Translations under genes and position numbers: made by a program | DNA from: Raillietiella orientalis | Taxonomy: Eukaryota | NCBI GenBank assembly: GCA_036172245.1 | Contig: JAYWIR010000150.1 | Span: forward strand, 1-61,509 | Direction: 5' to 3' | Length of the DNA stretch: 61,509 bases | Shown here: positions 1 through 61,509 of the stretch, in pieces | Layout of the letters: each line of letters opens with the position of its first letter | Position numbering within the stretch: position 1 is the first letter of the stretch | Notes under the pieces: model-generated | Database searches by the model: none | What the model was told of the DNA's origin: nothing | Seen by the model: the letters and a program-made list of their open reading frames with translations, nothing else

Positions 1-2717
1 GATTCGACGAAGGGGCTCGCAACGAACGCCCGTATTTGCACGCGCGTCGTCACGAAAGGAACCCCAATGTCCGTCGCCTAGCCGAATACCGCGCCGGAGC
101 CGAGCGACAAGCCTGGCAATCCGGGTCAGCCAACATGCGGGATGACCTGGGCCGGGAACGTTCGTCCCCGTCTGCGGTACGGAATCTCGTGCGGTGTTTT
201 TGTTCCTCCCTTTACGCCAAAACACCACTCGAACAAGCCGGCTCGCGGCGATTGCTCATGAGTGGTTTTGTGGCGATAGGGGAGGAGGAGAGAGAAAGGA
301 TCGATGAGCCTTTCACGATCGGCGAAATTCTCGCCGGTATCAAAAGGCTTAAAAGGCGTAAGGCGCCAGGTGAGGACGGCTTGCCCGCGGAGTTCTTTCA
401 GAGTTTCGCGGAAGAGCTGGCCCCCCTAGTGCTCGAGTTGATAAGACGAATCCGAGACGAAGGCGATGTTCCCACCTCCTTTCGGTCAGCCAGGGTGAGG
501 CTCCTCCCGAATGGAGGAGACCTCAGGAAACTTTGCAACTGGCGTCCGATCACGATTGTGAACACGGACGTCAAGTTGATTGCCGGGCTGTGGGCGTCGC
601 GATTGGGGCAGGTGTCCAAATCCATAATTATCCCGGAGCAGACTTACGCTGTTCACGGGCCAAGTATGGAGGGCAGCCTCTTCTTCGCGAGCACATGGAT
701 GCACGCGCAGCGGAGTAAGAAAGAAGGGAGAGGAAAACTTTGCAACCCTACTTTGGGGCCGCCAGTGAGACAGGGTAAGGACCCTCATGCTGGGAAGGGG
801 GCCTTAGCGATCGCAGTCGACCTCCATAAGGCATTCCACTGTGTTGACCGGGAACTCCTCTTGGAGCTCCTGGGTCGCATGGGCTTCCCATCCTCCTTGC
901 TTAACAACCTGCGCTCTTGCTGGCGGAACGCGATAATCTCAATTACTTTCAGTGGACAAAAGGCGTATGGCGTGCCGGTGCGGCGGTGCAAAAGGCAGGG
1001 AGACAGCCTCAGCCCCCTGCTTTTTAGCACCTACGCTGAGTTGGTGCTGAGAGCGTACAGGGTGACTTTGGCCCCCTTGCCGAGCTCGTGCCCCGGCACG
1101 CCAGCCGTAGCGGCGTATGCCGACGATCTTCTGCTCCTCTTACCTATGTCCACCCCGGCTAAGGCGGTCGGAGATTTCTTCGACCTGCTTAGCCGTGGGG
1201 CCGGATTACAGGTTAACAGGGCGAAGTCGTCAGTGTTGCCAGTTGGAGAGACGTGGGCAGGACAGCAGGACTGGGTCCGTCTGGGGATCTTCACGGTGAG
1301 GTGCATCAAGTACCTCGGTGTGCCGTTGGGGGACTTCTCTCCTGCGGAAGCGTGGACCAGCTGCCTCCAAAAAGTCGAGACGGCGATCGGCCCGTTCCTG
1401 GAAGGCAAGTTTCACTTGCCGGAACGGGCCGCGGTTTGGAACGCCTTCGCGGCTTCCATCCTCCGCCCCTTGCTTTTTGTTTGCCCCGCCCCCGTGGAAT
1501 CAAAAAAGCGGACGAAGGACCTCCTGCGCATAGCTCTTTAAGGCAAGGGGAGGCCCCGAGTCCCTTTGAAGGACTTGTGCGCTCCGCGTCGGGACGGCGG
1601 TCTCAGCATCTTGACGCTGAAGCGCGTGGAAATCCAGCTGCTATGGCGTACCCTCGACATCGCAGCGAAGATGTGGAGCACCGCTTGGTACATTTCTGCC
1701 CGCCTCCTGGCCAGGCGTGTGTCCCGCTGCGAAGGACTCGCATCGTTTCTTCTGTGCCCTGGCCGGAAGATTCGAAGATGCAGTCTACTGCTCGGCCGCA
1801 TGGCAACCCTGGCAAAGGAGAACGACTGGATGGTTTGAGGCCCTGCCAACTCCTTCGCTTGGCTGGAAGAGACTGCTGGCACCTTGGCCAAGCAGAACCA
1901 GAGGTGCGAAGAACGGATGAACTGCCTGCGAGACGGCTTTTACGCCCGCCGCACTCTCCGTGAAATTCTTGAATTTCCTACGAGTTGCACGTGGGCGGAA
2001 GGCACAGCCTTTGTTACGCCGATGCCCTTCGTCCATAGGGCGCTTTACGAAAGCCGGAAGCCAAGGTGGCAAGTCTGCTGCCGTTTCGCATGCAGAGAGA
2101 AGATGATGAGCGCCTGGACCATGGGTGAGTTGACAGATGCAACGACCCCTAGTCTCCTGTTGCGTGGATTTAGAAGATGGGGCGAGCTGCTCGGCATTCG
2201 ATTGGAAGACCTGAAGTGGCCCCCGGTTCTACTTGGATCCAAAATTCTTCCCCTGAAGTGGCGGGAATCGGCGCTTCTGTGGCTGCATTGGTGTCTACCC
2301 TGCAACGCGCGCCGCTCCCACTGGACGCGGGGAAGAGTAAATCCTGCGTGTGCCAGGTGTGGGGAGCGGGAGACGCTCCCCCACCTCTTAGTTGAATGCC
2401 CTGCCGTCCGGATTCTTTGGGATCGTCTGAAAACGGCCCTTCGGATACCGGATGGTGGCAATGTTGGAAGTGTCTTCAGTCTTGTCTTCGTGCGGGACGC
2501 CCTCAGTCCAGCCGCAGCGCTGGCAGCACTTTGCTGCATTCGTGGTATCGTGGCGGCCTGGAGTGATGCCGAAGATGAAGGCGGCATCGTTAGGGACGTC
2601 ATCGAGTATGCTTCTCGCTTCCTGCAGAGAGCTCTCCGATGGCCCCATCTGGGAAAACTGAAAATGGAACTAGAAGGCATCCTGCAGAGGATGGGCGCTC
2701 CCAGCAGTTTTCTGTGA
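1..2717 (+). pseudogene. LINE ORF2 (RT and zf-RVT-like finger) with in-frame stops
   Basis: ORF pieces 36-1541, 1566-1838 and 1884-2717 are in one frame, separated by TAA (1539-1541) and TGA (1836-1838). Confidence 0.92.
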
Positions 2718-2923
2718 TCCGTTACCGGCCCTCCGAATTTTTTTTTTTTTTTTTTTTTGTGGTTTGTTTTTCTTATTTATTTTGTTTTTGTTTTCTCTCC
2801 ATCCCCCTCCACTGCCGAGGAAAGCCACACCGGGCTGCGTCCCGGTGTCCCGGCAGTTCCGGTATTGCGTGGCCGTCAGTGGGGCCTTGTACCACGTTCT
2901 GTATTGACCGTCATAATGTTTTT

Positions 2924-2952
2924 AATAAACGTCCCGGCGTATCCGGGTGGCA
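2924..2952 (+). other. Conserved LINE 3'-terminal signal (AATAAA plus GC hairpin); representative of 9 occurrences
   Basis: aataaacgtCCCGGcgtatCCGGGtggca; also 5455-5484(-), 28868-28897(+), 31457-31486(-), 37296-37325(+), 39827-39855(-), 52121-52151(-), 56783-56812(-), 61427-61456(+). Confidence 0.9.
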
Positions 2953-3840
2953 TCGCCGAAACCTGGAGGAAGTTGATGGAGGGGAAACTGGTCACAGAAC
3001 TCTCGGACTGAGCGTTTTATTTTGTCCCAGTCAGCGAGAGTCTGCAGTTCGCAACTACGCAGGAATGCGCGCAGATCTTCGCGCGCTCCTGCGAGTCGCA
3101 ACCAGTCCCCCAGCAGGCGCCACGCTTCGGATGGTGGACCTCTGTCGCGCGGATGAATGTTGATCACTAGTCGAGGGTGATCGGACAGCTCCGACGCAAT
3201 TGCTCCTCGAGTCCCCACCCGCGTACACAAGTGGTTATCGAGGAACACGTGGTCGATTCTGCTTCTCGCCACGGCTTCATCGGCCAACAAGTTGCGTGTG
3301 TGCATAGCCGCACACAACTCGTTGACCAATTGTGCTTGTATGTCGGGCGCTTCCGACAGCAGGCGGACGTTGAAGTCTCCCGCTATCAGATGCGGCTGCC
3401 GCACGCCTGCTTCGGCCAGCCAGTCTCGCCGCAGGGTTTCGAAGAACGCAGTGCGTTCTGCTAGCCTGTGACTGGTGCAGGGCGCGTACAGGTTCGTGAC
3501 TACGAGGTCGAATCGATTCGGACCACTTAAGGACAAGTTGTCCGACTCGACATTCCTCGTCGAACTGTGCACTGCGCACCGCATTGGCGACGGCCGGCTT
3601 CAGCAGGAAGGCCACTCCGCGGTAGTGGTCTCCTACACCACGCCAAAGTAGCCTAGCCCCTGTGAGCCTCTCGTTTTCCTGAACGTCCTCTGCTCTCAGG
3701 GCATGCACCTCTTGAAGAAGTGCCAGATCGAAAGGTCGCAGGGTGTCGGCCACGCTACGCCTCTTGCATTCGCTACGCAGCCCGTTGACATTCCAACAGG
3801 CTATACGCAGCTGCCGGCAAGAGGCGATTCCACGCATCAT
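2951..3840 (-). pseudogene. LINE ORF2 APE endonuclease fragment, starting at the ORF2 ATG
   Basis: MRGIASCRQLRIACWNVNG, LLQE, YAP, GDFN, IDHVF and SDH motifs; one frameshift; cut at PPGFGD by the 3' end of element 1-2952. Confidence 0.9.
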
Positions 3841-5454
3841 GCTGCGAGACTTCAACCTGGTGCTCCTGCAAGAGACGCACGTTCTCAGAGCAGGAGATTT
3901 CCAGGAAATCGAAAGCATCGCAGGAGGGCGGCTACTGTGGAGGAACGGAAACGACCGCTCCTGCGGAGTGGCGTTTATGCTTAAGCCAGCCGTCGACAAC
4001 GCACTGCGCAGCGTCAGGTTCGACGAGGACAGTCGAGTTGGGCAGCTTGCGTTAAAGAGGTCCGACTCGATCGATTTCGTGGTGACGAACCTGTACGCTC
4101 CGGTGAGCAGCCACAGGGCCGAGGAACGCACTGCGTTCTTCGAATCCCTGCGGCGAGACTGGTTGGCTGAAGCAAGCGTACGGCGGGCGCACCTCATCGC
4201 GAGCGACTTCAATCTCCTCCTGCTTGCAGGTGCGCCCAGCAGTCGAGCACAACTGGTCAACGAGTTGTGCGCAGCAATGAATGCGCGCAACTTGTTGGCC
4301 GGTGATGCCGGGAGAGATCGGAACATCGATCACATGTTCCTCGACAACCAATTGTGCACGAAAGTGGGAACTCGAGGAACGCTCCCGGCAGAGCTGTCCG
4401 ACCATCCACGGCTCGTGCTCGAGTTGCATCCGCGGAATAAGGGCCCTCCCTTGAAAACGTAGCGCCTGCCAGGGGACTGGTTGCGCCTCGCAGAGCGGCG
4501 GAACCTCTACGCGCCTTCCTGCGAGGATTCCATCTTGAGACGCTCGCGGACTGTGACGAAATGAAGTGCTCAGTCCGCGAGTTTTGCGACCAGTTTCCCC
4601 TGGAACGTCTTCCGCCTAGCTTCGGCGATGGGGTCAGGAACGAGCGGGCCTACCTTCAGGACCGCTGGTATTCCAGGCGTTTCGACATCCGTCGCTTGGC
4701 GGAATTCAAAGCTGAGGCGGAGAGGCAGGCCTGGCAGTCAGGCTCGGCCTGCTTGCTGGACCATCAGAGCCAAGAACGCTCCAGCCTAGCTCAGGTAAGC
4801 CGCATCGTGCGGAAGTTTTATTCCTCCTTGGACGCGGCACTAATACCGGAGCGCCATTTCGCACAGCGCCTGCTGCAGGATAGCCTCCCCGCGCTCAAGG
4901 AGGAGGATCGTTTCTGGTTCGGAGAACCGTTCACGATGGTGGAGGTCGTCTCCGCCATCAACAGGCTGAAGAACAGGAAGGCACCAGGGGAGGACAGGCT
5001 GCCCGCGGAGTTTTACAAACACTTCTCGCCAGAGCTGGCCCCCCTGGTGCTCAGGTTAAGTGCGCTGATCCGCGAACACGGCGAAGTTCCCGCCTCGTTC
5101 CGGTCAGCAAAAGTACGTCTCCTACCGAAGACAGGAGACTTACGCAACATTGGCAACTGGCGTCCCATCACAGTAGTGAATGCGGACGCAAAGTTGTATG
5201 CCAAGTTGTGGGCTGAGCGTTTGAGGCGGGTGGCCGCTTCCGTGGTGAGTCCCGAGCAGACCTATGCTGTTCCCGGACGAACCATGGAGGCCAACCTGCT
5301 TCTCGCCAGAACATGGTGGCAGTTGCGACAACGCGTTGCCCATGAAGGTCAAGGGAGTCTTGTGCTCCCCTCTGACCAGGAACACCGGATGGAGGGTGGG
5401 AGGGACTCGGCGGAAGCCTTTGCAGACGCGGTCGACTTGCGCAAATCATTCGAT
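3841..5454 (+). pseudogene. LINE ORF2 fragment (APE to RT motif DLRKSFD); left part of a host element
   Basis: LLQETH, SDFN, SDH, KAPGED, WRPITVVN; stop at 4460-4462 and a frameshift; ends at the insertion of 5455-11099. Confidence 0.9.
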
Positions 5455-5679
5455 TTTCACCCGGATTTCTCCGGGTCGTTTATTAAAAAAATAAACTTTG
5501 TAAACAAATTATTAATGGCAGTTCCAATGCTCCAGCCAGAAGCTAAGAACCACAACGCCTGCCAATTCACCGGTTTCTAGACCGGTACGGTTCACCAAGG
5601 CAGCAGGGAAGAGGGGAAAAACAAAAAAACTAAACAAAAAAAAAAAAAAACACAAAGGGTGGGAGGGAACGGGAAGGGA

Positions 5680-8600
5680 TCACTGTTGCTGCTGGGGCCG
5701 CATCATCCCCCTCAGGATGCTGGCAAGCTCTTGTTTGTTGTAAACATCCAGGTGGGGCCATCGCGACGCCCTCCTCAGGAATTCGGAGGCGCACTGCATG
5801 GCTTCCTGATCGCTAGGTCCTCCCGTCGCCGTGACCAGTCGGCGACGATGCCACGAAGGCAGCACAAGGCTGCTATCGAGGACGCTGGCTGCAGGGCGTC
5901 GGCAACGAAGAAGGATTTTAGTGCGTATCTGGGGTTGCAGCAAGGGATACCGATGGCCGCGGCAAAGCGGAACCAAAGGGGCGGAAGGGCATCACAATCC
6001 ACTAGGAGGTGGGGGAAGGATTCCTTTTCCCCGCACCTTACACAATTAGGATCCACCGCTCCCCAGGTACAGTGGTGTCGACGGGCGTTGCAGGGCAGTC
6101 CCCAGTGCTGCAACAGGAATGCCGATTGTTGCCATTTTAGGGGGAGGATGGAAGTGTTCATAAGAATCGCGGGCCACTTCAGATGTTCAATCGGAACATC
6201 CAGCAGCGCTCCCCAGCGCAGAATTCTATTAGGAGGCGTACTCGGTGTCGCAACATCAGTTAGCTGGCCCGTCTTCCACTCTCTCTGCTTCTTCTCCTTC
6301 CCGGAGATTTTTATTGTAACCTCTCACTTCTCCGCAACATCGCTGTGCTGTTGTTCCACTTGGGAGTCCAGCGCAGCAGCGAGGGGGGTTCTTCCTGACC
6401 ACGCTCTCTTCTTAGGATACTCCACGATCTCACAAAGCGTGCACCTTCTGTAACACCCAAACAGGAACCTTCGTTCCTGATGGGAGGGTTGCATGCCTAA
6501 CTGGTCCCACGTACGAACGGTTTCCTGCAACCAGGCACTACCGTTCACGGGGAGACAGGTGATCCATCCTTGATGTTTCCTTGCCAGCGCAGCCCCCCTC
6601 GTAGCTGAAGGCCACATCGGTTGATGCGGCTTTGATAGAGTGCAAGAAACGACGTAAGTCCCTTCTTGTCGGTGGCTTGCTGAAGGAGGAGACGTGCAGG
6701 GACGCACCAACAGGTGCACCACAACTCCGGCACAAGTGCCAAAATCCGGAACTGGAGCTGCAGCTCCAGCCGCTCCAATGTCAGGAGGCCGAGACCACCG
6801 TCCCGACGCGGAGCGCACAAGTTCTTCAGGCGGACTCGGGGCGTCACGTTGCCCCAAAGGGCGATACGGAGAAGGTCCTTCGTCCGCTTTTTGATCCTCT
6901 CTGTGGGGGGACAAACAAACAGCAGGGAACGGAGTAGAGGAGCCGCGAACATGTTCCAAACCGCGGCCCTTTCAGGCAGGAAAAACCTGCCGCCTCGGAA
7001 CGGGCCGATAGCCGTCTCTACTTTTTGAAAGCAGGCGGACCACGCTTCCGCTGGGGAGTAGTCCCCCAACGGCACACGAAGGTACTCGAAGTACCTCACC
7101 GTGGGGATCCCCAAATGGACCCAGTCCTGCTGCCCTGCCCACGCCGCACCAATTGGCATCACGGACGACTTCGCCCTGTTCACTGTAAGCCCTGTTCCTC
7201 GATTCAGCAGGTCGAAGAACTTCTCGACCGCCGAAGCCGGGGTGAACATAGGGAGCAGTAGCAGGTTGTGGTCCGCATATGCTGAAACCGCAGGCGTTCC
7301 GGCGCACTCATATGGCAGGTTAGCCAGTGTTTCCCTGTACGCTTTCAGTACCAACTCAAAGTAGGTACTGAAGAGCAAGGGGCTCAGGCTGTCTCCTTGC
7401 CGGATACCACTTCGCACCGGCACGCCGTAAACAGTATGCCCGCTGAAAGTAACATTGATTAGCGCATCGTGCCAGCTAGAGCGCAGATAGGCCAATAATG
7501 AGGCCGGGAAGCCCAAGCGTTTTAAAAGCTTCCGCAGTAGATTCTGGTCGACGCTCTCGAATGCTTTACGCAAGTCGACAGCGACCGCAAGTGCTGCCTC
7601 CCCCATCCGACCATGCGTCGCATGACTGACGGACTCACCGGAATTCCCGGTGCGCATCAAGCCCCTTTCGTGTTGGGGCTCTAGCCAGGTGGAAGCGTGG
7701 AACAGGTTCGCCTCCATGCTTCGCCCTGGAACAGCATACGTCTGTTCCGAGATGACGAAGGCGTTTGCAACCCGTCCCAAACGCTCAGCTTAAACCTTAT
7801 CTATCAACTTGGCATCCGCATTCACTATTGTGATGGGACTCCAGTACTTCATGCTCCTCAGATCTCCTCACTTAGGGAGAAGCCGCAACTTTGCCGAACG
7901 AAACGAGGCGGGAACGTCACCTGTCTCGCGTATCAGCAAGGTGAGTTGATGTACCAGGGGGGTTAGCTCAGCCATCAAAGTTTGATAAATCTCCGCGGAC
8001 AGGCCGTCCTCCCCTGGAGCCTTTCGCCTCTTGAGCTTTCCGATGGCCGAGATGATCCCGCCCATCCTGAAAGACTCGTCGAGGAACTTTTTCTCCTGCT
8101 TCCCAAACGCAGGAGCGCCTTCCGGAAGCAGGACTCGTGAGAAATCCCGCTCGGAAGGCGTTCTTGCGTACAGGGAGGAGTAAAACCGCCGCAGCAGACC
8201 GCGGATTTGAGCGCGTGCCGAACGCTCCTGGCCCTGATCGTCCAGCAAGCTGGCCGATCCTGACTGTCAGGCTTGCCTCTCGGCTCCCGCTGTGTATTCC
8301 GTCAGCCTGCGGATGTCGGGGGACCTGGCGTAGCGACGAGCCTGCAGATAGGCTCTTTTGTTACGTACCCCGTCCTTAAATCTCGCAGGTAGGCGGTGCA
8401 GAGGGAACTGGTCGCAGAACTCCTGGATCGACCGTTTAAAGCGGTCCCAATCCTGAAGTGTATGCATCTTAAAGCTCCGTATAAACAAGCGGAGATGTTC
8501 CGTCGCGTCCAGGAGCTTCAGCCAGTCCCCTGGCAAACGCCACGCTGACGAGGGGGGGCCCCTGTCGCGCGGATGGATTTCAATCACGATTGGTCGATGG

Positions 8601-9261
8601 TCGGACAACTCGCACGGCAACTTGCAGCGCCTGCTTACACGAGTGCACAGGTGATCTTCAAGGAACACGTGATCGATGTTGTCCTCCATTCCTGGTACAC
8701 TGGCCAACAAATTACAAGTGTGCACCGCCGCGCACACCTCGTTGACCAGGGCACGTTCGTGATTCGGCCCTTCCGATTTCAGACGAACGTCAAAATCGCC
8801 TGCAACCGGATGGGCATTCCGCACGCCTGCCTTGGTCAACCAGTCGCGATGGAAGGCAAGGAAAAATACTTTCCTGGCCCTCCTGTTCGTCAGGGCCGCT
8901 CCGCTCAGGCCTAAACGTTCGAAACGATCAGGTCGATCGAGTCGGACCAGCTGAGAGTCAGCTGACCGACACGACCGTGATCGTCGAACCAAACTCCACG
9001 TGCGGCGACCTCGATGGCGGGCCGAAGCAGGTTGGCGACAGCACAACTTCTCGATGTTCCACACCGATACCACAGCCGCCCTCCGTTGATGCGTTCGATC
9101 TCCTGGGCTTGTTCTGCAGAGATCACATGGATCTCCTGCAGCAGAACAAGGTCGAACGATCCTAGAATGGCGGCCATGTCTCGTCTCCTGCCGGCGTCTG
9201 TCATGCAGTTCACGTTCCAAATGGCGATGCGCAGACGACGGCGGTAGGAGATTCCCGGCAT
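5680..9261 (-). pseudogene. LINE ORF2 (APE-RT-CCHC), multiply disrupted
   Basis: MPGISYRRRLRIAIWNVN, GDFD, SDH, KAPGEDG, DLRKAFE, QGDSLSP, AYADH (decayed YADD), CVRCGEKESFPHLLVDC. Confidence 0.9.
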
Positions 9262-11005
9262 TACTGCCGGGAAGATGACGGTGTGGGATAACGCGCCACT
9301 TCCGAGGCGGGTGAGATGACCATTAGGGTTTCAGCCTCCTCAGGCACCTTGGGTACCTTACCGTCTTCAACCCCCTCCATCTCCTCCGTGTCTGTGCGTG
9401 GTGGTCTCTCGGGTGACGATTCCTGGCATTCTCCCACGCTCATGGCACCCTCGCAGTCGGAAGTCATCTCCACGCCTTCGACCTGGAGAGGGGCTTTCCG
9501 GGGTATGCTGGACTTCCTTCCACCCTTCCGGCGGGGTGCCGCGGAGATGGAAACTTGGTTTCCGGCCTTCGCTTCGGGGTCGAAAGTTACCGAATCCTCG
9601 GTGGAGGCCGGACGCCTCACTGCCTTTTTGCCAGCCTTGGAGGGGTCTGGCTGCAACGATGCAGCCAGCTCCTCCGCCGCACGCTCGAAGGCGGCGTCAT
9701 CGCTGACGGTCTCGAAGGCGGCGTCATCGATGACGGTCTCGATGACGGACGCTTCCGCCGGTTCGCTCCCCACGCTGTTGACATTTTCAACAGTAAGTTG
9801 CTGGTCGGTAGCAGCGATTTCTACCTTGCGGCGTTCGGCGGGGACGCGTTCCACGACGACGCTGCATTCTTTTAAATTCTCGCTAACCTGCTGTTTTTTA
9901 TTTTGGTAGGCGAGCTTTTTTTCGATTCGTCGTTCTTTCTTCGACTTTTTTTTCTTTTTCTCTGTGACTTCTTGCCATTCCAACACCTGACCGCTTTTGT
10001 TAATCTTTTCGGCATTCGTTGTCGGGATGTTGGCTGAGGCCTGGACCACGGGAGTGGGTGGCACAGCTTGAGCGGCAGCCTTCGCCGCCAGTTTTTTGTG
10101 CAGCAGCCGCGCGCGTTTTTTTAGGTTCCTAGAGGAAATCACGCGCACAGCGGATTGTGAACACACTTCCTTCGTGTGGCCCATTGTCCCGCATACCAAG
10201 CACTGTACGTTGGGGCACCTCCTTTTAAGGTGTCCCGACGTGTTGCAGAAGTTACAGTATTTGGGCTTCCAAACGTACCAGAGGTCGACGCTTTCTCCGC
10301 CGACCACCAGTTTGTGGGGAAGGGTAGAGCTCTGCCGATCGGTTACACTGGCAGCCGTGAGGCCGCACTGAACTCTTGTATTGTCCTCGAAAGGACTAGG
10401 CTTGCTCCATACTGCATGGACCGTGCCTTCTTTTCATAACGCGGCGCGTAACTGTTCTTTCCGCATCCCCGCGGTAACTCCTAAATGGTGGACCACCATA
10501 CTGTGGTCCGCCGTAACGGGAAGGAGCCTGCGTGTCCCCATTACCACGGGGGTTTTAAGCAGACGTTGGGACAGGTCTGCATGTTTGCAGATCACCTCTA
10601 CGTACTGCCCCCCGCTAGGAATGATCATAGCGCAGAGCTCCTCTTCTTTAACATCGAGAGCGTGCATTTCCTTCAATATGGCGCGCGCACTCTCAGCAGA
10701 ATGCAAATTTCCTACCTTGTAGAATAGTGATGGGTTATACCCCTCTTCGACATAGGCAGATAATTCCGTCGCGGCTGCAGGCGATGGCGCCAATACGACG
10801 GCGCTCCACGCCCGCGCTGCAGCGGGGACCGGTTTGTGGGGGCGGACGCCCCCACCTCCTTCGCCACTGAAGGCGACGTTGCCGCCGCCCCCTGGCACTC
10901 CACCTTCTCTGGAGGCAACGTTGCCGCCGCCATGTGGCACTCCATTTCTTCAGGAGGCGACGTTAGAACCGCCCCCTGACACGTACTGGTGGTCGCGTCA
11001 GGCAT
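9261..11005 (-). pseudogene. LINE ORF1 (gag-like, two CCHC knuckles), frameshifted and with a stop
   Basis: CNFCNTSGHLKRRC and CLVCGTMGHTKEVC; DDAAFERAAEELAA motif; split over ORFs 10712-11029, 10434-10940 and 9261-10307. Confidence 0.88.
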
Positions 11006-11099
11006 TGCTGCTTGATCGACCACCACCACACACGAAGCCTACACCCAGGGACGGTTCCCGGCACGAGGAGCACCGAGGAAACACGTCCGCTCTAGCCGA

Positions 11100-11885
11100 C
11101 GTAAAGCTTTCGACTTCGTCGACCAGGAGCTCCTTCTGGAGCTCCTGGAACGCATGGTTTTCCCGGCCGTGCTCCAGTCCCACCTGCGCTCCTGCTCGCG
11201 CAACGCGTCAATTAATATTGGTTTCAGCGGCCGGCACGTGTACGGCTTGCCAGTCCGCCGCGGTATCCGGCAGGGTGACATCCTGAGCCCCTTGCTCTTC
11301 AGCATCTACTTCGAGATGGTGCTGAGGGCATACAGGGTAACTCTGGCAACCCTGCCGAGCTCGTGTCCCAGCACGCCTGCCGTGTCAGCCTATGCAGACG
11401 ATCTTCTGCTGCTGCTTCCCGGGTCCACCCCGGCGAGTGCACTTGAGGACTTCTTCGAGTTGCTGCGCCGCGGGATGGGCCTGGAGGTGAACAGGGCGAA
11501 GTCGTCCATGGTGTTCGTCGGTTCGGCGTGGGCTGGACGGTCGGATTGGATCCGCTTGAGGATATCCACGGGCAGGTGCTTCAAATACCTCGGCGTACCG
11601 TTGGGGGACTTCTGCGCAGCAGAAGCCTGGTCCGACCGTCTCCAAAAGGCAAGTTCTACTTGCAGGAACTGGCCGCGTTGTGGAACGCGTTTGCGGCTCC
11701 CCTCCTTCGCCCCTTACTTTTTGTTTGCCCCGCCCCTTATTTAATGCGGAAACGAGCAGCGGGCCTCCTGAGGACAGTCCTTTGGGGCAAAGGGAGGTCC
11801 CGTGTGAGGCTCAAAGACTTGTGCGCTCCACGTAAGGACGGTGGACTTGGCGTACTTACGCTGGAGCGCATGGAACTACAACTTA
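11100..11885 (+). pseudogene. RT fragment from RKAFD onward; right flank of the 5455-11099 insertion
   Basis: RKAFDFVDQ, RQGDILSP, AYADD, KYLGVP, CAPRKDGGLG; internal deletion near 11650. Confidence 0.88.
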
Positions 11886-13172
11886 GATCGAGGCAGCACA
11901 GGGCTGAAATCGAGGCCGCTATGGGCAGGACCCCGCGATGCGGAGTTCCAGGCATATGTGTCATCAGGATACATGCCAGCACTTCGTTATAAGTTCAGTG
12001 GGCCACTTAACGGGAGAATCGGTCGTGAGCTCAATGATGAGCTCGTCCGGATAGGCGTTCGCGAGGAGGAACTCCTTGCCATAATGCCTGCTGGCAGGAT
12101 GGAATATACGAAGATTCGGTGCAAGAACGCAGCACTTGTGCAGCGCCTTCTCCGTACGCCGTTGACCATCAATAACAAGGAAGTCCTACATACCGCGATG
12201 GACGACTCTTTTGTCGTTCAATTGTGCGACATCGAACCGGAAATCTCCGACCGCGATGTCGTAAGTGTGCTGGCGAAGTTCGCCACCGTGCACCCTCTGT
12301 GGAGGAGGCCAAATCCTCTAAAGGATTTCCCCTCTGTCCACATTGGACAAGCCTCCGCGCGGATCACCGTCGCGAACAGGCGTGTTGTGCCTGAGCAGTT
12401 GCAGGTGAACGGCACGGTCGTTCACCTGTGGTTCATCAGCCAGACTCGCGCGTGCGAGCAGTGCGGCAAGGAGGGGCACCGAATTAAAGAGTGCCCCTCT
12501 CCAAGATGCCGCTATTGCAAAGATTCCGGGCACGAAATCAAAAAGTGCCCGGTACTTGCAAGAAAAAGAGCCGCAGCGGAAATTCGTCGGGTTCAAGAGA
12601 CCACTGCACGAAAAGCCGCAGCGGCAAATAAAAAACGTCGTCCGCAAAAACTCGCAAAAAACCACGAGCGATCCGCGGATGAAAAGAAAGCATCCCCGCC
12701 CGCAACGCCCCGAAAGGGGAAAGTCACGGCGGGGAAGCCAATTCAAAAGGGGCGCGAGGGTTTGACGCGTGCCGTGCCTTCCCTCTCTGGCGAACTCGCA
12801 GGCACTTTTCCGAGCCTGGAACCAGGGAATCTCCGTAACACCCTGGAGGGAAAGGTAGGAAAACAGGAAGATCGCAACAGTGCGAAGACTTCTTGCCCCG
12901 TTCCGTTGTCCCTTCCGAGTTCCGGACAGCCCCACTGCAGCGCAGGCCCCACTGCAAAGGCTACGAAAGCCGTAAAAAGCAGCGTCGCGACGAGCAATAG
13001 CACGCTGCATGCAGTCGCCCCATCGCCGACTCGGCAGGTTTCCCCAAGTCCCACAAGGGGTGGGGTAAGTTTATTTTTCTATAAAAATACAAAATTTACA
13101 TTCGCACTCTCATTCACTCAATACAATTATTTTGCACTTGGGGGTCCTTGGGTTTCACTAGAGTTCTGCTTT

Positions 13173-16100
13173 TCAGGGGGGAATTCCAGCTGCATGGTCC
13201 CGGGCGTCGTCCTGGATCCTCTTCAGGATGAATCGGTACGTCCAGGCGTGGATCTTCCCGCAGTTCCTGATGCCGATTTCCCTCTTCAAGAGCCCTTGTA
13301 GGATCTCCATCGGTGGTGCGGCTCTTCTGGCTTTCCTCATTTTCCACCACCGCACAAGTATGGCGGTGATGAAGAGGGCTATGGTCGTCCTCACCATGGG
13401 ATTGTAACAGGGAACATTACCATCCCCATGAAACATCCCGGCGAGGATCTCCATAACGGACTTGTTGGTAAGTCCTATGATCCTTTTCAGGATCAGCCAA
13501 TCATGCAGGAGTGTGGGACACGTCAAGACGTGAAGTCTCGTGTCGTCGTCTCCACATGCTGCGCAGTCTCGGTCTTCCCGTCTTCCTGTAAAGTGCTGCA
13601 ATCGGGATCCACTCTGGATTCCTCCGTGATAAAACATCAGGAGCTCATCCTGGGTGCCCGGCGGAAGGTCACTCCTCCAGAGCGTCGTGCCGATCCCTAA
13701 CAGGTTGAACCGTTCACTCCCGTAGCGTTCGGTGGCTTCCTGGAGGGCACTGGTGTCACCGTCGTTTTCTTGGATAAGCCTTCGGAGGTTTGTTCTGGTT
13801 ACCCTCGACCATGCGAAGTCGTTGTGGTTGAACCACACTTCGAAGGTCCTGTGGGTAAACCTTCCTAACATCATCTCTGTATACCGAAGTATACGTGTTT
13901 GATGTAGGTAGCCTCCTCGCCTCCACTCCTGGATTTGTTGAAGGGTAACTCTGGACCGCTGGTGGATCCAGCTTCTCGTGTCCGGCGGGACAGGAAGCAA
14001 CCAAGGGATCACCAGCATGGACTCGTCCTGCCAGAGTTCCCTGCTTCGCGGCACGATCTTTATTTGGTGCTTCCGCACCAGCCGTTGCTTCCTCCTCCAG
14101 GTCGGGTCGATTTTGTTCCATTTGCCTGCTCGGCCTAGCAGCGCAGTCATCAGGCCTTTCGAGTTGTTTAGCAACAACGCGTAGGCCCTGTGCGCCGCAT
14201 ACGGCCAGTCATCCCAGTAAGTGGCAATGTCCAGGATGTGTCGCGTATCCATGATTTCCATGGAATGTGCAAGCGACTTCATCCCGGAACCGCCTTCTTC
14301 CCTGGGACGACACAGGGGTTTCAGTCTTACTCTTGGGAGATAGTGGCCCCAGAGTGTTTTTCTTTGCAGCTTGTCGAACTCCCTAGTAGTGTCCTTGTTC
14401 ATCCTCGCGAAGGCCGCCCCGAAGAGCACTTTCGGAAGGAGTACTCCGTTCCATATGTTGGCCTTTCGCTTCATCCCAAGGTCCGTTCGGGTGTACTTGG
14501 CTGCTTCCTTGGCCGTTTTCCCCAGGATTTCTTTCCACAGCAGCTTCGACGCAGAGCCGTCGCCGATGTAGACTCCCAGGTACTTGGCCGTGTCCACCGT
14601 ACGGAATCCACTACCCGTTAGAGTGGAGGGATCCAGGATTCCGACGGGCAAAAGCTGGCTCTTCTGGGAATTGATTTTTAAGCCCAAGCCCTGTTCCATC
14701 TGGTCCACCACATCCAGAAACGCACGCTGATTTTTCTCTCCCTTGATGAAGAAGAGTAGATCATCGGCGTATGCCAGATGGGTAAGACGCTGGCTATCGA
14801 TGGTAATCCCACTTAGTCGTCCGCTCTTCTCGATAAAGGACGACAACGCCTCCATATAGATGACGAACAGCATCGGACTTAGCGAGTCGCCCTGTCGGAC
14901 TCCTCGTTCCATCCTGATTGCTGCCGTCTCCTGGCCGTTGATACTGATCCGGCAGTACTGGTTCTGGAGTACCGCCCTCACAAAGTTACTGAAGTGTTCC
15001 GGAAGCCCTAGCTTCTCCAGAAACTTCAGCAGCATCCTGTGGTCGATGGAGTCGAAGGCCTTCTCCATGTCAGTGAACACCAGCACCAGGTTCTCGCCGA
15101 CGTATCGACTGAGTCCAACAGTGGCCTGGGCACACTTGACATTGTCCGACATGTGTCGTCCTGGGACTGCACATGTCTGGACCGGAGAGATCAGCCTCGA
15201 CATGACCTTGCGTAAGCGGTTGGAACAGATCTTCGCCAACCACTTGGCATCGGAGTTTAGAATCGAGATTGGCCTCCATTGGGCGATCTGGGTAGAGTCG
15301 CCTCCTTTCGGCAGCAATCTCATCCGACTCTCGTAGAAGGACTGAGGTAGTCTGCCTTCTTCCCGGATGCAGAGGGTCAACTGGTGGAACAAGCGCAGGT
15401 AGGCGTGCGGGTACCGCTGATAGTGCGTGATGGGTACACTGTCAGGGCCCGCTGCCACGTCCTTGCGAAGTTGCCCAAACGCAGTCTTCACCTCTTCTTC
15501 GGAGAACTCCTCCTCCAGTCTGTTCCGCTGGAGGTCGTCGATCCTCTTCTCGAGATAGCTCAAGAAGGCCTGTTGACTAGAGCGACACAGCTGTTGTCGC
15601 CTGAAGTGTTTCGTGTAATGCCTGTGAAAGGCATCCACGATGTCCTCAGACGACTGTCGCTTTTGGCCGTCGTACTGGATGCAGAAGATATCTGTTGCCA
15701 GATTTCTCTTCTCCAGCACGCCGACTTCCTTTTTTATGTTATTGAGGACGTACCGACTCTCGTACTGATCGAAGTACTTTGAGAGGGAGCGATCTTGGAT
15801 GTTCAGCTCCCGGTACGCCTCTTGCCTCAAGCGCCTATCCCCGAACTGCATGTTCGCAAACAGGTGTATCCTGTGTTTCAGGCTGTCCCAGTCGGCGACT
15901 CTTCGGATTGTTGTTGCCTTCAGAATCGTCTCCAGGACAGCCTGATGTCCGGGATGAATTTCGAACCAGGCGGGCATGCTGATGAGCGCCACCCTGGTGC
16001 CTTGCCTCCGCCGAGGATTCTCCGTTCTTAGGGAAAACCGCACCAGGGGGTGATCGGACACCGTGGTCATAATGTCTCGAAAACCCTGGATGCGATTCCC

Positions 16101-16691
16101 AAGTTCGGTGCTGTGCAGGACGTGATCGATTGGCTTGTGGCTTGCTGTTCGCCAGACCAGTCCGAACTCCCCGGATAGCCGTCGATACGCCGTCCTTCCT
16201 CTGGCGTCTTCCGAATGAATGATCTCATCCAATATGTTGAGATCGCCAGCAACAATCACGACGTCCTTTGGGGCAACCTTTTCACGGAGTGCTGCATGCA
16301 GCGCCTCCGCACAACGATGTTTTAGCCTGTGCGGTCCGTACACGTTCACCAGGATGAGGTGAACAGTAGCGGACCAGGCGAGTCGCACGCCGATGATTCG
16401 TCCGGGTTGGGGACAGAACACTTCCAGAATAGTGGGGGCCAAGTTGTTCTTGATTAGGACCGCCACTCCCTGCGTGTTCCGTTCTCTCTCGCTGACGAAA
16501 ATCTGCCCGTTGTATCGCCGTTCCATTTGCTGACTAATCTCGAGACCCATCTTGTGGGTCTCCTGCAGGCACACTATGTCTTGTTGTGCGATGGTCCGCA
16601 CAATCCTTCTTCTTTTTCCCTAGTCGACCATACCGTTTACATTCCAGGAGGCGATGTTCAGCCTCCTGGCGGTCGATAGGGAAGAGGCCAT
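13173..16691 (-). pseudogene. Lineage-B ORF2 (APE-RT-CCHC), intact except one early TAG at ~16620-16622
   Basis: 1142-aa open frame downstream of the stop with LQETH, GDLN, SDH, FTDMEKAFD, QGDSLSP, AYADD, KYLG, CAACGDDDTRLHVLTC; ATG at 16691 aligns with the copy 2 start. Confidence 0.93.
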
Positions 16692-16704
16692 AAAAGGGGA
16701 AGAC

Positions 16705-18492
16705 CTATTTCTTGGCCTTCCTGTGCTTCTTCTGTCTGCGAGAGCGTGCTCTTCCAGACAATGAAGAAGCAGCGGGCTTCTCGCTGCCGGCGTCACTCTC
16801 TGTTCCGGTGAGGTCGGTTACTTCCGCCTCCTCCGTCGAGTGTTCGTCCCGCTCGATCTGTTTTCGAGATAGCGTCTCTATCTGGACCTTGGCGCAGAAG
16901 TTCGCCTTTACGTCGAGAAGCTGTTCCTCTAGCTTTTCGCGCTCGGTGACCTCCACAACCTGGTTGACCTTCTCCTGTGCATTGCAGATCTTCTGCAAGA
17001 TTTTCTCTTGCTGAGGACCGCTCTGCACCTCTAGGACTACATTAGCCAGTGATGCCAACTCCTCCGTAGATTGCAGGGCCTCCTGTGACACCGGAGTGGC
17101 TTCGGCTTTTTCTTCTTCCGCGCCTTCCTGCGCTACCTCCATCTTCTCGCCTTCTTGCTCTTCACCTTCCAGGATAAGAGGGGTTTCTTGCTCCTTGACG
17201 AGCATCCTTCTCTTTCCTTTCTTCCCTACCTGTATGAAGCCGTCTTCCGATACCGGGACGGCTTCTTTCACCTTCTTCGGCCTTCCTGCCTTCTGAGGCT
17301 GTTCGGCCTCCTTGATGTTTCTCTCTCTCACGGGAGAGAGACCTCGAATCCTTCTGCAGTTTTCAAACTCCGGACAGCTCCATTTCGCATGTCCGTGTTT
17401 CTTGCAGAAGGAGCACACCTCCGGCTGCGGGCAGTTTCGTACTTGATGTCCTAGTTTGCCGCAGCGGAAACAACGACACGTTGGGCAAGCCCCGGCCCTG
17501 TGGCCGAACTGCTTGGACCCGGTGCAGAATACCGGTTGTTGCCGTTAACGCACATTCACTCCCTGGGATTGTTCGTCAATAACGGCCAATGCAGGGATCA
17601 CCGCTCCCTCCCTCAACTTCATCTTGGCGATCATGTCGCCAGAAAATATGTTTCCAGAGAAGTTCTGGAAATCAAGGTCCAGAACTTCCCCAAACTGCTC
17701 CAAGTAATTCCACACCGCTAGTTGCAGTGTGAAAATGGAGGTGCCGTTTAAAAAGACGGTTGTGTATGGCATCTCGCCAATACCACAAACCATCCGTCCT
17801 TGTATATTGATCCCATTCTGGATCAATTTCTCTCTAATGTTTTCACAGTCTGTAAAGACTGTGAACCCGTTGTTCGATGGAATGATCGCCTGAATGCGAT
17901 CAAAGTCTATGTCCGTCTTGTCGAGGGACAAATAGACCTCCCTGATGTTATTAAATTTTATTAGCCCCGTCTTGAAGATAATGGGCTTCACGTTGGGGCC
18001 TATTTCGACTAGTGGTCGGTCCACTTTTAGTACTTTTCCGCTAAGCGGCTTACCGAATTTCCTAGGTGGGTGGACACTCGCCTGTCCAGCCGCCACCGAC
18101 GCATAAGAAAAGGGCTGCGACGCCGCAGCCGAACAAGATGGCGTCGCTCCCTGCACCGCGTGGACGCCCGTGGGTCCCGCCTGGGACGCCACCGACGTGG
18201 GCGCAAACCTCGACGTTGCCGCCGTTACCGCCGCGGGCGGCACCCTCGGCATCGCCGCCGCAGGCGCGACCTTCCCCGCCGCGGTCACGATCCTCGGCGT
18301 CGCCGCCGCGGGCACGACCTCCGCCGTCGTCGCCGCGGGCACGACCTTTGGCATCGCCGCCGCCGGCGCAGCAAAGCCCGCCGCGGGCGCGATCCTCGGC
18401 ATGCCTGCCGCCACCTCGCCGTTGCCGCACGTTACCTCCATGGCTTCCATGGGGGACGACGGTCTCTCCACTCCTCTTCTAGGTGCCTGCAT
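16705..18492 (-). pseudogene. Lineage-B ORF1 copy 1, premature TAA at 17545-17547
   Basis: Collinear with the intact copy-2 ORF1 at offset 5638; Tyr codon changed to a stop just before the zinc knuckles. Confidence 0.9.
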
Positions 18493-18981
18493 CCTGGCAG
18501 CTGGTCTTGCTGCACGGGACCACTGCAGGTCTTTTGCCGCGATCTCCTCGCCGCTTCTTTTTTTTGTTTCTTCTGGAAAACTTCCCCTCTCCGCGCACGC
18601 ACGAGCACAATGAACTGATTAAGTTGTCAAGCGCACAATACTTCGAGCCGCGGAGCAAGTTCACCGACTCGGCAGGTTTCCCCAAGTCCCACAAGGGGTG
18701 GGGTAAGTTTATTTTTCTATAAAAATACAAAATTTACTTTCGCACTCTCATTCACTCAATACAATTATTTTGCACTTGGGGGTCCTTGGGTTGCACTAGA
18801 GTTCTGCTTTTCAGGGGGGAATTCCAGCTGGATGGTCCCGGGCGTCGTCCTGGATCCTCTTCAGGATGAATCGGTACGTCCAGGCGTGGATCTTCCCGCA
18901 GTTCCTGATGCCGATTTTTCTCTTCAAGAGCCCTTGTAAAATCTCCATCGGTGGTGCGGCTCTCCTGGCTTTCCTCATTTT

Positions 18982-21900
18982 TCACCACCGCACAAGTATG
19001 GCGGTGATGAAGAGGGCTATGGTCGTCCTCACCATGGGATTGTAACAGGGAACATTACCATCCCCATGAAACATCCCGGCGAGGGTCTCCATAACGGACT
19101 TGTTGGTAAGTCCTATGATCCTTTTCAGGATCAGCCAGTCATGCAGCAGTGTGGGACACGTCAAGACGTGAAGTCTCGTGTCGTCGTCTCCACATGCTGC
19201 GCAGTCTCGGTCTTCCCGTCTTCCTGTAAAGTGCTGCAATCGGGACCCACTCTGGATTCCTCCGTGATAAAACATCAGGAGGTCATCCTGGGTGCCCGGC
19301 GGAAGGTCACTCCTCCAGAGCGTCGTGCCGATCGCTAACAGGTTGAACCGATCACTACCGTAGCGTTCGGTGGCTTCCTGGAGGGCACTGGTGTCACGGT
19401 CGTTTTCTTGGATAAGCCTTAGGAGGTTTGTTCTGGTTACCCTCGACCATGCGAAGTCGTTGTGGTTGAACCACACTTCGCGGGTCCTGTGGGTAAACCT
19501 TCCTAACATCATCTCTGTATACCGAAGTATACGTGTTTGATGTAGGTAGCCTCCTCGCCTCCACTCCTGAATTTGTAGTAGGGTAACTCTGGACCGCTGG
19601 TAGATCCAGCTTCTCGTGTCCGGCGGGACAGGAAGCAACCAAGGCATCACCAGGATGGACTCGTCCTGCCAGAGTTCCCTGCTTCGCGGCACGATCTTGA
19701 TTTGGTGCTTCCGCACCAGCCGTTGCTTCCTCGTCCAGGTTGGGTCGATTTTGTTCCATTTGCCTGCTCGGCCTAGCAGCGCAGTCATCAGGCCTTTCGA
19801 GTTGTTAAGCAACAACGCGTAGGCCCTGTGCGCCGCATATGGCCAGTCATCCCAGTGAGTGGCAATGTCCAGGATGTGTCGCGTATCCATGATTTCCATG
19901 GAATGTGCAGGCGACTTCATCCCGGAACCGCCTTCTTCCCTGGGACGACACAGGGGTTTCAGTCTTACTCTTGGGCGATAGTGGCCCCAGAGTGTTTTTC
20001 TTTGCAGCTTGTCGAACTCCCTAGTAGTGTCCTTGTTCATAATCGCAAAGGCCGCCCCGAAGAGCACTTTCGGAAGGAGTACTCCGTTCCATATGTTGGC
20101 CTTTCGCTTCATCCCAAGGTCCGTTCGGGTGAACTTGGCTGCTTCCTTGGCCGTTTTCCCCAGGATTTCTTTCCACAGCATTTTCGACGCAGAGCCGACG
20201 CCGAAGTAGACTCCCAGGTACTTGGCCGTGTCCACCGTACGAAATCCACTACCCGTTAGAGTTGAGAGATCGAGGATTTCGACGGGAAAAAGCTGGCTCT
20301 TCTGGGAATTGATTTTTAAGCCCAAGCCTTGTTCCATCTGGTTCACCACATCCAGAAACGTACGCTGATTTTTCTCTCCCTTGATGAAGAAGAGTAGATC
20401 ATTGGCGTATGCCAGATGGGTAAGACGCTGGCTATCGATGGTAATCGCGCATAGTCGTCCGCTCTTCTCGATAAAGGACGACAACGCCTCCATATAGATG
20501 ACGAACAGCATCGGACTTAGCGAGTCGCCCTGTCGGACTCCTCGTTCCATCCTGATTGCTGCCGTCTCCTGGCCGTTGATCTTGATCCGGCAGTACTGGT
20601 TCTGGAGTACCGCCCTCACGAAGTTGCTGAAGTGTTCCGGAAGCCCTAGCTTCTCCAGAACCTTCAGCAGCATCCCGTGGTCGATGGAGTCGAAGGCCTT
20701 CTCCATTTCAGTGAACACCAGCACCAGGTTCTCGCCGACGTATCGACTGAGTCCAACAGTGGCCTGGGCACACTTGACATTGTCCGACATGTGTCGTCCT
20801 GGGACTGCACATGTCTGGACCGGAGAGATCAGCCTCGACATGACCTTGCCTAAGCGGTTCGACCAGATCTTCGCCAACCACTTGGCATCGGAGTTTAGAA
20901 TCGAGATTGGCCTCCATTGGGCGATCTGGGTAGAGTCGCCTCCTTTCGGCAGCAATCTCATCCGACTCTCGTAGAAGGACTGAGGTAGTCTGCCTTCTTT
21001 CCGGATGCAGAGGGTCAACTGGTGGAACAAGCGCAGGTAGGCGTGCAGGTACCGCTGATAGTGCGTGATGGGTACACTGTCAGGGCCCGCTGCCACGTCC
21101 TTGCGAAGTTGCCCAAACGCAGTCTTCACCTCTTCTTCGGAGAACTCCTCCTCCAGTCTGTTCCGCTGGAGGTCGTCGATCCTCTTCTCGAGATAGCTCA
21201 AGAAGACCTGTTGACTAGAGCGACACAGCTGTTGTCGCCTGAAGTGTTTCGTGTAATGCCTTTGAAAGGCATCCACGATGTCCTCAGACGACTGTCGCTT
21301 TTGGCCGTCGTACTGGATGCAGAAGATATCTGTTGCCAGATTTCTCTTCTCCAGCACGCCGACTTCCCCTTTTATGTTATTGAGGACGTACCTACTCTCG
21401 TACTGATCGAAGTACTTTGAGAGGGAGCGATCTCGGATGTTCAGCTCCCGGTACGCCTCTTGCCTCAAGCGCCTATCCCCGAACTGCATGTTCGGAAACA
21501 GGTGTATCCTGTGTTTCAGGCTGTCCCAGTCGGCGACTCTTCGGATTGTTGTTGCCCTCAGAATCGCCTCCAGGACAGCCTGATGTCCGGGATGGGTTTC
21601 GAACCAGGCGGGCATGCTGATGAGCGCCGCCCTGGTGCCTTGCCTCCGTCGAAGATTCTCCGTTCTTAGGGAAAACCGCACCAGGGGGTGATCGGACACC
21701 GTAGTCATAGTGTCGCGAAACCCCTGGATGCGGTTCCCAAGTTCGGTGCTGTGCAGGACGTGATCGATTGGCTTGTGGCTTGCTGTTCGCCAGACCAGTC
21801 CGAACTCCTCGGATAGCCGTCGACACGCCGTCCTTCCTCTGGCGTCTTCCGAATGAATGATCTCATCCAAGATGTTGAGATCGCCAGCAACAATCACGAC

Positions 21901-22329
21901 GTCCTTAGGGGCGTCCTTTTGCCGGAGTGTTGCATGCAGCGCCTCCGCACAACGATGTTTTAGCCTGTGCGGCCCGTACACGTTCACCAGGATAAGGTGA
22001 ACAGTCGCGGACCAGGCCAGTCGCACGCCGGTGATTCGTCCGGGTTGGGGACAGAACACTTCCAGAATAGTGGGGGCTAAGTGGTTCTTTATTAGCACCG
22101 CCACACCCTTCGTGTTCCGTTCTCCTTCGTTGACGAACATCTGCCCGTTGAATCGCCGTTCCATTCGCTGGCTTATCTCGAGACCCATCCTGTGGGACTC
22201 CTGCAGGCACACGATGTCTTGTTGTGCGATGGTCCGCACAATCCTTCTTCTTTTTCCCTGATCGACCACACCGTTTACGTTCCAGGAGGCGATGTTAATC
22301 CTCCTGGCGGTCGATAGGCAAGAGGCCAT
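18982..22329 (-). pseudogene. Lineage-B ORF2 copy 2: open frame but catalytic Asp substitutions (FTE, YAND) and a premature C-terminal stop
   Basis: ORF 18982-22434; compared with copy 1, FTDMEK is FTEMEK, YADD is YAND, and WW is W-stop. Confidence 0.9.
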
Positions 22330-22342
22330 AAAAGGGGAAGAC

Positions 22343-24130
22343 CTATTTTTTGGCCTTCCTGAGCTTCTTCTGTCTGAGAGAGCGTGCTCTTCCAGACAAT
22401 GAAGAAGCAGCGGGTTTCTCGCTGCCGGCGTCACTCTCCGTACCTGTGAGGTCGGTAATTTCCGCCTCCTCCGTAGAGTGTTCCGCCTGCGCGATCAATT
22501 TTCGAGACAGCGCCTCTATCTCGACCTTGGCGCAGAAGTTCGCCTTCACGTCGAGAAGCTGTTCCTCTAACTTCTCGCGTTCAGCGACCTCCACCACCTG
22601 GTTGATGTTCTCTTGTGCAGTGCAGATCTTCTGCAAGATTTTCTCTTGCTGAGGACCACTCTGCACCTCCATGATCTCCTCCGCCAGTGTTGCCAACTCC
22701 TCCGTAGTCTGCAGAGCCTCCTGCGACACTTTAGTGGCTTCCTGTCTCTCTTCCTTCGCGCCTTCCTGCGCTACCTCCATCTTCTCGCCTTCCTGCTCTG
22801 CTGCTTCCAGGATTTGAGGAGTTCCTTGCTCCTTGACGAGCATCCTCCTCTTTCCCTTCTTTCCCACTTCTATGAAGCCGTCCGCCGACACCGGGACAGC
22901 TTCTTTCACTTTTTTCTGCCTTCCTGCCTTCTGAGGCTGTTCGGCCTCCTTGATGTTTCTCTCTCTTACGGGAGAGAGACCTCGAATCCTTCTGCAGTTT
23001 TCAAACTCCGGACAGCTCCATTTCGCATGTCCGTGTTTCTTGCAGAAGGAGCACACCTCCGGATGCGGGCAGTTTCGGACTTGATGTCCTACTTTGCCGC
23101 AGCGGAAACAACGACACGTTGGGCAAGAGCCGGCCCTGTGACCGAACTGCTTGCACCCGGTGCAGAATACCGGTTGTTGCCGGTAACGCACATTCACTCC
23201 CTGGGATTGGTCGTCAATAACGGCCAATCCAGGGATCACCGCTCCCTCCCTCAACTTCATCTTGGCGATCATGTCGCCAGAAAATATGTTTCCAGAGAAG
23301 TTCTGGAAATCAAGGTCCAGAACTTCCCCAAACTGCTCCAAGTAATTCCACACCGCTAGTTGCGGTGTGAGGATGGAGATGCCGTTTAAAAAGACAGTTG
23401 TGTATGGCATCTCGCCAATACCACAAACCATCCGTCCTTGTATATTGATCCCCTTCTGGATCAATCGCTCTCTAATGTTTTCACAGTCTGTAAAGACTGT
23501 GAACCCGTTGTTTGATGGAATGATCGCCTGAATGCGATCAAAGTCTATGTCCGTCTTGTCGAGGGACAAATAGACCTCCCTGATGTTATTAAATTTTATT
23601 AGCCCCGTCTTGAAGATAATGGGCTTCACGTTGGGGCCTATTTCGTCTATTGGTCGGTCCACTTTTAGTACATTTCCGCTAAGCGGCTTACCGAATTTCC
23701 GAGGTGGGTGGACACTCGCCTGTCCAGCCGCCACCGACGCATAAGAAAAGGGCTGCGACGCCGCAGCCGAACAAGATGGCGTCGCTGCCTGCACCGCGTG
23801 GACGCCCGCGGGTCCCGCCTGGGACGCCACCGCCGCGGGCGAAAACCTCGACGTTGCCGCCGTTACCGCCGCGGGCGGCACTCTCGGCATCGCCGCCGCA
23901 GGCGCGACCTTCCCCGCCGCGGGCACGATCCTCGGCGTCGCCGCCGCGGGCACGACCTCCGCCGTCGGCGCCGCGGGCACGACCCTTGGCATCGCCGCCG
24001 CCGGCGCAGCAAAGCCCGCCGCGGGCGCGATCCTCGGCATGCCTGCCACCGCCTCGCCGTTGCCGCCCGTTACCTCCATGGCTTCCATGGGGGACGACGG
24101 TCTCTCCACTCCTCTTCTAGGTGCCTGCAT
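22343..24130 (-). CDS. Lineage-B ORF1p, intact; Ala/Pro-rich N-terminus and three CCHC zinc knuckles
   Basis: CTGCKQFGHRAGSC, CFRCGKVGHQVRNC, CSFCKKHGHAKWSC; start MQAPRRG inferred by alignment with copy 1; 13-nt spacer to the ORF2 ATG. Confidence 0.85.
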   Translation of the reverse strand: MQAPRRGVERPSSPMEAMEVTGGNGEAVAGMPRIAPAAGFAAPAAAMPRVVPAAPTAEVVPAAATPRIVPAAGKVAPAAAMPRVPPAAVTAATSRFSPAAVASQAGPAGVHAVQAATPSCSAAASQPFSYASVAAGQASVHPPRKFGKPLSGNVLKVDRPIDEIGPNVKPIIFKTGLIKFNNIREVYLSLDKTDIDFDRIQAIIPSNNGFTVFTDCENIRERLIQKGINIQGRMVCGIGEMPYTTVFLNGISILTPQLAVWNYLEQFGEVLDLDFQNFSGNIFSGDMIAKMKLREGAVIPGLAVIDDQSQGVNVRYRQQPVFCTGCKQFGHRAGSCPTCRCFRCGKVGHQVRNCPHPEVCSFCKKHGHAKWSCPEFENCRRIRGLSPVRERNIKEAEQPQKAGRQKKVKEAVPVSADGFIEVGKKGKRRMLVKEQGTPQILEAAEQEGEKMEVAQEGAKEERQEATKVSQEALQTTEELATLAEEIMEVQSGPQQEKILQKICTAQENINQVVEVAEREKLEEQLLDVKANFCAKVEIEALSRKLIAQAEHSTEEAEITDLTGTESDAGSEKPAASSLSGRARSLRQKKLRKAKK

Positions 24131-24971
24131 CCTGGCAGCTGGTCTTGCTGCACGGGACCACTGCAGGTCTTTTGCCGCGATCTCCTCGCCGCTTCTTTTT
24201 TTGTTTCTTCTGGAAAACTTCCCCTCTCCGGGCACACACGAGCACAATTAACTGATTACTTTGTCAAGCGCACAATACTTTGAACCGCGGAGCAAGTTCA
24301 CTGACTAGGCAGGAGCAGAGCGATCTGCCGACTGTCAGGAAGGTGACTCCGTTGCCGCCTTTTAAATGCGTAGCGAAAGCAACGCCCCCAGAGAACGCAG
24401 CGAAAATCCCGGAGGTTTCCGCAACTACTGTCGCGGAAGCCTCCGAAAATCCCGAAGGCGAATGGAAGGTTGTGGAGAGGAGGAAAGAAAAATCTGCAAA
24501 AAGAGCTCCTCAACCTCAATCCCTGAGTTCTTCCAAAGGAAAAAGCAGTCGCGGAAATACGAAAACACGCGCCGCTTGTGACTCTTCCTAGGAAAAAGCC
24601 AGCCCCTTCAACGCGTGCAAGTCCGCTTCTGTGACCGCCGAGAAGACCATTCCGGTGCAATCGGACGGATGCAAGCGCACGTCGATCGTGCCACCATCAG
24701 ACTCCGCAAAGGAGTCCGATAGCGCAGCTGAAAGACGCGTAACTCGCGCGGGAGCGAGCGCCCGCAGGGCTGAAGCCTTGAGGCGTGACACACTCGCCGC
24801 GGAACGGCGAGAGCTCACCCCGGAAACCACAGGTTCTGAACCCGGGGAGGAGCTCTCGATTACTCTCTGCACAGTTGAGGCCGGTGGCGACCGCGCCCTC
24901 CAGCCCGTCGTGCTGCTTACTGCCCGCTCGCCGGGTGGGACGAGCACCACGGTCTCGCTTTCCCATCCGTG

Positions 24972-27900
24972 ATGAGGGCAATCGCGTCTTCTCGTCGTGT
25001 TTCTGTAACGTCTTGGAACGTCAACGGGCTCCAACACGAGGAGAAGAGGCGACTAGTGGCTAACGCTCTGCGCGCTTTCGACTTGACGCTCCTGCAGGAG
25101 ATTCACAGCATCTCCGGAGAGCAGGCTGCCGAAATCGAACGGCGCGCGGGAGGAACACTACTTTATAGGTGCAGCGTTGCACGTACGAGCGGCGTCGCTT
25201 TCCTCGTGCGAGGAACTTTGGCGGGAGCGGTGCGCAGCGTTCGTTTCGACACGGAAGGCCGAGTGGGACAGCTTGTACTTGTGGTCCGACTCGATCGACC
25301 TTGTCGTAACCAACGTGTACGCGCCGAGTGGTGCTGGACGATTGGCCGAAAGGATTGAGTTCTTCGGTACACTTCAAAGCCAGTGGCTTACTCGATCTCA
25401 CCCTAATGTGGCCCATCTTATTGCGGGGGACTTTAACGTCCACCTGCTTTCCGAGAATAGATCCCACAAAAGGGAAAAGTTGCTAGCGGAAGAGATGTGC
25501 GCGTCCGTGCACGCGTGCAACTTGTTTGCAAGCGACCCTGTTATGGCAGCAACGCCGGACCACGCATACCTTGATGAACACTTGCTCTGTCAAGTGGGTC
25601 GGAGAGGTCCCGTGCCGTCCGTGCTTTCAGACCACAACAGGCTCGAGTTCGAGTTGCTCCCGCCAAACAAGGGGCCTCCAAACTGTTTTTGGAGGATGCC
25701 GGCAGACTGGCTATGCCACCCGGAGGCGGCTGAGCATCTTCGCCAGTACCTCCTCGGCTTTGCCATAAATGAGCTCGAGGACTGGGACGATCTGAAAAGA
25801 TCGATCCGCGAGTTCTGCTGCCGGTTTCCCTTGCACCAGCTTGCGTGCGGCTTCGGAGAGGGCGTAGCCAACAGCAGAGATTTTCTGCAGGCCCGCTCCT
25901 TTTCCAGGCGCGCGGACGTTGATCGATTATCCGAGTACAAGGCCATGGCCGAGCGCCAAGTCTGGCATTCAGGAGCGACAGTTCTGCTCGACGACCAGGA
26001 CCGGGAATGCTCGGCTCCAGCCGACGTGCGACGGATAGTCAGGCGCTATTACTCTTCTCTGTATGCAGAGGCACCGACGGAACGCAGCCTCTCCCGGCTC
26101 CTTCTGCCGATTGATGCACCTGTTGTAGAGGAGGAGGAACGCGCGCTTCTTGATGAGCCCTTCACGGCAGAGGAAATTTCCTCGGCCACCTCGGGGCTCA
26201 AGAGACGAAAAGCGCCAGGCGAAGATGGGCTCCCCGCGGAGTTCTTTCAGTGTTTTGCGGAGGAGCTCGTCCCCCTGGTGCTCCAACTCCCGTCGCTGAT
26301 GCGAGACTCGGGCGATGTCCCCGCCTCGTTTCGCTGAGCGAAGGTGCGTCTACTGCCGAAAGGCGGAGATTTGCGCCAACTGAACAACTGGCGTCCGATC
26401 ACATTAGTGAATTCGGACGTCAAGTTGTTCTCGAAACTTTGGGTGGCGCGGATGGGTAGGATCGCGGAAACCTTGGTAAGTCCGGAGCAGACGTACGCTG
26501 TTCCAGGGCGGTCCTTGGACGCAAATCTCTTGTTCATCCGCACATGGCTGCAATTGCAGCATCGTGTGGCGGTGGATCGTCGTGCGGAAGCGACGCCTTC
26601 GATCTCTCACCGACGGAGGCGCGGGACGCAAAGGGAGACACCGGGAGCCTTGGCGGTTGCAGTCGATATGCACAAAGCTTTCGATTGCGTGAACCAAAAG
26701 CTTCTTCTTGAGCCTTTGGAACGTCTGGGTCTTCCGGCATCCCTGTTGGCGTACTTGCGCTCCTGCTGGCGCCACGCGATTACATCCATTGTTTTCAGTG
26801 GCTGTCGCGTGTACGGCGTGCCGATACGACGAGGAATTAGGCAGGGTGACAGCTTGAGCCCGCTGCTCTTTAGCATCTATTTTGAATTGGTGCTGGAGGC
26901 TTACAGGTTGACGTTAGCCAACCTGCCGAGCTCCTGTCCGGGTTTGCCGGCCGTGGCAGCCTATGCCGACGACCTGCTTCTCCTGTTGCCCATGTCCACC
27001 CCGGCGACATCGCTTGAAGACTTCTTTGAGTTGATTCGTCGCGGTGCGGGCGTGAGCGTTAACAGGAGTAAGTGTATGGTTGTTGCGGTGGGTGCGACGT
27101 GGGAGGGGCAGTCCGACTGGATCGACCTGGGCATCCCCACGGGCAGGTACCTCAGGTACCTTGGCGTGCCGTTGGGCGACTTCTGCATCTCAGAAGCGTG
27201 GTCGGACTGCCTTCGGAAGGCAGAGCGTGTACTTGGCCCGTTTTCAGGAGGCGAGTTCGTCTTGCCGGAACGGGCCTGCATCTGGAACACCTTCGTTGCC
27301 CCCCTCCTCCGCCTTCTGTTTTTTGTTTGTCCACCCCTCCAGGAAGTCAAAGTCTGGGCGCAGCGCCTTCTACGCAAAGCGTTGTGGGGCGCTGCAAGAT
27401 CCCGTGTTAGACTTAAAGACTTGGTGGCGCCGCGTCAGGATGCAGGCTTGGGCATCCTCGACTTAAACAGCATCGAACTGCAGGTGCAGTTTTGCATGCT
27501 GCGGCTCTTTGCCAAGCTGTGGTGTACGCCGTGGTGCTTACCCACACGCCTTATACTGAGGCGCTGCACGGGAAGCGAGGGACTGCTTTCGTTGCTACCT
27601 CACTTTCAACACACCAGAATAGGGTTTGGCTTCCCGCTGAGGCAGCTGTCCTCACTGCTGGAAGCCCAAAGCTGGATCTCCTTCCGCCCCATGAACATTA
27701 ATGCATGGCAACAGGAATCTTTTTCATCGTGGGCAGGTTCCGAAGGAACGCGAACGGAAGATCTTCGACGCCTGCGACTTCTCCTCAGTCATCAAATGGA
27801 CGAAGTCATGCAGGATAAGAAGTTGTCGGATCGTCTGGCCCCCACACCACTCGCCGTAACGCTGTCTGCCCTCAGGGCAAGCAACGACGGTTGCCTACCG

Positions 27901-28542
27901 GCGGAATGGGAGTTCTCCTGCAAAATAGAGAGAGTCAGTAAGCTCCTCGGCAGCTGGACGACAAAGGAGCTGGTGCAAGCCGCCACACCTCGGAATCGGG
28001 CGAAGGGACTGCTTCGATGGAGCGAACATTTAAGTGTGCCCCCCGGAGAGATAGTGGTTCCCCCCGTTTGTTTGGACAGCTCCGTGTTCCCCTTTAAGTG
28101 GAAACAAGATGTGCTGCTCTTTTTACATTGTGCATTTCACTGTAATAGGCAGCGAAGCAACGTTTGCGGGGGAGCAGCTTTGCCAAACTGTTTAAGGTGC
28201 GGAAAGATCGAGTCTTTTCCGCACCTTTTGCTAGACTGCGGTGACCTCCGGGAACTGTGGCGAAGGCTCACTTCGGCCATCATGCCACAAGGAGGCACTG
28301 CCATTGGTCTGCTGCGGCGCTTCTTCAGCAGAAATGGACTTCCGGTTGGCGCGATTGTCGCAACTATGTGTTGCGTTCGCGCCATCGTGAAGGCCCGCTA
28401 CGCCCTGGAGGTGTCATCGCAGCGAAGGAAGGCTCACCTGCTTGCAGCTCAATTCATGGAGAAGGCTTCAAGGTGGTCTCATCTTCGTGACAAGGTAAAT
28501 GAGGACATCAGCGGCATACATCGCCGGTTTACACACCTTTGA
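24972..28542 (+). pseudogene. Near-complete LINE ORF2 (~1190 codons) with a frameshift near 25280 and a stop at 26335-26337
   Basis: WNVNG, LQE, GDFN, SDH; KAPGEDG, DMHKAFD, QGDSLSP, YADD, RYLG; CLRCGKIESFPHLLLDC. Confidence 0.93.
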
Positions 28543-28897
28543 GAACGGCGTAATCCGGTGACTTCTGCGACCTCTCGCCCACCCATACCCCGTCCCCGTT
28601 CGCTCAATAAAATTTCCGGTGCCCATGCTTTTATCCCCGTGTCTTCCAGAGCGATCCCAAAGACCCTTATCCCGTCTTCCTTATTCAATGTTTTTATTTT
28701 ATTTTGGTTTCTTTGTGTTTCCCGCCCCCCCACACCGTTCAAGAAACTGTTACTCTGGCCTGCGTGTCAGCAATGTTCTTTTCATTCTTGTTCATTCTTC
28801 GGTTGGGAGTTTGGTTAACAACTGGTTTATTTTGTATAATTGCTTTTTTTGTGGTTATGTTATATGGAATAAACGCCCCGGCGTGACCGGGTGAGAA

Positions 28898-30785
28898 ATC
28901 TCCCGGGCTTGATCTGCGGAGATCACGTGGATCTCCTACAGCAGCACCTGGTCCAAGGATGCCACGGTGGCGGCCACGTCACGCCTCTTGCCGTCGTAGC
29001 TTAGCCCGTTCACGTTCCAACAGGCGATCAGTAGACGACGGCGAGAGGCGATTCCCGGCATTATGGCTGGGAAAGTGGCGTCGCGGCACCTCCCGCGAGG
29101 CAGGTGTAGGAAAAGTCCATCGGTACGAGGACGGAGACCTCTTCAGGCGCCTGGGGAACCTGTTCGGCCTCCATCCTCACCATCCCTTCCGTGTCCGAGC
29201 GTGGAATTCTCTCGGGCGACGGGTCCCGGGAGTTTCCCACGCTAATGGCACCCTCGCTACCGGAAGCCATCTCTTCCCCTTCGTCGGGAGAGACGATCTT
29301 CCGGTGCATTGCGGACTTTCGTCCTGCCTTTTTGCGGGGTGCCGCGGAGATGGATGCTGTGTTTCCGGCCATAACCTCGGGGTCGGAAGTGGCCGACTCC
29401 TGAGGGGAAGCCGGACGTCTGACGGCATTCTTGCCAGCCTTGGGGGCAACCGGCTGCAACGAGGTAGCCAGCTCCTCCGCGGCGCGCTCGAAGGCGGCGT
29501 CATCGAGCGTGGGCTCGATGACTGACGCCGCCGCCTCGCACCCCTCTTTGTTGACTTTGTCAACGGAGGGTTGAGCAGGGGCACCAGCCAGTTCTTTAGC
29601 GCCGCATTCGTCGATGCTGGGAATCCGCTCTACAACGACGCAGCAGCTTTTAATTTTTTCGCGGCGCAGAGCGGTTTCGCTCCGTTTCGCCACGTTCTAT
29701 CTCTTCTTATGGGAGTTTTCCTTGAGGTCGACCTTCTGCCACCCTGGCTCTTGACCCTCGCCCTCGACCTTTTCCGCGTTTTTCGCCGAGGTCTGGGGGC
29801 TGGCCTTCGCCTTGGTGGCGGAAGTGACCTCCTTACCAGCAGCACGAGCTGTCAGCTTTTTCCTCTGTTTAGCCGCGCGCTTTCTCGCGTTTATCGCGGA
29901 CACGACGCGGACTGTGCTTTGGTGGCACACCAGACGGGTGTGCCTCGCTTGTTTGCATTGCTGGCACTGCACGCTCGAGCACCTCATTTTAAGGTGACCA
30001 AAGCTGCTGCAGCAGCCGCAAAACTTGGGTTTCCCCACGTACCACACGTCAACGGATTCACCGTTGACGGTGAGTATGTGGGGAACCTCACATCCCTGGC
30101 GAACCGTCACTCGCGCTGAACTTAGGCCGCCAAGCACCCCGTCGTAATCGACAAAAGGAGTAAGCTTTCCCCACAGCGCGTGGACAGTTGCGAATTTTTC
30201 CCATTCGCTCCGGACGGCCTCCTTAGTCATCCGGAACGTGATACCGGTCAGCTGAATGATCACCGACCGGTCTTCAGTAATTGGAAGAAGCCTCCGGCTG
30301 CCCATAATCACGGTGGTTCGCAGAAGTCTCTGCGCAAAAGTTGCCTCCTTGCAGATAACTTCCACAAATTGACCCCCGCTTCTGACGGACATAGCCAGAG
30401 GCTCCTCTTTCTGTACGCCGAGAACGCGCATCGCCTGTGAGAAGGCGCGCGCGTTCTCGGGAGAATATAGACCGCCTACCTTATATAGAAGGGATGGGTA
30501 ATACCCCTCCTCCAGGTAAGCGCGCATTTCCGCCATAGCCGCTGGCGTAGTTGTCGCAGCCACGGCGTTCCAAGCCCTGAGTAGGGCTGGGGGCGCATCC
30601 GTGCTGGCGGGAGCCTCCATTGATGCGGGAGCCCCCACCTCCATCTGCTCCGGGGACCAATAGGTCATCGCCCCCGGATCCTCACCGGTGGTGGTATCAG
30701 GCATTTCTGCCTAATCCTCCACCCACACCACGCACAAGCACCAACGGAAATGAAACTCAGGAGCAACGAAAAGACACGTCCGCTC
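28898..30785 (-). mobile_element. 5' part of a lineage-A LINE (5' end, ORF1 30704-29061 with one stop, start of APE)
   Basis: GAGCGGACGTGT at 30774-30785; CGCCSSFGHLKMRC knuckle; TAATG overlap at 29059-29063; cut by the 3' end of the element ending at 28897. Confidence 0.88.
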
Positions 30786-31456
30786 GACGCTCCGGAATCT
30801 CCAGGACTGGGACCTTTTTAAGGAATCGGTCCGGGAGTTCTGCGAGTAGTTCCCCCTGGATCGCCTGCCCCCCGGATTCGGCGAGGGTGCTTGCAGCCAT
30901 CGGGCCTATTTACAGGCTCGTGGGTACGAGAGAACCCCTAATGTCCGTAGCCTGGCCGAGTACCGCGCCGGGGCCGAACGCCAAGCCTGGCAATCCGGGT
31001 CGGCCAGCTTGCTGGACGACCAGGACCGGGAATGTTCATCCCCGGCGTCGGTACGGCATCTCGTGCGGAGTTTTTATTCCTCCCTTCACGCCAGGGAGTT
31101 CCCGGATCGGAACGCCTCTCGGCGCTTGCTTCCGGATGGTGCTCCGGCAATAGGGGAGAAGGAGATGGAAAGCCTGGACGAGCCTTTGACCACCGGCGAA
31201 ATTCTCGCCGGTATTAAAAGGCTCAAGAGGCGTAAAGCTCCAGGGGTAGACGGCTTGTCCACGGAGATCTTTCAGAGCTACGCGGAAGAGCAGGCACCCC
31301 TGCTGCTTAAGTTGATCAGGCTGATCCGAGACGAAGGCGATGTTTCCGCCTCGTTTCGTTCAGCCAGAGTGAGGCTTCTTCCGAAAGGGGGAGACCTCAG
31401 GGATTCAAAGAACTGGCGTCCCATCGCGATCGTGAATACGGACGCAAAGCTGATAG
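30786..31456 (+). pseudogene. ORF2 linker and RT N-terminal fragment
   Basis: TLRNLQDWDLFK ... KAPGVDG, WRPIAIVNTDAKLI. Confidence 0.85.
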
Positions 31457-33446
31457 TTGCCACCCGGTCACGCCGGGGCGTTTATTAAAACTTCTCTTTG
31501 ATTCGTGGTACGATGCCCCACTACGGCAAACTCAATGCAGACAGGCGTGACTCTCCTCGGTAGCGGAAGGGGGTGGGAGAAAAAACAAAAAGAAAAATAA
31601 AACATAAAAAACAAACAGATTTGGGAGGGTTGGGAAGGGATTACTGATCACTGGGAGGAGGGTCCATCCTTCGCAGGATGCCCTCGATGTCCTTCCGTAT
31701 AATTCCCAGGTGGGGCCATCTGGTCACAATCCGCAGGTAGCGGACTGCATGTACGACGGCATCCCTGTAGTGGCTCGGTCTTCTGACGTTGCTCCAGCAC
31801 GTCACAATCCCGCGTACGCAGCAAAGTGCAGCCAGGGTAGCGGCTTGACCCAGGGCATCATGCACGAACAGAAGCCGAAAAACGTCTCTGGGCTGGCTGC
31901 CCTCCTGGATCCGTAGGGAGGCACGAAGAGATTCCCACAGAGGTCGGAGGGCAGCACTATCAACAAGGAGGTGGGGGAAAGTTTCCCGTTCCCCACATTT
32001 GATGCAGGTAGGATCTACTCGACCCCTGGTCCAGTGGTGGCGGCGTGCGTTGCAGGGTAGACCCCAATGCAACAACAGAAGCGCCGACTCCTTCCACTTC
32101 AGGGGGAGGATCCTAGATCCAATTAATACCGGAGGCCACTTCAGGTCATCCGGCTGGATGCCGAGTAGCACGCCCCATCTCTGCAGTCCTCTCGGCTGTA
32201 CACTAGGGGTACTAACGTCCGCCAGTTCACCCGTGGACCAGCCGCTGATCAACTTCTCCTTGCCTGCGATGCGGCAGGAGACTTGCCACCTAGGCTTGCG
32301 GCTGCTGGAGAGCGCCCTCCTTAGAAAGGGCATCACCGTAACTAGGGGGGTTGTCTCTGCCCACGTGCTTTTCGCGGGACACTGGAGTATCTTCCGCAGA
32401 GTGCAGCGGGAATAGGCGTTGCGTCGCAGGCAGTTCCACATCTCTCCGTTCTTCTGGTTTATCTTTGCCCACGTGCCAGCTGTCTCCTCCAGCCATGCGG
32501 AGGAGTTGGCGGGGCTGCATTCTATCCAGCCGTTTTCCTTTGCCACGGTTGCCATGCGTCCCAGGAGGAGTGCGCATCTCTTGATCTTCGAGCCGCGGCA
32601 CAGAAGATGAGACGCGAGACCCTCCGTTCCGGATACACGGCTGGCAAAATGTCGGGCCGGAACGCACCATGGGGTGCTCCATAACTTCGCTGCGATGGCC
32701 AGGGTGTGCCATCGCAGCTGGATTTCTACTCTCTCCACCGTCAAGAGGCCCAGACCGCCATCCCGACGTCGAGCACACAAGTGCTTTTACTGGACTCGTG
32801 GCCTCCCTCTTCCCCAAAAGGCAATCCTCAGGAGGACCTTCGTCCTTTTCTTCATGTCTCTGGGGACGGGGCAAACAAAAAGCAGGGGGCGGAAGATGGG
32901 AGCCGCAAAGGAGTTTCACATTGCGGTTCGTTCCGAAAGCAGGAACTTGTCTTCCAAGAACGGGCCGATCGCCTTTTCCACTTTTTGGAGGCAGCCGGAC
33001 CATGCATCCGAAGGAAAGTAATCTCCAAACGGCACACCGAGATACTTCAAGCACCTCGCCGAGGGGATCCCCAAGCGGATCCAGTCCTGCTGCCCATCCC
33101 ACGTCGCACCGACTGGCACAACCGACGACTTCGCCTTGTTAACCTGCCGTCCGCTTTCGCGGTTAAGCAGGTCGAAGAAATCCTCGACTGCCTTTGCCGG
33201 GGTGGACATCGGCAACAAGAGGAGAAGATCGTCGGCGTACGCTGCTATTGCGGGCGTGCCGGGGCACGAGCTCGGCAAGGGGGCCAAGGTCACCCTATAC
33301 GCTCTCAGCACCAACTCAAAGTAGGTGCTAAAGAGCAGGAGGCTGAGGCTATCGCCCTGCCTTATGCCCCGCCGCACCGGCACGCCATACACCTTCTGTC
33401 CACTGAAACAGACGGTAGACATCGCATTCCGCCAGCAAGAGCGCAC
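31457..33446 (-). mobile_element. 3' part of a lineage-A LINE (RT core to 3' end); inverted copy of ~59468-61456
   Basis: AYADD, KYLG; 379-aa ORF 31641-32780 almost identical to 60133-61272; terminal motif 31457-31486. Confidence 0.92.
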
Positions 33447-34068
33447 GCCCTTTACGGCAGCGTCGACCGCCGGTTTCATGAAAAACGCGACGCCGCAGGT
33501 GTATCGGGAGCCGCATTGCCACATCAACCGTCCCCTTAGCCCAACGAACTTTGAAGCCTGGCGGCAGGAACCGTTGCATGGCTGGGCAAAGCACCAGGAT
33601 GTTTCCCTCCTGGAACTCCGTTGCGCTCTCCTCTCCCCGTACTGCACGGTGGATGAGGTGTGCTACAGCCAGGAGAAGTGGACCCGCCTGGCCGTCACCC
33701 CCCTCGAAGACGCACTGTCAGCCCTCAGGGCAAGAGATGACAGTTGCGAAGCGGCGAGATGGGAGGTCGCCTGCACCATCGCAGGAACAACGCGACCTAT
33801 TGGCGGCTGGAAGACTTGCGAGCTGGCGGACGCCGCCACGCCCCGCCACGTTCCGAAGGGACTCCTTCGGTGGAGCGAACACTTGAGTGTGCCCCTTGAA
33901 GAACTTGTGGTTCCTCCCTCGTGTCTGAACACTTCTGTGTTCCCCCTTCCGTGGAAGCAGGATGTGATTATGCTGGTGCATTGGGGTTTTCACTCCAACC
34001 AGCGCACGAACCTTGTTTCCGGGGGAGTCGTCTCCCCAAACTGTAAGCGGTGCGGGGAAGTGAAAACG
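33441..34068. mobile_element. Inverted copy of 57329-57957: short APE fragment (-, 33441-33535) plus RT C-terminal fragment (+, 33536-34068)
   Basis: ORF 33551-33886 matches 57511-57846 on the other strand (coordinate sum 91397). Confidence 0.88.
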
Positions 34069-34084
34069 TATCAAGTGAAATCAA

Positions 34085-35210
34085 GCCATTCCAACACCTG
34101 ACCGCTTTTGTCAATCTTTTCGGCATTCGTTGCCGGGGTGTCGGCTGAGGCCTGGACCACGAGAGTAAGGGGCACAGCTTGAGCGGCAGCCTTCGCCGCC
34201 AGTTTTTTCTGCAGCAGCCGCGCGCGTTTGTTTAGGTTCCTAGAGGAAATCACGCGCACAGCGGATTGTGAACACAATTGCTTCGTGTGGCCCATTGTCC
34301 CGCATACCAGGCACTGTACGTTGGGGCACCTCCTTTTGAGGTGTCCAGACGTGTTGCAGGAGCCACAGTATTTGGGCTTCCCCACGTACCAGAGGTCGAC
34401 GCTTTCTCCGCCGACCACCAGTTTGTGGTGAAGGGTAGAGCCCTCCCGAACGGTTACACGGGCAGCCCTGTGGCCGCACCGAACAGTGATATAGTCCTCG
34501 AAAGGACTAGGCTTGGTCCATACTGCATGGACCGTGCCTTCTTTTCCCAACGCGGCGCGTAACTGTTCTTTCCGCATCCGCGCGGTAACTCCTAAAAGGT
34601 GGACCACCATACTGTGGTGCGCCGTAACGGGAAGGAGCCTGCGTGTCCCTATAACCACGGGGGTTGCAAGCAGACGTTGGGTCAGATCTGCATGTTTGCA
34701 GATCACCTCTACGTACTGCCCCCCTCTACGAATGGTCATAGCGCAGAGCTCCTCTTCTTTAACATCGAGAGCGCGCATCCCCTTTGAAAAGGCGCGCGCA
34801 CTCTCAGCAGAATACAAATTTCGTACTTTGTAGAATAGTGATGCGTTATACTTTTCTTCCACATAGGCAGATAATTCCACCGCGGCTGCAGGCGATGGCG
34901 CGGACACGACAGCGCTCCACGCCCGCGCTGCAGCGGGGAACGGTTTTGTGGTGGTGGACGCCCTCAACTCCTTCGCCACTAAAACGACGTTGCCGCCGCC
35001 CCCTGGCACTCCACCTTCTCTAGAGGCGACGTTGCCGCTGTCACCTGGAACTCCATTTCTTTAGGAGGCGACGTTTCCACCGTCCCCTGACACGTACTGG
35101 TGGTCGCATCAGGCATTGCTGCCTGATCGACCACCACCACACAGGAAGCCTACACCTAGGTACGGTTCCCGGCACGAGGAGCACCGAGGAAACACGTTCT
35201 CTATAGACAA
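34085..35210 (-). pseudogene. 5' end and ORF1 fragment; diverged direct paralog of 9974-11099
   Basis: CGSCNTSGHLKRRC and CLVCGTMGHTKQLC; constant offset 24111 to 9974-11099. Confidence 0.88.
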
Positions 35211-37325
35211 CGTAAAGCATTCGAATGCGTCGACCAGAATCTCTTGCTGCAGCTTTTGGAACGCTTGGGCTTCTCTGCGTCATTATTGGCCTATCTGCGC
35301 TCTAGGTGACGCGATTCGCAAATCATTGTTACTTTTAGCAGGCATACCGTTCACGGCGTGCCGGTGCGACGTGGAATCCGGCAGGAAGACAGTCTGAGCC
35401 CCTTGCTCTTCAGTACCTACTTTGAGATGGTACTGAGAGCGTACAGGGAAACTCTGGCGCACCTGCCTCATGAATGCGCCGGAACGCCTTCGGTTTCAGC
35501 ATATGCGGACGATATTCTGCTGCTGCTCCCTATGTCCACCTTGGCTTCGGTGGTCGAGAAGTTCTTCGACCTGCTGAATCGAGGAACCGGGCTTACGGTT
35601 AAAAGAGCGAAGTCGTCCGTGATGCCAGATGGTGATGCGTGGGCAGGGAAGCAGGACTGGGTCCATTTGGAAATCCCCACGGTGAGGTACTTCAGGTACC
35701 TTGGTGTGCCTTTGGAGGACAACTCCCCTGCGGAAGCGTGGTCCGGTTGCCTTCAAAAAGTAGAGACGGCTGTCGGCCTGTTCCGAGGCGGCAGGTTTTT
35801 CTTGCCTGAACGGGCCGCGGTTTGGAACATGTTCTAAACTCCTCCCCTCCGTTCCCTGCTTTTTGTTTGTCCCCCCACAGAGAGGATCAAAACGCGGACA
35901 AAGGACCTCCTCCGTATCGCCCTTTGGGGCAACAGAAGGGCCCGAGTCCTCTTGAAGGACTTGTGGGCACCGCGTCGGGACGGTGGTCTCGGCCTCCTGA
36001 CATTAAGCGGCTGGAGCTGCAGCTCCAGTTCCGGATTTTGGCACTTGTGCCGGAGTTGTGGTGCACCTGTTGGTGCGTCCCTGCACGTCTGCTCCTTCAG
36101 CAAGCCACCGACAAGACGGGACTTACGTCGTTTCTTGCACTCTATCAAAGCCGCATCAACCGATGTGGGCTTCAGCTACGAGGGGGGCTGCGCTGGCAAG
36201 GAAACATCAAGGATGGATCACCTGTCTCCCCGTGAACGGTAGTGCCTGGTTGCAGGAAACCGTTCGTACGTAAGGACAGTTAGGCATGCAACCCTCCCAT
36301 CAGGAACGAAGGTTCCTGTTTGGGTGTTACAGAAGGTGCACGCTTTGTGAGATCGTGGAGTATCCTAAGAAGAGAGCGTGGTCAGGAAGAACCCCCCTCG
36401 CTGCTGCGCTGGACTCCCTAGTGGAACAACAGCACAGCGATGTTGCGGAGAAGTGAGAGGTTACAATAAAAATCTCCGGGAAGGAGAAGAAGCAGAGAGA
36501 GTGGAAGACGGGCCAGCTAACTGATGTTGCGACACCGAGTACGCCTCCTAATAGAATTCTGCGCTGGGGAGCGCTGCTGGATGTTCCGATTGAACATCTG
36601 AAGTGGCCCGCGATTCTTATGAACACTTCCATCCTCCCCCTAAAATGGCAACAATCGGCATTCCTGTTGCAGCACTGGGGACTGCCCTGCAACGCCCGTC
36701 GACACCACTGTACCTGGGGAGCGGTGGATCCTAATTGTGTGAGGTGCGGAGAACAGGAATCCTTCCCCCACCTCCTAGTGGATTGTGATGCCCTTCCGCC
36801 CCTTTGGTTCCGCTTTGCCGCGGCCATCGGTATCCCTTGCTGCAACCCCAGATACGCACTAAAATCCTTCTTCGTTGCCGACGCCCTGCAGCCAGCGTCC
36901 TCGATAGCAGCCTTGTGCTGCCTTCGTGGGATCGTCGCCGACTGGTCACGGCGACGGGAGGACCTAGCGATCAGGAAGCCATGCAGTGCGCCTCCGAATT
37001 CCTGAGGAGGGCGTCGCGATGGCCCCACCTGGATGTTTACAACAAACAAGAGCTTGCCAGCATCCTGAGGGGGATGATGCGGCCCCAGCAGCAACAGTGA
37101 TCCCTTCCCGTTCCCTCCCACCCTTTGTGTTTTTTTTTTTTTTTGTTTAGTTTTTTTGTTTTTCCCCTCTTCCCTGCTGCCTTGGTGAACCGTACCGGTC
37201 TAGAAACCGGTGAATTGGCAGGCGTTGTGGTTCTTAGCTTCTGGCTGGAGCATTGGAACTGCCATTAATAATTTGTTTACAAAGTTTATTTTTTTAATAA
37301 ACGACCCGGAGAAATCCGGGTGAAA
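35211..37325 (+). mobile_element. 3' part of a lineage-A LINE (RKAFE to 3' end); inverted counterpart of 5455-7570
   Basis: AYADD, RYLG, CVRCGEQESFPHLLVDC; terminal motif 37296-37325. Confidence 0.9.
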
Positions 37326-38939
37326 ATCGAATGATTTGCGCAAGTCGACCGCGTCTGCAAAGGCTTCCGCCGAGTCCCTCCCACCCTCCATCCGGTGTTC
37401 CTGGTCAGAGGGGAGCACAAGACTCCCTTGACCTTCATGGGCAACGCGTTGTCGCAACTGCCACCATGTTCTGGCGAGAAGCAGGTTGGCCTCCATGGTT
37501 CGTCCGGGAACAGCATAGGTCTGCTCGGGACTCACCACGGAAGCGGCCACCCGCCTCAAACGCTCAGCCCACAACTTGGCATACAACTTTGCGTCCGCAT
37601 TCACTACTGTGATGGGACGCCAGTTGCCAATGTTGCGTAAGTCTCCTGTCTTCGGTAGGAGACGTACTTTTGCTGACCGGAACGAGGCGGGAACTTCGCC
37701 GTGTTCGCGGATCAGCGCACTTAACCTGAGCACCAGGGGGGCCAGCTCTGGCGAGAAGTGTTTGTAAAACTCCGCGGGCAGCCTGTCCTCCCCTGGTGCC
37801 TTCCTGTTCTTCAGCCTGTTGATGGCGGAGACGACCTCCACCATCGTGAACGGTTCTCCGAACCAGAAACGATCCTCCTCCTTGAGCGCGGGGAGGCTAT
37901 CCTGCAGCAGGCGCTGCGCGAAATGGCGCTCCGGTATTAGTGGCGCGTCCAAGGAGTAATAAAACTTCCGCACGATGCGGCTTACCTGAGCTAGGCTGGA
38001 GCGTTCTTGGCTCTGATGGTCCAGCAAGCAGGCCGAGCCTGACTGCCAGGCCTGCCTCTCCGCCTCAGCTTTGAATTCCGCCAAGCGACGGACGTCAGGA
38101 CGCCTGGAATACCTGCGGTTATGAAGGTAGGCCCTCTCGTTCCTGACCACATCGCCGAAGCTAGGCGGAAGACGTTCCAGGGGAAACTGGTCGCAAAACT
38201 CGCGGACTGAGCACTTCATTTCGTCACAGTCCGCGAGCGTCTCAAGATGGAATCCTCGCAGGAAGGCGCGTAGAGGTTCCGCCGCTCTGCGAGGCGCAAC
38301 CAGTCCCCTGGCAGGCGCTACGTTTTCAAGGAAGGGCCCTTATTCCGCGGATGCAACTCGAGCACGAGCCGTGGATGGTCGGACAGCTCTGCCGGGAGCG
38401 TTCCTCGAGTTCCCACTTTCGTGCACAATTGGTTGCCGAGGAACATGTGATCGATGTTCCGATCTCTCCCGGCATCACCGGCTAACAAGTTGCGCGCATT
38501 CATTGCTGCGCACAACTCGTTGACCAGTTGTGCACGACTGCTGGGCGCACCTGCAAGCAGGAGGAGATTGAAGTCGCTCGCGATGAGGTGCGCCCGCCGT
38601 ACGCTTGCTTCAGCCAACCAGTCTCGCCGCAGGGATTCGAAGAACGCAGTGCGTTCCTCGGCCCTGTGGCTGCTCACCGGAGCGTACAGGTTCGTCACCA
38701 CGAAATCGATCCAGTCGGACCACTTTAACGCAAACTGCCCAACTCGACTGTCCTCGTCGAACCTGACGCTGCGCAGTGCGTTGTCGACGGCTGGCTTAAG
38801 CATAAACGCCACTCCGGAGGAGCGGTCGTTTCCGTTCCTCCACAGTAGCCGCCCTTCTGCGATGCTTTCGATTTCCTGGAAATCTCCTGCTCTGAGAACG
38901 TGCGTCTCTTGCAGGAGCACCAGGTCGAAGTCTCGCAGC
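37326..38939 (-). pseudogene. APE-RT fragment; inverted copy of 3841-5454
   Basis: ORFs 37200-38219 and 38318-39037 mirror 4561-5580 and 3743-4462 (coordinate sum 42780). Confidence 0.9.
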
Positions 38940-39828
38940 ATGATGCGTGGAATCGCCTCTTGCCGGCAGCTGCGTATAGCCTGTTGAAATGTCAACGGGC
39001 TGCGTAGCGAATGCAAGAAGCGTAGCGTGGCCGACACCCTGCGACCTTTCGATCTGGCACTTCTTCAAGAGGTGCATGCCCTGAGAGCAGAGGACGTTCA
39101 GGAAATCGAGAGGCTCACACGGGCTAGGCTACTTTGGCGTGGTGGAGGAGACCACTACCGCGGAGTGGCCTTCCTGCTAAAGCCGGCCGTCGCCAATGCA
39201 GTGCGCAGTGCACAGTTCGACGAGGAAGGTCGAGTCGGACAACTTGTCCTTAAGTGGTCCAAATCGATCGACCTCGTAGTCACGATCCTGTACGCGCCCT
39301 GCACCAGCCACAGGCTCGCAGAACGCACTGCGTTCTTCGAAACCCTGCGGCGAGACTGGCTGGCCGAAGCAGGCGTGCGGCAGCCGCATCTGATAGCGGG
39401 AGACTTCAACGTCCGCCTGCTGTCGGAAGCGCCCGACATACAAGCACAATTGGTCAACGAGTTGTGTGCGGCTATGCACACACGCAACTTGTTGGCCGAT
39501 GAAGCCGGGGCGAGAAGCAGAATCGACCACGTGTTCCTCGATTACCACTTGTGTACGCGGGTGGGGACACGAGGAGCAATTGCGTCGGAGCTGTCCGATC
39601 ACCCTAGACTAGTGATCAACATTCATCCGCGCGACAGAGGTCCACCATTTGAAGCGTGGCGCCTGCTGAGGGACTGGTTGCGACTCGCAGGAGCGCGCGA
39701 ACATCTGCGTGCATTCCTGCGTAGTTGCGAACTGCAGACTCTCGCTGACTGGGTCAAAATAAAACGCTCAGACCGAAAGTTCTGTGACCATTTTCCCCTC
39801 CATCAACTTCCTCCAGGTTTCGGCGATG
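38940..39828 (+). pseudogene. APE fragment; inverted copy of 2951-3840
   Basis: ORF 39027-39857 with LLQE, YAP, GDFN, SDH. Confidence 0.9.
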
Positions 39829-42782
39829 CCACCCGGAAACGCCGGGACGTTTATTAAAAACATTATGACGGTCAATACAGAACGTGGTACAAGGCCCCAC
39901 TGACGGCCACGCAATACCGGAACTGCCGGGACACCGGGACGCAGCCCGGTGTGGCTTTCCTCGGCAGTGGAGGGGGATGGGGGAGAAAACAAAAACAAAA
40001 TAAATAAGAAAAACAAACCACAAAAAAAAAAAAAAAAAAAAATTTGGAGGGCCGGTAACGGATCACAGAAAACTGCTGGTAGCGCCCATCCTTTGCTATA
40101 TGCCTTCTAGTTCCATTTTCAGTTTTCCTAGATGGAGCCATCGGAGAGCTCTCTGCAGGAAGCGAGAAGCATACTCGATGACGTCCCTAACGATGCCGCC
40201 TTCATCTTCGGCATCACTCCAGGCCGCCACGATACCACGAATGCAGCAAAGTGCTTTCAGCGCTGCAGCTGGACTGAGGGCGTCCCGCACGAAGACAAGA
40301 CTGAAGACACATCCAACATTGCCACCATCCGGTATCCGAAGGACCGTTTTCAGACGATCCCAAAGAATCCGGACGGCAGGGCATTCAACTAAGAGGTAGG
40401 GGAGCGTCTCCCGCTCCCCACACCTGGCACACGCAGGATTTACTCTTCCCCGCGTCCAGTGGGAGCGGCGCGCGTTGCAGGGTAGACACCAATGCAGCCA
40501 CAGAAGCGCCGATTCCCGCCACTTCAGGGGAAGAATCTTGGATCCAAGTAGAACTGGGGGCCACTTCAGGTCATCCAATCGAATGCCGAGCAGCTCGCCT
40601 CAGCTTCTAAATCCACGCAACAGGAGACTAGGGGTCGTTGCATCTGTCAACTCACCCATGGTCCAGGCGCTCATCATCGTCTCTCTGCATGCGAAACGGC
40701 AGCAGACTTGCCACCTTGGCTTCCGGCTTTCGTAAAGCGCCCTATGAACGAAGGACATCGCCGTAACAAGGGCTGTGCCTTCCGCCCACGTGCAACTCGT
40801 AGGAAATTCAAGAATTTCACGGAGAGTTCGGCGGGCGTAAAAGCCGACTCGCAGGCAGTTCATCCGTTCTTCGCACCTCTGGTTCTGCTTGGCCCAGGTG
40901 CCAGCAGTCTCTTCCATCCAAGCGAAGGAGTTGACAGGGCCTCAAACCATCCAGTCGTTCTCCATTGCCAGGGTTGTTATGCGGCCGAGCAGTAGCCTGC
41001 ATCTTCGAATCTTCCGGCCAGGGCACAGAAGAAACGATGCGAGTCCTTCGCAGCGGGACACACGCCTGGCCAGGAGGCGGGCAGGAATGTACCAAGCGGT
41101 GCTCCACATCTTCGCTGCGATGGCGAGGTTACGCCATAGCAGCTGGATTTCCACACGCTTCAGCGTCAGGATGCTGAGATCGCCGTCCCGACGCGGAGCG
41201 CACAAGTACTTCAAAGGGACTCGGGGCCTCCCCTTGCCCCAAAGAGCTATGCGCAGGAGGTCCTTCGTACGCTTTTTTGAGTCCACGGGGGCGGGGCAAA
41301 CAAAAAGCAAGGGGCGGAGGATGGAAGCCGCGAAGGCGTTCCAAACCGCGGCCCGTTCCGGCAAGTGAAACTTGCCTTCCAGGAACGGGTCGATCGCCGT
41401 CTCGACTTTTTGGAGGCAGCTGGACCACGCTTCCGCAGGAGAGAAGTCCCCCAACAGCACACCGAGGTACTTGATGCACCTCACCGTGAAGATCCCCAGA
41501 CGGACCCAGTCCTGCTGTCCTGCCCACGTCTCTCCAACTGCTAACACTGACGACTTTGCCCTGTTAACCTGTAATCCGGCCCCACGGCTAAGCAGGTCGA
41601 AGAAATCTCCGACCGCCTTCGCCGGGGTGGACATAGGTAAGAGGAGCAGAAGTTCATCGGCATACGCCGCTACGGCTGGCGTGCCGGGGCACGAGCTCGG
41701 CAAGGGGGCCAAAGTCACCCTGTACGCTCTCAGCACCAACTCAGCGTAGGTGCTAAAAAGCAGGGGGCTGAGGCTGTCGCCCTGCCTTTTGCCCCGCCGC
41801 ACCGGCACGCCATACGCCTTTTGTCCACTGAAAGTAATTGAGATTATCGCGTTCCGCCAGCAAGAGCGCAGGTTGGTAAGCAAGGAGGGTGGGAAGCCCA
41901 TGCGACCCAGGAGCTCCAAGAGGAGTTCCTGGTCAACACAGTGGAATGCCTTATGGAGGTCGACTGCGATCGCTAAGACCCCCTTCCCAGCATGAGGGTC
42001 CTTATTCTGTCTCACTGGCGGCCCCAAAGTAGGGTTGCAAAGTTTTCCTTTCCCTTCTTTCTTACTCCGCTGCGCGTGCATCCATGTGCTCGCGAAGAAG
42101 AGGTTGTCCTCCATACTTCGCCCGGGAACAGCGTAAGTCTGCTCCGGGATAATTATGGATTTGGACACCTGCCCCAATCGCGACGCCCACAGCCCGGCAA
42201 TCGACTTGGCGTCCGTGTTCACAAACGTGATCGGACGCCAGTTGCAAAGTTTCCTGAGGTCTCCTCCATTCGGGAGCAGCCTCACATTGGCTGACCGAAA
42301 CGAGGCGGGAACATCGCCTTCGTCTCGGATTCGCCTTGTCAACTCAAGCACTAGGGGGGACAGCTCTTCCGCGAAACTCTGAAAGAACTCCGCGGGCAAG
42401 CCGTCCTCACCTGGCGACTTACGCCTTTTAAGCCTTTTGATACCGGCGAGAATTTCGCCGATCGTGAAAGGCTCATCGATCCTTTCTCTCTCCTCCTCCC
42501 CTATCGCCACGGAACCACTCATGAGCAATTGCCGCGAGCCGTCTTGTTCGGGTGGTGTTTTGGCGTAAAGGGAGGAATAAAAACACCGCACGAGATTCCG
42601 TACCGCAGACGGGCCGAACGTTCCCGGCCCAGGTGGTCCAGCATGCTGGCTGACCCGGATTGCCAGGCTTGTCGCTCGGCTCCGGAGCGGTATTCGGCCA
42701 GGCGACGGACATTGGGGTTCCTCTCGTGACGACGCGCGTGCAAAAACGCGCGTTCGTTGCGAGTCCCTTCGTCGAATCCCCG
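39827..42782 (-). mobile_element. 3' part of a lineage-A LINE; inverted copy of 1-2952
   Basis: 549-aa RT ORF 40942-42591 (YADE); terminal motif 39827-39855. Confidence 0.93.
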
Positions 42783-45222
42783 CTGTGGAGAGCGCACGTG
42801 CTTTTCCTGCGCTCCGCCTGCGTGGCCAAGCGAGTGTTTTTTCTTCTTAAGTGATTTGTGCCTGCACATCGTCGGTGTCCGATGGCAGCGTTGCCAGAGG
42901 ACACCGCGATGGAAGTCGGCGTGATGGAGGCTTGTTCGTCCCCACATCCTACTGGATCAGGGGCATCCGCCCCAGAATCGTCCCCGGCGACGCCGAGGTC
43001 CTGGAAAGCCATGGTAGACGCACCTAGCGTGGAAGCCATGGCCGAGATGGAAGCCTACAAGAAAGCAGGGTATAAACCCTCGTTAGTCTACATGGTAGGC
43101 AACCTTTTCGATGGGCGAACTGCACGCGCCTTTACGAAGGCGCTGCAGGACGCCAATATTTTTGAAAAAGATCTCGACGGCCTCTGCGTCCTCAGCGGCG
43201 GGCAGCGGGTCGACGTGGTATGCAAGGATATCACCTTGGCCCGACGCCTGATCACCGACCCGCTGATCGTTGATGGTCGCAAGATCTTGCCGATAACGAT
43301 GGACCGCTCAGTGGTGGTCCATCTCACTGGGATCTCAAGTCGCATGACGAGGTCAGCGGTTCGAGAACAGCTTCAAAACCACGGAGAAGTGCACGCGTTG
43401 TGGCCGAAGTCCACGATTTTCCAAGGCTACAATAGCCTTTTCGGAGGTCAAGCTGCGGCGCGTATCACGGTAAAAGAGGGTGGTGCGCTTCCCCATAAGC
43501 TGGAGGTCTGCCAAGAAGCGGTGGACCTCTGGTACGTGGGAAAACGCCAATTTTGTGGCTACTGCAATGCAGTAGGGCATCTACGAAAAAGGTGCCCGAA
43601 CATTGTGTGCCACCTATGCGGCGAAAAGGGTCACGTTCGGCGCGTGTGCCCCAAGCGCCCCACCCCGGTGCCCCCTGCCGCCAAAAAGGCGCAGGGAAAA
43701 CGTGGAAAGCTGGTAGAAAGACCAGCTCGCGAAAATGGCCGTTCCCAACTGCCAGCCTCCCTTCCTCCCGTACAGACGTCGGAGGAAATAGCTCCCGTGG
43801 ACGCGGGAATGGAGGAGGGTTGGCAGCTGGTTCAGGCCAGAAAAGAGAAAAAAAAGAAAGCGATGCCAGAAGAAAAGACGGAGGAGAAAACCGCCGGCAA
43901 CAAGAAAAAAGCCGCGCCGCTTTCAAAAAAAAAATCCGCAAATGCTCGGTGGGACTGGAACGCTTAGCCGTTCCTGCCGAGTCCGCCCGCGGCAATGTTC
44001 GCGGAACAGCTGATGCGGACGCGATGAATACTCGCGTGGACGAGCCCAATCTACGTGTAGAGGGTGAGACGCGAGTCTCGGGCGGCGACAGCCAGGACGC
44101 CGCGCTCGATAAAGTGGCGGAGGAGCCCGCGGCAACGTTCGCCGTCAACGATGACGCCGCGCTCGATAAGGTCGCGGAGCAGTCCGAGGCAACGGTCGCC
44201 GCTGGCGAAGACGCGGCCTTCGAGAAAGCGGCGGAGGAGCTCGCAGCAACGCTCGCCGAGCGCGAAACCCCGTCGCGCAAGGGCGTACGCAGGTCGGCTC
44301 CGACGAAGAAGGCCCCCGCAGGTGAGTGCGACCTGGGGGCCGGAAGCGGATCCTCCTCCTCGGAGGCATCCCCCAGGAAGTCGGGACGCAAGTCCCAGAA
44401 ACCCAGGAGGCGCCTCCCCTCCACCAGCGAGGAGGAGAAACCGGAAGGAAGCGGCAGCGTGGGAATCCCGGAGGGGGAAATCCTACGCTCGGAAGCCGTC
44501 GAGCCGGCCACCCCCATGGAGGAGGGTGAGCAGGGGGGCAAAGTCCTGCCTGCAGTCGCCGAGCCTGAACAGCCCGCCCCCATGGAGGAGGGCCAACAGG
44601 TAGGCGCGACCCCACCTAAGGGTGACCCGCTCGACGCGCCGTTACCCATGGAGGAGGAGGAAAAGGTGCCTTCAGTACCTGTCCCTCCTCCCCCTCCACC
44701 TAGCGTTCCGCCGCAACAGGTGGCGGACGCCGCATCGCCATCTTCCCAGGAATAACACCTGGGCTCGCCAGTCGCCGTCGGATTCGCGCCGCCTGTTGGA
44801 ACGTCAACGGGCTGCGCGACTACGGTAACAGCCGAGATACGGCCGACACCCTGCGTGAGCTCGACCTGGCCCTGCTGCATGAGATCCACCTGATCACCGC
44901 GGCAGACGCCCAGGAGATCGAGATGATCGCGGGGGGTCGGCTGTATTTGCGGTGCGGCCTCCGCAACTCCTGCGGGGTCGCGTTCTTCGTCAAGCCGGCC
45001 ATCGACGCGGCAGTGAAGGGCGCGCGCTTCGATGACGACGGTCGGGTCGGTAAGCTGATTCTCAGCTGGTCCGACCCGATCGAATTGATCGTCACGAATG
45101 TGTACGCCCCCAGCGGTAAACAGGGATACAGCGACCGTACCAGGCTGCTGGATTCCCTGAAGCGCGACTGGCTGGCGGACACGAACGTGCGGAAGGCTCA
45201 CCTGATAGCGGGAGATTTCAAT
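42783..45222 (+). mobile_element. 5' part of a lineage-A LINE: ORF1 42882-44755 (frameshift in an A-run near 43930) and APE to GDFN
   Basis: GAGCGCACGTG 5' motif near 42790; CGYCNAVGHLRKRC, CHLCGEKGHVRRVC; CWNVNG, YAP, AGDFN. Confidence 0.9.
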
Positions 45223-45301
45223 CGAGTGCGGACGTGTTTTTCTTCGCTCTCGTCTCCGTGCTTTCATCCGCTTCATCTTGGCGTCGTACATTTTGACGAC
45301 G

Positions 45302-47224
45302 ATGTCGACCCAACTTGAAGCTACTGAAGTTGGAGGAACAGCATCCGGATCTGCAATCGCGGAACCGACGGCCGCCTCCACTTCGTCTTTCTCGCCAATG
45401 GAGAGGAGTTTTGCTGACGTTGCTGCCACAGCAGCCGTCAAAGGGAAACCACTCGACGAGTCGGAGTTGCGGGCATACGTAGCCCAAGGCTATAGACCTG
45501 CTCTCCGATATAAGGTGAGTGGCTTTCTTTCTGCGCGCGACGGGAATCAGTTCAACGATGAACTGACCCGTGTTGGCGTGCGGGAGGATGACCTTCTCGC
45601 CATTATGCCCGTAAAAGACATGGGCTATTTCAAGGTGCGTTGCAAAGACGCTGCACTTGTGCAACGCTTGCTGCGCACCCCGTTGTCGATCCGTGGCCAG
45701 AAGGTCTTCCCGCCCGCCATGGACGACTCATTTGTGGCGGAGATTTTCTACATCGAGTCGGAAATCTCCGATATTGATATTCGGAACGCGTTGGCGAAAT
45801 TCGCCACGGTCCATGCGCTGTGGACGATGCGTAGCAACCTCAAGGACTTCCCGTCCATACATAGCGGAGTCGCTGGAGTCCGGCTTACAATGCCGGACCG
45901 CCGTCTGCTGCCCACGAAACTACAGGTGAAAGACACGGTCGTTCACCTGTGGTTCGTGGGCAAAGTAAGAACGTACGAGCAATGCGGGAAGGAGGGGCAT
46001 TGTTTGGATAAATGCCCCTCTGGAAAATGCCGTTATTGCAAACTATCCGGGCATCAATTAAAAAATTGCCCGGATGCTTTGCGAAAAAAGGCAGCCGCGG
46101 AGCTCCATTTTAAAAAACAAAGCGCGGATAAAAAGAAAAAATCTGCGAAAAACCTGGAGTCCCCACGGCAGAAATTCCGAAAAATCGCGAGGTGGAATGT
46201 CGCCCTTAAGCAGCAGGAAACCTCGCACGCGAAGCCCTGCGCGCCCCTTCTCGCGGCAGGAAAGCCGAAAAAGAAAGGGTGCGAGGAATCGGGGGCAATG
46301 GTAAGTCCCCCTAGGCGCAATAGCTGTCCTTCCCAAGCACGCTTGGCTCTTTCGGAGTTCGAGCAACCGGCGGGGACGTCAATGGACAACGGCGGTAAGG
46401 ACACTTCCAGTACCGCCAGATCCATTCCTTCACCACCTGCAGTGGCTGAGAAGCTTAAATCGGGTAAGAAGGGTTGTGCCGTTTCGACTTCGAAAGTCAG
46501 GAAGAAAAAATCCACGTCGCGATCCAATACCGCGAAAGCGGAGAAAAATCTCACGCCGTCGCAATCGGAGAGCAAGCTCTCGACTGGCGCGGATGCCATG
46601 CCAACGAAGGGATTAAAAGCCCTTCCGAAGGCAGCGTCCATGACGAGCGTGTCGAAGCCATCCAAAGAACTCCCGTCCAAAGACGCGGATGGCTTCAAAG
46701 ATGGCAATGGAGCACAATTTCCATTTACGGCGCCACGCGATGTGAGGAACCGTAATGAAGTAAAGAAGACTTCAGCAAAGGTCCATCGTGCAACTGCGCG
46801 TGAGCACGCTGAAAACGCGCGCGCCGGGAAAGCAGCCGTCACCAAAAGCGATGCTCAGGTGACGGAAAACGAAAACAGGACAGCTGTCAATCCAGCAGAA
46901 CCTGTCACTGCTTCGCGGAAGGCCGAAACCCGATCGAACATGCGCCGGTCGGACTCCGAAATGGATGCCGTTCCGATCACCGAGACGAGGACAACTCGTT
47001 CGAAAGCGTGTGCGCGCCGATCAAAAGTAGGCAGCCAGGCAACGCTCGCCACGAAGCAACGCGGAGTCTCCACGAAACCCGACGGGGTTCAGCCTGGCGT
47101 GGAGGCATTACATGCATGCAGCACGACAGAGGACGGTGGCGACCGTTCCCTCCAGCCAGTCGTGCTGCTCGCCGTCTGCTCGCCGGATAAAGCGAGCAAA
47201 AAGCCGCCACCTTCCCAGCAGTAA
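45302..47224 (+). CDS. LINE ORF1p, open frame of 640 aa; first knuckle carries a Cys-to-Tyr change
   Basis: YEQCGKEGHCLDKC, CRYCKLSGHQLKNC; homologous to the ORF1 at 11890-13038/24301-24972; start ATG inferred. Confidence 0.8.
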   Translation: MSTQLEATEVGGTASGSAIAEPTAASTSSFSPMERSFADVAATAAVKGKPLDESELRAYVAQGYRPALRYKVSGFLSARDGNQFNDELTRVGVREDDLLAIMPVKDMGYFKVRCKDAALVQRLLRTPLSIRGQKVFPPAMDDSFVAEIFYIESEISDIDIRNALAKFATVHALWTMRSNLKDFPSIHSGVAGVRLTMPDRRLLPTKLQVKDTVVHLWFVGKVRTYEQCGKEGHCLDKCPSGKCRYCKLSGHQLKNCPDALRKKAAAELHFKKQSADKKKKSAKNLESPRQKFRKIARWNVALKQQETSHAKPCAPLLAAGKPKKKGCEESGAMVSPPRRNSCPSQARLALSEFEQPAGTSMDNGGKDTSSTARSIPSPPAVAEKLKSGKKGCAVSTSKVRKKKSTSRSNTAKAEKNLTPSQSESKLSTGADAMPTKGLKALPKAASMTSVSKPSKELPSKDADGFKDGNGAQFPFTAPRDVRNRNEVKKTSAKVHRATAREHAENARAGKAAVTKSDAQVTENENRTAVNPAEPVTASRKAETRSNMRRSDSEMDAVPITETRTTRSKACARRSKVGSQATLATKQRGVSTKPDGVQPGVEALHACSTTEDGGDRSLQPVVLLAVCSPDKASKKPPPSQQ

Positions 47225-50200
47225 TGCGGGGAATCGCGTCTTCTCGTCGTCTGTCCGAAACGTGTTGGAACGTGAACGGACTATGGAACGACGAGAAGAG
47301 GCGATTAGTAGCCTACGCCCTGCGCCCCTTCGACCTCGCGCTCCTGCAGGAGATTCACGTAATCTCCGACGAGCAGGCAGCCGAAATCGAGGAGCGCGCA
47401 GGCGGAACGCTACATTGGCGGTGCGGCGGCGCACACACGTGCGGCGTCGCGTTCCTCGTAAGAGGAAAAATGGCGGAAGCGGTGCGTAGTGTTCGTTCCG
47501 ATGACGACGGACGGATAGGCCAGCTTGTCATCAAGTGGTCCGAGTCCATCGATCTCGTCGCTACGAACGTCTACGCGCCGAGTGGCTCTCGCTACCTCGA
47601 AGAAAGAGTAGCTTTCTTTGGTGAGGTGCAGAGCCACTGGCTCAACAACTCCGGTTTCCAAGTGGCGCACCTCGTCGCTGGGGACTTCAACGTCCGCCTG
47701 CTCTCCGACGATTGGAGCCGCCCGAGGGAACGCGCGCTGCCCATCGAGATGTGCGCGTCCGTGCACGCCGCCAACTTGATGGTCAGCGAAGCTGGAATGG
47801 AAAGATCGCTCGATCACTTTTTCCTCGTTGAAAACCTGCATTCGCGTGTGGGTAGGAGAGGAAGATTGTTGACTAGGCTTTCTGACCACCACAGGTTGGA
47901 GTTTGAGATCCTTCCGCCAGGCAGGGGGCCTCCGTTTCAAAGCTGGAGGATGCAGGCATATTGGCTTAGCCAACCGGAGGCTACGGAGCATCTATGTGGA
48001 TACCTCCGAGGCTTTGCCATTCAAGAACTTGCGGGCGCGATCTTGATCTCAAAAGATCTGTCCGCGAGTTCTGCTGCCAATTCCCCTTGCACCGGCTTCC
48101 ACGCGGTTTCGGAGAGGGTGTGGCCAACAGTAGAGACTTTCTGCAGGCCCGCACGTTTTCGAGACGCGCCGATGTCGGGCGTCTCCCAGAGTACAAGGCG
48201 AGTGCCGAGCGCCAGGTCTGGCAGTCCGGAGCAGCATGCCTGCTGGACGACAAGGGCCAGGAATGTTCGGCCCCAGCCGAAGTACGCCGCATTGTGAGAC
48301 GCTACTACTCCTCTCTGTACGCGGAATCCCCTACGGAGGATATTCTTTTTAAGATACTCCTGTCTCAGGATGCTCGTGTTGTCGGCGAGGAGGAACGCGA
48401 ACGTCTCGACGAGCCCTTCACGGCGGATGAATTTTCGTCCGCCATGAATAGGCTGAAGAGACGAAAGGCGCCAGGCGAGGATGGGCTCCCTGCAGAGTTT
48501 TATCAGTGCTTTGCAGTGGAGCTCATTCCCTTGATGCTGAAACTTGCGGCGATGTTGAGTGAATCCGGGAATGTCCCAGATTCCTTCCGCTCAGCGAAGG
48601 TGCGTCTCCTGCTGAAAGGCGGAGACTTGCGTTAACTTGACAACTGGCGTGCGATCACCTTGGTGAACTCGGACGTCAAGTTGTTTTCCAAGCTGTGGAT
48701 CGCGCGGTTAGGAAGTATCGCGGAATCTGTGGTGAGCCCGGAACAAATCTACGCGGTTCCGGGACGATCCATGGAGGCGAACATCCTTTTCGCGCGTACA
48801 TGGATGCAGCTGCAGGAAGTTGTGGCGCAGCAAAGCCAGGCTGCTGCGAAAGTCACTGCCGCAGGCAAGAAGAACAGGCGCCGACGGCAGGAGGGAACGC
48901 CAGGTGCCTTGGCGGTCGCGGTCGATCTCCACAAGGCGTTCGACTGCGTAAACCAGAAGCTGCTTTTGGAGCTTATGGAACGCCTTGGGTTCCCGGCGCA
49001 ACTCCTGCTGTATTTGCGCGCGTGCTGGCGCCACGCGCTTACCTGCATTACTTTCAGCGGCTGCCGCGTGTATGGTATTCCCGTTCGTAGGAACATCCGA
49101 CAGGGCGACTGCTTAAGCCCGTTGCTCTTCAGCATCTTCTTTGAGTTGGTGCTAAGAGCCTAGAGGCTGACGCTGACTCACTTGCCAAGCTCCTGCCCGG
49201 GAACGCCTGCCGTGGCCGCCTACGCTGATGACCTGCTTCTTCTGCTCCCCATGTCCACCCCGGCGTCCAGTGTCGAGGATTTCTTCGACCTGATTCGTCG
49301 GGGAGCAGGCATGAGCGTGAACAGAGAGAAGAGAGTGGTCGTTCCTGTGGGTACTTCGTGGCAGGGGTAGTCCGACTGGATCCGCCTGAAAATCCCCACG
49401 GGCGGGTACTTTAAGTACCTTGGCGTTCCGTTGGGCGCTTTCGGCGCAGCCGAAGCGTATGCGGAATGCCTTCAGAAAGCAGAGTTGGCCATCAGCCCGT
49501 TCTTTAAAGGCAAGTTAACCTTGCAGGAACGAACGACTATTTGGAACACCTTTGTGGCCCCCCTCCTCCGTCCCCTTTTTTTTGTTTCGAACCCCCCTAT
49601 GCGGCAAAACAGCGGGCTAAACGCCTGCTCAGGAACGCTCCCTGGGATCCGGCGAGATCCAGGATCCGCCTTAAAGATTTGTTAGCTCCGCGTCGGGATG
49701 CTGGTTTGGGTATCTTGACAATGGACCGAATCGGACTGCGGGTGCAGTTCCGACTGCTGGCACTGTGTGCCCAGCTATGGACATCCCCCCTGTGTGTGCC
49801 AGCCCGCATTCTCCTGCGGAGATGCGCCGGCAGCGGAGGATTTCTCTCGCTTTTGCCGGGCACTCAATACAGGAAGCGGGGTTTCGGGTATCCATTGCGG
49901 CAGTTGACCGCACTTCTGGAAGCTCAATCGTGGATCTCCTGCCGCCCAATGAACTTTGAAGCTTGGCGGCAGGAGTCTGTTGAATCCTGGGCGGCGTTCC
50001 AAGGAATACGCCCTGAAGATCTTCGCCTCCTGCGTCGATTTTTTCCACGATCCTTGGAAGAAGTACTGCAGGACGAGGTGAAGTTTTCTACCCTGGCTGC
50101 CACGCCTCTTGCCGCAGCGCTGTCTGTCCTCAGGGCAAGAAACGACAGTTACCAACCGGCGAGGTGGGAGGTTTCCTGCACGATAGCGGGAGGAACCAAA

Positions 50201-50818
50201 ATCCTTGGCGCCTGGAAGACGAGTGAGTTGGCGGACGCCGCCACACCTCGTGTTACTGCAAAGGAACTCCTCCGGTGGGCAGAAGAACTTGCTGTCACCC
50301 CCGAAGAACTTGTAGTCCCTCCACAGTGTATGGACAGTTCGCTGCTCCCCCTTGCTTGGATACAAGCCGTGCTGCTTTTCGTTCACTGGGGTTTTCAGTG
50401 CAACGAGCGTTGGCATCGTGACTCCGGGGGACTTGCGCCTGCGAACTGCGTTCGGTGCGGATCGACGGAGTCGATTCCGCACATACTTCTGGACTGCGGT
50501 GTCCTACAAGAACTGTGGCGTAGGCTGGCAACAGCACTAATGCATCCCGTGGACACCGCAAGAGACTTGCTGCGACGATTCTTCGCGCCGAGCGGGCTAT
50601 CACTAAGCGCAAGGATTGCAACCATCGGTTGCATACGCGCGATAGTTTCCGTCCGCCAGGCGTTGGTAATCAACGGACAGCACCAAGAGGTAATCAGGAA
50701 AGCATCCTTCTACATGGTAGCATCCGCTAGATGGCCTCATTTGACAGAGGAGACAAAAAGGAATCTCGCCGCAATACAATGCCGGTTTACACACCCTCAG
50801 CAGCGGCCAACCCGGTGA
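47224..50818 (+). pseudogene. LINE ORF2 with frameshifts and stops (48633, 49161, 49368)
   Basis: WNVNG, LQE, GDFN, SDH, KAPGEDG, DLHKAFD, YADD, CVRCGSTESIPHILLDC. Confidence 0.92.
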
Positions 50819-51059
50819 TCATTGCCCTACCCTCCATAAACTATGTTTGTATTTTCTTTTTACACCCGCGTCCCCATAGGCTCCGGAACATTTTAGGTGC
50901 TCATCGTATAAATCCCCGTGAGTACGGAGCCTAACCAAAAACCCGTTACCCTTCCCTCCAGTTTTTGATTTTTGTTTGTTTCCCCTCATTCCTCCCGCGC
51001 TGCGAGCGATTTGTTTACCAGGCCTTCGTGCCGGTAATTTTTCTATGTTCTCTGTCGTT

Positions 51060-52120
51060 CTGAATCACCCGCACCAATGGATGTGGGCCAACAGGTACGA
51101 ACAACACCCCCTCCGTACGGGCAGCCGCAGACGTCGGCACGAAAGAAGGATGAAGAGTTGGTGGGCAAGACGCTAACCCCGTCCAGGGACCCGCCCCAAA
51201 AGGTGGCAAGAGCACCACCGCCAGGTTCCCAGGAATAACACCTGGAATCGCCTGTCGCCGTCGGAATTGCGGGGCCAGTTGGAATGTTATCGGGCTGCAC
51301 GACGATGGAAGCAGACGAGATAGAGCCGCCAACTTGCGAGATTTTGACCTGGTGCTTCTGCAGGAGATCCACGTCATCACCGCAAAAGGCGCACATGAGA
51401 TCGAAACGATCGCGAAAGTGCGGTTGTACTGGCGATGCGGCGCCCGCAAACCTTGTGGGGTCGCGTTCTTCCTAAAGCCAGCCATTAACGCTGCCGTGAA
51501 GAGCGTGCGCTTTGGGGACGACGGACGGATCGGCCAACTGATTCTCAGATGGTCCGATTCGATCGCCCTCATCGTCACCAATGTGTACGCTCCTAGCGGT
51601 AAACAGGGATACCACCAGCGCAACGCGTTACTGGAAACCTTGAAGCGCGATTGGCTGGTGGAAGCGGACGTGCGAAAGGCGCATCTGATAACAGAGCATT
51701 TCAACGTCCGTCTGCTCTCAGATCAGCCCGGAGCATAGGGTAACGCGATCAACGAGTTGTGCGCCGCCAGGCACCCACGCAACTTGTTGACAGATATAAG
51801 CGGGATGGTCAGCAGCGTGGACCACGTCTTTTTCGACGTAGACCTGTGCACACGGGTCGGAAAACGAGGGACACTTGCATCGACGCAGTCGAAGAATTCC
51901 CGGTTATTATTCGAGATGCGCCCGCGCGACAAGAAACCGTTATCCAGGGATTGGCGTATGCCAGGGGACAGGACGCGCCTTTCAGGAGCGAAAGAACATT
52001 TTAGCGAATTCCTGCGAGGCGTCACCCTCCAGAGTCTCACGGATTGGGACCTATTTAAGGACTCGGTCCGGCAGTTCTGCGAACAGTCCCCTCTGCGACG
52101 TCTGCCCCGGGGATTCGGCG
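51060..52120 (+). pseudogene. ORF1 C-terminus and APE fragment ending at LPRGFG
   Basis: PAPMDVGQQ, TAACACCTGG junction at 51236, LLQEIH, VYAP, VDHVF; left boundary approximate. Confidence 0.85.
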
Positions 52121-54484
52121 TTACCACCCAGGTACGCCCGGGGCGTCTATTTATAAAAAACTCTACAATCGCGGTACCAGGCTTCGCTCACGGCCTTATG
52201 CACGGGACCCACCGAGACGCCGGGACGCAGCCCGGCGTGGCACTCCCCGGCAGCGAAAGGGGATAGGGAAAAACAAAAAAAACAAAAAACGCAAACAAAC
52301 AAATGTGTTTGGGGGGGCAGGGAAGGGATCACTGTTCGCTGAGAGGAGGGCCCATCCGTTGAAGGAAGCCCTCGAGATCCATCCGTATATTCCCCAGTTG
52401 GGGCCATCCAGTAGCTCTCCGCAAGAAGCGTTGGGCATATGGGATGACATCCCTCGCGTGTTGACCCACTTTTTCCTTGTTGGTGTCGCTCCATGCCGCC
52501 ACGATACCTCGGACGCAGCACAAGGCTGCAAGGGCTGCGGCTGGATGCAGGGCGTCCTTCACGAAGAGGGGCCGAAGAACGTCTTTAAGGGAACTGGCCG
52601 CAGGTAGACCGAGAATCGTCCCAAACTGTTGCCAAAGGGAACGCATGGCAGCACAGTCCACAATAAGGTAAGAGAGCGATTCCTAATCTCCGCACCTGAC
52701 ACACACGAAATCCACAACTCCTCTTGTCCAGTGAGAGCGGCGTGCGTTGCTTGGTAAACCCCAATGCAACAACAGCAACGCCGACTCTTTCCACTTAACA
52801 GGCAGGATCCTGGATTCCTGAAGAAGCGGGGGCCACTTCAGCACATCCATAGTGATAACCAGCTGCTCGCACCGTCTTCTTAGTCCTCGCGGCTGGACGC
52901 TCGGTGTCGTGGCGTCGGCCTGTTCTCCTGTTGTCCAGCCTCTGATCAACTTCTCGCGTCCCTCGATGCAGCAGGGGACTTGCCACCTTGGCGTTCGGCT
53001 GCTGTAAAGTGCCCTCTTCAGGAAGGGCAGCGCCGTAGCTAGGCAGGTCGTCTCCGCCCACGTGCATCTTGCTGGACTCTCCAGGAGATTCCGCAGCGTG
53101 CAGCGGGCGAAGGGGCTACATCGGAGACGATGCCACGTTCCGTAGCTCCTCTGGTTAACCGCTGCCCACGTTCCGATGTTCTCCTCCAGCCAGGCGGAAG
53201 AGTTGGCGGGGCAGCAAACAATCCAGCTGTTCTCCTTGGCCAATGTTGCCAGGTGCCCGAGCAGTAGGCCACATCTTCGCATCTTCCGGCCACGGCTCAG
53301 AAGAAAAGAGGCGAGTCCATCGCACCGGGACTCACCACTGTCCAGGAGGCGAGCCGGAGGGCACCAAGGGGTGCTCCACATCTTCGCTGCGATGGCGACG
53401 GTTCGCCACCGCAACTGCTTCTCCACGAGCTCCAGCGTCAGGAGGCCAAGACCGCCGTCCCGACGCGGAGCGCACAAGTCCTTCAGAGGGACTCAGGGCC
53501 TCCCCTTGCCCCAAAGGGCGATACGGAGGAGGTCCTTTGTCCTCTTCTTCGATTCCACGGTGGGGGGGCAAACAAACAGCAAGGGGCGGAGGATGGGGGC
53601 CGCGAAGGCGTTCCAAACCGCGGCCCGTTCCGGCAAGTGAAACTTGCCTTCCAGGAACGGGCCGATCGCCGTCTCGACTTTTTGGAGGCAGCTGGACCAC
53701 GCTTCCGCAGGGGAGTAGTCCCCCAACGGCACACCAAGCTACTTGAAGCACCTCGCCGTGGGGATCCCCAGACGGACCCAGTCCTGCTGCAATGCCCACG
53801 CCGCACCTATTGGCACAACCGACGACTTCGCCCTGTTAACCTGCAGTCCGGTCCCGCGGCTGAGCTGATCGAAGAAGTCTCCGACCGCCTTTGCCGGGGT
53901 GGACATTGGTAACAAGAGCAGAAGATCGTCGGCGTACGCTGCTACGGCGGGCGTGCCGGGGCACGAGCTCGGCAACGGGGCCAGAGTCACCCTGTACGAT
54001 CTCAGCACAAACTCAAAGTAGGTGCTGAAGTGCAGAAAGCTGAGACTATCTTCCTGCCTTATGTCCCGCCGCAACTGCACGCAATGCACCTTGTGACCGC
54101 TGAAAGAGACGGTATTTATTGCATTCCGCAAGCAAGAGCACAGGTAGGAAATCAGGGAGGGTGGGAAGCCCATGCGACTTAGGAGCTCCAAGAGGAGGTC
54201 CTGGTCTACATATTCGAACGCCTTGTGGAGGTCGACTGCCAGCGCTAGGGCCCCCTTTCTTGCCCGTGGTTTCCTTGCCAGCCCGGCTGGCGGCCCCAAT
54301 GTGGGGTTGCCGACTTTCCCTATCCCTTTCTTCTCTCTTCTCTGCAGGTGCACCCATGTGCTTGCGAAGAAGAGGTTGGCATCCATACTTCGACCGGGAA
54401 CAGCATAAGTCTGCTCCTGGCTAATTACGGATTCTGCCACCTGCCTTAGACGCGAAGCCCATAGCCCTGCTATTAACTTGGCGT
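52121..54484 (-). mobile_element. 3' part of a lineage-A LINE (from AKLIAGLW to 3' end), decayed
   Basis: DLHKAFE, AYADD, CVRCGD; variant terminal motif (AATAGA plus hairpin) at 52121-52151. Confidence 0.9.
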
Positions 54485-54497
54485 GCGGACGTGTTTT
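54485..54497 (+). promoter_or_regulatory. Conserved 5'-terminal motif (GA)GCGGACGTGT, candidate internal promoter element; representative of 6 occurrences
   Basis: Also 11081-11092(-), 30774-30785(-), ~35192-35203(-, degenerate), ~42790-42801(+), ~45226-45237(+); always within ~10 nt of an element 5' junction. Confidence 0.6.
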
Positions 54498-54572
54498 TGT
54501 AGCGCTCCTCCGTGCCTGGTGTAAAGCGGTTGATTTCGATTGTGTTTGTGTGTGAAGCATCTGCGGTGTCCA

Positions 54573-56593
54573 ATGGCAGAAATGCCTGAGGACACCGCGA
54601 CTGATATAGGAGGGGGAGAGGCTTGCTCCTCTCCCCAACCCACAAAGGTGGGGGCAACTGCCCCCACGGAGGCGACGGCAGCCGCACCCCTGGAAAAGGG
54701 GGCAACCGCCGCCTCGGAAGTGAGGGCAAAGGCACCCTTGAAAAAGGGAACAAAAGCCCCGCTGGAACAGGGTGCAACCGCCTTCTTGAAAAAGGGGACA
54801 ACCGCAACCCTGCAAAAGGGCGCAACCGCCTCCTTGAAAAAGGGGGCACCTGCACCCTCGAAAGCGTCTTCGGCATCGCCGAAGACCTGGAGTTCACTGG
54901 CTGCAGCCCCATCTCCTGCAGCCCTCTCCGAGCAGAAAGCCTACCTGGAACAGGGATGCAAGCCGTCCTTGATATACAAGGTAGGCAATCTGTTTATCGG
55001 GAATACCGCTTGCAACTTCGAAAGGGAGTTGCAGCGGTTGAATGTAAAAGAGGAAGTCCAGGAAGGTCTTTCCGTGTTGAGTGGTGGTCAACGGGTGGAG
55101 GTGACTTGCAGAAATGCAAGCCTTGCTAGACACCTCCTAAATACGCCAATCACACTAGAAGGACGAAAGGTTTTCCCATTAACGGAGGATCGCTCCGTGG
55201 TGACGCACCTCACGGGAGTCACCCTCCGCATGTCAAAAGCCGACGTGCAAAGGGAACTCGGAAAATATGGAACGGTTCACGCGCTATGGAAAAAGCCCAA
55301 CGTCTTCCAGAGTTACGGAAGGCTGTTTAGTGGCATGGCTGTTGCGCGTGTAACCGTCCACGAAAACGGTGGGCTACCCCACAAACTAGACGTCGGCAAC
55401 AAGACAGTCGACGTCTGGTACGTGGGCAAGCCCAAGTACTGTGGACACTGTGATGCCACAGGGCATCTGAAAAAGCGGTGCCCCCACATCCAGTGTTTCC
55501 ACTGTGGAGAGAAGGGCCACCTCCGCAAAGTGTGCCCGAAACGCGAACCCCCGGCTCCCGCTGCCTTGAAAAAGGCCAAAGGGAAACGCGCGGGGGCTAC
55601 GGAAAAGTTTGCGAAGGCACCCGCGAGACAGAACCCACAGCCGGAGCCCGAGCCCGTGCAGCAAACGTTGGTCGTGGAATCTACCAACGACGCTGAAAAG
55701 AGCGAAGGCTGGCAGAAGGCGAAGCAGAAAGCGAAGAAAACAAAGAAAACCGAAGGGTCGACAGCGGAACCCGCGACGTCTCCTTTAAATAGGAGACAAC
55801 GCCGCGCGTACATCCGCGAATGTTCGGTCGCTTTGGAGCGTGTGGGGGTACCCGGAACCGCCACCGGGAGAGATATCCCCCGCGTAGACGCCGACGATAA
55901 CGCGATCACGGAAGGCGAACCCTCTGTGCAAACAGAGGTTGAACCGCGCGACGCGCTCGCCTCGATCGACGAGGCCGCCTTCCAGCAGGCGGCGGAAGAG
56001 CTCGCGGCCGAACTCGCCGACCGTGCGAACGGCGCGCAAAAGAGCTTGCGAAGGCCGGCCGCGACCAGGGCACCTCCGACAGGTGACCACGACCCGGATG
56101 CCGGAAGTGCGTCCTCCTCCACGGAGGCGCCTCCGAAGAAGACTGGACGGGAGTCCAAGAATTCCAAGAGGCGCATCCTGACGAGGAGCGAGGCGGACGC
56201 ACCGGCAGCCGAGGGGGAAGCCGGCAGCGTGGGAACGGAGGGAGGAATTTTCCCACCCTCCGCCACCGAGCAGCCGACCACCCCATGGAGGAGGGGGAGC
56301 AGGTAGGGCATTGCCTCCACCTTCCACCGGTGGAGCCTGCAGAAAAGATGGTCATGGAAGAGGGGGAGAAGACAGCTGAGAACCGCTCCCCTCTGCCGTC
56401 CAACGCAGCCGAGGAATCGGCCCCCATGGAAGAGGGGAAGCAGGTGCGTGAAGCATGCTCCCTTCAACCGTTGCGGTCCGCCGAGGAATCGCCCCCCATG
56501 GAGGTGGGAGAACCGCTGGGCGGTGCCCCCATGCCTCCATCCGTCCCACCCGACCAGGTGGCGGGAGCCCAATTGCCACTTTCCTGAAAATAA
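54573..56593 (+). pseudogene. LINE ORF1 with two CCHC knuckles; frameshift and stop near the C-terminus
   Basis: CGHCDATGHLKKRC, CFHCGEKGHLRKVC; DEAAFQQAAEELAA; frame change near 56280. Confidence 0.87.
54684..54851 (+). repeat. Degenerate 24-bp coding tandem repeat (8 aa, ~APLEKGAT) in the ORF1 N-terminus
   Basis: APLEKGAT, APLKKGTK, APLEQGAT, AFLKKGTT, ATLQKGAT, ASLKKGAP. Confidence 0.85.
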
Positions 56594-59500
56594 CACCTGG
56601 GCTCGCCTGTCGCCGTCGATTACGCGTGGCCTGCTGGAACGTGAACGGGCTGCGCGACGACGGCAACAGACGGGAAACGGCCGCCACCCTGCGTGACTTC
56701 GACCTGGCACTCCTGCAGGAGATCCACGTGATCACCGCGGAGAACGCCCAGGAGATCGAAAGGATCGCAGGGGGACGGTTGATTGTCACCCGGGTGCGCC
56801 GGGGCGTTTATTATAAACTATCCGGGAACAGGGTTCCCGGACAAAGGGGAAAACAAGAGACCAAAGGGGTGGGATCCCCGACACGCAGGTCGGCATGCCG
56901 AAAGTCCGGAACGGGAGGGAAGGGACCACAAACACACTACTATATAAAAAAATAAAAGAAAAATGTGGAGGGCAGGGGACAGGGGTCTTTGGTAAATCCG
57001 TTCCTTCCTTTTAAAACCGGCGATGGATGCCGGCGATCTCTCTCCTTACGCCCTGCGGCAGATGGGCCCATTGGGCAGCCGACGACATGTTTGCGCTGGC
57101 TAATCCGGTGGGCTGACGAAGGATGGCCAGCTTCTCCAACTCTCGGTGGGCCTTGTCGATGGCGCGGGTGCAACACACGGTTGCAACGACAGCACCCAAT
57201 GACAGGCCGCCTGGTGTGAAGAAGCGGCGCATCAACTCCCTCGCGGTGTCCCCCTGGTGCAGGAGAGCTGAGGCCAGCCTCCGCCAGAGTCCTAGAAGGG
57301 CACTGCAGTCCAGGAGCAGGTGCGGGAGCGTTTCCACTTCCCCGCACCGCTTACAGTTTGGGGAGACGACTCCCCCGGAAACAAGGTTCGTGCGCTGGTT
57401 GGAGTGAAAACCCCAATGCACCAGCATAATCACATCCTGCTTCCACGGAAGGGGGAACACAGAAGTGTTCAGACACGAGGGAGGAACCACAAGTTCTTCA
57501 AGGGGCACACTCAAGTGTTCGCTCCACCGAAGGAGTCCCTTCGGAACGTGGCGGGGCGTGGCGGCGTCCGCCAGCTCGCAAGTCTTCCAGCCGCCAATAG
57601 GTCGCGTTGTTCCTGCGATGGTGCAGGCGACCTCCCATCTCGCCGGTTCGCAACTGTCATCTCTTGCCCTGAGGGCTGACAGCGCGTCTTCGAGGGGGAT
57701 GACGGGCAGGCGGGTCCACTTCTCCTGGCTGTTGCACACCTCATCCACCGTGCAGTACGGGGAGAGGTGAGCGCAACGGAGTTCCAGGAGGGAAACATCC
57801 TGGTGCTTTGCCCAGCCATGCAACGGTTCCTGCCGCCAGGCTTCAAAGTTCGTTGGGCTACGGGGACGGTTGATGTGGCAATGCGGCTCCCGATACACCT
57901 GCGGCGTCGCGTTTTTCATGAAACCGGCGGTCGACGCTGCCGTAAAGGGCGTGCGCTTCGACGAAGCCGGTCGTGTCGGCCAGCTGATTCTCAGGTGGTC
58001 CGACACGATTGACCTCGTCGTAGCAAACGTATACGCCCCGAGCGGTTATAACAGGTAACGGGAACGCCCGGCGTTCCTGGAAAGCCTGGAGCACGAATGG
58101 CTGGTGGAAACGAACGTGCGCGTGGCTCACCTGATAGCGGGAGACTTTAATCTCCGCCTGCTATCAGGTGAGCCACACGCACAAGAACGGACGGCTAACG
58201 AGTTGTGCGCCGCCATGCGCACGCGGAACTTGTTAGGGGATCTTTCGGAAATGGTCAGCAGCATCGATCACGTCTTCCTAGATGTCCACCGCTGCTCCCG
58301 GGTCGGCAAACGGGGGAAAGTTGCGTCGGAACTGTCTGACCATTACAGATTAATATTCGAAATGTGCCCGCGCGAAAAGGGACTTCCATCCAGGGCGTGG
58401 CGGTTGCCTGGGGACTGGACGCGCCTCTCAGAAGCGAAAGAACACCTTCGCAAATCCCTGAGAGGCGTCACCCTCCGCAATCTCGATGATTGGGACCTTT
58501 TTAAGGCCTCGGTCCGCGAGTTTTGCGAGGAGTTCCCCTTGCACCTTCTGCCCCGGGGATTTGAGAAGGGGATCCGCAACGATCGAGCGTACTTGTATGC
58601 CCGTCGTTACGCGAGGACCCCCCAATGTCCGTCGCCTGGCAGAGTACCGAGCCGGGGCCGAACGTCAAGCCTGGCAATCCGGATCGGCCAGCTTCCTGGA
58701 CGACTAGGGAAGGGAGCACTCGGCTCCGGCTAGAATACGGCACCTCGTGCGGCGTTATTATTCCCTTCTTTCCGGCAGGGCACCCCTGGTCCAAGAAGTT
58801 CCTCGGCGCTTGCTTTTGAACGGGGCCCCGGCAATAGGGGAGGAGGAGAAGGAAAGCCTCGACGAGCCTTTTACCACCGGCGAAATTATCGCCGGTATCA
58901 AAAGGCTCAAGAGGCGGAAAGCACCAGGGGAGGACGGCCTGCCTGCGGAGTTTTTTTAATGCTTCGCGGCAGAGTTAGCATCCCTGGTGCTTGAGTTGAC
59001 AAGGCTGATCCGAGATGAAGGCGATGTACCCGCCTGGTTTCGGTCAGCCAGAGTGAGGCTCCTTCCGAAAGGAGGAGACCTCAGGAAACTCAGGAACTGG
59101 CGTCCGATCACAATTGTGAACACGGACGCCAAGTTGATCGCCGGACTGTGGGCTTCGCGTCTTGGGCAGGTGGCCAATTTCATAATTAGCCCGGAGCAGA
59201 ATTACGCTGTTCCCGGGCGAAGTATGGAGGCCAACCTCCTCTTCGCAAGCACATGGTTTCATGTTCAGTGTAGTAAAGAAAAGGAAGAGGGAAGGATTGG
59301 CAGCCCCGCTTTGGGGGCGTCAGCCGGGCAGGGACAGGACTTCCAGGTGGGGAAGGGAGCCTTAGCGATCGCAGTCGATCTGCATAAAGCGTTTGACTGC
59401 GTGGAGCAGGATCTCCTGCTGGAGCTCCTGGGACGCATGGGCTTCCCTCCTTCCCTACTGACCCACCTGCGCTCTTGCTGACGCAGCGCGCTGATCAATA

Positions 59501-61272
59501 TCTCTTTCAGAGGTCAAATGGCGTACGGCGTGCCGGTACGGAGGGGCATACAGCAGGGCCACAGCCTCAGTCCCGTGCTCTTTAGCACCTACTTTAAGTT
59601 GGTGCTTAGAGCGTATAGGGTGACCTTGGCCCCCTTGCCGAGCTCGTGCCCCGGCACGCCCGCCGTAGCAGCGTACGCCGACGATCTTCTCCTCTTGTTG
59701 CCGATGTCCACCCCGGCAAAGGCAGTCGAGGATTTCTTCGACCTGCTTAACCGCGAAAGCGGACGGCAGGTTAACAAGGCGAAGTCGTCGGTGGTGCCAG
59801 TCGGTGCGACGTGGGATGGGCAGCAGGACTGGATCCGCTTGGGGATCCCCTCGGCGAGGTGCTTGAAGTATCTCGGTGTGCCGTTTGGAGATTACTTTCC
59901 TTCGGATGCATGGTCCGGCTGCCTCCAAAAAGTGGAAAAGGCGATCGGCCCGTTCTTGGAAGACAAGTTCCTGCTTTCGGAACGAACCGCAATGTGGAAC
60001 TCCTTTGCGGCTCCCATCTTCCGCCCCCTGCTTTTTGTTTGCCCCGTCCCCAGAGACATGAAGAAAAGGACGAAGGTCCTCCTGAGGATTGCCTTTTGGG
60101 GAAGAGGGAGGCCACGAGTCCAGTGAAAGCACTTGTGTGCTCCACGTCGGGATGGCGGTCTGGGCCTCTTGACGGTGGAGAGAGTAGAAATCCAGCTGCG
60201 ATGGCACACCCTGGCCATCGCAGCGAAGTTATGGAGCACCCCATGGTGCGTTCCGGCCCGACATTTTGCCAGCCGTGTATCCGGAACGGAGGGTCTCGCG
60301 TCTCATCTTCTGTGCCGCGGCTCGAAGATCAAGAGATGCGCACTCCTCCTGGGACGCATGGCAACCGTGGCAAAGGAAAACGGCTGGATAGAATGCAGCC
60401 CCGCCAACTCCTCCGCATGGCTGGAGGAGACAGCTGGCACGTGGGCAAAGATAAACCAGAAGAACGGAGAGATGTGGAACTGCCTGCGACGCAACGCCTA
60501 TTCCCGCTGCACTCTGCGGAAGATACTCCAGTGTCCCGCGAAAAGCACGTGGGCAGAGACAACCCCCCTAGTTACGGTGATGCCCTTTCTAAGGAGGGCG
60601 CTCTCCAGCAGCCGCAAGCCTAGGTGGCAAGTCTCCTGCCGCATCGCAGGCAAGGAGAAGTTGATCAGCGGCTGGTCCACGGGTGAACTGGCGGACGTTA
60701 GTACCCCTAGTGTACAGCCGAGAGGACTGCAGAGATGGGGCGTGCTACTCGGCATCCAGCCGGATGACCTGAAGTGGCCTCCGGTATTAATTGGATCTAG
60801 GATCCTCCCCCTGAAGTGGAAGGAGTCGGCGCTTCTGTTGTTGCATTGGGGTCTACCCTGCAACGCACGCCGCCACCACTGGACCAGGGGTCGAGTAGAT
60901 CCTACCTGCATCAAATGTGGGGAACGGGAAACTTTCCCCCACCTCCTTGTTGATAGTGCTGCCCTCCGACCTCTGTGGGAATCTCTTCGTGCCTCCCTAC
61001 GGATCCAGGAGGGCAGCCAGCCCAGAGACGTTTTTCGGCTTCTGTTCGTGCATGATGCCCTGGGTCAAGCCGCTACCCTGGCTGCACTTTGCTGCGTACG
61101 CGGGATTGTGACGTGCTGGAGCAACGTCAGAAGACCGAGCCACTACAGGGATGCCGTCGTACATGCAGTCCGCTACCTGCGGATTGTGACCAGATGGCCC
61201 CACCTGGGAATTATACGGAAGGACATCGAGGGCATCCTGCGAAGGATGGACCCTCCTCCCAGTGATCAGTAA
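56593..61272 (+). pseudogene. LINE ORF2, interrupted by insertion 56784-57861 and several stops/frameshifts
   Basis: CWNVNG, LQEIH, GDFN, SDH, KAPGEDG, DLHKAFD, YADD, KYLG, CIKCGERETFPHLL. Confidence 0.92.
56784..57861 (-). mobile_element. 5'-truncated (~1.08 kb) LINE insertion with a perfect 13-bp TSD
   Basis: ggggacggttgat at 56771-56783 and 57862-57874; encodes the ORF2 C-terminus (CKRCGEVETLPHLLLDC); terminal motif 56783-56812. Confidence 0.93.
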
Positions 61273-61456
61273 TCCCTTCCCAACCCTCCCAAATCTGTTT
61301 GTTTTTTATGTTTTATTTTTCTTTTTGTTTTTTCTCCCACCCCCTTCCGCTACCGAGGAGAGTCACGCCTGTCTGCATTGAGTTTGCCGTAGTGGGGCAT
61401 CGTACCACGAATCAAAGAGAAGTTTTAATAAACGCCCCGGCGTGACCGGGTGGCAA

Positions 61457-61509
61457 CTATCAGCTTTGCGTCCGTATTCACGATCGCGATGGGACGCCAG
61501 TTCTTTGAA
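61457..61509 (-). pseudogene. RT fragment (NWRPIAIVNTDAKLI) running off the window
   Basis: Reverse complement of 31404-31456. Confidence 0.85.

Follow-up and report, generated by a model that had tools for sequence, protein, structure and literature searches.

To our knowledge, a detailed picture of how LINE enzymes choose their RNA exists for only a few elements, and within the L1 clade it mostly concerns the relaxed, mammalian type that reads poly(A). Stringent template choice has been described in L2, in R2, and in a single L1 lineage of plants. The locus described here, a 61.5-kb stretch of DNA that we analyzed over its full length and refer to as the window, raises the question of how L1-like LINEs that end without a poly(A) tail could mark their own RNA for reverse transcription. 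A sequence-only reading had drawn attention to a hexaloop hairpin (HP1) in the 3′ untranslated region (3′ UTR) of several elements and had proposed that it is a selected RNA element, plausibly the signal recognized by the ORF2 protein (ORF2p).

The window, with a G+C content of 53-62%, is a dense nest of non-LTR retrotransposons and is filled with L1-like LINEs that have a CCHC ORF1 and an ORF2 with endonuclease, reverse transcriptase, and zf-RVT. Pfam assigns RVT_1 and Exo_endo_phos to the ORF2 frames and zf-CCHC to those of ORF1; zf-RVT appears in two ORF2 frames at sub-threshold scores (22.2 and 20.5 bits, against a Pfam cut-off of 27.5). The domain order expected of an L1-clade ORF2, namely an N-terminal endonuclease of the apurinic type, then a reverse transcriptase, with a zinc-binding motif at the C terminus, is present. 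One element on the minus strand is intact (ORF1 at 22343-24247 and ORF2 at 18982-22494), and when used as a tblastn query it identifies about a dozen LINE copies in both orientations. The closest database proteins have the same domains (PF00078, PF03372, and PF13966) and are 24% identical at best, and matches in the Protein Atlas are confined to LINE-like clusters that carry no taxa. By domain content, on which this clade assignment is based, the elements look L1-like, and they are without the usual A-rich end. A poly(A) or A-rich 3′ end is usual, though not universal, in the L1 clade, and these LINEs do not have one.

The elements are nested within one another, with copy C inserted in copy G and flanked by a target-site duplication and copy G inserted in copy B with a duplication-like flank. 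Large recent inverted segmental duplications, 95-99% identical, are also present (167-6774 against 36006-42613, and 31404-34068 against 57329-61509). Since they reproduce entire sections of the nest, a number of the "copies" of any one feature in the window are not independent of one another. Over the whole window the observed/expected ratio of CpG is 0.98 and that of TpG and CpA is 1.03, with no sign of methylation-driven CpG decay.

HP1 is a hexaloop hairpin in the LINE 3′ UTR, and we count six independent copies (A to F) and one broken copy (G). Copy A follows an ORF2 remnant with reverse transcriptase and zf-RVT (3..2717, plus strand; identified by Pfam and tblastn, with the stop codon TGA at 2715-2717) and lies 109 nt after that stop, at 2827-2848 on the plus strand, with an 8-bp stem (ACACCGGG-ctgcgt-CCCGGTGT). 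An identical hairpin, A′, at 39931-39952 on the minus strand is its recent segmental duplicate. Copy B (52217-52238, minus strand) also has an 8-bp stem (ACGCCGGG-ctgcgt-CCCGGCGT), in which an A-U pair of copy A is replaced by G-C, a change that the sequence-only reading had described correctly. The stems of copy C (CCGAC-ctgcgt-GTCGG; 56878-56893, minus strand) and copy D (CTGGC-ctgcgt-GTCAG, with one G.U pair; 28755-28770, plus strand) are 5 bp long. Copy E (51015-51037, plus strand) has 8 bp and one bulged A (TTACC(A)GGC-cttcgt-GCCGGTAA), and the end of its tail is missing. Copy F (5569-5586, minus strand) has a 6-bp stem, ACCGGT-ctagaa-ACCGGT, and a duplicate, F′, at 37194-37211 on the plus strand. 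The loop is thus CTGCGT in four of the six independent copies, CTTCGT in one, and CTAGAA in one. In copy G (61365-61378, plus strand; a 98% identical duplicate lies at 31535-31548, minus strand) the 5′ arm and loop are kept (ACGCCTGT-ctgcat) and the 3′ arm is absent from the alignment; this is the copy near 61370 that had been called degenerate, and rightly so.

All HP1 copies lie in a 3′ UTR in the sense orientation of the LINE, as had been reported for the hairpins originally listed, each of which is in the sequence at its listed coordinates. The tails share a common plan, in which the stop codon is followed by a C-rich box, a T/G-rich tract, a second C-rich box, a CGCTGCCGAGGA-like motif, HP1, a poorly conserved spacer, and AATAAA. 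The distance from HP1 to AATAAA, previously estimated at roughly 65-100 nt, is 62-97 nt by our count; in copy B the signal reads ATAAAT. An outer helix, P1 (CTGCCG...CGGCAG; 2812..2856, plus strand, in copy A), surrounds HP1 in A, B, and F only; 63.9% of its cells are paired, and C, D, and E are unpaired. The tail of copy E (50800-51190, plus strand) contains HP1 and has no recognizable AATAAA-hairpin end, as it runs into the ORF2 start of another element at about position 51191. The T/G-rich tract between the stop codon and HP1 (2738..2800, plus strand, in copy A) has a counterpart in all seven tails. It is 40-80 nt long in every tail, includes 21 consecutive T residues in copy A, and could be an upstream polyadenylation element. 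An origin of the T-run as the A-tail of an opposite-strand element is ruled out by copy C, whose entire tail lies, in the sense orientation, within its target-site duplication.

How much the copies can tell us depends on their independence. The pairs 2827/39931 and 5569/37194 fall within a single recent inverted segmental duplication (167-6774 against 36006-42613, 95-99% identical) and are therefore duplicates, leaving six hairpins and one broken hairpin as the independent set. The sequence-only reading was right that the hairpin recurs across subfamilies; it had listed these duplicates among its copies. The tail of copy A is about 68% identical to those of B and G and 66% identical to that of F by blastn, while the tails of C, D, and E are not matched by blastn with tail A at E 1e-3. 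One blastn alignment spans both host and element at A and at B, and we considered whether A and B could be a single old segmental duplicate with neutral differences. This is ruled out by the ratio of nonsynonymous to synonymous change (dN/dS), which is 0.26-0.33 between A and B, whose differences are mainly at third codon positions, and 0.32 between their host elements, and by unlike 5′ junctions: Z joins A′ 22 nt past the insertion hot spot described below, and G joins B about 190 codons further on. A and B are thus separate insertions, at the same site, of lineages that diverged while coding. Neighboring ORF1 and endonuclease-start blocks give a dN/dS of 0.14-0.45; for the recent duplicate pair A/A′ the value is 0.67, calculated from very few changes. 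Nor is the replacement of A-U by G-C between A and B simply a product of two CpG decays, given the CpG ratio of the window.

One account of HP1 is that it has no function, and that it is an inherited CCGG-rich palindrome whose pairing was left by chance and shared descent in a GC-rich tail. Several properties of the hairpin are consistent with this: self-complementary words of the CCGG type, which a G+C content of 57% makes common, are plentiful in its stems; few sequences are available; and two stem positions never vary. The occurrence of CTGCGT is itself unremarkable, as the 46 sites in the window (both strands) compare with 36 ± 5.7 expected, and this count was reached in 6 of 100 shuffles. 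When abutting pairs are counted around these sites, 41 have 0-2 and five have 5 or 8, and all five of the well-paired sites are in LINE 3′ UTRs in the sense orientation. At least five abutting pairs around any 6-nt loop are found at 640 of 61,483 positions, and this background of 1.04% argues against chance pairing. In an alignment made by MAFFT with no structure information, all seven loops fall in the same columns, and 39 of the 48 stem cells are paired; for the inner five pairs the count is 29 of 30, the single miss being the bulged A of copy E. A model-fitted alignment gives the same pairing counts. Both sides have changed at five of the eight stem positions, and the closing pair is C-G in three copies, G-C in two, and U-A in one, which counts against an inherited palindrome. 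The arms have diverged to the degree of neutral tail sequence (52-57% identical), yet they pair, and the earlier claim that the stems change sequence and keep their pairing agrees with these counts. When the partner strand was slid by 1-3 columns as a control, pairing fell from 81% to 31-44%.

Tests of covariation point in the same direction. Column shuffles reached the observed paired share in 4 of 500 cases and the observed covariation score in 1 of 500 (alignment A2) or 4 of 500 (the model-fitted alignment, A5), and a stricter measure, which counts pairs changed on both sides, was reached by 35 of 500 (A2) and 47 of 500 (A5) shuffles; these frequencies are to be read against the 5-25% of unconstrained alignments of related sequences that reach such counts. 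With six sequences, the covariation is suggestive and falls short of proof. RNAalifold, applied to the whole 3′ UTR alignment of 280 columns, predicts only the inner five pairs of HP1 and the terminal hairpin. Pairwise identity is 74% for the loop and 52-57% for the arms, falls to 39% over the downstream spacer, and rises to 80% for AATAAACG and 77% for HP2. The HP1 loop exceeds every other stretch between the T-rich tract and AATAAA in conservation, which also speaks against a hairpin devoid of function. To judge from these alignments, the identity pattern is the one expected of a loop read by its sequence on a stem read by its shape.

The G.U pairs of HP1 (pair 2 of D, pair 7 of C and F, and three in the outer helix of B) fit only the sense RNA. 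They bear on another possibility, that the hairpin acts in DNA or in the antisense strand, for example in the first-strand cDNA or as a genomic palindrome bound by protein. In A, B, E, and F the inverted repeat is perfect and would form on one strand as well as on the other. On the antisense strand, however, each of these G.U pairs would become an A.C mismatch, and the asymmetric loop is conserved in the sense orientation in every copy; we regard an action in DNA or on the antisense strand as hardly credible. As far as seven sequences allow, the proposal that HP1 is a selected RNA element is upheld by the contrast between loop (74%) and spacer (39%), the slid controls, and the sense-only G.U pairs, and selection on the structure is likely on the evidence of these sequences.

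A covariance model of HP1 scores eight known sites at 24.7 bits or more and its next match at 11.8 bits; the known sites match by construction, and the informative part is the gap in score. The model and the HP2 motif match only LINE tails within the 61.5-kb window, and no partner SINE with this tail is found there. Rfam has no match at gathering score in the window, and around HP1 its only hits are sul1 (14.8 bits; cut-off 36.2) and CrcZ (11.3 bits; cut-off 95). A scan of viral contigs with the 16-mer core of HP1 gave 27 loci, none of which has an HP2 motif downstream or a T-rich tract upstream, and these are chance matches.

Folding of single sequences gives a more uneven picture. Copy A has a minimum free energy of -17.1 kcal/mol (z -2.30) and a pair probability of at least 0.97 in the full 3′ UTR, and the short-context z scores of B, E, and F are -1.82, -2.38, and -2.06, respectively. 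For copy C, z is -0.91 and ViennaRNA favors another register, the HP1 stem alone having -5.7 kcal/mol; copy D is weak, at -4.1 kcal/mol with a z of +0.59 in short context and -3.6 kcal/mol for the stem alone. In the full-UTR ensemble, the probability of HP1 is near 1 in A and F, 0.63 in D, 0.06 in E, and near 0 in B and C. In copy B, long-range pairing with the terminal region out-competes HP1 in the ensemble, and such a competitor is possible there because the sequence of the HP1 3′ arm is almost that of the HP2 5′ arm. This near-repeat (CCCGGYGT) is a property of the A/B subgroup; in B (52125-52238, minus strand), the long-range alternative of ViennaRNA replaces both hairpins, and it is not conserved in C, D, E, or F. 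Only six independent HP1 sequences are available, and the stems of two of them, C and D, are short (5 bp) and weak. The unremarkable thermodynamics of C and D and the lack of the 3′ arm in G both favor the absence of a function; weighed against the pairing of the inner stem and the conservation of the loop, we consider that account of HP1 improbable.

Copy G merits attention for a further reason, as it is a full-length insertion with target-duplication-like flanks and is nevertheless without the 3′ arm of HP1. If the deletion of that arm predates the insertion, HP1 is dispensable. HP1 is also absent, by a covariance-model search, from family H (13015-24300), the sole intact LINE family in the window. 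The broken HP1 of G and the lack of HP1 in intact family H count against a universal or essential role. Family H consists of two nearly intact elements, H1 and H2, arranged head to tail (13015-24310, minus strand), with ORF2s 94% and tails 97% identical. They apparently sit inside the ORF1-ORF2 spacer of copy D, antisense to it. In the tail of this family, AATAAAC precedes about 45 nt of sequence that folds into two hairpins, and an A-tail is again absent; because these two hairpins are different ones, an equivalence between the family H hairpin after AATAAA and HP2 is not established. The 13 nt that precede the 5′ end of H1 (CCTGCCTAGTCAG) resemble the 3′ end of family H itself (CCTGCCGAGTCGG), a resemblance that could be a target-site duplication or could reflect targeting by homology.

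The sequence-only reading had taken AATAAA as the end of the element. This is incorrect, as another 20-25 nt of element follow the signal and form a terminal hairpin, HP2, that had been missed. In all six independent tails that reach the end (nine sites when duplicates are included), AATAAA leads directly into CG-N-CCCGG-N(4-6)-CCGGG-TG, beyond which the flanking sequence is unrelated; B is a variant, with the signal ATAAAT and the HP2 stem CCCGGG/CCTGGG. In copy A, AATAAA and HP2 (CG-N-CCCGG-N5-CCGGG-TG) occupy 2924..2949 on the plus strand and form the 3′ end of the copy. The equivalents are at 39830-39854, 52125-52154, 56787-56811, 5458-5483, and 31461-31485 on the minus strand and at 28869-28893, 37297-37322, and 61428-61452 on the plus strand. 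The HP2 stem is almost invariant and its loop is free. Twelve loci were found when metagenomes were scanned with the HP2 motif, most of them copies of one bacterial-looking locus, and none had a T-rich tract or HP1 upstream on inspection by eye.

That HP2 is the true 3′ end is best seen in copy C (56787-57861), a 5′-truncated insertion of 1.07 kb flanked by a 13-bp target-site duplication (56771-56783 and 57862-57874). The ORF2 C terminus and everything through HP2 lie inside this duplication, from which GGGTG is separated by three bases. This 3′ boundary agrees with a loose end, at 56786, of contigs from X1, one DNA sequencing run (10% of sampled words) in which 568 contigs matched at 80% likeness and mostly were less than 90% alike. 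Copy G has an imperfect 16-nt duplication at its flanks, identical at 12 of 16 bases. No poly(A) tail is present at any of the six independent ends, all of which finish with CCGGGTG and 2-6 nt. These 2-6 bases between HP2 and the recognizable target (ACA, AGAA, AAA, GC, GTA, and GCAACT) are of uncertain origin. Since HP2 is the true 3′ end and is not followed by poly(A), reverse transcription must start at the foot of HP2. The 3′ edge of HP1, by comparison, lies 91-123 nt before the element terminus, and the terminal place belongs to HP2.

The 3′ ends also show where the elements have inserted. All six independent ends (2949, 52125, 56787, 28893, 5458, and 61452) adjoin the antisense strand of the ORF2 of another LINE, and the recognizable target starts with ATC at five of them and with AAC in B. 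Three independent insertions used one ATCGCCGAAACC-like site, which lies on the antisense strand of ORF2 immediately past the endonuclease domain, at 2950 (plus strand), 52124 (minus strand), and 42768-42800 (plus strand); these events are the insertion of A into one host, of B into another, and of Z into A′, where the 5′ end lies 22 nt further on. An unoccupied copy of this site is found in another element at 30874-30885 (minus strand). The insertions of C and D lie within about 30 nt of the same homologous position. Some 5′ junctions (D and W) adjoin fragments on the same strand, and the antisense bias is not shown for every junction. Twin priming produces a divergent arrangement from a single RNA and is thereby ruled out as the source of the convergent LINE pairs in the window.

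These observations can be placed in a model of how the tail would work. The transcript would be cut about 20 nt past AAUAAA, just beyond HP2; a distance of 20-25 nt is usual for cleavage at that signal. A ribonucleoprotein encoded by the element, most likely with ORF2p as its reading component, would then recognize its own RNA by the predicted two-hairpin tail. In a putative division of labor between the hairpins, HP1 would display a CU-initiated hexaloop (CUGCGU), read by its sequence, on a stem whose own sequence is free, and HP2 would hold the RNA 3′ end at the active site. Target-primed reverse transcription would begin within a few nucleotides of HP2, which would account for copies that have no A-tail. 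The proposal that HP1 is a cis-acting RNA stem-loop, the specificity element of a "stringent" LINE tail made of two hairpins and putatively bound by ORF2p, is one that we hold with about even confidence. HP2 competes with HP1 as the docking site, for which its position is at least as good, and HP2 alone could serve as that site, as it is terminal and more highly conserved in sequence than HP1. By analogy with other LINEs, a role of HP1 as an ORF2p signal is plausible, shared with HP2 or possibly secondary to it.

The terminal position of HP2 also leaves room for a different reader of HP1. The ORF1s of these elements have zf-CCHC knuckles, and the knuckles of retroviral nucleocapsid proteins bind the loops of packaging signals. 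HP1 might be a packaging or chaperone site for the ORF1 protein (ORF1p), whose CCHC knuckles would bind the G-containing hexaloop while HP2 alone docked the reverse transcriptase. A conserved loop on a variable stem suits any protein that reads loops, and the point of initiation is occupied by HP2, not by HP1. In the stringent LINEs studied so far, however, it is ORF2p that reads the tail hairpin (PMC4176376), and we consider binding by ORF1p unlikely.

The place of HP1 between the U/G-rich tract and the conserved AAUAAA, in an element that ends 20-25 nt past the signal, raises one more alternative, namely, that HP1 has no part in template choice and is an auxiliary element of 3′-end formation or RNA stability, acting with the tract and the signal. 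The arrangement resembles that of poly(A) elements of the far-upstream and near-upstream kinds. A hairpin with a conserved loop and a stem of free sequence would, however, be unusual for a host processing signal. Moreover, the copies have no A-tail, so any post-cleavage additions were left uncopied, and this by itself demands specific positioning of the reverse transcriptase. We judge a role in 3′-end processing or stability alone to be quite unlikely, and we return to the two-hairpin recognition signal as our preferred reading.

Among known systems, the tail hairpins of LINEs of the L2 clade are among the closest. In stringent zebrafish L2 elements, the tail hairpin is bound by ORF2p, with the stem recognized generally and the loop specifically (PMC4176376). 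UnaL2 of eel and ZfL2-1 and ZfL2-2 of zebrafish likewise have a short hairpin in the LINE tail; in HP1, correspondingly, the loop is conserved and the stem changes in ways that preserve pairing. The elements with HP1 differ from these in being L1-like (zf-RVT and a CCHC ORF1) and thus of a different clade. In UnaL2 and ZfL2 the hairpin stands beside terminal repeats, whereas HP1 ends 91-123 nt from the element end and short terminal repeats are absent here. The present elements also have a second, terminal hairpin after AATAAA, and while ORF2p binding has been shown for the L2 hairpins, HP1 is known from its sequence. In its location in the sense 3′ UTR of a LINE, its compensated stem, and its conserved loop (in six sequences), HP1 resembles the stringent type; in closeness to the 3′ terminus it does not, and HP2 is terminal instead.

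Another close system is the monocot L1 lineage described by Ohshima. Its elements have a hairpin near the 3′ end whose stem carries compensatory changes and whose loop is conserved, which has been interpreted as a case of stringent recognition inside the L1 clade (PMC3747384); the elements described here are likewise L1-like LINEs with such a hairpin. The monocot elements, however, end in poly(A), their hairpin lies in the last 45 nt, and its loop is UCU with a CGAG flank (PMC3747384). They also are described there as having SINE partners in maize and sorghum (PMC3747384); none was found in the present window. R2 is like these elements in being a non-LTR retrotransposon without an A-tail, and its protein binds a structured 3′ UTR, with cDNA starting at a defined 3′ end (PMC11194090). 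It differs in having a restriction-like endonuclease, a single ORF, and an rDNA target, and it has no likeness to HP1 in sequence or structure (no Rfam match). Zepp and ZeppL of green algae are likewise G+C-rich L1-type LINEs in nested clusters (PMC3446292, PMC8226300), a likeness of arrangement. Taking these comparisons together, we consider it most likely that the two-hairpin tail is a known kind of signal, found here in an undescribed LINE family.

A broader reading joins the tail to the pattern of insertion. It would define an L1-like superfamily without poly(A), with a bipartite tail of a loop-specific hexaloop hairpin and a terminal hairpin set exactly between AAUAAA and the site of cleavage, that targets itself by inserting antisense into the ORF2 of its relatives and, by re-using a hot spot at least three times, builds nested clusters. 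We put this forward tentatively, and it could well be wrong in part. If true, it would provide a natural example of the "ancestral stringent L1" proposed by Ohshima and would tie the recognition of the template to self-targeted nesting. For genome annotation, the end formed by AATAAACG and the hairpin sharply marks where these elements truly stop on the 3′ side. Together, HP1 and HP2 form a compact RNA tag that can be tested for trans-mobilization. If the two-hairpin tail is indeed a recognition signal, these LINEs would be a second natural system, beside one plant lineage, in which to test whether stringent recognition is ancestral in L1.

Follow-up and report, generated by a model that had tools for sequence, protein, structure and literature searches.

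Site-specific APE-type LINEs such as Tx1L in Tx1D, R1, TRAS/SART and Keno/Kibi/Koshi enter a repeated target in a single orientation and can give rise to tandem copies with target sequence between them. Other LINEs target themselves. Zepp and ZeppL form self-targeting nested arrays in the green algae Coccomyxa, Chlorella and Chlamydomonas (PMC8226300, PMC3446292), the Zepp clusters being GC-rich (PMC3446292), and the Cryptococcus LINE Cnl1 is reported to insert preferentially into itself, giving rise to nested arrays (10.1101/2022.06.10.495668). For the human genome, most types of nested-transposon insertion are described as clustering at hotspots along the target (Levy, Schwartz and Ast, 2010; PMC2836564). 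Orientation bias is common in these human nestings, with L1 found in L1 21,559 times in sense and 9,899 times in antisense, and the authors attribute the bias to intrinsic sequence features (PMC2836564).

The window, by which we mean the whole stretch of 61,509 nt from Raillietiella orientalis that was analyzed, has L1-type LINEs (endonuclease plus reverse transcriptase) as its sole content over 61.5 kb. Two deep families, A and B, are present; they are unrelated at the nucleotide level, and family A is represented by one tandem pair (A2-A1). Reference coordinates (ref) are those of the full-length B element E4 (5644 nt), s1a, s1b and s2 denote breakpoints in host elements, and H is one such host. 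The elements are arranged as follows.

1..2952, plus strand: E1, 3' part of a B element (ref 2718-5644) with intact 3' end; position 1 lies ~4 nt from s2
2953..3843, minus strand: E2, piece of a host (ref 2727 down to ~1810); E1 is inserted at s2 and 5'-truncated E3 on the other side
3839..5455, plus strand: E3a, left half of host E3, ref 1932-3554
5456..11099, minus strand: E4, full-length B (5644 nt), antisense in E3
11100..11893, plus strand: E3b, right half of host E3, ref 3530-4354, ending abruptly at ~11893
11894..13038, plus strand: E6a, 5' part of E6 (ORF1), with ~200 nt missing from its 5' end as compared with E12; strand shared with E3b
13039..18676, minus strand: A1, family A, antisense in ORF1 of E6; 16-nt repeat at 13023-13038
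18677..24313, minus strand: A2, family A, tandem with A1, ORF2 open over 1170 codons; 16-nt repeat at 18661-18676 and 24298-24313
24314..28897, plus strand: E6b, rest of E6, its intact 3' end adjoining E7 antisense at s1a (host-sense GGGAGAT before the break)
28898..30782, minus strand: E7, 5' part of B, ref 2002 down to 1, its full 5' end adjoining E8 antisense
30783..31456, plus strand: E8, piece of host H (ref ~2630-3299) between the E7 5' end and the E9 3' end
31457..33535, minus strand: E9, inverted copy of E9' at 98.3% identity that has lost 1.5 kb internally
33536..34071, plus strand: E14, inverted duplicate of part of E14', breaking off at ~34071
34074..35210, minus strand: E10, 91% copy of E4 nucleotides 1-1126, joined to 35211 at the same nucleotide as E4/E3b
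35211..42778, strand not assigned: E4', E3a', E2' and E1', inverted duplicate of 1-7570
42781..45228, plus strand: E11, 5' part of B (ref 1 to ~2300), its full 5' end adjoining E1' antisense at s2
45229..51062, plus strand: E12, B with full 5' end, sense insertion in E11, truncated at the 3' end
51191..52120, plus strand: E15, host fragment, ref ~1790-2726, with E13 inserted at s2 (host-sense TTCGGCG before the break)
52121..54485, minus strand: E13, 3' part of host H, ref 5644 down to 3287; the 3' end at 52121 is intact though degenerate
54486..56783, plus strand: E16, 5' part (ref 1-2029) of a full-length B, antisense in H
56784..57861, minus strand: E14', 5'-truncated B, antisense in E16/E9' at s1b
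57862..61456, plus strand: E9', 3' part (ref 2019-5644) of the E16/E9' element, with intact 3' end
61457..61509, minus strand: E8', continuation of host H, inverted duplicate of 31404-31456

By predicted ORF2 content the elements are classed as L1-superfamily (APE-type) LINEs. The ORF2 product (P0001) matches Exo_endo_phos (E 2.9e-17) followed by RVT_1 (E 7e-32), its closest solved relative is human L1 ORF2p (E 3.9e-53), and ORF1 contains a CCHC knuckle. Target-primed reverse transcription has left target-site duplications of variable length (13, 16 and 16 nt) and 5'-truncated copies (E14', E3 and E6). A poly(A) tail is absent from every 3' end in the window; all of them finish with a hairpin and 1-3 A. 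The family B terminus consists of AATAAACG, the CCCGG/CCGGG hairpin and the 1-3 A, and the motif AATAAACG.CCCGG.{5,6}CCGGGTG occurs eight times in the window against 0 expected; full 5' ends start with CGGACGTG. The folding energies of the 3' hairpins are unexceptional for stretches so short. The subfamilies are mutually only 65-80% identical, and the best protein relative of family B, a JGI protein without DNA context, shares 57% identity, while a database protein search with family A gave relatives of 25% identity at most. Searches of viral and prokaryote contigs returned no relatives, and an Rfam scan found no RNA gene that might serve as the real target. A metagenome scan with the 3' motif produced eight loci, none LINE-similar by tblastx, which are read as chance bacterial matches; seven of the eight have near-identical flanks and a T run after the hairpin.

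By description, the window resembles the Zepp/ZeppL arrays in being a LINE-only cluster of nested L1-type copies. Zepp arrays, however, are described as tandem and as consisting mostly of 3' ends, whereas copies in the window are nested antisense, are in many cases full-length and have their insertions within the first half of ORF2. Cnl1 is likewise reported to be tandem and to lie near telomeres, whereas the window showed no telomere repeat. The tandem orientation of both systems is found here only in the A2-A1 pair, nestings being antisense in nine cases and sense in one or two. Human L1-in-L1 nesting favors sense by ~2:1, in contrast to 9:1-2 in favor of antisense in the window, whose elements also differ in having neither a poly(A) tail nor an A-rich target; a search for a simple strand-asymmetric nick motif gave none. 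Site-specific APE-type LINEs are matched by the tandem A2-A1 copies with target between them, but the targets in the window would be the elements' own relatives, at several sites, many copies of which are unoccupied. To call the locus an undescribed system, as in the original prediction, was too strong, since self-targeting nested LINE arrays (Zepp/ZeppL, Cnl1) as well as human nesting bias and hotspots have been published. What differs from the published self-targeting arrays is the antisense direction; our literature searches found no report of antisense self-targeting LINEs, which is not proof of absence.

Near-exclusive antisense nesting had been proposed from seven 3' ends (2952, 5455, 13039, 28897, 31457/61456, 52121 and 56784). 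All seven are intact element ends and each adjoins ORF2 or ORF1 sequence of a LINE on the opposite strand. The total is nevertheless 7/8 and not 7/7, because the intact 3' end of A2 (18677) is an eighth distinct one and adjoins the 5' end of A1 on the same strand, in tandem. The 5' junctions listed in addition all exist at slightly shifted positions (3839-3843, 11099/11100, 24313/4, ~30782, 35210/1, ~42781, 54485/6 and 57861/2), that at 24313/4 becoming 24297/8 if the 16-mer is counted as target duplication. The junction at 35210 lies at the edge of the inverted duplicate, at the same nucleotide as E4/E3b, and probably reproduces the 11099 junction instead of marking an independent event. The junctions at 52121 and ~42781-42783 may be two ends of one insertion. 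The full 5' end in sense at 45223, which really lies at 45228/9, had been taken as the only one, and a second same-strand junction exists at ~11893-11915, where the slightly 5'-truncated E6 stands beside E3b; it is ambiguous as a sense nesting. Twin priming (5' inversion) was considered for the head-to-head junction at 3840 and for 35210, and rejected in view of overlapping coordinate ranges and an identity of only ~74% between the partners.

After collapsing the duplications, nine independent antisense nestings stand against one clear sense nesting (E12 into E11, 45228/9). The observation is confirmed; the one-sided binomial p is 0.011 for 9/10, or 0.033 for 9/11 with the ambiguous ~11900 junction counted as sense, and as the orientation hypothesis was formed after inspection of the data these are post hoc statistics for one locus. 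The family A insertion is antisense as well although A is unrelated to B, a hint that the cause is broader than the specificity of one endonuclease. Every flank in the window is LINE, and so are both 3' flanks visible among the listed joints of X1, an independent sequencing run and the only one to contain related sequence (word share 0.09).

The nestings are real target-primed insertions, as seen from target-site duplications and from two empty sites in X1. The duplication around E4 in E3 (5440-5455 / 11100-11115) and that around E16/E9' in H (54470-54485 / 61457-61472) are each alike at only 12 of 16 positions, that of E14' is perfect (56771-56783 / 57862-57874, 13/13), and the family A 16-mer is found in three places (13023-13038, 18661-18676 and 24298-24313). 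Among the X1 joints listed, one contig is without E14' (joint 56774 to 57876) and one runs through the E12 site (45221 to 58190). An empty site for family A in E12 was not confirmed, the ORF1 of E12 being too diverged. Most of the X1 joints between opposite strands were rejected as inversions; they are explained by cross-mapping of uninterrupted copies between differently oriented copies in the window.

The recurrence of insertion points is a new observation here. At s2, E1 in E2 (2952) and E13 in E15 (52121) break the host at the same column within 1 nt, after host-sense TTCGGCG(A), and the breakpoint in E2 follows TTCGGCGA. The E11 5' junction on E1' fits s2 as well and appears to carry a target duplication of ~12 nt. 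E6 in E7 (s1a, ref 2002) and E14' in E16 (s1b, ref 2029) lie 27 nt apart. Among the X1 joints listed there is an antisense 3' junction ~5-6 nt from the E6-E7 site and another 21 nt beyond the E7 5' junction on E8, the latter at an estimated 5-10 nt from the expected E7 3' junction. The eight antisense insertions of B into B all keep to the first half of ORF2 (ref 1810-3554 out of 5644). Post hoc, the clustering of sites gives p of 0.003-0.024 for the window alone (0.024 when limited to ref 1800-3600) and 9e-5 to 5e-3 with X1. The inserts E1 and E13 are 77.5% identical, with differences per codon position of.217/.142/.314, and the hosts E2 and E15 68.7%, with.31/.21/.42; the control pair E10 and E4 is flat (.086/.075/.094). 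Judged by these substitution patterns, the two s2 events comprise four distinct lineages, inserts and hosts having diverged under purifying selection. Codon-position selection in both pairs excludes a single duplicated junction. It also excludes 3' transduction as the origin of the repeat at s2, since the pieces of host are under such selection in their own frame.

Comparison of the insertion sites yielded no common extended target motif. A short strand-asymmetric nick motif (GAT and its 4-mers) was rejected, GAT occurring 688 versus 702 times on the element strands, and so was TTCGRCGA as a sufficient target: it is present 14 times in the window, unoccupied at s2 of E3a and E8 and likewise wherever it lies away from s2. 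The insertions are spread over several sites, and many copies of these remain empty. Orientation-specific targeting of relatives, as originally proposed, is partly supported by the antisense bias, the target duplications and the recurrent sites in independent pairs.

The nest has since been reworked. The stretch 1-7570 is the reverse complement of 35211-42778, and 31404-34068 that of 57329-61509, both window ends being inverted copies of the window centre. The two copies of the first duplication are 84-89% identical near 35211, 100% identical opposite 5100-5700 and 94% identical at the other extreme, a gradient that suggests gene conversion. Absent from the earlier count are the ends at 39827 and 37325, which repeat 2952 and 5455 in inverted form. 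At its 3' junction E6 is antisense to its neighbor, while its 5' neighbor lies on the same strand, so the nest has been rearranged and some junctions may be secondary.

The most likely cause of this arrangement, to which we give a probability of about one half (0.48), is that the nest was built by target-primed reverse transcription into relatives, with the element machinery choosing nick sites on the sense strand. L1-type LINEs would have inserted repeatedly into older copies, to a depth of at least three levels. Within the first half of the resident ORF2 the machinery would favor a small number of positions, often right after GAT, for nicking the coding (sense) strand. The resident sense strand would then prime copying of the incoming RNA, whose 3' end would be AATAAAC(G), the short hairpin and 1-3 A, and the newcomer would for that reason lie antisense. 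Later inverted and tandem segmental duplications, with at least one deletion or inversion, would have copied and scrambled the nest. We infer that the bias arises at insertion, not through later loss, and likewise what exactly is recognized.

Several other causes have to be weighed against strand-specific nicking. The events could be less independent than they look, because the locus has been repeatedly duplicated, inverted and gene-converted, and a small sample with such a local history might by chance inflate both the orientation bias and the coincident sites. The large inverted and tandem duplications, the identity gradient, the probably copied junction at 35210, the possible single event behind 52121 and 42781 and the modest p values (0.033 and 0.024, the latter for the window only) speak for this; yet duplicates had been collapsed before counting, the codon-position comparisons separate four lineages in the two s2 events, and X1 adds two antisense junctions in or near used sites among its listed joints. 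Recurrence in independent host and insert pairs favors orientation-specific targeting over pure chance, which we regard as unlikely. An artefact of assembly, in which misjoined repeats or fold-back reads produced the nest or its inverted copies, would suit the window ends that mirror its centre and a start only ~4 nt from a junction. It is by far the least probable explanation, as the copies differ by substitutions with hardly any gaps, unlike read errors, target duplications and intact element ends are present at the junctions, and X1 contains matching families, empty sites and similar junctions.

Insertion might instead be random, with sense nestings lost afterwards through selection or through recombination or slippage between direct repeats, or with antisense pairs retained through silencing by double-stranded RNA. 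Recombination is clearly active in the locus, and E12, the only clear sense insertion, has lost its 3' end in a rearranged neighborhood. A filter on orientation, however, leaves the nucleotide shared by independent events unexplained, subfamilies of only 65-80% identity are poor substrates for homologous deletion, and the youngest events are already antisense (E14' with its perfect 13-nt duplication, A2 with its open ORF2), which makes this origin quite unlikely. Equally doubtful is strand-biased access, whereby the resident sense strand would be exposed by transcription or R-loops, or at inverted-repeat boundaries created by a first antisense insertion. Antisense insertion of both unrelated families fits it, as does the failure to find a short strand-asymmetric motif; moreover, E1, inserted at s2 of E2, is itself broken at its own s2, exactly where the inverted homology switches partner, and the boundary of the inverted duplication is exactly at E4 ref 3530, the start of the inverted homology of E4 with E3b. 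The geometry nevertheless fails for the s1 cluster, E7 and E16/E9' being broken at ref 2002 and 2029 and not at their own insertion coordinates, and nucleotide-exact recurrence across different hosts is better explained by sequence recognition.

The choice of nick sites by the element machinery stays the preferred reading; nesting almost always on the opposite strand, and repeatedly at a handful of spots, suggests that these LINEs select insertion places within their own relatives. A bolder and rather improbable version is that the arrays build themselves by guided strand-specific attack, each insertion preparing the next at the same coordinate, until a palindrome-rich LINE island results that is possibly centromere-like or a silencing domain. 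The guide could be the incoming sense RNA, which would pair with the resident antisense strand and expose the sense strand to nicking, or a DNA structure at the inverted-repeat boundary made by each antisense insertion.

In several protists and fungi, centromeres or chromosome ends are made of LINE-only islands, whose assembly is, to our knowledge, poorly understood. Antisense landing on relatives at defined coding sites would, if true, be a safe-haven strategy, because only other transposons would be disrupted, and it would inactivate competitors and older LINE copies. Inverted repeats would be made automatically, leading to fold-back duplications like those in the window, and could yield double-stranded RNA. 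Such LINEs would also be naturally suited to work on how site and strand selectivity arise in an L1-type endonuclease.

The window consists of LINE sequence over all its 61,509 bases, with a G+C content of 53-62% in 2-kb windows, and no RNA genes were found in it with Rfam. Two deep LINE families, A and B, are present. The Exo_endo_phos and RVT_1 domains lie in P0001 (18982-22494, minus strand), which at 1170 aa is the longest frame. Among solved structures its best match is human L1 ORF2p (E 3.9e-53), R2 proteins scoring much lower. Four frames of the ORF1 region were scanned, and two matched a CCHC knuckle, one of family B (54534-56306) over the Pfam cut-off and one of family A (22343-24247) slightly under it. 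Protein relatives of family A are distant (at most 25% identity among 35 database matches), and a B-family reverse transcriptase is 57% identical to one unnamed JGI protein. Family B makes up the whole remainder outside a pair of A copies and comprises several subfamilies (65-80% nucleotide identity), with approximately 25-30% protein identity to family A. B copies lack a poly(A) tail and end with AATAAACG, followed by a CCCGG-loop-CCGGG hairpin, TG and 3-4 further bases, the last being A. This motif has eight exact matches in the window against none expected, in addition to one degenerate end at 52121. Full B 5' ends start with CGGACGTG, in some copies with about 10 extra bases ahead, while the A 3' end is AATAAAC, a hairpin unlike that of B, and AAA.

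The full-length B copy E4 (5456-11099, minus strand, 5644 nt) served as the ruler ("ref" coordinates), on which every stretch was placed by blastn, tblastn and tblastx, giving 23 parts. Duplications were collapsed ahead of event counting.

Duplicated stretches in the window
1-7570: reverse complement of 35211-42778, 96.7% identity
31404-33445: reverse complement of 59468-61509, 98% identity
33440-34068: reverse complement of 57329-57957, 98% identity
34085-35206: copy of the E4 5' end (E10), copying 9974-11099, 91% identity

These duplications make the window centre (31404-42778) a mosaic of both window ends and the E4 5' end: every piece of it is a copy, the two window ends being present as reverse complements (the right end first, the left end last) with the copy of 9974-11099 between them. 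The first base of the window is some 4 nt from the s2 insertion junction of the LINE copy E1, and the last is 53 nt beyond a LINE 3' end, within a duplicated stretch (1-10, 61457-61509); the window may be a whole contig broken at repeat boundaries.

At 35210/35211 the copy of the E4 5' end is joined to ref 3530, at the nucleotide where E4 itself meets the host half E3b. The same point is an edge of the 7.6 kb inverted duplication (the other being 7570), and lies exactly where E4 begins to match its host in inverted orientation (ref 3530). The two arms are 84-89% identical at the 35210 edge, 94% where the window begins and 100% in the interval of about 5100-5700; E10 is 91% identical to E4. The 35210 junction is probably not a second insertion; it looks like a fold-back duplication, in which the copying strand would have switched from E3b to the inverted homologous sequence of E4, with gene conversion afterwards. 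The original prediction had listed this junction among its antisense 5' junctions; it is probably not an independent event.

The nested copies are real insertions. The 13-nt target duplication of one B copy (E14') is perfect (56771-56783 and 57862-57874), and the 16-nt duplications of E4 and E16/E9' are alike at 12 of 16 positions each. The host halves are collinear on ref: E3a runs to 3554 and E3b resumes from 3530 around E4, E16 runs to 2029 and E9' from 2019 around E14', and E13 from 3287 and E8' to 3299 enclose E16/E9'. X1, an independent sequencing run with related sequence, holds a contig without E14' (joint 56774 to 57876) and one uninterrupted where E12 lies in E11 (45221 to 58190). 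In the window E12 is without its final 65-100 nt or so, and about 130 nt of unassigned sequence (51062-51191), where a later deletion or inversion probably had its breakpoint, separates it from E15; the missing intact 3' end is present in X1 contigs. An X1 contig of 3755 nt, 97% identical to 45194-48950, begins about 35 nt upstream of the E12 5' end, and so also has the sense junction with an E11-type host. Either X1 contains the same locus in diverged form, or this junction is multi-copy.

Insertion events (H, host LINE in pieces E8/E8' and E13; primes, duplicate-arm counterparts)
Antisense: E1 into E2
Antisense: E3 into E2
Antisense: E4 into E3
Antisense: E6 into E7
Antisense: E7 into H (E8)
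Antisense: E16/E9' into H (E13+E8')
Antisense: E14' into E16/E9'
Antisense: H (E13) into E15, counted together with the E11 5' junction on E1'
Antisense: A into E6
Sense: E12 into E11
Sense, ambiguous: E6 beside E3b

The jointly counted junctions could be two ends of one insertion parted by a later inversion; their overlap, GGGATTCG(A/G)CG, is compatible with a target duplication with one mismatch. The seven intact 3' ends on which an almost solely antisense pattern had been proposed are all true element ends adjoining opposite-strand LINE coding sequence, and the accompanying 5' junctions are real, if displaced by a few bases. The arithmetic of 7/7 (0.5^7) is right, but the count omitted an eighth intact 3' end, that of the tandem copy A2 at 18677, which adjoins A1 in the same orientation. 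The slightly 5'-truncated E6 lies beside E3b at another same-strand junction (about 11893-11915); this conflicts with the antisense 3' junction of E6, which implies rearrangement. Among independent events, 9/10 are antisense (one-sided p 0.011), or 9/11 with the ambiguous one (p 0.033). Antisense nesting is a real observation, made at one locus and in a few junctions of one run; the interpretation put forward in the original prediction is supported in part.

All eight antisense insertions of B into B fall within ref 1810-3554 or so of 5644, at recurring points.

Insertion points, read on the sense strand of the host
s1a: break after CCCGGGAGAT, host E7
s1b: break after GACGGTTGAT, host E16, 27 nt downstream of s1a
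s2: break after GGTTTCGGCGA in E2 and after GGATTCGGCG in E15, same alignment column ±1; the 3' part of E1 begins with GGGATTCGACGA
s3: break after AAAGCTGATAG, host E8
s4: break after ATCATTCGAT(T), host E3a

GAT stands 0-2 nt ahead of the break in three to five of six breaks. At least two more antisense 3' junctions are seen in X1; they stem either from another place or from a different genome. The flank of a loose end behind 61452 (2 contigs) aligns in antisense to the APE region in which s1a lies, some 5-6 nt away from that site. In a joint from 58484 to 56788, a host (ref 2650 or so) is followed by a reverse-complemented B 3' end, 21 nt past the E7 5' junction on E8 and an estimated 5-10 nt from the expected E7 3' junction. 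In simulations the eight window events cluster with p 0.003 over the whole element and 0.024 within ref 1800-3600; with X1 (10 events) the values are 9e-5 and 5e-3. These statistics, picked post hoc and taking X1 junctions from among those listed (246 loose ends and 10 joints lie outside), are suggestive.

The two s2 events involve four different elements, judging by the codon-position pattern of inserts and hosts. The inserts E1 and E13 are 77.5% identical, with differences of.217/.142/.314 per codon position, and the hosts E2 and E15 68.7%, with.31/.21/.42 in their own frame, whereas the control E10 versus E4 is flat (.086/.075/.094). The third-position excess indicates that both pairs diverged under selection as active lineages. 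One junction duplicated in place would give flat values, as in the control, and 3' transduction of the flank would leave a flat host piece, which E2 versus E15 is not; both were rejected.

Family A pair
13039-18676, minus strand: A1, head-to-tail with A2, 95.6% identical
18677-24313, minus strand: A2

The 16-mer TC(G/A)C(C/T)GACT(C/A)GGCAGG flanks and separates the pair at exactly three sites (13023, 18661, 24298), the pattern expected from a second copy re-using a regenerated target. The copies differ by 245 substitutions, only about half of the changes being transitions, and one gap; the arms of the 7.6 kb inverted duplication likewise diverge almost solely by substitution (3-4 gaps in 7.5 kb). 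Differences in ORF1 and ORF2 are distributed 60/64/105 over the codon positions; codon changes number 43 synonymous and 78 non-synonymous. Such sequence differences, to which CpG effects could contribute, mildly favour a separate insertion of each copy, with re-use of the regenerated 16-nt target, over tandem duplication in place. Family A may have been active recently, since A2 ORF2 is open over 1170 codons. Towards the 5' end, in the ORF1 region (18219-18411, 23857-24038), both copies carry an internal repeat of some 80-90 nt that is about 80% alike.

Self-targeting arrays, insertion hotspots and orientation bias are all known already. PMC3446292 describes one such LINE cluster per Coccomyxa chromosome. 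For human nested transposons, PMC2836564 gives 654 of 799 insertion types (82%) as unevenly placed, and 21,559 sense against 9,899 antisense insertions of L1 into L1, blamed on intrinsic sequence features. A literature search found no report of an antisense variant directed at coding sequence in an element that lacks a poly(A) tail. The B 3' motif occurs exactly in eight metagenome contigs (L001-L008), seven with near-identical flanks and a T run behind the hairpin; tblastx found no LINE similarity in them, and we read this as chance resemblance.

As to the cause of the strand bias, GAT with its 4-mers is equally frequent on the two element strands (688 vs 702), and TTCGRCGA is not a sufficient target, occurring 14 times in the window, including at the unoccupied s2 of E3a and E8. 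Twin priming was rejected for the junctions at 3840 and 35210, given overlapping coordinate ranges and a partner identity of about 74%, and transduction was rejected as above. Chance combined with local history is a doubtful account. That sense nestings were lost, or antisense ones retained, seems unlikely, and just as unlikely is a strand exposed by transcription, R-loops or inverted-repeat geometry; the geometry version would account for E1, itself inserted at s2 of E2, being struck at its own s2, and for the fold-back boundary at E4 ref 3530, but leaves the s1 cluster unaccounted for. Misassembly is very improbable. The reading we tentatively prefer, at a probability of slightly under one half, is that the machinery of these elements nicks the sense strand of a resident LINE at preferred sites. 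The nicked strand would then prime reverse transcription, and the insertion site would dictate the orientation of the new copy.

Follow-up and report, generated by a model that had tools for sequence, protein, structure and literature searches.

Among the safe landing sites of target-specific LINEs are repeats (rRNA, snRNA, telomeric and microsatellite) as well as some DNA and LTR transposons. The 61,509-nt stretch of DNA analysed here (the window) consists almost entirely of nested LINE pieces of an L1-like type with gag, APE and RT domains, and it raises the question of whether the coding sequence of one LINE can be the landing site of another. We consider it probable that LINEs at this locus inserted recurrently, at specific sites and antisense, into conserved codons of their siblings, and that recombination shuffled them later. 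The case begins with one element, Y, its flanks and the host that it splits.

5455 to 11099, minus strand: element Y, a full-length L1-like LINE, antisense to its host and decayed
5455 to 5484, minus strand: 3' terminus of Y, in which a short G+C hairpin ending CCGGGTG-AAA comes after AATAAA, without poly(A)
5710 to 9192 (start approximate), minus strand: Y ORF2, with APE and RT, broken
7556 to 7570, minus strand: the R-K-A-F-E codons of Y's own ORF2
9264 to 10949, minus strand: Y ORF1, gag-like, with a CCHC-type region and one in-frame stop
11084 to 11099, minus strand: 5' terminus of Y; a GGACG box lies 11 bases in from the end
5440 to 5454, plus strand: target duplication, copy on the 3' side, with the R-K-S-F-D codons (CGC AAA TCA TTC GAT)
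11100 to 11114, plus strand: target duplication, copy on the 5' side, with the R-K-A-F-D codons (CGT AAA GCT TTC GAC)
3800 to 5454, plus strand: host X1, a family-X LINE piece with APE and the N-terminal half of RT, its last residues V-D-L-R-K-S-F-D
11100 to 11887, plus strand: host X2, the C-terminal RT half of X1's family, cut by a rearrangement at about 11887

The original prediction of an insertion between two related 15-base flanks holds: the interval is a complete minus-strand LINE with gag and an APE-RT ORF2, and the flanks are identical at 11 of 15 positions, three of the mismatches falling at third codon positions. The last base of the 3'-side copy may belong to the tail of Y rather than to the target. 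The insertion had also been placed in the catalytic RT motif itself; the motif's Phe does lie inside the 15-mer, but the 15-mer begins two codons past the motif's Asp. These two residues correspond approximately to the catalytic D600 and the gatekeeper F605 of L1 ORF2p, assuming an ungapped offset from the match (65-208 on 593-738). The RT-N tree places X1 outside the group of A, O, J and Y (support 72), and X2 takes the same tree position (support 94).

An ORF1 with a CCHC knuckle and an ORF2 with APE and RT identify these elements as APE-type non-LTR retrotransposons of the L1 group (L1/Tx1). The ORF2 of Y has 7 stops in 1131 aligned codons. Pfam RVT_1 was scored on Y (E 3e-12) and on its relatives; Exo_endo_phos was scored on W only, with Y and its kin matching the APE region of W by tblastn; and zf-CCHC was scored in three related ORF1s, that of Y itself being without a score. 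One relative, R, reached 142 bits on human L1 ORF2p versus 56 on R2; the shorter RT piece of Y scored about equally on L1 and R2, these being the only ORFs present among the 10 PDB matches. Atlas neighbours carry RVT_1 and zf-RVT. Homolog searches returned one relative at 57% identity and other matches at 32% or less, with no reference Tx1 sequences among them. The termini of Y match those of neighbouring elements: all six related elements share its 3'-end motif, CCGGGTG (CCTGGGTG in H) plus 3-4 terminal bases, and the mammalian-type L1 poly(A) tail is absent. The hairpin fold at the 3' end of Y is strong (z -4.4 versus shuffles); Y is the only one of the six to rise above shuffles, the other five not doing so.

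The same junction recurs further along the window, beside a block of recently duplicated sequence.

34085 to 35210, minus strand: Y', the 5' end and most of the gag of a Y paralog, truncated at 34085
35211 to 36006, plus strand: host Yh, the C-terminal RT half of a Y-family copy, beginning at R-K-A-F-E codons
36007 to 42778, minus strand: recent inverted duplicate of 1 to 6774 (97.1-99.5% identical), with the X1/Y junction copied at 37326

Y' is identical to 9974-11099 at 1027 of 1125 positions (91.3%). It had been described as abutting a different RT at the identical codon. The codons CGT AAA GCA TTC GAA do begin at 35211 in the same register, but the RT is that of Y's own family, matching Y RT at 704 of 796 positions (88.4%) and the RT at 11100 at about 68% in the multiple alignment (548/739 pairwise). 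Structure and register agree, hosts of two families (X and Y) are interrupted at the same base of the KAFD codons, and sister elements behave likewise at other conserved codons. The interval 35211-42778 is not a uniform copy of 1-7570: identity steps from 88.4% over 6775-7570 to 99.5% (1764/1773) over 5000-6774 and 97.1% (4852/4997) over 1-4999, and the crossover that joins Yh to the duplicate lies between about 6690 and 6775. This patchwise identity makes the 3' junction at 37326 part of the recent duplicate, and we discarded it as a third event; the KAFD junctions in the window are two 5' junctions and one independent 3' junction.

Repeated targeting and a single insertion followed by inversion had both been offered as explanations. 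The Y copy now present cannot simply have been inverted: that would give 97-99% identity to Y, as in the adjoining duplicated block (97-99.5%), and 34085-36006 is 88-91% identical. What survives of the inversion branch invokes an older duplicate: one ancestral KAFD insertion, an old (~9%) segmental duplication, inversion between the element's own and the flanking KAFD codons, its crossover falling within the first 8 bases that the two share, and then recombination with Y near 6775/36006. We regard this history as unlikely, although several observations fit it. The Y' head and the Yh RT are both of the Y family and both about 9-12% from Y, and their divergence is neutral-like: the gag comparison of Y with Y' shows changes at 12/166 four-fold sites and at 50/621 zero-fold ones (p 0.87), and the synonymous excess between the Y and Yh RTs (20/141 versus 43/495) is not significant (p 0.077). 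Because the divergence looks neutral, a dead duplicate could account for Y and Y'; in the selection tests on this pair a duplicate of one dead copy and two copies of one master look alike. The window also contains two recent inverted duplications and several deletion junctions, and the geometry of the A/G junction described below is the same.

Against the older duplicate stands the position that its crossover must take. Yh sides with Y at 191 of the 232 sites where Y and X2 differ (with X2 at 32, with neither at 9) and follows Y from the first distinguishing site onward. The crossover would be confined to the first 8 of ~800 homeologous bases, in one of 18 exact blocks of at least 8 bases, two of which are 21 long. 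The two parts have also diverged unequally from Y (11.6% for Yh versus 8.7% for Y'; Fisher p 0.044, post hoc), and Y and Y' are over-diverged in their terminal 16 bases, with 5 differences (p 0.0096 at 8.7%, post hoc). This history needs two duplications, an inversion and a crossover, and leaves over the A/H coincidence, the W tandem and the antisense bias set out below. We infer that Y and Y' are separate insertions, and the KAFD pair itself probably represents independent copies at one nucleotide.

Repeated targeting is the better-supported branch, and a second fixed site provides independent evidence for it.

2943 to 2966, plus strand: element A, 3' end, inserted antisense into host B just past the G-F-G codons (event 1)
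52108 to 52132, minus strand: element H, 3' end, inserted antisense into host N51 at the same base as in event 1 (event 2)
42767 to 42800, plus strand: element G, head, lying antisense in host A ahead of its G-F-D-E-G codons (5' junction)

The A/H junction is not a copied dead block, because both pairs have diverged under selection, with differences at 112/323 four-fold versus 208/1293 zero-fold sites between the elements A and H (p 1e-12) and at 41/79 versus 103/359 between their hosts B and N51 (p 1e-4). Similarity between the host sides is only about 63% as far as the junction itself. In the multicopy target at G-F-G, independent copies occupy a single nucleotide. Over the C-terminal RT half A and H are sisters (support 98), and over the whole C-terminal part A pairs with J (81), so that the trees disagree on how families map to sites. 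Among 11 random insertions, one same-base coincidence has p 0.014 and two have p 7.5e-5; the 11 insertions were assigned by hand, and A and G may be two ends of one event. W1 and W2 stand in tandem with a 13-base target between them and a synonymous excess (22/508 versus 54/2152, p 0.037), and they are likely another instance of independent copies at one nucleotide. Ten of the 11 hand-assigned insertions are antisense (p 0.012, post hoc), and element Z (45223) is in sense orientation. A single consensus for all insertion sites was rejected, as the sites share none.

We propose that the Y family is a target-specific APE-type LINE that would insert antisense, by target-primed reverse transcription at one base of the K-A-F-D codons of RT motif A, into related LINEs, its own family included, with duplication of 11-15 bases. 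Most likely, judging from the sequence, the family aims at and breaks its own relatives. Two things suggest target-primed reverse transcription as the route, general LINE biology and a perfect duplication of 13 bases around an element L; its hallmarks in the window are that 13/13 duplication, around an element truncated at its 5' end, the 13-base target around W and the 11/15 match around Y. The site would be read by the APE domain. Later inverted duplications and crossovers between like elements would have reshuffled the copies, which explains the mosaic at 36006.

The flanks are mismatched in full-length Y, KJ and W2 and perfect in full-length W1. Decay alone gives 4 mismatches in 15 with p 0.04-0.10 at 9-12% divergence, and the 2 mismatches in the 11-base core with p 0.26-0.39. 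In the paired flanks of Y, KJ and W2, 7 of 9 mismatches are synonymous (expected fraction 0.25, p 0.0015), as are 4 of 5 when junction-near bases are dropped (p 0.016; both tests post hoc). These synonymous mismatches point to different host alleles, not decay. The mismatched flanks probably derive from two same-site insertions in different host copies that recombined; the donor's own flank, carried at the RNA's 5' end, is a candidate alternative source.

That alternative extends to an explanation, which we hold to be quite improbable, in which targeting is real and is carried by RNA-DNA pairing and not, or not only, by the endonuclease. The RNA would start in the upstream copy of the target, anneal to the codons of a new host through about 16 bases of its last target, and might overwrite the 5' duplication. 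The GGACG box at the 5' end of Y is, we presume, DPE-like; if it lies at +28, base 11115 would be +1, with a putative promoter role. At 27 bases back from a GGACG-type box, an A-(G/T)-T-C word occurs in three of six full-length heads (Y, Y' and M), one base outside the 15-mer in Y and Y' (background frequency 0.011; p 1e-3 with Y and Y' counted once). Heads G, K and Z lack the word at this spacing, the Inr/DPE consensus behind the reading is our assumption, and the start site is a prediction. The contrast between the mismatched full-length elements and the perfect flanks of truncated L fits RNA pairing, but full-length W1 has a perfect duplication, and recombination between same-site insertions accounts for the mismatches equally well. 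In melanogaster-group R1, according to PMC2718515, 28S bases from upstream are carried along and pair at the 5' junction, but pairing at the 5' end sets the second integration step and not the first nick.

An account without sequence targeting, in which LINEs piled up at random in a heterochromatic island and shared junctions arose by gene conversion or by breakage and repair at conserved codons, draws on the high identity of diverged copies at conserved motifs and on conversion-like patchiness (99.5%, 97%, 88%), but is very improbable given that intact element termini are joined to host codons, which homologous ORF exchange cannot create, that the A/H host sides are ~63% alike right up to the junction, and that the antisense bias is left unaccounted for.

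Returning to recurrent targeting, a wider version can be put forward tentatively. A guild of sibling LINE lineages might divide the conserved codons of their shared ORF2 (KAFD, G-F-G, D-A-K-L, G-G-R-L and others) into private landing sites, hitting them antisense, borrowing a start from the opposite strand of the target and keeping a 16-base target copy in the transcript. Each hit would then destroy a competitor's enzyme at a site that does not drift, and the copy in the transcript would help to guide it back to those codons. Retrotransposons would in that case home into other retrotransposons with a built-in target memory, much as group II introns home into intron ORFs, but in a eukaryote.

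Known systems resemble parts of this behaviour, and we regard it as a variant of target-specific LINEs (Tx1/R1 type, with Zepp-like nesting) in which the target is the active-site codons of other LINEs. Tx1-clade LINEs, as described in PMC4494074, are likewise APE-type, with a gag-like ORF1, and occupy fixed, family-specific positions in other mobile elements: Tx1L in Tx1D, Tx1-Mar in Mariner-N4_AMi, and Tx1-8_Crp and Tx1-4_AMi in LTR retrotransposons. The targets named there comprise snRNA genes and microsatellites as well as DNA transposons and LTR elements, whereas Y lies in the coding sequence of sibling LINEs, and its family also in its own members, antisense and at an active-site motif; the likeness is one of behaviour and does not imply Tx1 kinship. 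Zepp and ZeppL of green algae (L1 clade) insert into existing copies and form nested clusters of tens of kb, and such nested insertion is also found in the window. Their arrays consist mostly of the 3' ends of one family, in one cluster per chromosome at the centromere, and the descriptions in PMC8226300 and PMC3446292, as far as they go, include no fixed codon, antisense rule or sibling families with separate sites. Drosophila R1 (ancestral and melanogaster types) is APE-type with a fixed bottom-strand site and an 11-14-base duplication; it has tandem copies split by the duplication, as W1 and W2 are, and in one subgroup its RNA carries upstream target bases (PMC2718515). Its target is the 28S rRNA gene, not the ORF of another LINE, and the RT in the window is L1-like by nearest solved structure, among matches that include no R1 RT. 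Group II introns of Methanosarcina acetivorans show repeated site-specific homing into relatives, nests balanced by recombination and a perpetual target, as summarized in PMC4424553; they self-splice and are guided by intron RNA, whereas Y is a eukaryotic LINE that cannot splice out and breaks its host, an analogy and not kinship.

LINE active-site codons would be a multicopy target, harmless to the organism, renewed with each transposition and held fixed by the victims' own selection. Each insertion into a sibling would remove a competitor, targeting of this kind is a possible route to dense LINE islands, and closely related APE domains with different sites would form a natural series for studying changes in endonuclease specificity.

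Searches beyond these families covered RNA genes, metagenomes, viral contigs and public runs. Rfam gave 0 matches in the window, which therefore contains no RNA-gene target. The conserved 3' end gave eight matches in metagenome contigs, 0/8 matching LINE probes or the window; we dropped these as chance, and one inspected in detail lies in bacterial-looking ORFs. Viral contigs gave five pattern matches, with 0 confirmed. Only one public run contained the stretch (share 0.13), in 490 records of which 295 were less than 90% alike. The 7570-11099 join was absent among the 15 joints listed of 25 in that run, which is uninformative either way. Across the metagenome contigs, the viral contigs and this run, no outside junction turned up. 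In one contig from the run, position 5380 is joined to 11100, which fits X1 and X2 as one host family.

Self-comparison and protein probes drawn from the window showed that it is filled almost entirely by related LINE fragments, nested and in both orientations, which carry a gag-like ORF1 and an APE-RT ORF2. Among solved structures, human L1 ORF2p came closest to the best-preserved ORF2 (142 bits, against 56 bits for R2); close relatives among public proteins were nearly absent, with one at 57% and the others at ≤26% (8000 scored candidates). Six related elements have a common 3' end that lacks poly(A), in which AATAAA is followed by CCGGGTG (or a version with one base changed) and 3-4 further bases, and a GGACG-type box at the 5' end is common to six elements. 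Because these termini are common to related elements, insertion junctions could be distinguished from rearrangement junctions.

The original prediction placed an inserted element, Y (5455-11099), between similar flanks in the DxxKAFD motif of RT, and this was confirmed: Y is a full-length minus-strand LINE and lies antisense between CGC AAA TCA TTC GAT and CGT AAA GCT TTC GAC (11/15 identical). The duplication starts two codons past the Asp of the motif and takes in the Phe; on an assumed ungapped offset, this Asp and Phe correspond to L1 D600 and F605, described as a catalytic-triad residue and the gatekeeper, respectively (PMC10830420). The host halves, X1 (3800-5454) and X2 (11100-11887), take the same tree position (support 72 for the RT N-half, 94 for the C-half), and a contig from the sole public run with this stretch joins X1-like sequence (to 5380) to X2-like sequence (from 11100), the intervening part not being known. 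Therefore, Y interrupts one host family. As also predicted, a paralogous 5' head of Y, termed Y' (34085-35210, minus strand; 1027/1125 identical to Y), abuts an RT at 35211 at the same base, so that the register is kept in two host families. We conclude that the position of Y in the KAFD codons is a real feature, and that Y is most likely a site-specific LINE that occupies its relatives' active-site codons. Recurrent targeting, with the site set by the endonuclease, is in our judgment the probable explanation. A family-specific APE would nick the KAFD codons on their antisense strand and insertion would proceed by TPRT; the host would thereby lose its RT, and insertions would accumulate into an island.

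The RT abutting Y', Yh (35211-36006, plus strand), belongs to Y's own family: it is identical to Y at 704 of 796 positions (~68% to X2) and is sister to Y in the tree (support 100). The stretch 35211-42778 is a mosaic, matching 6775-7570 (in Y) at 88.4%, 5000-6774 at 99.5% and 1-4999 at 97.1%; the junction at 37326 is thus a recent copy of that at 5455. These identities rule out an origin of 34085-36006 by inversion of the present Y, and the proposal that such an inversion yielded 34085-42778 fails for the present copy. When 1-7570 is compared with 42778-35211, the identity of 97% climbs to nearly 100% within 5000-6500, a pattern expected if the inverted copies had recently undergone gene conversion.

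An older duplicate of a single insertion, later inverted, could alternatively account for both Y and Y'. Selection tests (differing/total at four-fold versus zero-fold sites) do not decide between this and separate insertions: Y/Y' gag divergence was neutral-like (12/166 versus 50/621, p = 0.87), a known duplicate, A/A', used as a control, was neutral (14/469 versus 56/1691), and the synonymous excess in the Y/Yh RT was non-significant (20/141 versus 43/495, p = 0.077). Neutral-like divergence is predicted for duplicates of one dead copy, and also for decayed copies of one master. Of 232 informative sites, Yh agrees with Y at 191, starting with the first, and therefore an inverting crossover must fall in the first 8 bases, one of 18 exact blocks common to Y and X2. 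The distance to Y is also greater for Yh than for Y' (p = 0.044), and Y and Y' differ at five of their 16 terminal bases (p = 0.0096). These smaller signs, all three from post hoc tests, favour separate insertions, and we regard a single insertion with duplication and inversion as unlikely.

Mismatched flanks were also found at KJ and W2.

Other antisense insertions in the window
54483-61456, antisense: KJ, full length, at D-A-K-L codons (RT N-part)
56784-57861, antisense: L, 5'-truncated, in G-G-R-L codons of KJ's endonuclease
28897 and 30786, two antisense junctions with intact termini: R 3' end, just past the Q-E-I-H region of M's endonuclease, and M 5' end, before R-N-L-Q-D-W codons of O

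The two host halves of KJ (H and O) cluster with A.

Flank identity was 11/15 in Y, 10/13 in KJ and 11/13 in W2; flanks were perfect in L (13/13; 56771-56783, 57862-57874) and W1 (13/13). All three KJ mismatches are synonymous, as are seven of nine across Y, KJ and W2 (expected fraction 0.25, p = 0.0015), or four of five (p = 0.016) without bases near junctions, since such bases could be part of the element itself. Therefore, paired flanks often came from different host alleles, either by recombination of two same-site insertions or by RNA carrying the donor's upstream flank; either explanation requires that one site be used repeatedly. Consistent with RNA carry-over, an A-(G/T)-T-C word stands 27 bases upstream of the box in three of six heads, which would fit Inr/DPE spacing; for Y and Y' it is one base outside the 15-mer. 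That RNA pairing is the main guide of targeting is improbable, somewhat more so than a duplicated single insertion.

Fixed sites recur elsewhere. Elements A (3' end 2953, host B) and H (3' end 52121, host N51) both lie antisense and terminate directly behind the bases TTC GGC G of a G-F-G motif just beyond the endonuclease. Purifying selection shaped the divergence of A/H (p = 1e-12) and of B/N51 (p = 1e-4), and the junction therefore arose twice; the same site in host A is used by a 5' junction, that of G, near 42780. W1 and W2, identical at 5383/5623 positions and with a synonymous excess (p = 0.037), are arranged head to tail, a 13-base target lying between and around them, as in R1 arrays (PMC2718515). 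This pair (13039-24300; 95.7% alike) belongs to a distant, nearly intact LINE family, W, and is antisense in the gag of R; ORF2 of W1 is open over 1148 residues. Among 11 hand-assigned insertions (A, Y, Y', R, KJ, H, L, W counted once, G, M, Z), ten are antisense (p = 0.012). The sole sense insertion, Z, starts at 45223, directly following the A-G-D-F-N codons in the endonuclease of G. Random placement of the 11 gives p = 0.014 for one coincidence and p = 7.5e-5 for two. An absence of targeting is very improbable. The sites have no single consensus, so specificity would go family by family.

In behaviour, these LINEs resemble target-specific Tx1- and R1-type elements and, in their nesting, Zepp. 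Certain Tx1 families have DNA transposons and LTR elements as targets (PMC4494074), Zepp inserts into existing copies (PMC8226300, PMC3446292), and group II introns home to related introns (PMC4424553). No LINE targeting sibling-LINE RT codons was found in the literature searched, which was mostly at abstract level with thin coverage of subscription journals; a prior description is possible.

Later rearrangement is also evident. A second recent inverted duplication pairs 31404-34068 with 57329-61509 (98.3-98.7%), lacking 57957-59468 by internal deletion; the two inverted duplications suggest that the window spans an inversion point in a nested, repeated unit ~55 kb long. A filler of ~16 bases (34069-34084), matching neither side, separates a copy of L from the truncated Y' gag. 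Where X2 meets R's truncated gag lies a 30-base antisense ORF2 C-terminal scrap (11891-11920; 87% to 5857-5886). B and X1, both without ORF1, are joined head to head at their endonuclease-domain starts (2951-4630), forming a 73% inverted repeat.

Follow-up and report, generated by a model that had tools for sequence, protein, structure and literature searches.

Silent mismatches between the target copies of a LINE nested in the reverse transcriptase gene of a relative in Raillietiella orientalis

The L1-type LINEs Zepp and ZeppL of green algae form tandem arrays that consist mostly of the 3' ends of one family, as outlined in PMC8226300. Target-specific elements of the Tx1 clade include Tx1 in Tx1D, Tx1-Mar in Mariner-N4_AMi and Tx1-9_AMi in Harbinger, and both Tx1-8_Crp and Tx1-4_AMi target LTR elements (PMC4494074). 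R1 insertions sometimes carry flanking sequence of the donor along, at one end or the other (PMC2718515). In maize centromere 10 (CEN10), mismatched target site duplications (TSDs) mark chimeric retrotransposons; mismatched TSDs due to assembly errors are reported there too (PMC4806543). Here we describe a LINE, F, that lies antisense within the RT gene (ORF2) of a relative LINE. It was found in a stretch of 61,509 nucleotides of R. orientalis (contig JAYWIR010000150.1, assembly GCA_036172245.1), hereafter the window, whose features are collected in Table 1.

Table 1. Coordinates in the window of element F, its flanks, and the related insertions used for comparison.
Feature	Position	Strand	Description
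3' junction of A in host D	2952..2968	+	PxGFG site; base shared with H1 in G (52120/52121)
Element B with target copies	5440..11113	-	full-length, 5454 to ~11099, between hosts C and K
Longer copy of host H2	30784..31456	+	linker to DAKLI; ~78% identical to F and A
F2	31457..34068	-	inverted, internally deleted copy of F; same H2 junction, same N 5' junction
5' junction of B'	35201..35224	-	same RKAF base as B, other host
5' junction of element M in host A2	42777..42792	+	PxGFG site; 14 bp from A and H1 3' junctions
Left host H1	52121..54484	-	ORF2 from AKLI to 3' end
5'-side target copy	54470..54484	-	host codons (D)-A-K-L-I; 14-bp core 54470-54483
Element F	54485..61456	+	full-length APE-RT LINE without poly(A) tail
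ORF1 of F	54573..56584	+	zinc knuckle PF00098; 0 stops, one frameshift near 56280
ORF2 of F	56587..61272	+	endonuclease, RT, weak zf-RVT; interrupted by N; 5 stops, one frameshift
N	56784..57861	-	5'-truncated relative, nested antisense in F's endonuclease region
Patch in F	59481..59607	+	replaced from another lineage; 29 differences vs F2 in 127 bp
Tract identical to F2/H2	60144..61509	+	0/1366 differ vs 14/1165 upstream, patch excluded
3'-side target copy	61457..61471	-	host codons D-A-K-L-I; 14-bp core 61457-61470
Right host H2	61457..61509	-	53-bp stub ended by window edge; identical to 31404-31456

Predicted domains place F and its relatives in the L1/Tx1 group of non-LTR retrotransposons. 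RVT_1 is present in F and relatives, Exo_endo_phos scores above the cut-off in the relative E1 and in T and weakly in a fragment of F (E 0.13), and the CCHC zinc knuckle of ORF1 matches PF00098 above the cut-off. The neighbours in the protein atlas carry RVT_1 and zf-RVT, the latter falling below the cut-off in F (E 0.02). Among the solved matches, the RT of E1 is closest to human L1 ORF2p (E 2e-17), followed by R2 (1e-11 and weaker). The protein relatives are 21-38% identical, two metagenome matches excepted, and the matches of the protein searches included no named Tx1 or R1 reference sequence. The 3' junction lacks the poly(A) tail of canonical L1 elements. An AATAAA lies 24 nt ahead of the end of F, and most 3' ends in the window finish in AA. 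All nine 3' ends listed terminate about 9 nt downstream of where GGGTG begins and carry no run of A, and a terminal CCCGG..CCGGG hairpin was better than in shuffled sequences in only one of six ends. At the other extremity, six intact 5' ends in the window have GA, GT or TA before a GCGGACG-like core, so the final GT of the left target copy can equally be the 5' end of F; this GT is common to host and element, and F may begin at 54483. The stops of F lie in its 3' part (5 vs 0 elsewhere; P=0.08, not significant), and its two frameshifts are divided one per part. The duplication around N is exact (13/13; 56771-56783 and 57862-57874).

The two target copies of F, 54470-54484 (ctattaacttggcgt) and 61457-61471 (ctatcagctttgcgt), are alike at 12 of 15 bases, and the match extends on neither side. 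The stagger is 14 bp at other sites in the window, and on that basis the pair is best scored as 11/14. On the minus strand both copies fall within the RT motif NWRPI.IVNTDAKLIAGLW, and the mismatches (GCC/GCA and TTA/CTG) are all silent. Our codon reading agrees with the first-pass annotation, which had reported the 12/15 identity and three synonymous differences in D-A-K-L-I. It had written the left Asp codon as '(g)AC'; the frame is right, but the g is only inferred, because base 54485 is C on the host strand and the left copy thus lacks the first base of the codon. It had also argued that neutral decay should not respect codons, and decay indeed proves very unlikely. In simulations with the window's own substitution spectrum, three neutral hits were all silent in 0.9-1.2% of cases, and at least three differences in 15 bases have a probability of 0.009-0.036 at 3-5% pairwise decay. 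The product of the two values, with decay set at 3-5%, gives a joint probability of ~1e-4 to 4e-4. Four copies in the window read DAKLI, and all six pairs among them differ by 2-3 silent bases; a comparison of the sequences supports the view that the two target copies differ as coding lineages do.

The sequences of H1 and H2 in the window do not overlap, nor was a copy found that bridges them. In our trees both group as sisters of lineage A on branches of similar length (68% support upstream and 80-100% downstream), as would be expected for one lineage, and this would count against two hosts. The proposal that the flanks come from different host subfamilies is neither demonstrated nor refuted. 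Both hosts have ATA-G at the nick, which is found neither in F nor in A, and the two could not be told apart by base use at third positions or by GC3. With its own 3' end, H1 sits antisense in the PxGFG site of host G (52120/52121), and it shares with A2 a 113-bp tract with one mismatch. The close relatives P0001 and P0034 (one from each of two protein searches, a third giving none) do not bridge H1 and H2. A scan of viral contigs with the H1 protein gave no relative, and scanning metagenomes for the 3'-end motif yielded 8 loci, of which none resembled the window by tblastx or blastn. The one sequencing run listed contained 0.10 of the window's words, and most of its contigs were placed at less than 90% likeness. 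At 80% likeness on 41510-61509, one contig crosses DAKLI uninterrupted (joint 54470-59139), and among the 15 joints listed of 37 there was no H2-H1 joint or other junction of F at DAKLI.

Fixed-site antisense targeting is supported at other sites of the window. The distinct 3' ends are all antisense to an ORF2 host (6/6). The PxGFG site is common to three unrelated insertions (A, H1 and M) in three hosts. At the RKAF codons, element B has a duplication of 11/14 (5440-5453 and 11100-11113) that parallels that of F, and B' is an insertion independent of B, its host being 68% identical to K. Relatives of F have inserted independently at one nucleotide, with a 14-bp offset, at PxGFG (three insertions) and RKAF (two); for three such coincidences among 9 sites, P is 1.2e-5 if 3500 nt are considered and 0.003 if 500 nt are. 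For F itself, the window holds no independent insertion at DAKLI: it has a single 5' junction and a single 3' junction there, the other 3' junction being a copy. The junction at 31457 was considered as an independent insertion and rejected, as it copies the F-H2 junction. The duplications are mismatched in 3 of 4 full-length insertions and exact in the truncated one; the full-length T insertion is exact as well (13/13).

Exchange within these elements, whether by recombination or by conversion, can be seen directly. B1 and B2 have one common 3' junction and differ at 13 of 1325 bases, then at 90 of 791, which marks a recombinant within an element. Tracts with zero differences cross the F-H2 and B-C 3' junctions. 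Upstream, F and F2 are ~1.2% apart (patch excluded) and differ by a deletion; in the patch, the odd copy is F, not F2. The identical tract, which reaches the last base of the window, may reflect a recent conversion or an assembly join. Twin priming was rejected for the joints in the window, because the joint partners are different lineages and there are tail-to-tail joints at the same sites.

The reading that we prefer, and to which we give about an even chance, is that H1-F-H2 combines two insertions at DAKLI in different relatives, joined by recombination. Family F would be a site-preferring L1/Tx1-like LINE that nicks the RT gene of its relatives antisense at D-A-K-L-I, with a stagger of ~14 bp. 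It would have inserted at DAKLI twice, once in H1 and once in H2, two host copies whose coding lineages or sub-lineages had diverged. The two F copies would then have undergone a non-reciprocal homologous exchange that began within 54485-57329 and set the N-to-H2 block of one copy behind the 5' part of the other, producing H1-F-H2 and the duplicate junction at 31457. Each half of the 'TSD' would represent the codons of its own host, and the halves would differ silently because the hosts, as proposed, diverged as protein-coding lineages. The scheme thus presumes two insertions at DAKLI, a difference between H1 and H2, a breakpoint, and the endonuclease as the cause of specificity. The core of it, two host copies joined within the insert, had been put forward in the first-pass annotation; the lineage-like mismatch, the targeting at other sites and the exchanges within elements speak for it, and the position of both hosts as sisters to A speaks against it. 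Within the insert there are switches at 59481-59607 and ~60144, but both lie inside the block shared with F2. The switch at ~60144 was rejected as the chimera breakpoint, since F and F2 share the nested N upstream of it and it cannot alone have made the chimera. No breakpoint is visible in 54485-57329 because this region has no second copy.

A single insertion might also suffice, the main rival explanation though a rather doubtful one, if the 5' copy derived from the donor. The RNA of F would start upstream in the donor's target, and H1 and H2 would be one host copy. The cDNA end, carrying the donor's 14 bases, would anneal to the nicked top strand of the recipient, and the heteroduplex would be resolved to the donor version; site-specific targeting would still be needed. 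The mismatches in 3 of 4 full-length insertions, with the truncated one exact, are also predicted by this route, and the trees do not separate H1 from H2, but the exact duplication of the full-length T insertion does not fit. The six intact 5' ends are each followed, just inside the element, by a GGACG-like core, and 27 nt upstream in host DNA there is an A in an initiator-like context in J and B', and weakly in B1; the core and the A may correspond to a DPE and an initiator. Yet in F the predicted +1 falls on a C, with the nearest A one base away, M and P fail too, and F lacks the 7-nt spacer of B, B' and M, joining instead by a microhomology of 1-2 bases. The case for a transcript start in upstream target DNA is thus an argument from spacing. 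As described for R1, melanogaster-type transcripts bring upstream target into new sites, whereas the ancestral type, which makes 14-bp duplications, carries few or no upstream bases (PMC2718515). The first-pass annotation did not include a recombination-free route of this kind, with a target copy on the donor RNA as in R1 (PMC2718515).

Its second option was a gene conversion limited to one junction, in which the end of F and a short stretch of flank were overwritten from another F insertion at DAKLI in a different host, while both outer flanks still belong to a single host copy. It, too, requires a second insertion at the codon. Tracts of 110-130 bp converted between ~80% identical lineages occur in the window, and the zero-difference tracts over the F-H2 and B-C 3' junctions point the same way. 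We nevertheless hold it to be unlikely: the tract boundary is not placeable without lineage references, and the identical 3' tract of F brought no new bases, being shared with a copy of the same junction. Equally improbable is an assembly join or a chimeric read between near-identical F copies, by which H1-F-H2 would not be one molecule, although each junction would remain genuine and the codon would be the same in both. The zero-difference tract (0/1366) up to the window's last base favours such a join. Against it, F and F2 are separated by ~1.2% upstream and by a deletion and have N in common, so that a join at 60144 alone would leave the flank unchanged, and B, a second mismatched case, sits well within the window. 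Slightly less likely still is a read-through at the 3' end, in which an RNA with ~14 bases of the donor's downstream target would supply the right-hand copy. Some R1 insertions are described as incorporating up to 14 nt of downstream target (PMC2718515), and the 3' ends here are precise, without poly(A). However, the AATAAA 24 nt before the end of F and the ends in AA suggest processing at the end, and in ordinary priming the annealed bases remain recipient-derived. Finally, F is not new (5 stops and 2 frameshifts) and the sample is three mismatches, but a true duplication decayed by point mutation, its silent pattern being luck, is very improbable given the joint probability above and a decay of duplicated copies that is here mostly non-silent (23 of 86 differences between A1 and A2 lie in silent codons).

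All surviving explanations, decay apart, have F landing at one codon in more than one host. The mismatch thus gives indirect evidence of homing to conserved coding motifs of relatives, and the LINEs in the window appear to target set positions in their kin. Taken alone, a mismatch that came from recombination would be an ordinary event in a repeat nest. With polymorphic targets, the junctions open to study the strand and the parent from which each target copy comes, something hidden in rDNA-specific elements, and related endonucleases, each with its own site of 14-bp stagger, would help the study of how specificity evolves. More tentatively, these LINEs could form a guild for which coding motifs of kin serve both as landing site and as transcription start on the target's antisense strand, so that the RNA carries the donor's 14-base copy and a full-length insertion can overwrite recipient codons; we think this improbable. 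If true, integration itself would have left the silent mismatches as its footprint, and the antisense rule would be explained.

A literature search of titles and the starts of abstracts, with most subscription journals and Repbase reports outside its scope, gave no report of LINEs that target fixed codons of kin LINEs. Zepp and ZeppL resemble the nest around F in that L1-type LINEs pile up by nested insertion into existing copies (PMC8226300); in contrast to them, as far as they are described, the lineages of the window are 60-85% identical and sit antisense at fixed codons of each other's ORF2. The target-specific elements of the Tx1 clade share with F and its relatives the APE-RT organisation, a CCHC ORF1, and a preference for fixed positions and orientation in other mobile elements. 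The Tx1 targets described are DNA transposons, LTR elements, snRNA genes and microsatellites (PMC4494074), whereas here they are coding motifs of kin LINEs. R1, in the 28S rDNA of arthropods, is like the LINEs of the window APE-type and site-specific, with a 14-bp duplication and precise 3' junctions (PMC2718515). Its target is a homogenised rRNA gene, on which donor-derived bases are therefore invisible; the hosts here are 20-35% different, which makes swapped or carried-over flanks visible as silent mismatches. The maize CEN10 chimeras match the case proposed for F, with a complete element whose flanks come from different insertions joined by recombination. They are LTR elements at unrelated sites (PMC4806543), whereas the flanks of F are homologous and in register, so that repeated insertion at one codon is needed.

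The full-length LINE F, which is dead (five stops and two frameshifts) and has no poly(A) tail, lies in a window made up almost wholly of LINEs that are 60-85% identical and nested within one another. The closest solved structure to the reverse transcriptase (RT) of an F relative is human L1 ORF2p. The 15-mers flanking F (54470-54484 and 61457-61471) are identical at 12 of 15 bases, and on the minus strand both read as the codons D-A-K-L-I, RT motif 1 of related LINEs. AGLWASRL follows in the left host, H1, which extends to a complete 3' end; the right host, H2, terminates in NWRPIAIVNTDAKLI. All three differences are silent, as the first-pass annotation had reported; because the Asp codon of the left copy is incomplete and its terminal GT may be F's own, the pair is best scored 11/14.

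Positions of F, its hosts and related features, with matches between target duplications
Feature	Position	Target duplication	Description
F	54485-61456 (+)	11/14	ORF1 with zinc knuckle; ORF2 with endonuclease, RT, weak zf-RVT
F2	31457-34068		inverted copy without F's 57958-59467; 6-bp microhomology at joint (33440-33445)
N	56784-57861	13/13	truncated relative nested in F
H1	52121-54484 (-)		left host
H2	61457-61509		right host; longer copy 30784-31456
B		11/14	LINE between hosts C and K
T'		11/13	outer T-family element
T		13/13	inner element; head-to-tail pair at 13023-24313

Mismatched duplications are common in the window. In the pair of B, two changes are silent and the third, Ala/Ser, looks like decay of host C; of the two changes in that of T', which lies in a poorly conserved ORF1, one is silent and the other is not. 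The T pair, from a distant LINE family (RT about 30% identical to proteins of the type of P0001, a close relative from a protein search), lies antisense in ORF1 of the LINE E1, where the 13-bp target is present three times (13/13 and 11/13) and the stretch at about 16200-17200 is a divergent patch; it may reflect tandem re-insertion or unequal exchange. The 26-nt 3'-terminal sequence, with AATAAA and CCCGG..CCGGG, is identical in F (61427-61452) and E1 (28868-28893), otherwise only about 62% identical overall, and all six distinct ends resemble it.

Decay does not explain the mismatched flanks of F. In simulations that used the substitution spectrum seen between the A1 and A2 duplicates, 0.9-1.2% of runs had all three hits silent, and decay in the window is mostly non-silent (23 of 86 A1/A2 differences are silent). 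At least three differences in 15 bases have a probability of 0.009-0.036 at 3-5% pairwise decay, an estimate derived from the stop count. All six pairs among four copies reading DAKLI differ by 2-3 silent bases; judged from these sequences, the separation of F's two target copies is that of coding lineages. Every explanation but decay requires the same codon to have been struck in more than one host.

Of the candidates given by an end-motif scan of the window, nine of 15 3' ends and six of 20 5' ends were retained, the others being discarded as loose matches. The nine 3' ends represent six distinct junctions, each antisense to its ORF2 host. Among the six 5' ends, five adjoin an antisense host and the remaining one (45228) is in sense. 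There, the LINE E2 begins directly past the GDFN codons in the endonuclease of M (45226-45228); no other intact 5' end runs in sense to its neighbour, and this one is either the product of a deletion or an exception to the antisense pattern. A (host D) and H1 (host G) have their end point at one and the same base of the PxGFG codons, 14 bp from which M begins in host A2; the same RKAF base is the start of B (host K) and B' (B-type host). Since elements and hosts at the PxGFG and RKAF pairs are 9-35% different yet have largely open frames, we infer separate insertions and not old copies. For three coincidences among nine sites, read by hand, P=1.2e-5 when 3500 nt are taken as available and 0.003 with only 500 nt. 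In a related sequencing run, one low-depth contig gives a weak indication of a 3' end at TLRNL, the site of a 5' junction in the window. At DAKLI, the window shows a single 5' and a single 3' junction of F; the further junction at 31457 is a copy. The ends of two E-type elements lie about 24 nt apart (28897/28898 and 56783/56784), just past the QEIH codons in endonucleases of different hosts, marking a looser site or a double site. At 51062 the window lost the 3' end of E2, which one related-run contig carries on by 37 bases plus the shared terminal motif.

H1 and H2 overlap solely in the target copy, with ATA-G at the nick in both. Identity to F and A is 78% upstream for H2 and 79-86% in the RT for H1. 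In four trees each host is sister to A (68% upstream; 80, 83 and 100% downstream), and the two were not separated. Either a single lineage or two sister sub-lineages would give this result; sub-lineages 89% identical do occur (B1/B2). Protein, metagenome and viral-contig searches yielded no sequence bridging H1 and H2, nor did any of the 15 joints listed for the related run's contigs. Seven of eight metagenome loci matching the 3'-end motif (L001-L008) have one common flanking context, unrelated to the window.

Elements have exchanged sequence. B1 and B2 share their junction in host C, with 13 differences over 1325 bases and then 90 over 791; H1 and A2 share a 113-bp tract with one mismatch. 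F carries a 127-bp patch from another lineage. Outside it, 14 of 1165 bases differ between F and F2, against 0 of 1366 between 60144 and the end of the window (Fisher P=2e-5). However, the 5' junction of N is common to F and F2, so a single locus is the source of the block from N to H2, and the switch at 60144 reflects either a later refresh or the assembly. Were F a chimera, its crossover would fall within 54485-57329, a stretch with no second copy to compare; F's 5' part has no stops against five in the rest, which is not significant (P=0.08). The inverted duplicate 1-7570/35211-42778 shows mosaic divergence of about 3%, 1.5%, 0% over 5001-5800, then 11%; the zero-difference tract covers the 3' junction of B, as that of F covers F's.

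One of the two options in the first-pass annotation had two host copies hit at the same codon and joined within the insert. This is the most likely reading, to which we give about an even chance: F would have inserted at DAKLI twice, into different host copies, and the two insertions would have been joined by non-reciprocal recombination, which would account for the duplicate junction too. Exchange is visible, but the trees give H1 and H2 the same sister. The main rival, rather unlikely, is that F inserted once, from an RNA bearing the donor's target copy at the 5' end. In its favour, a GGACG-like core lies near each 5' end and, in 2-3 of 6 cases, the host DNA 27 nt upstream has a presumed initiator-like A, although F itself is off this spacing by one base. 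Target carry-over at either RNA end is described for R1 in the part of PMC2718515 consulted, where ancestral-type R1 likewise makes 14-bp duplications. Mismatched duplications are, in the portion of PMC4806543 available, a sign of chimeric elements and at times of misassembly; an assembly join is highly improbable here, as is conversion of one junction, and carry-over at the 3' end in a single insertion is slightly less probable still.

The mismatched flanks of F are real, a by-product of a site-preferring LINE nest. Within the literature searched, of limited coverage, no report turned up of LINEs that target fixed codons in related LINEs. The way of working is similar to that of R1 elements and, in the part of PMC4494074 consulted, of target-specific Tx1 elements, the likeness to Tx1 being one of site behaviour; the nest building is like that of Zepp, as far as the excerpt of PMC8226300 describes it.
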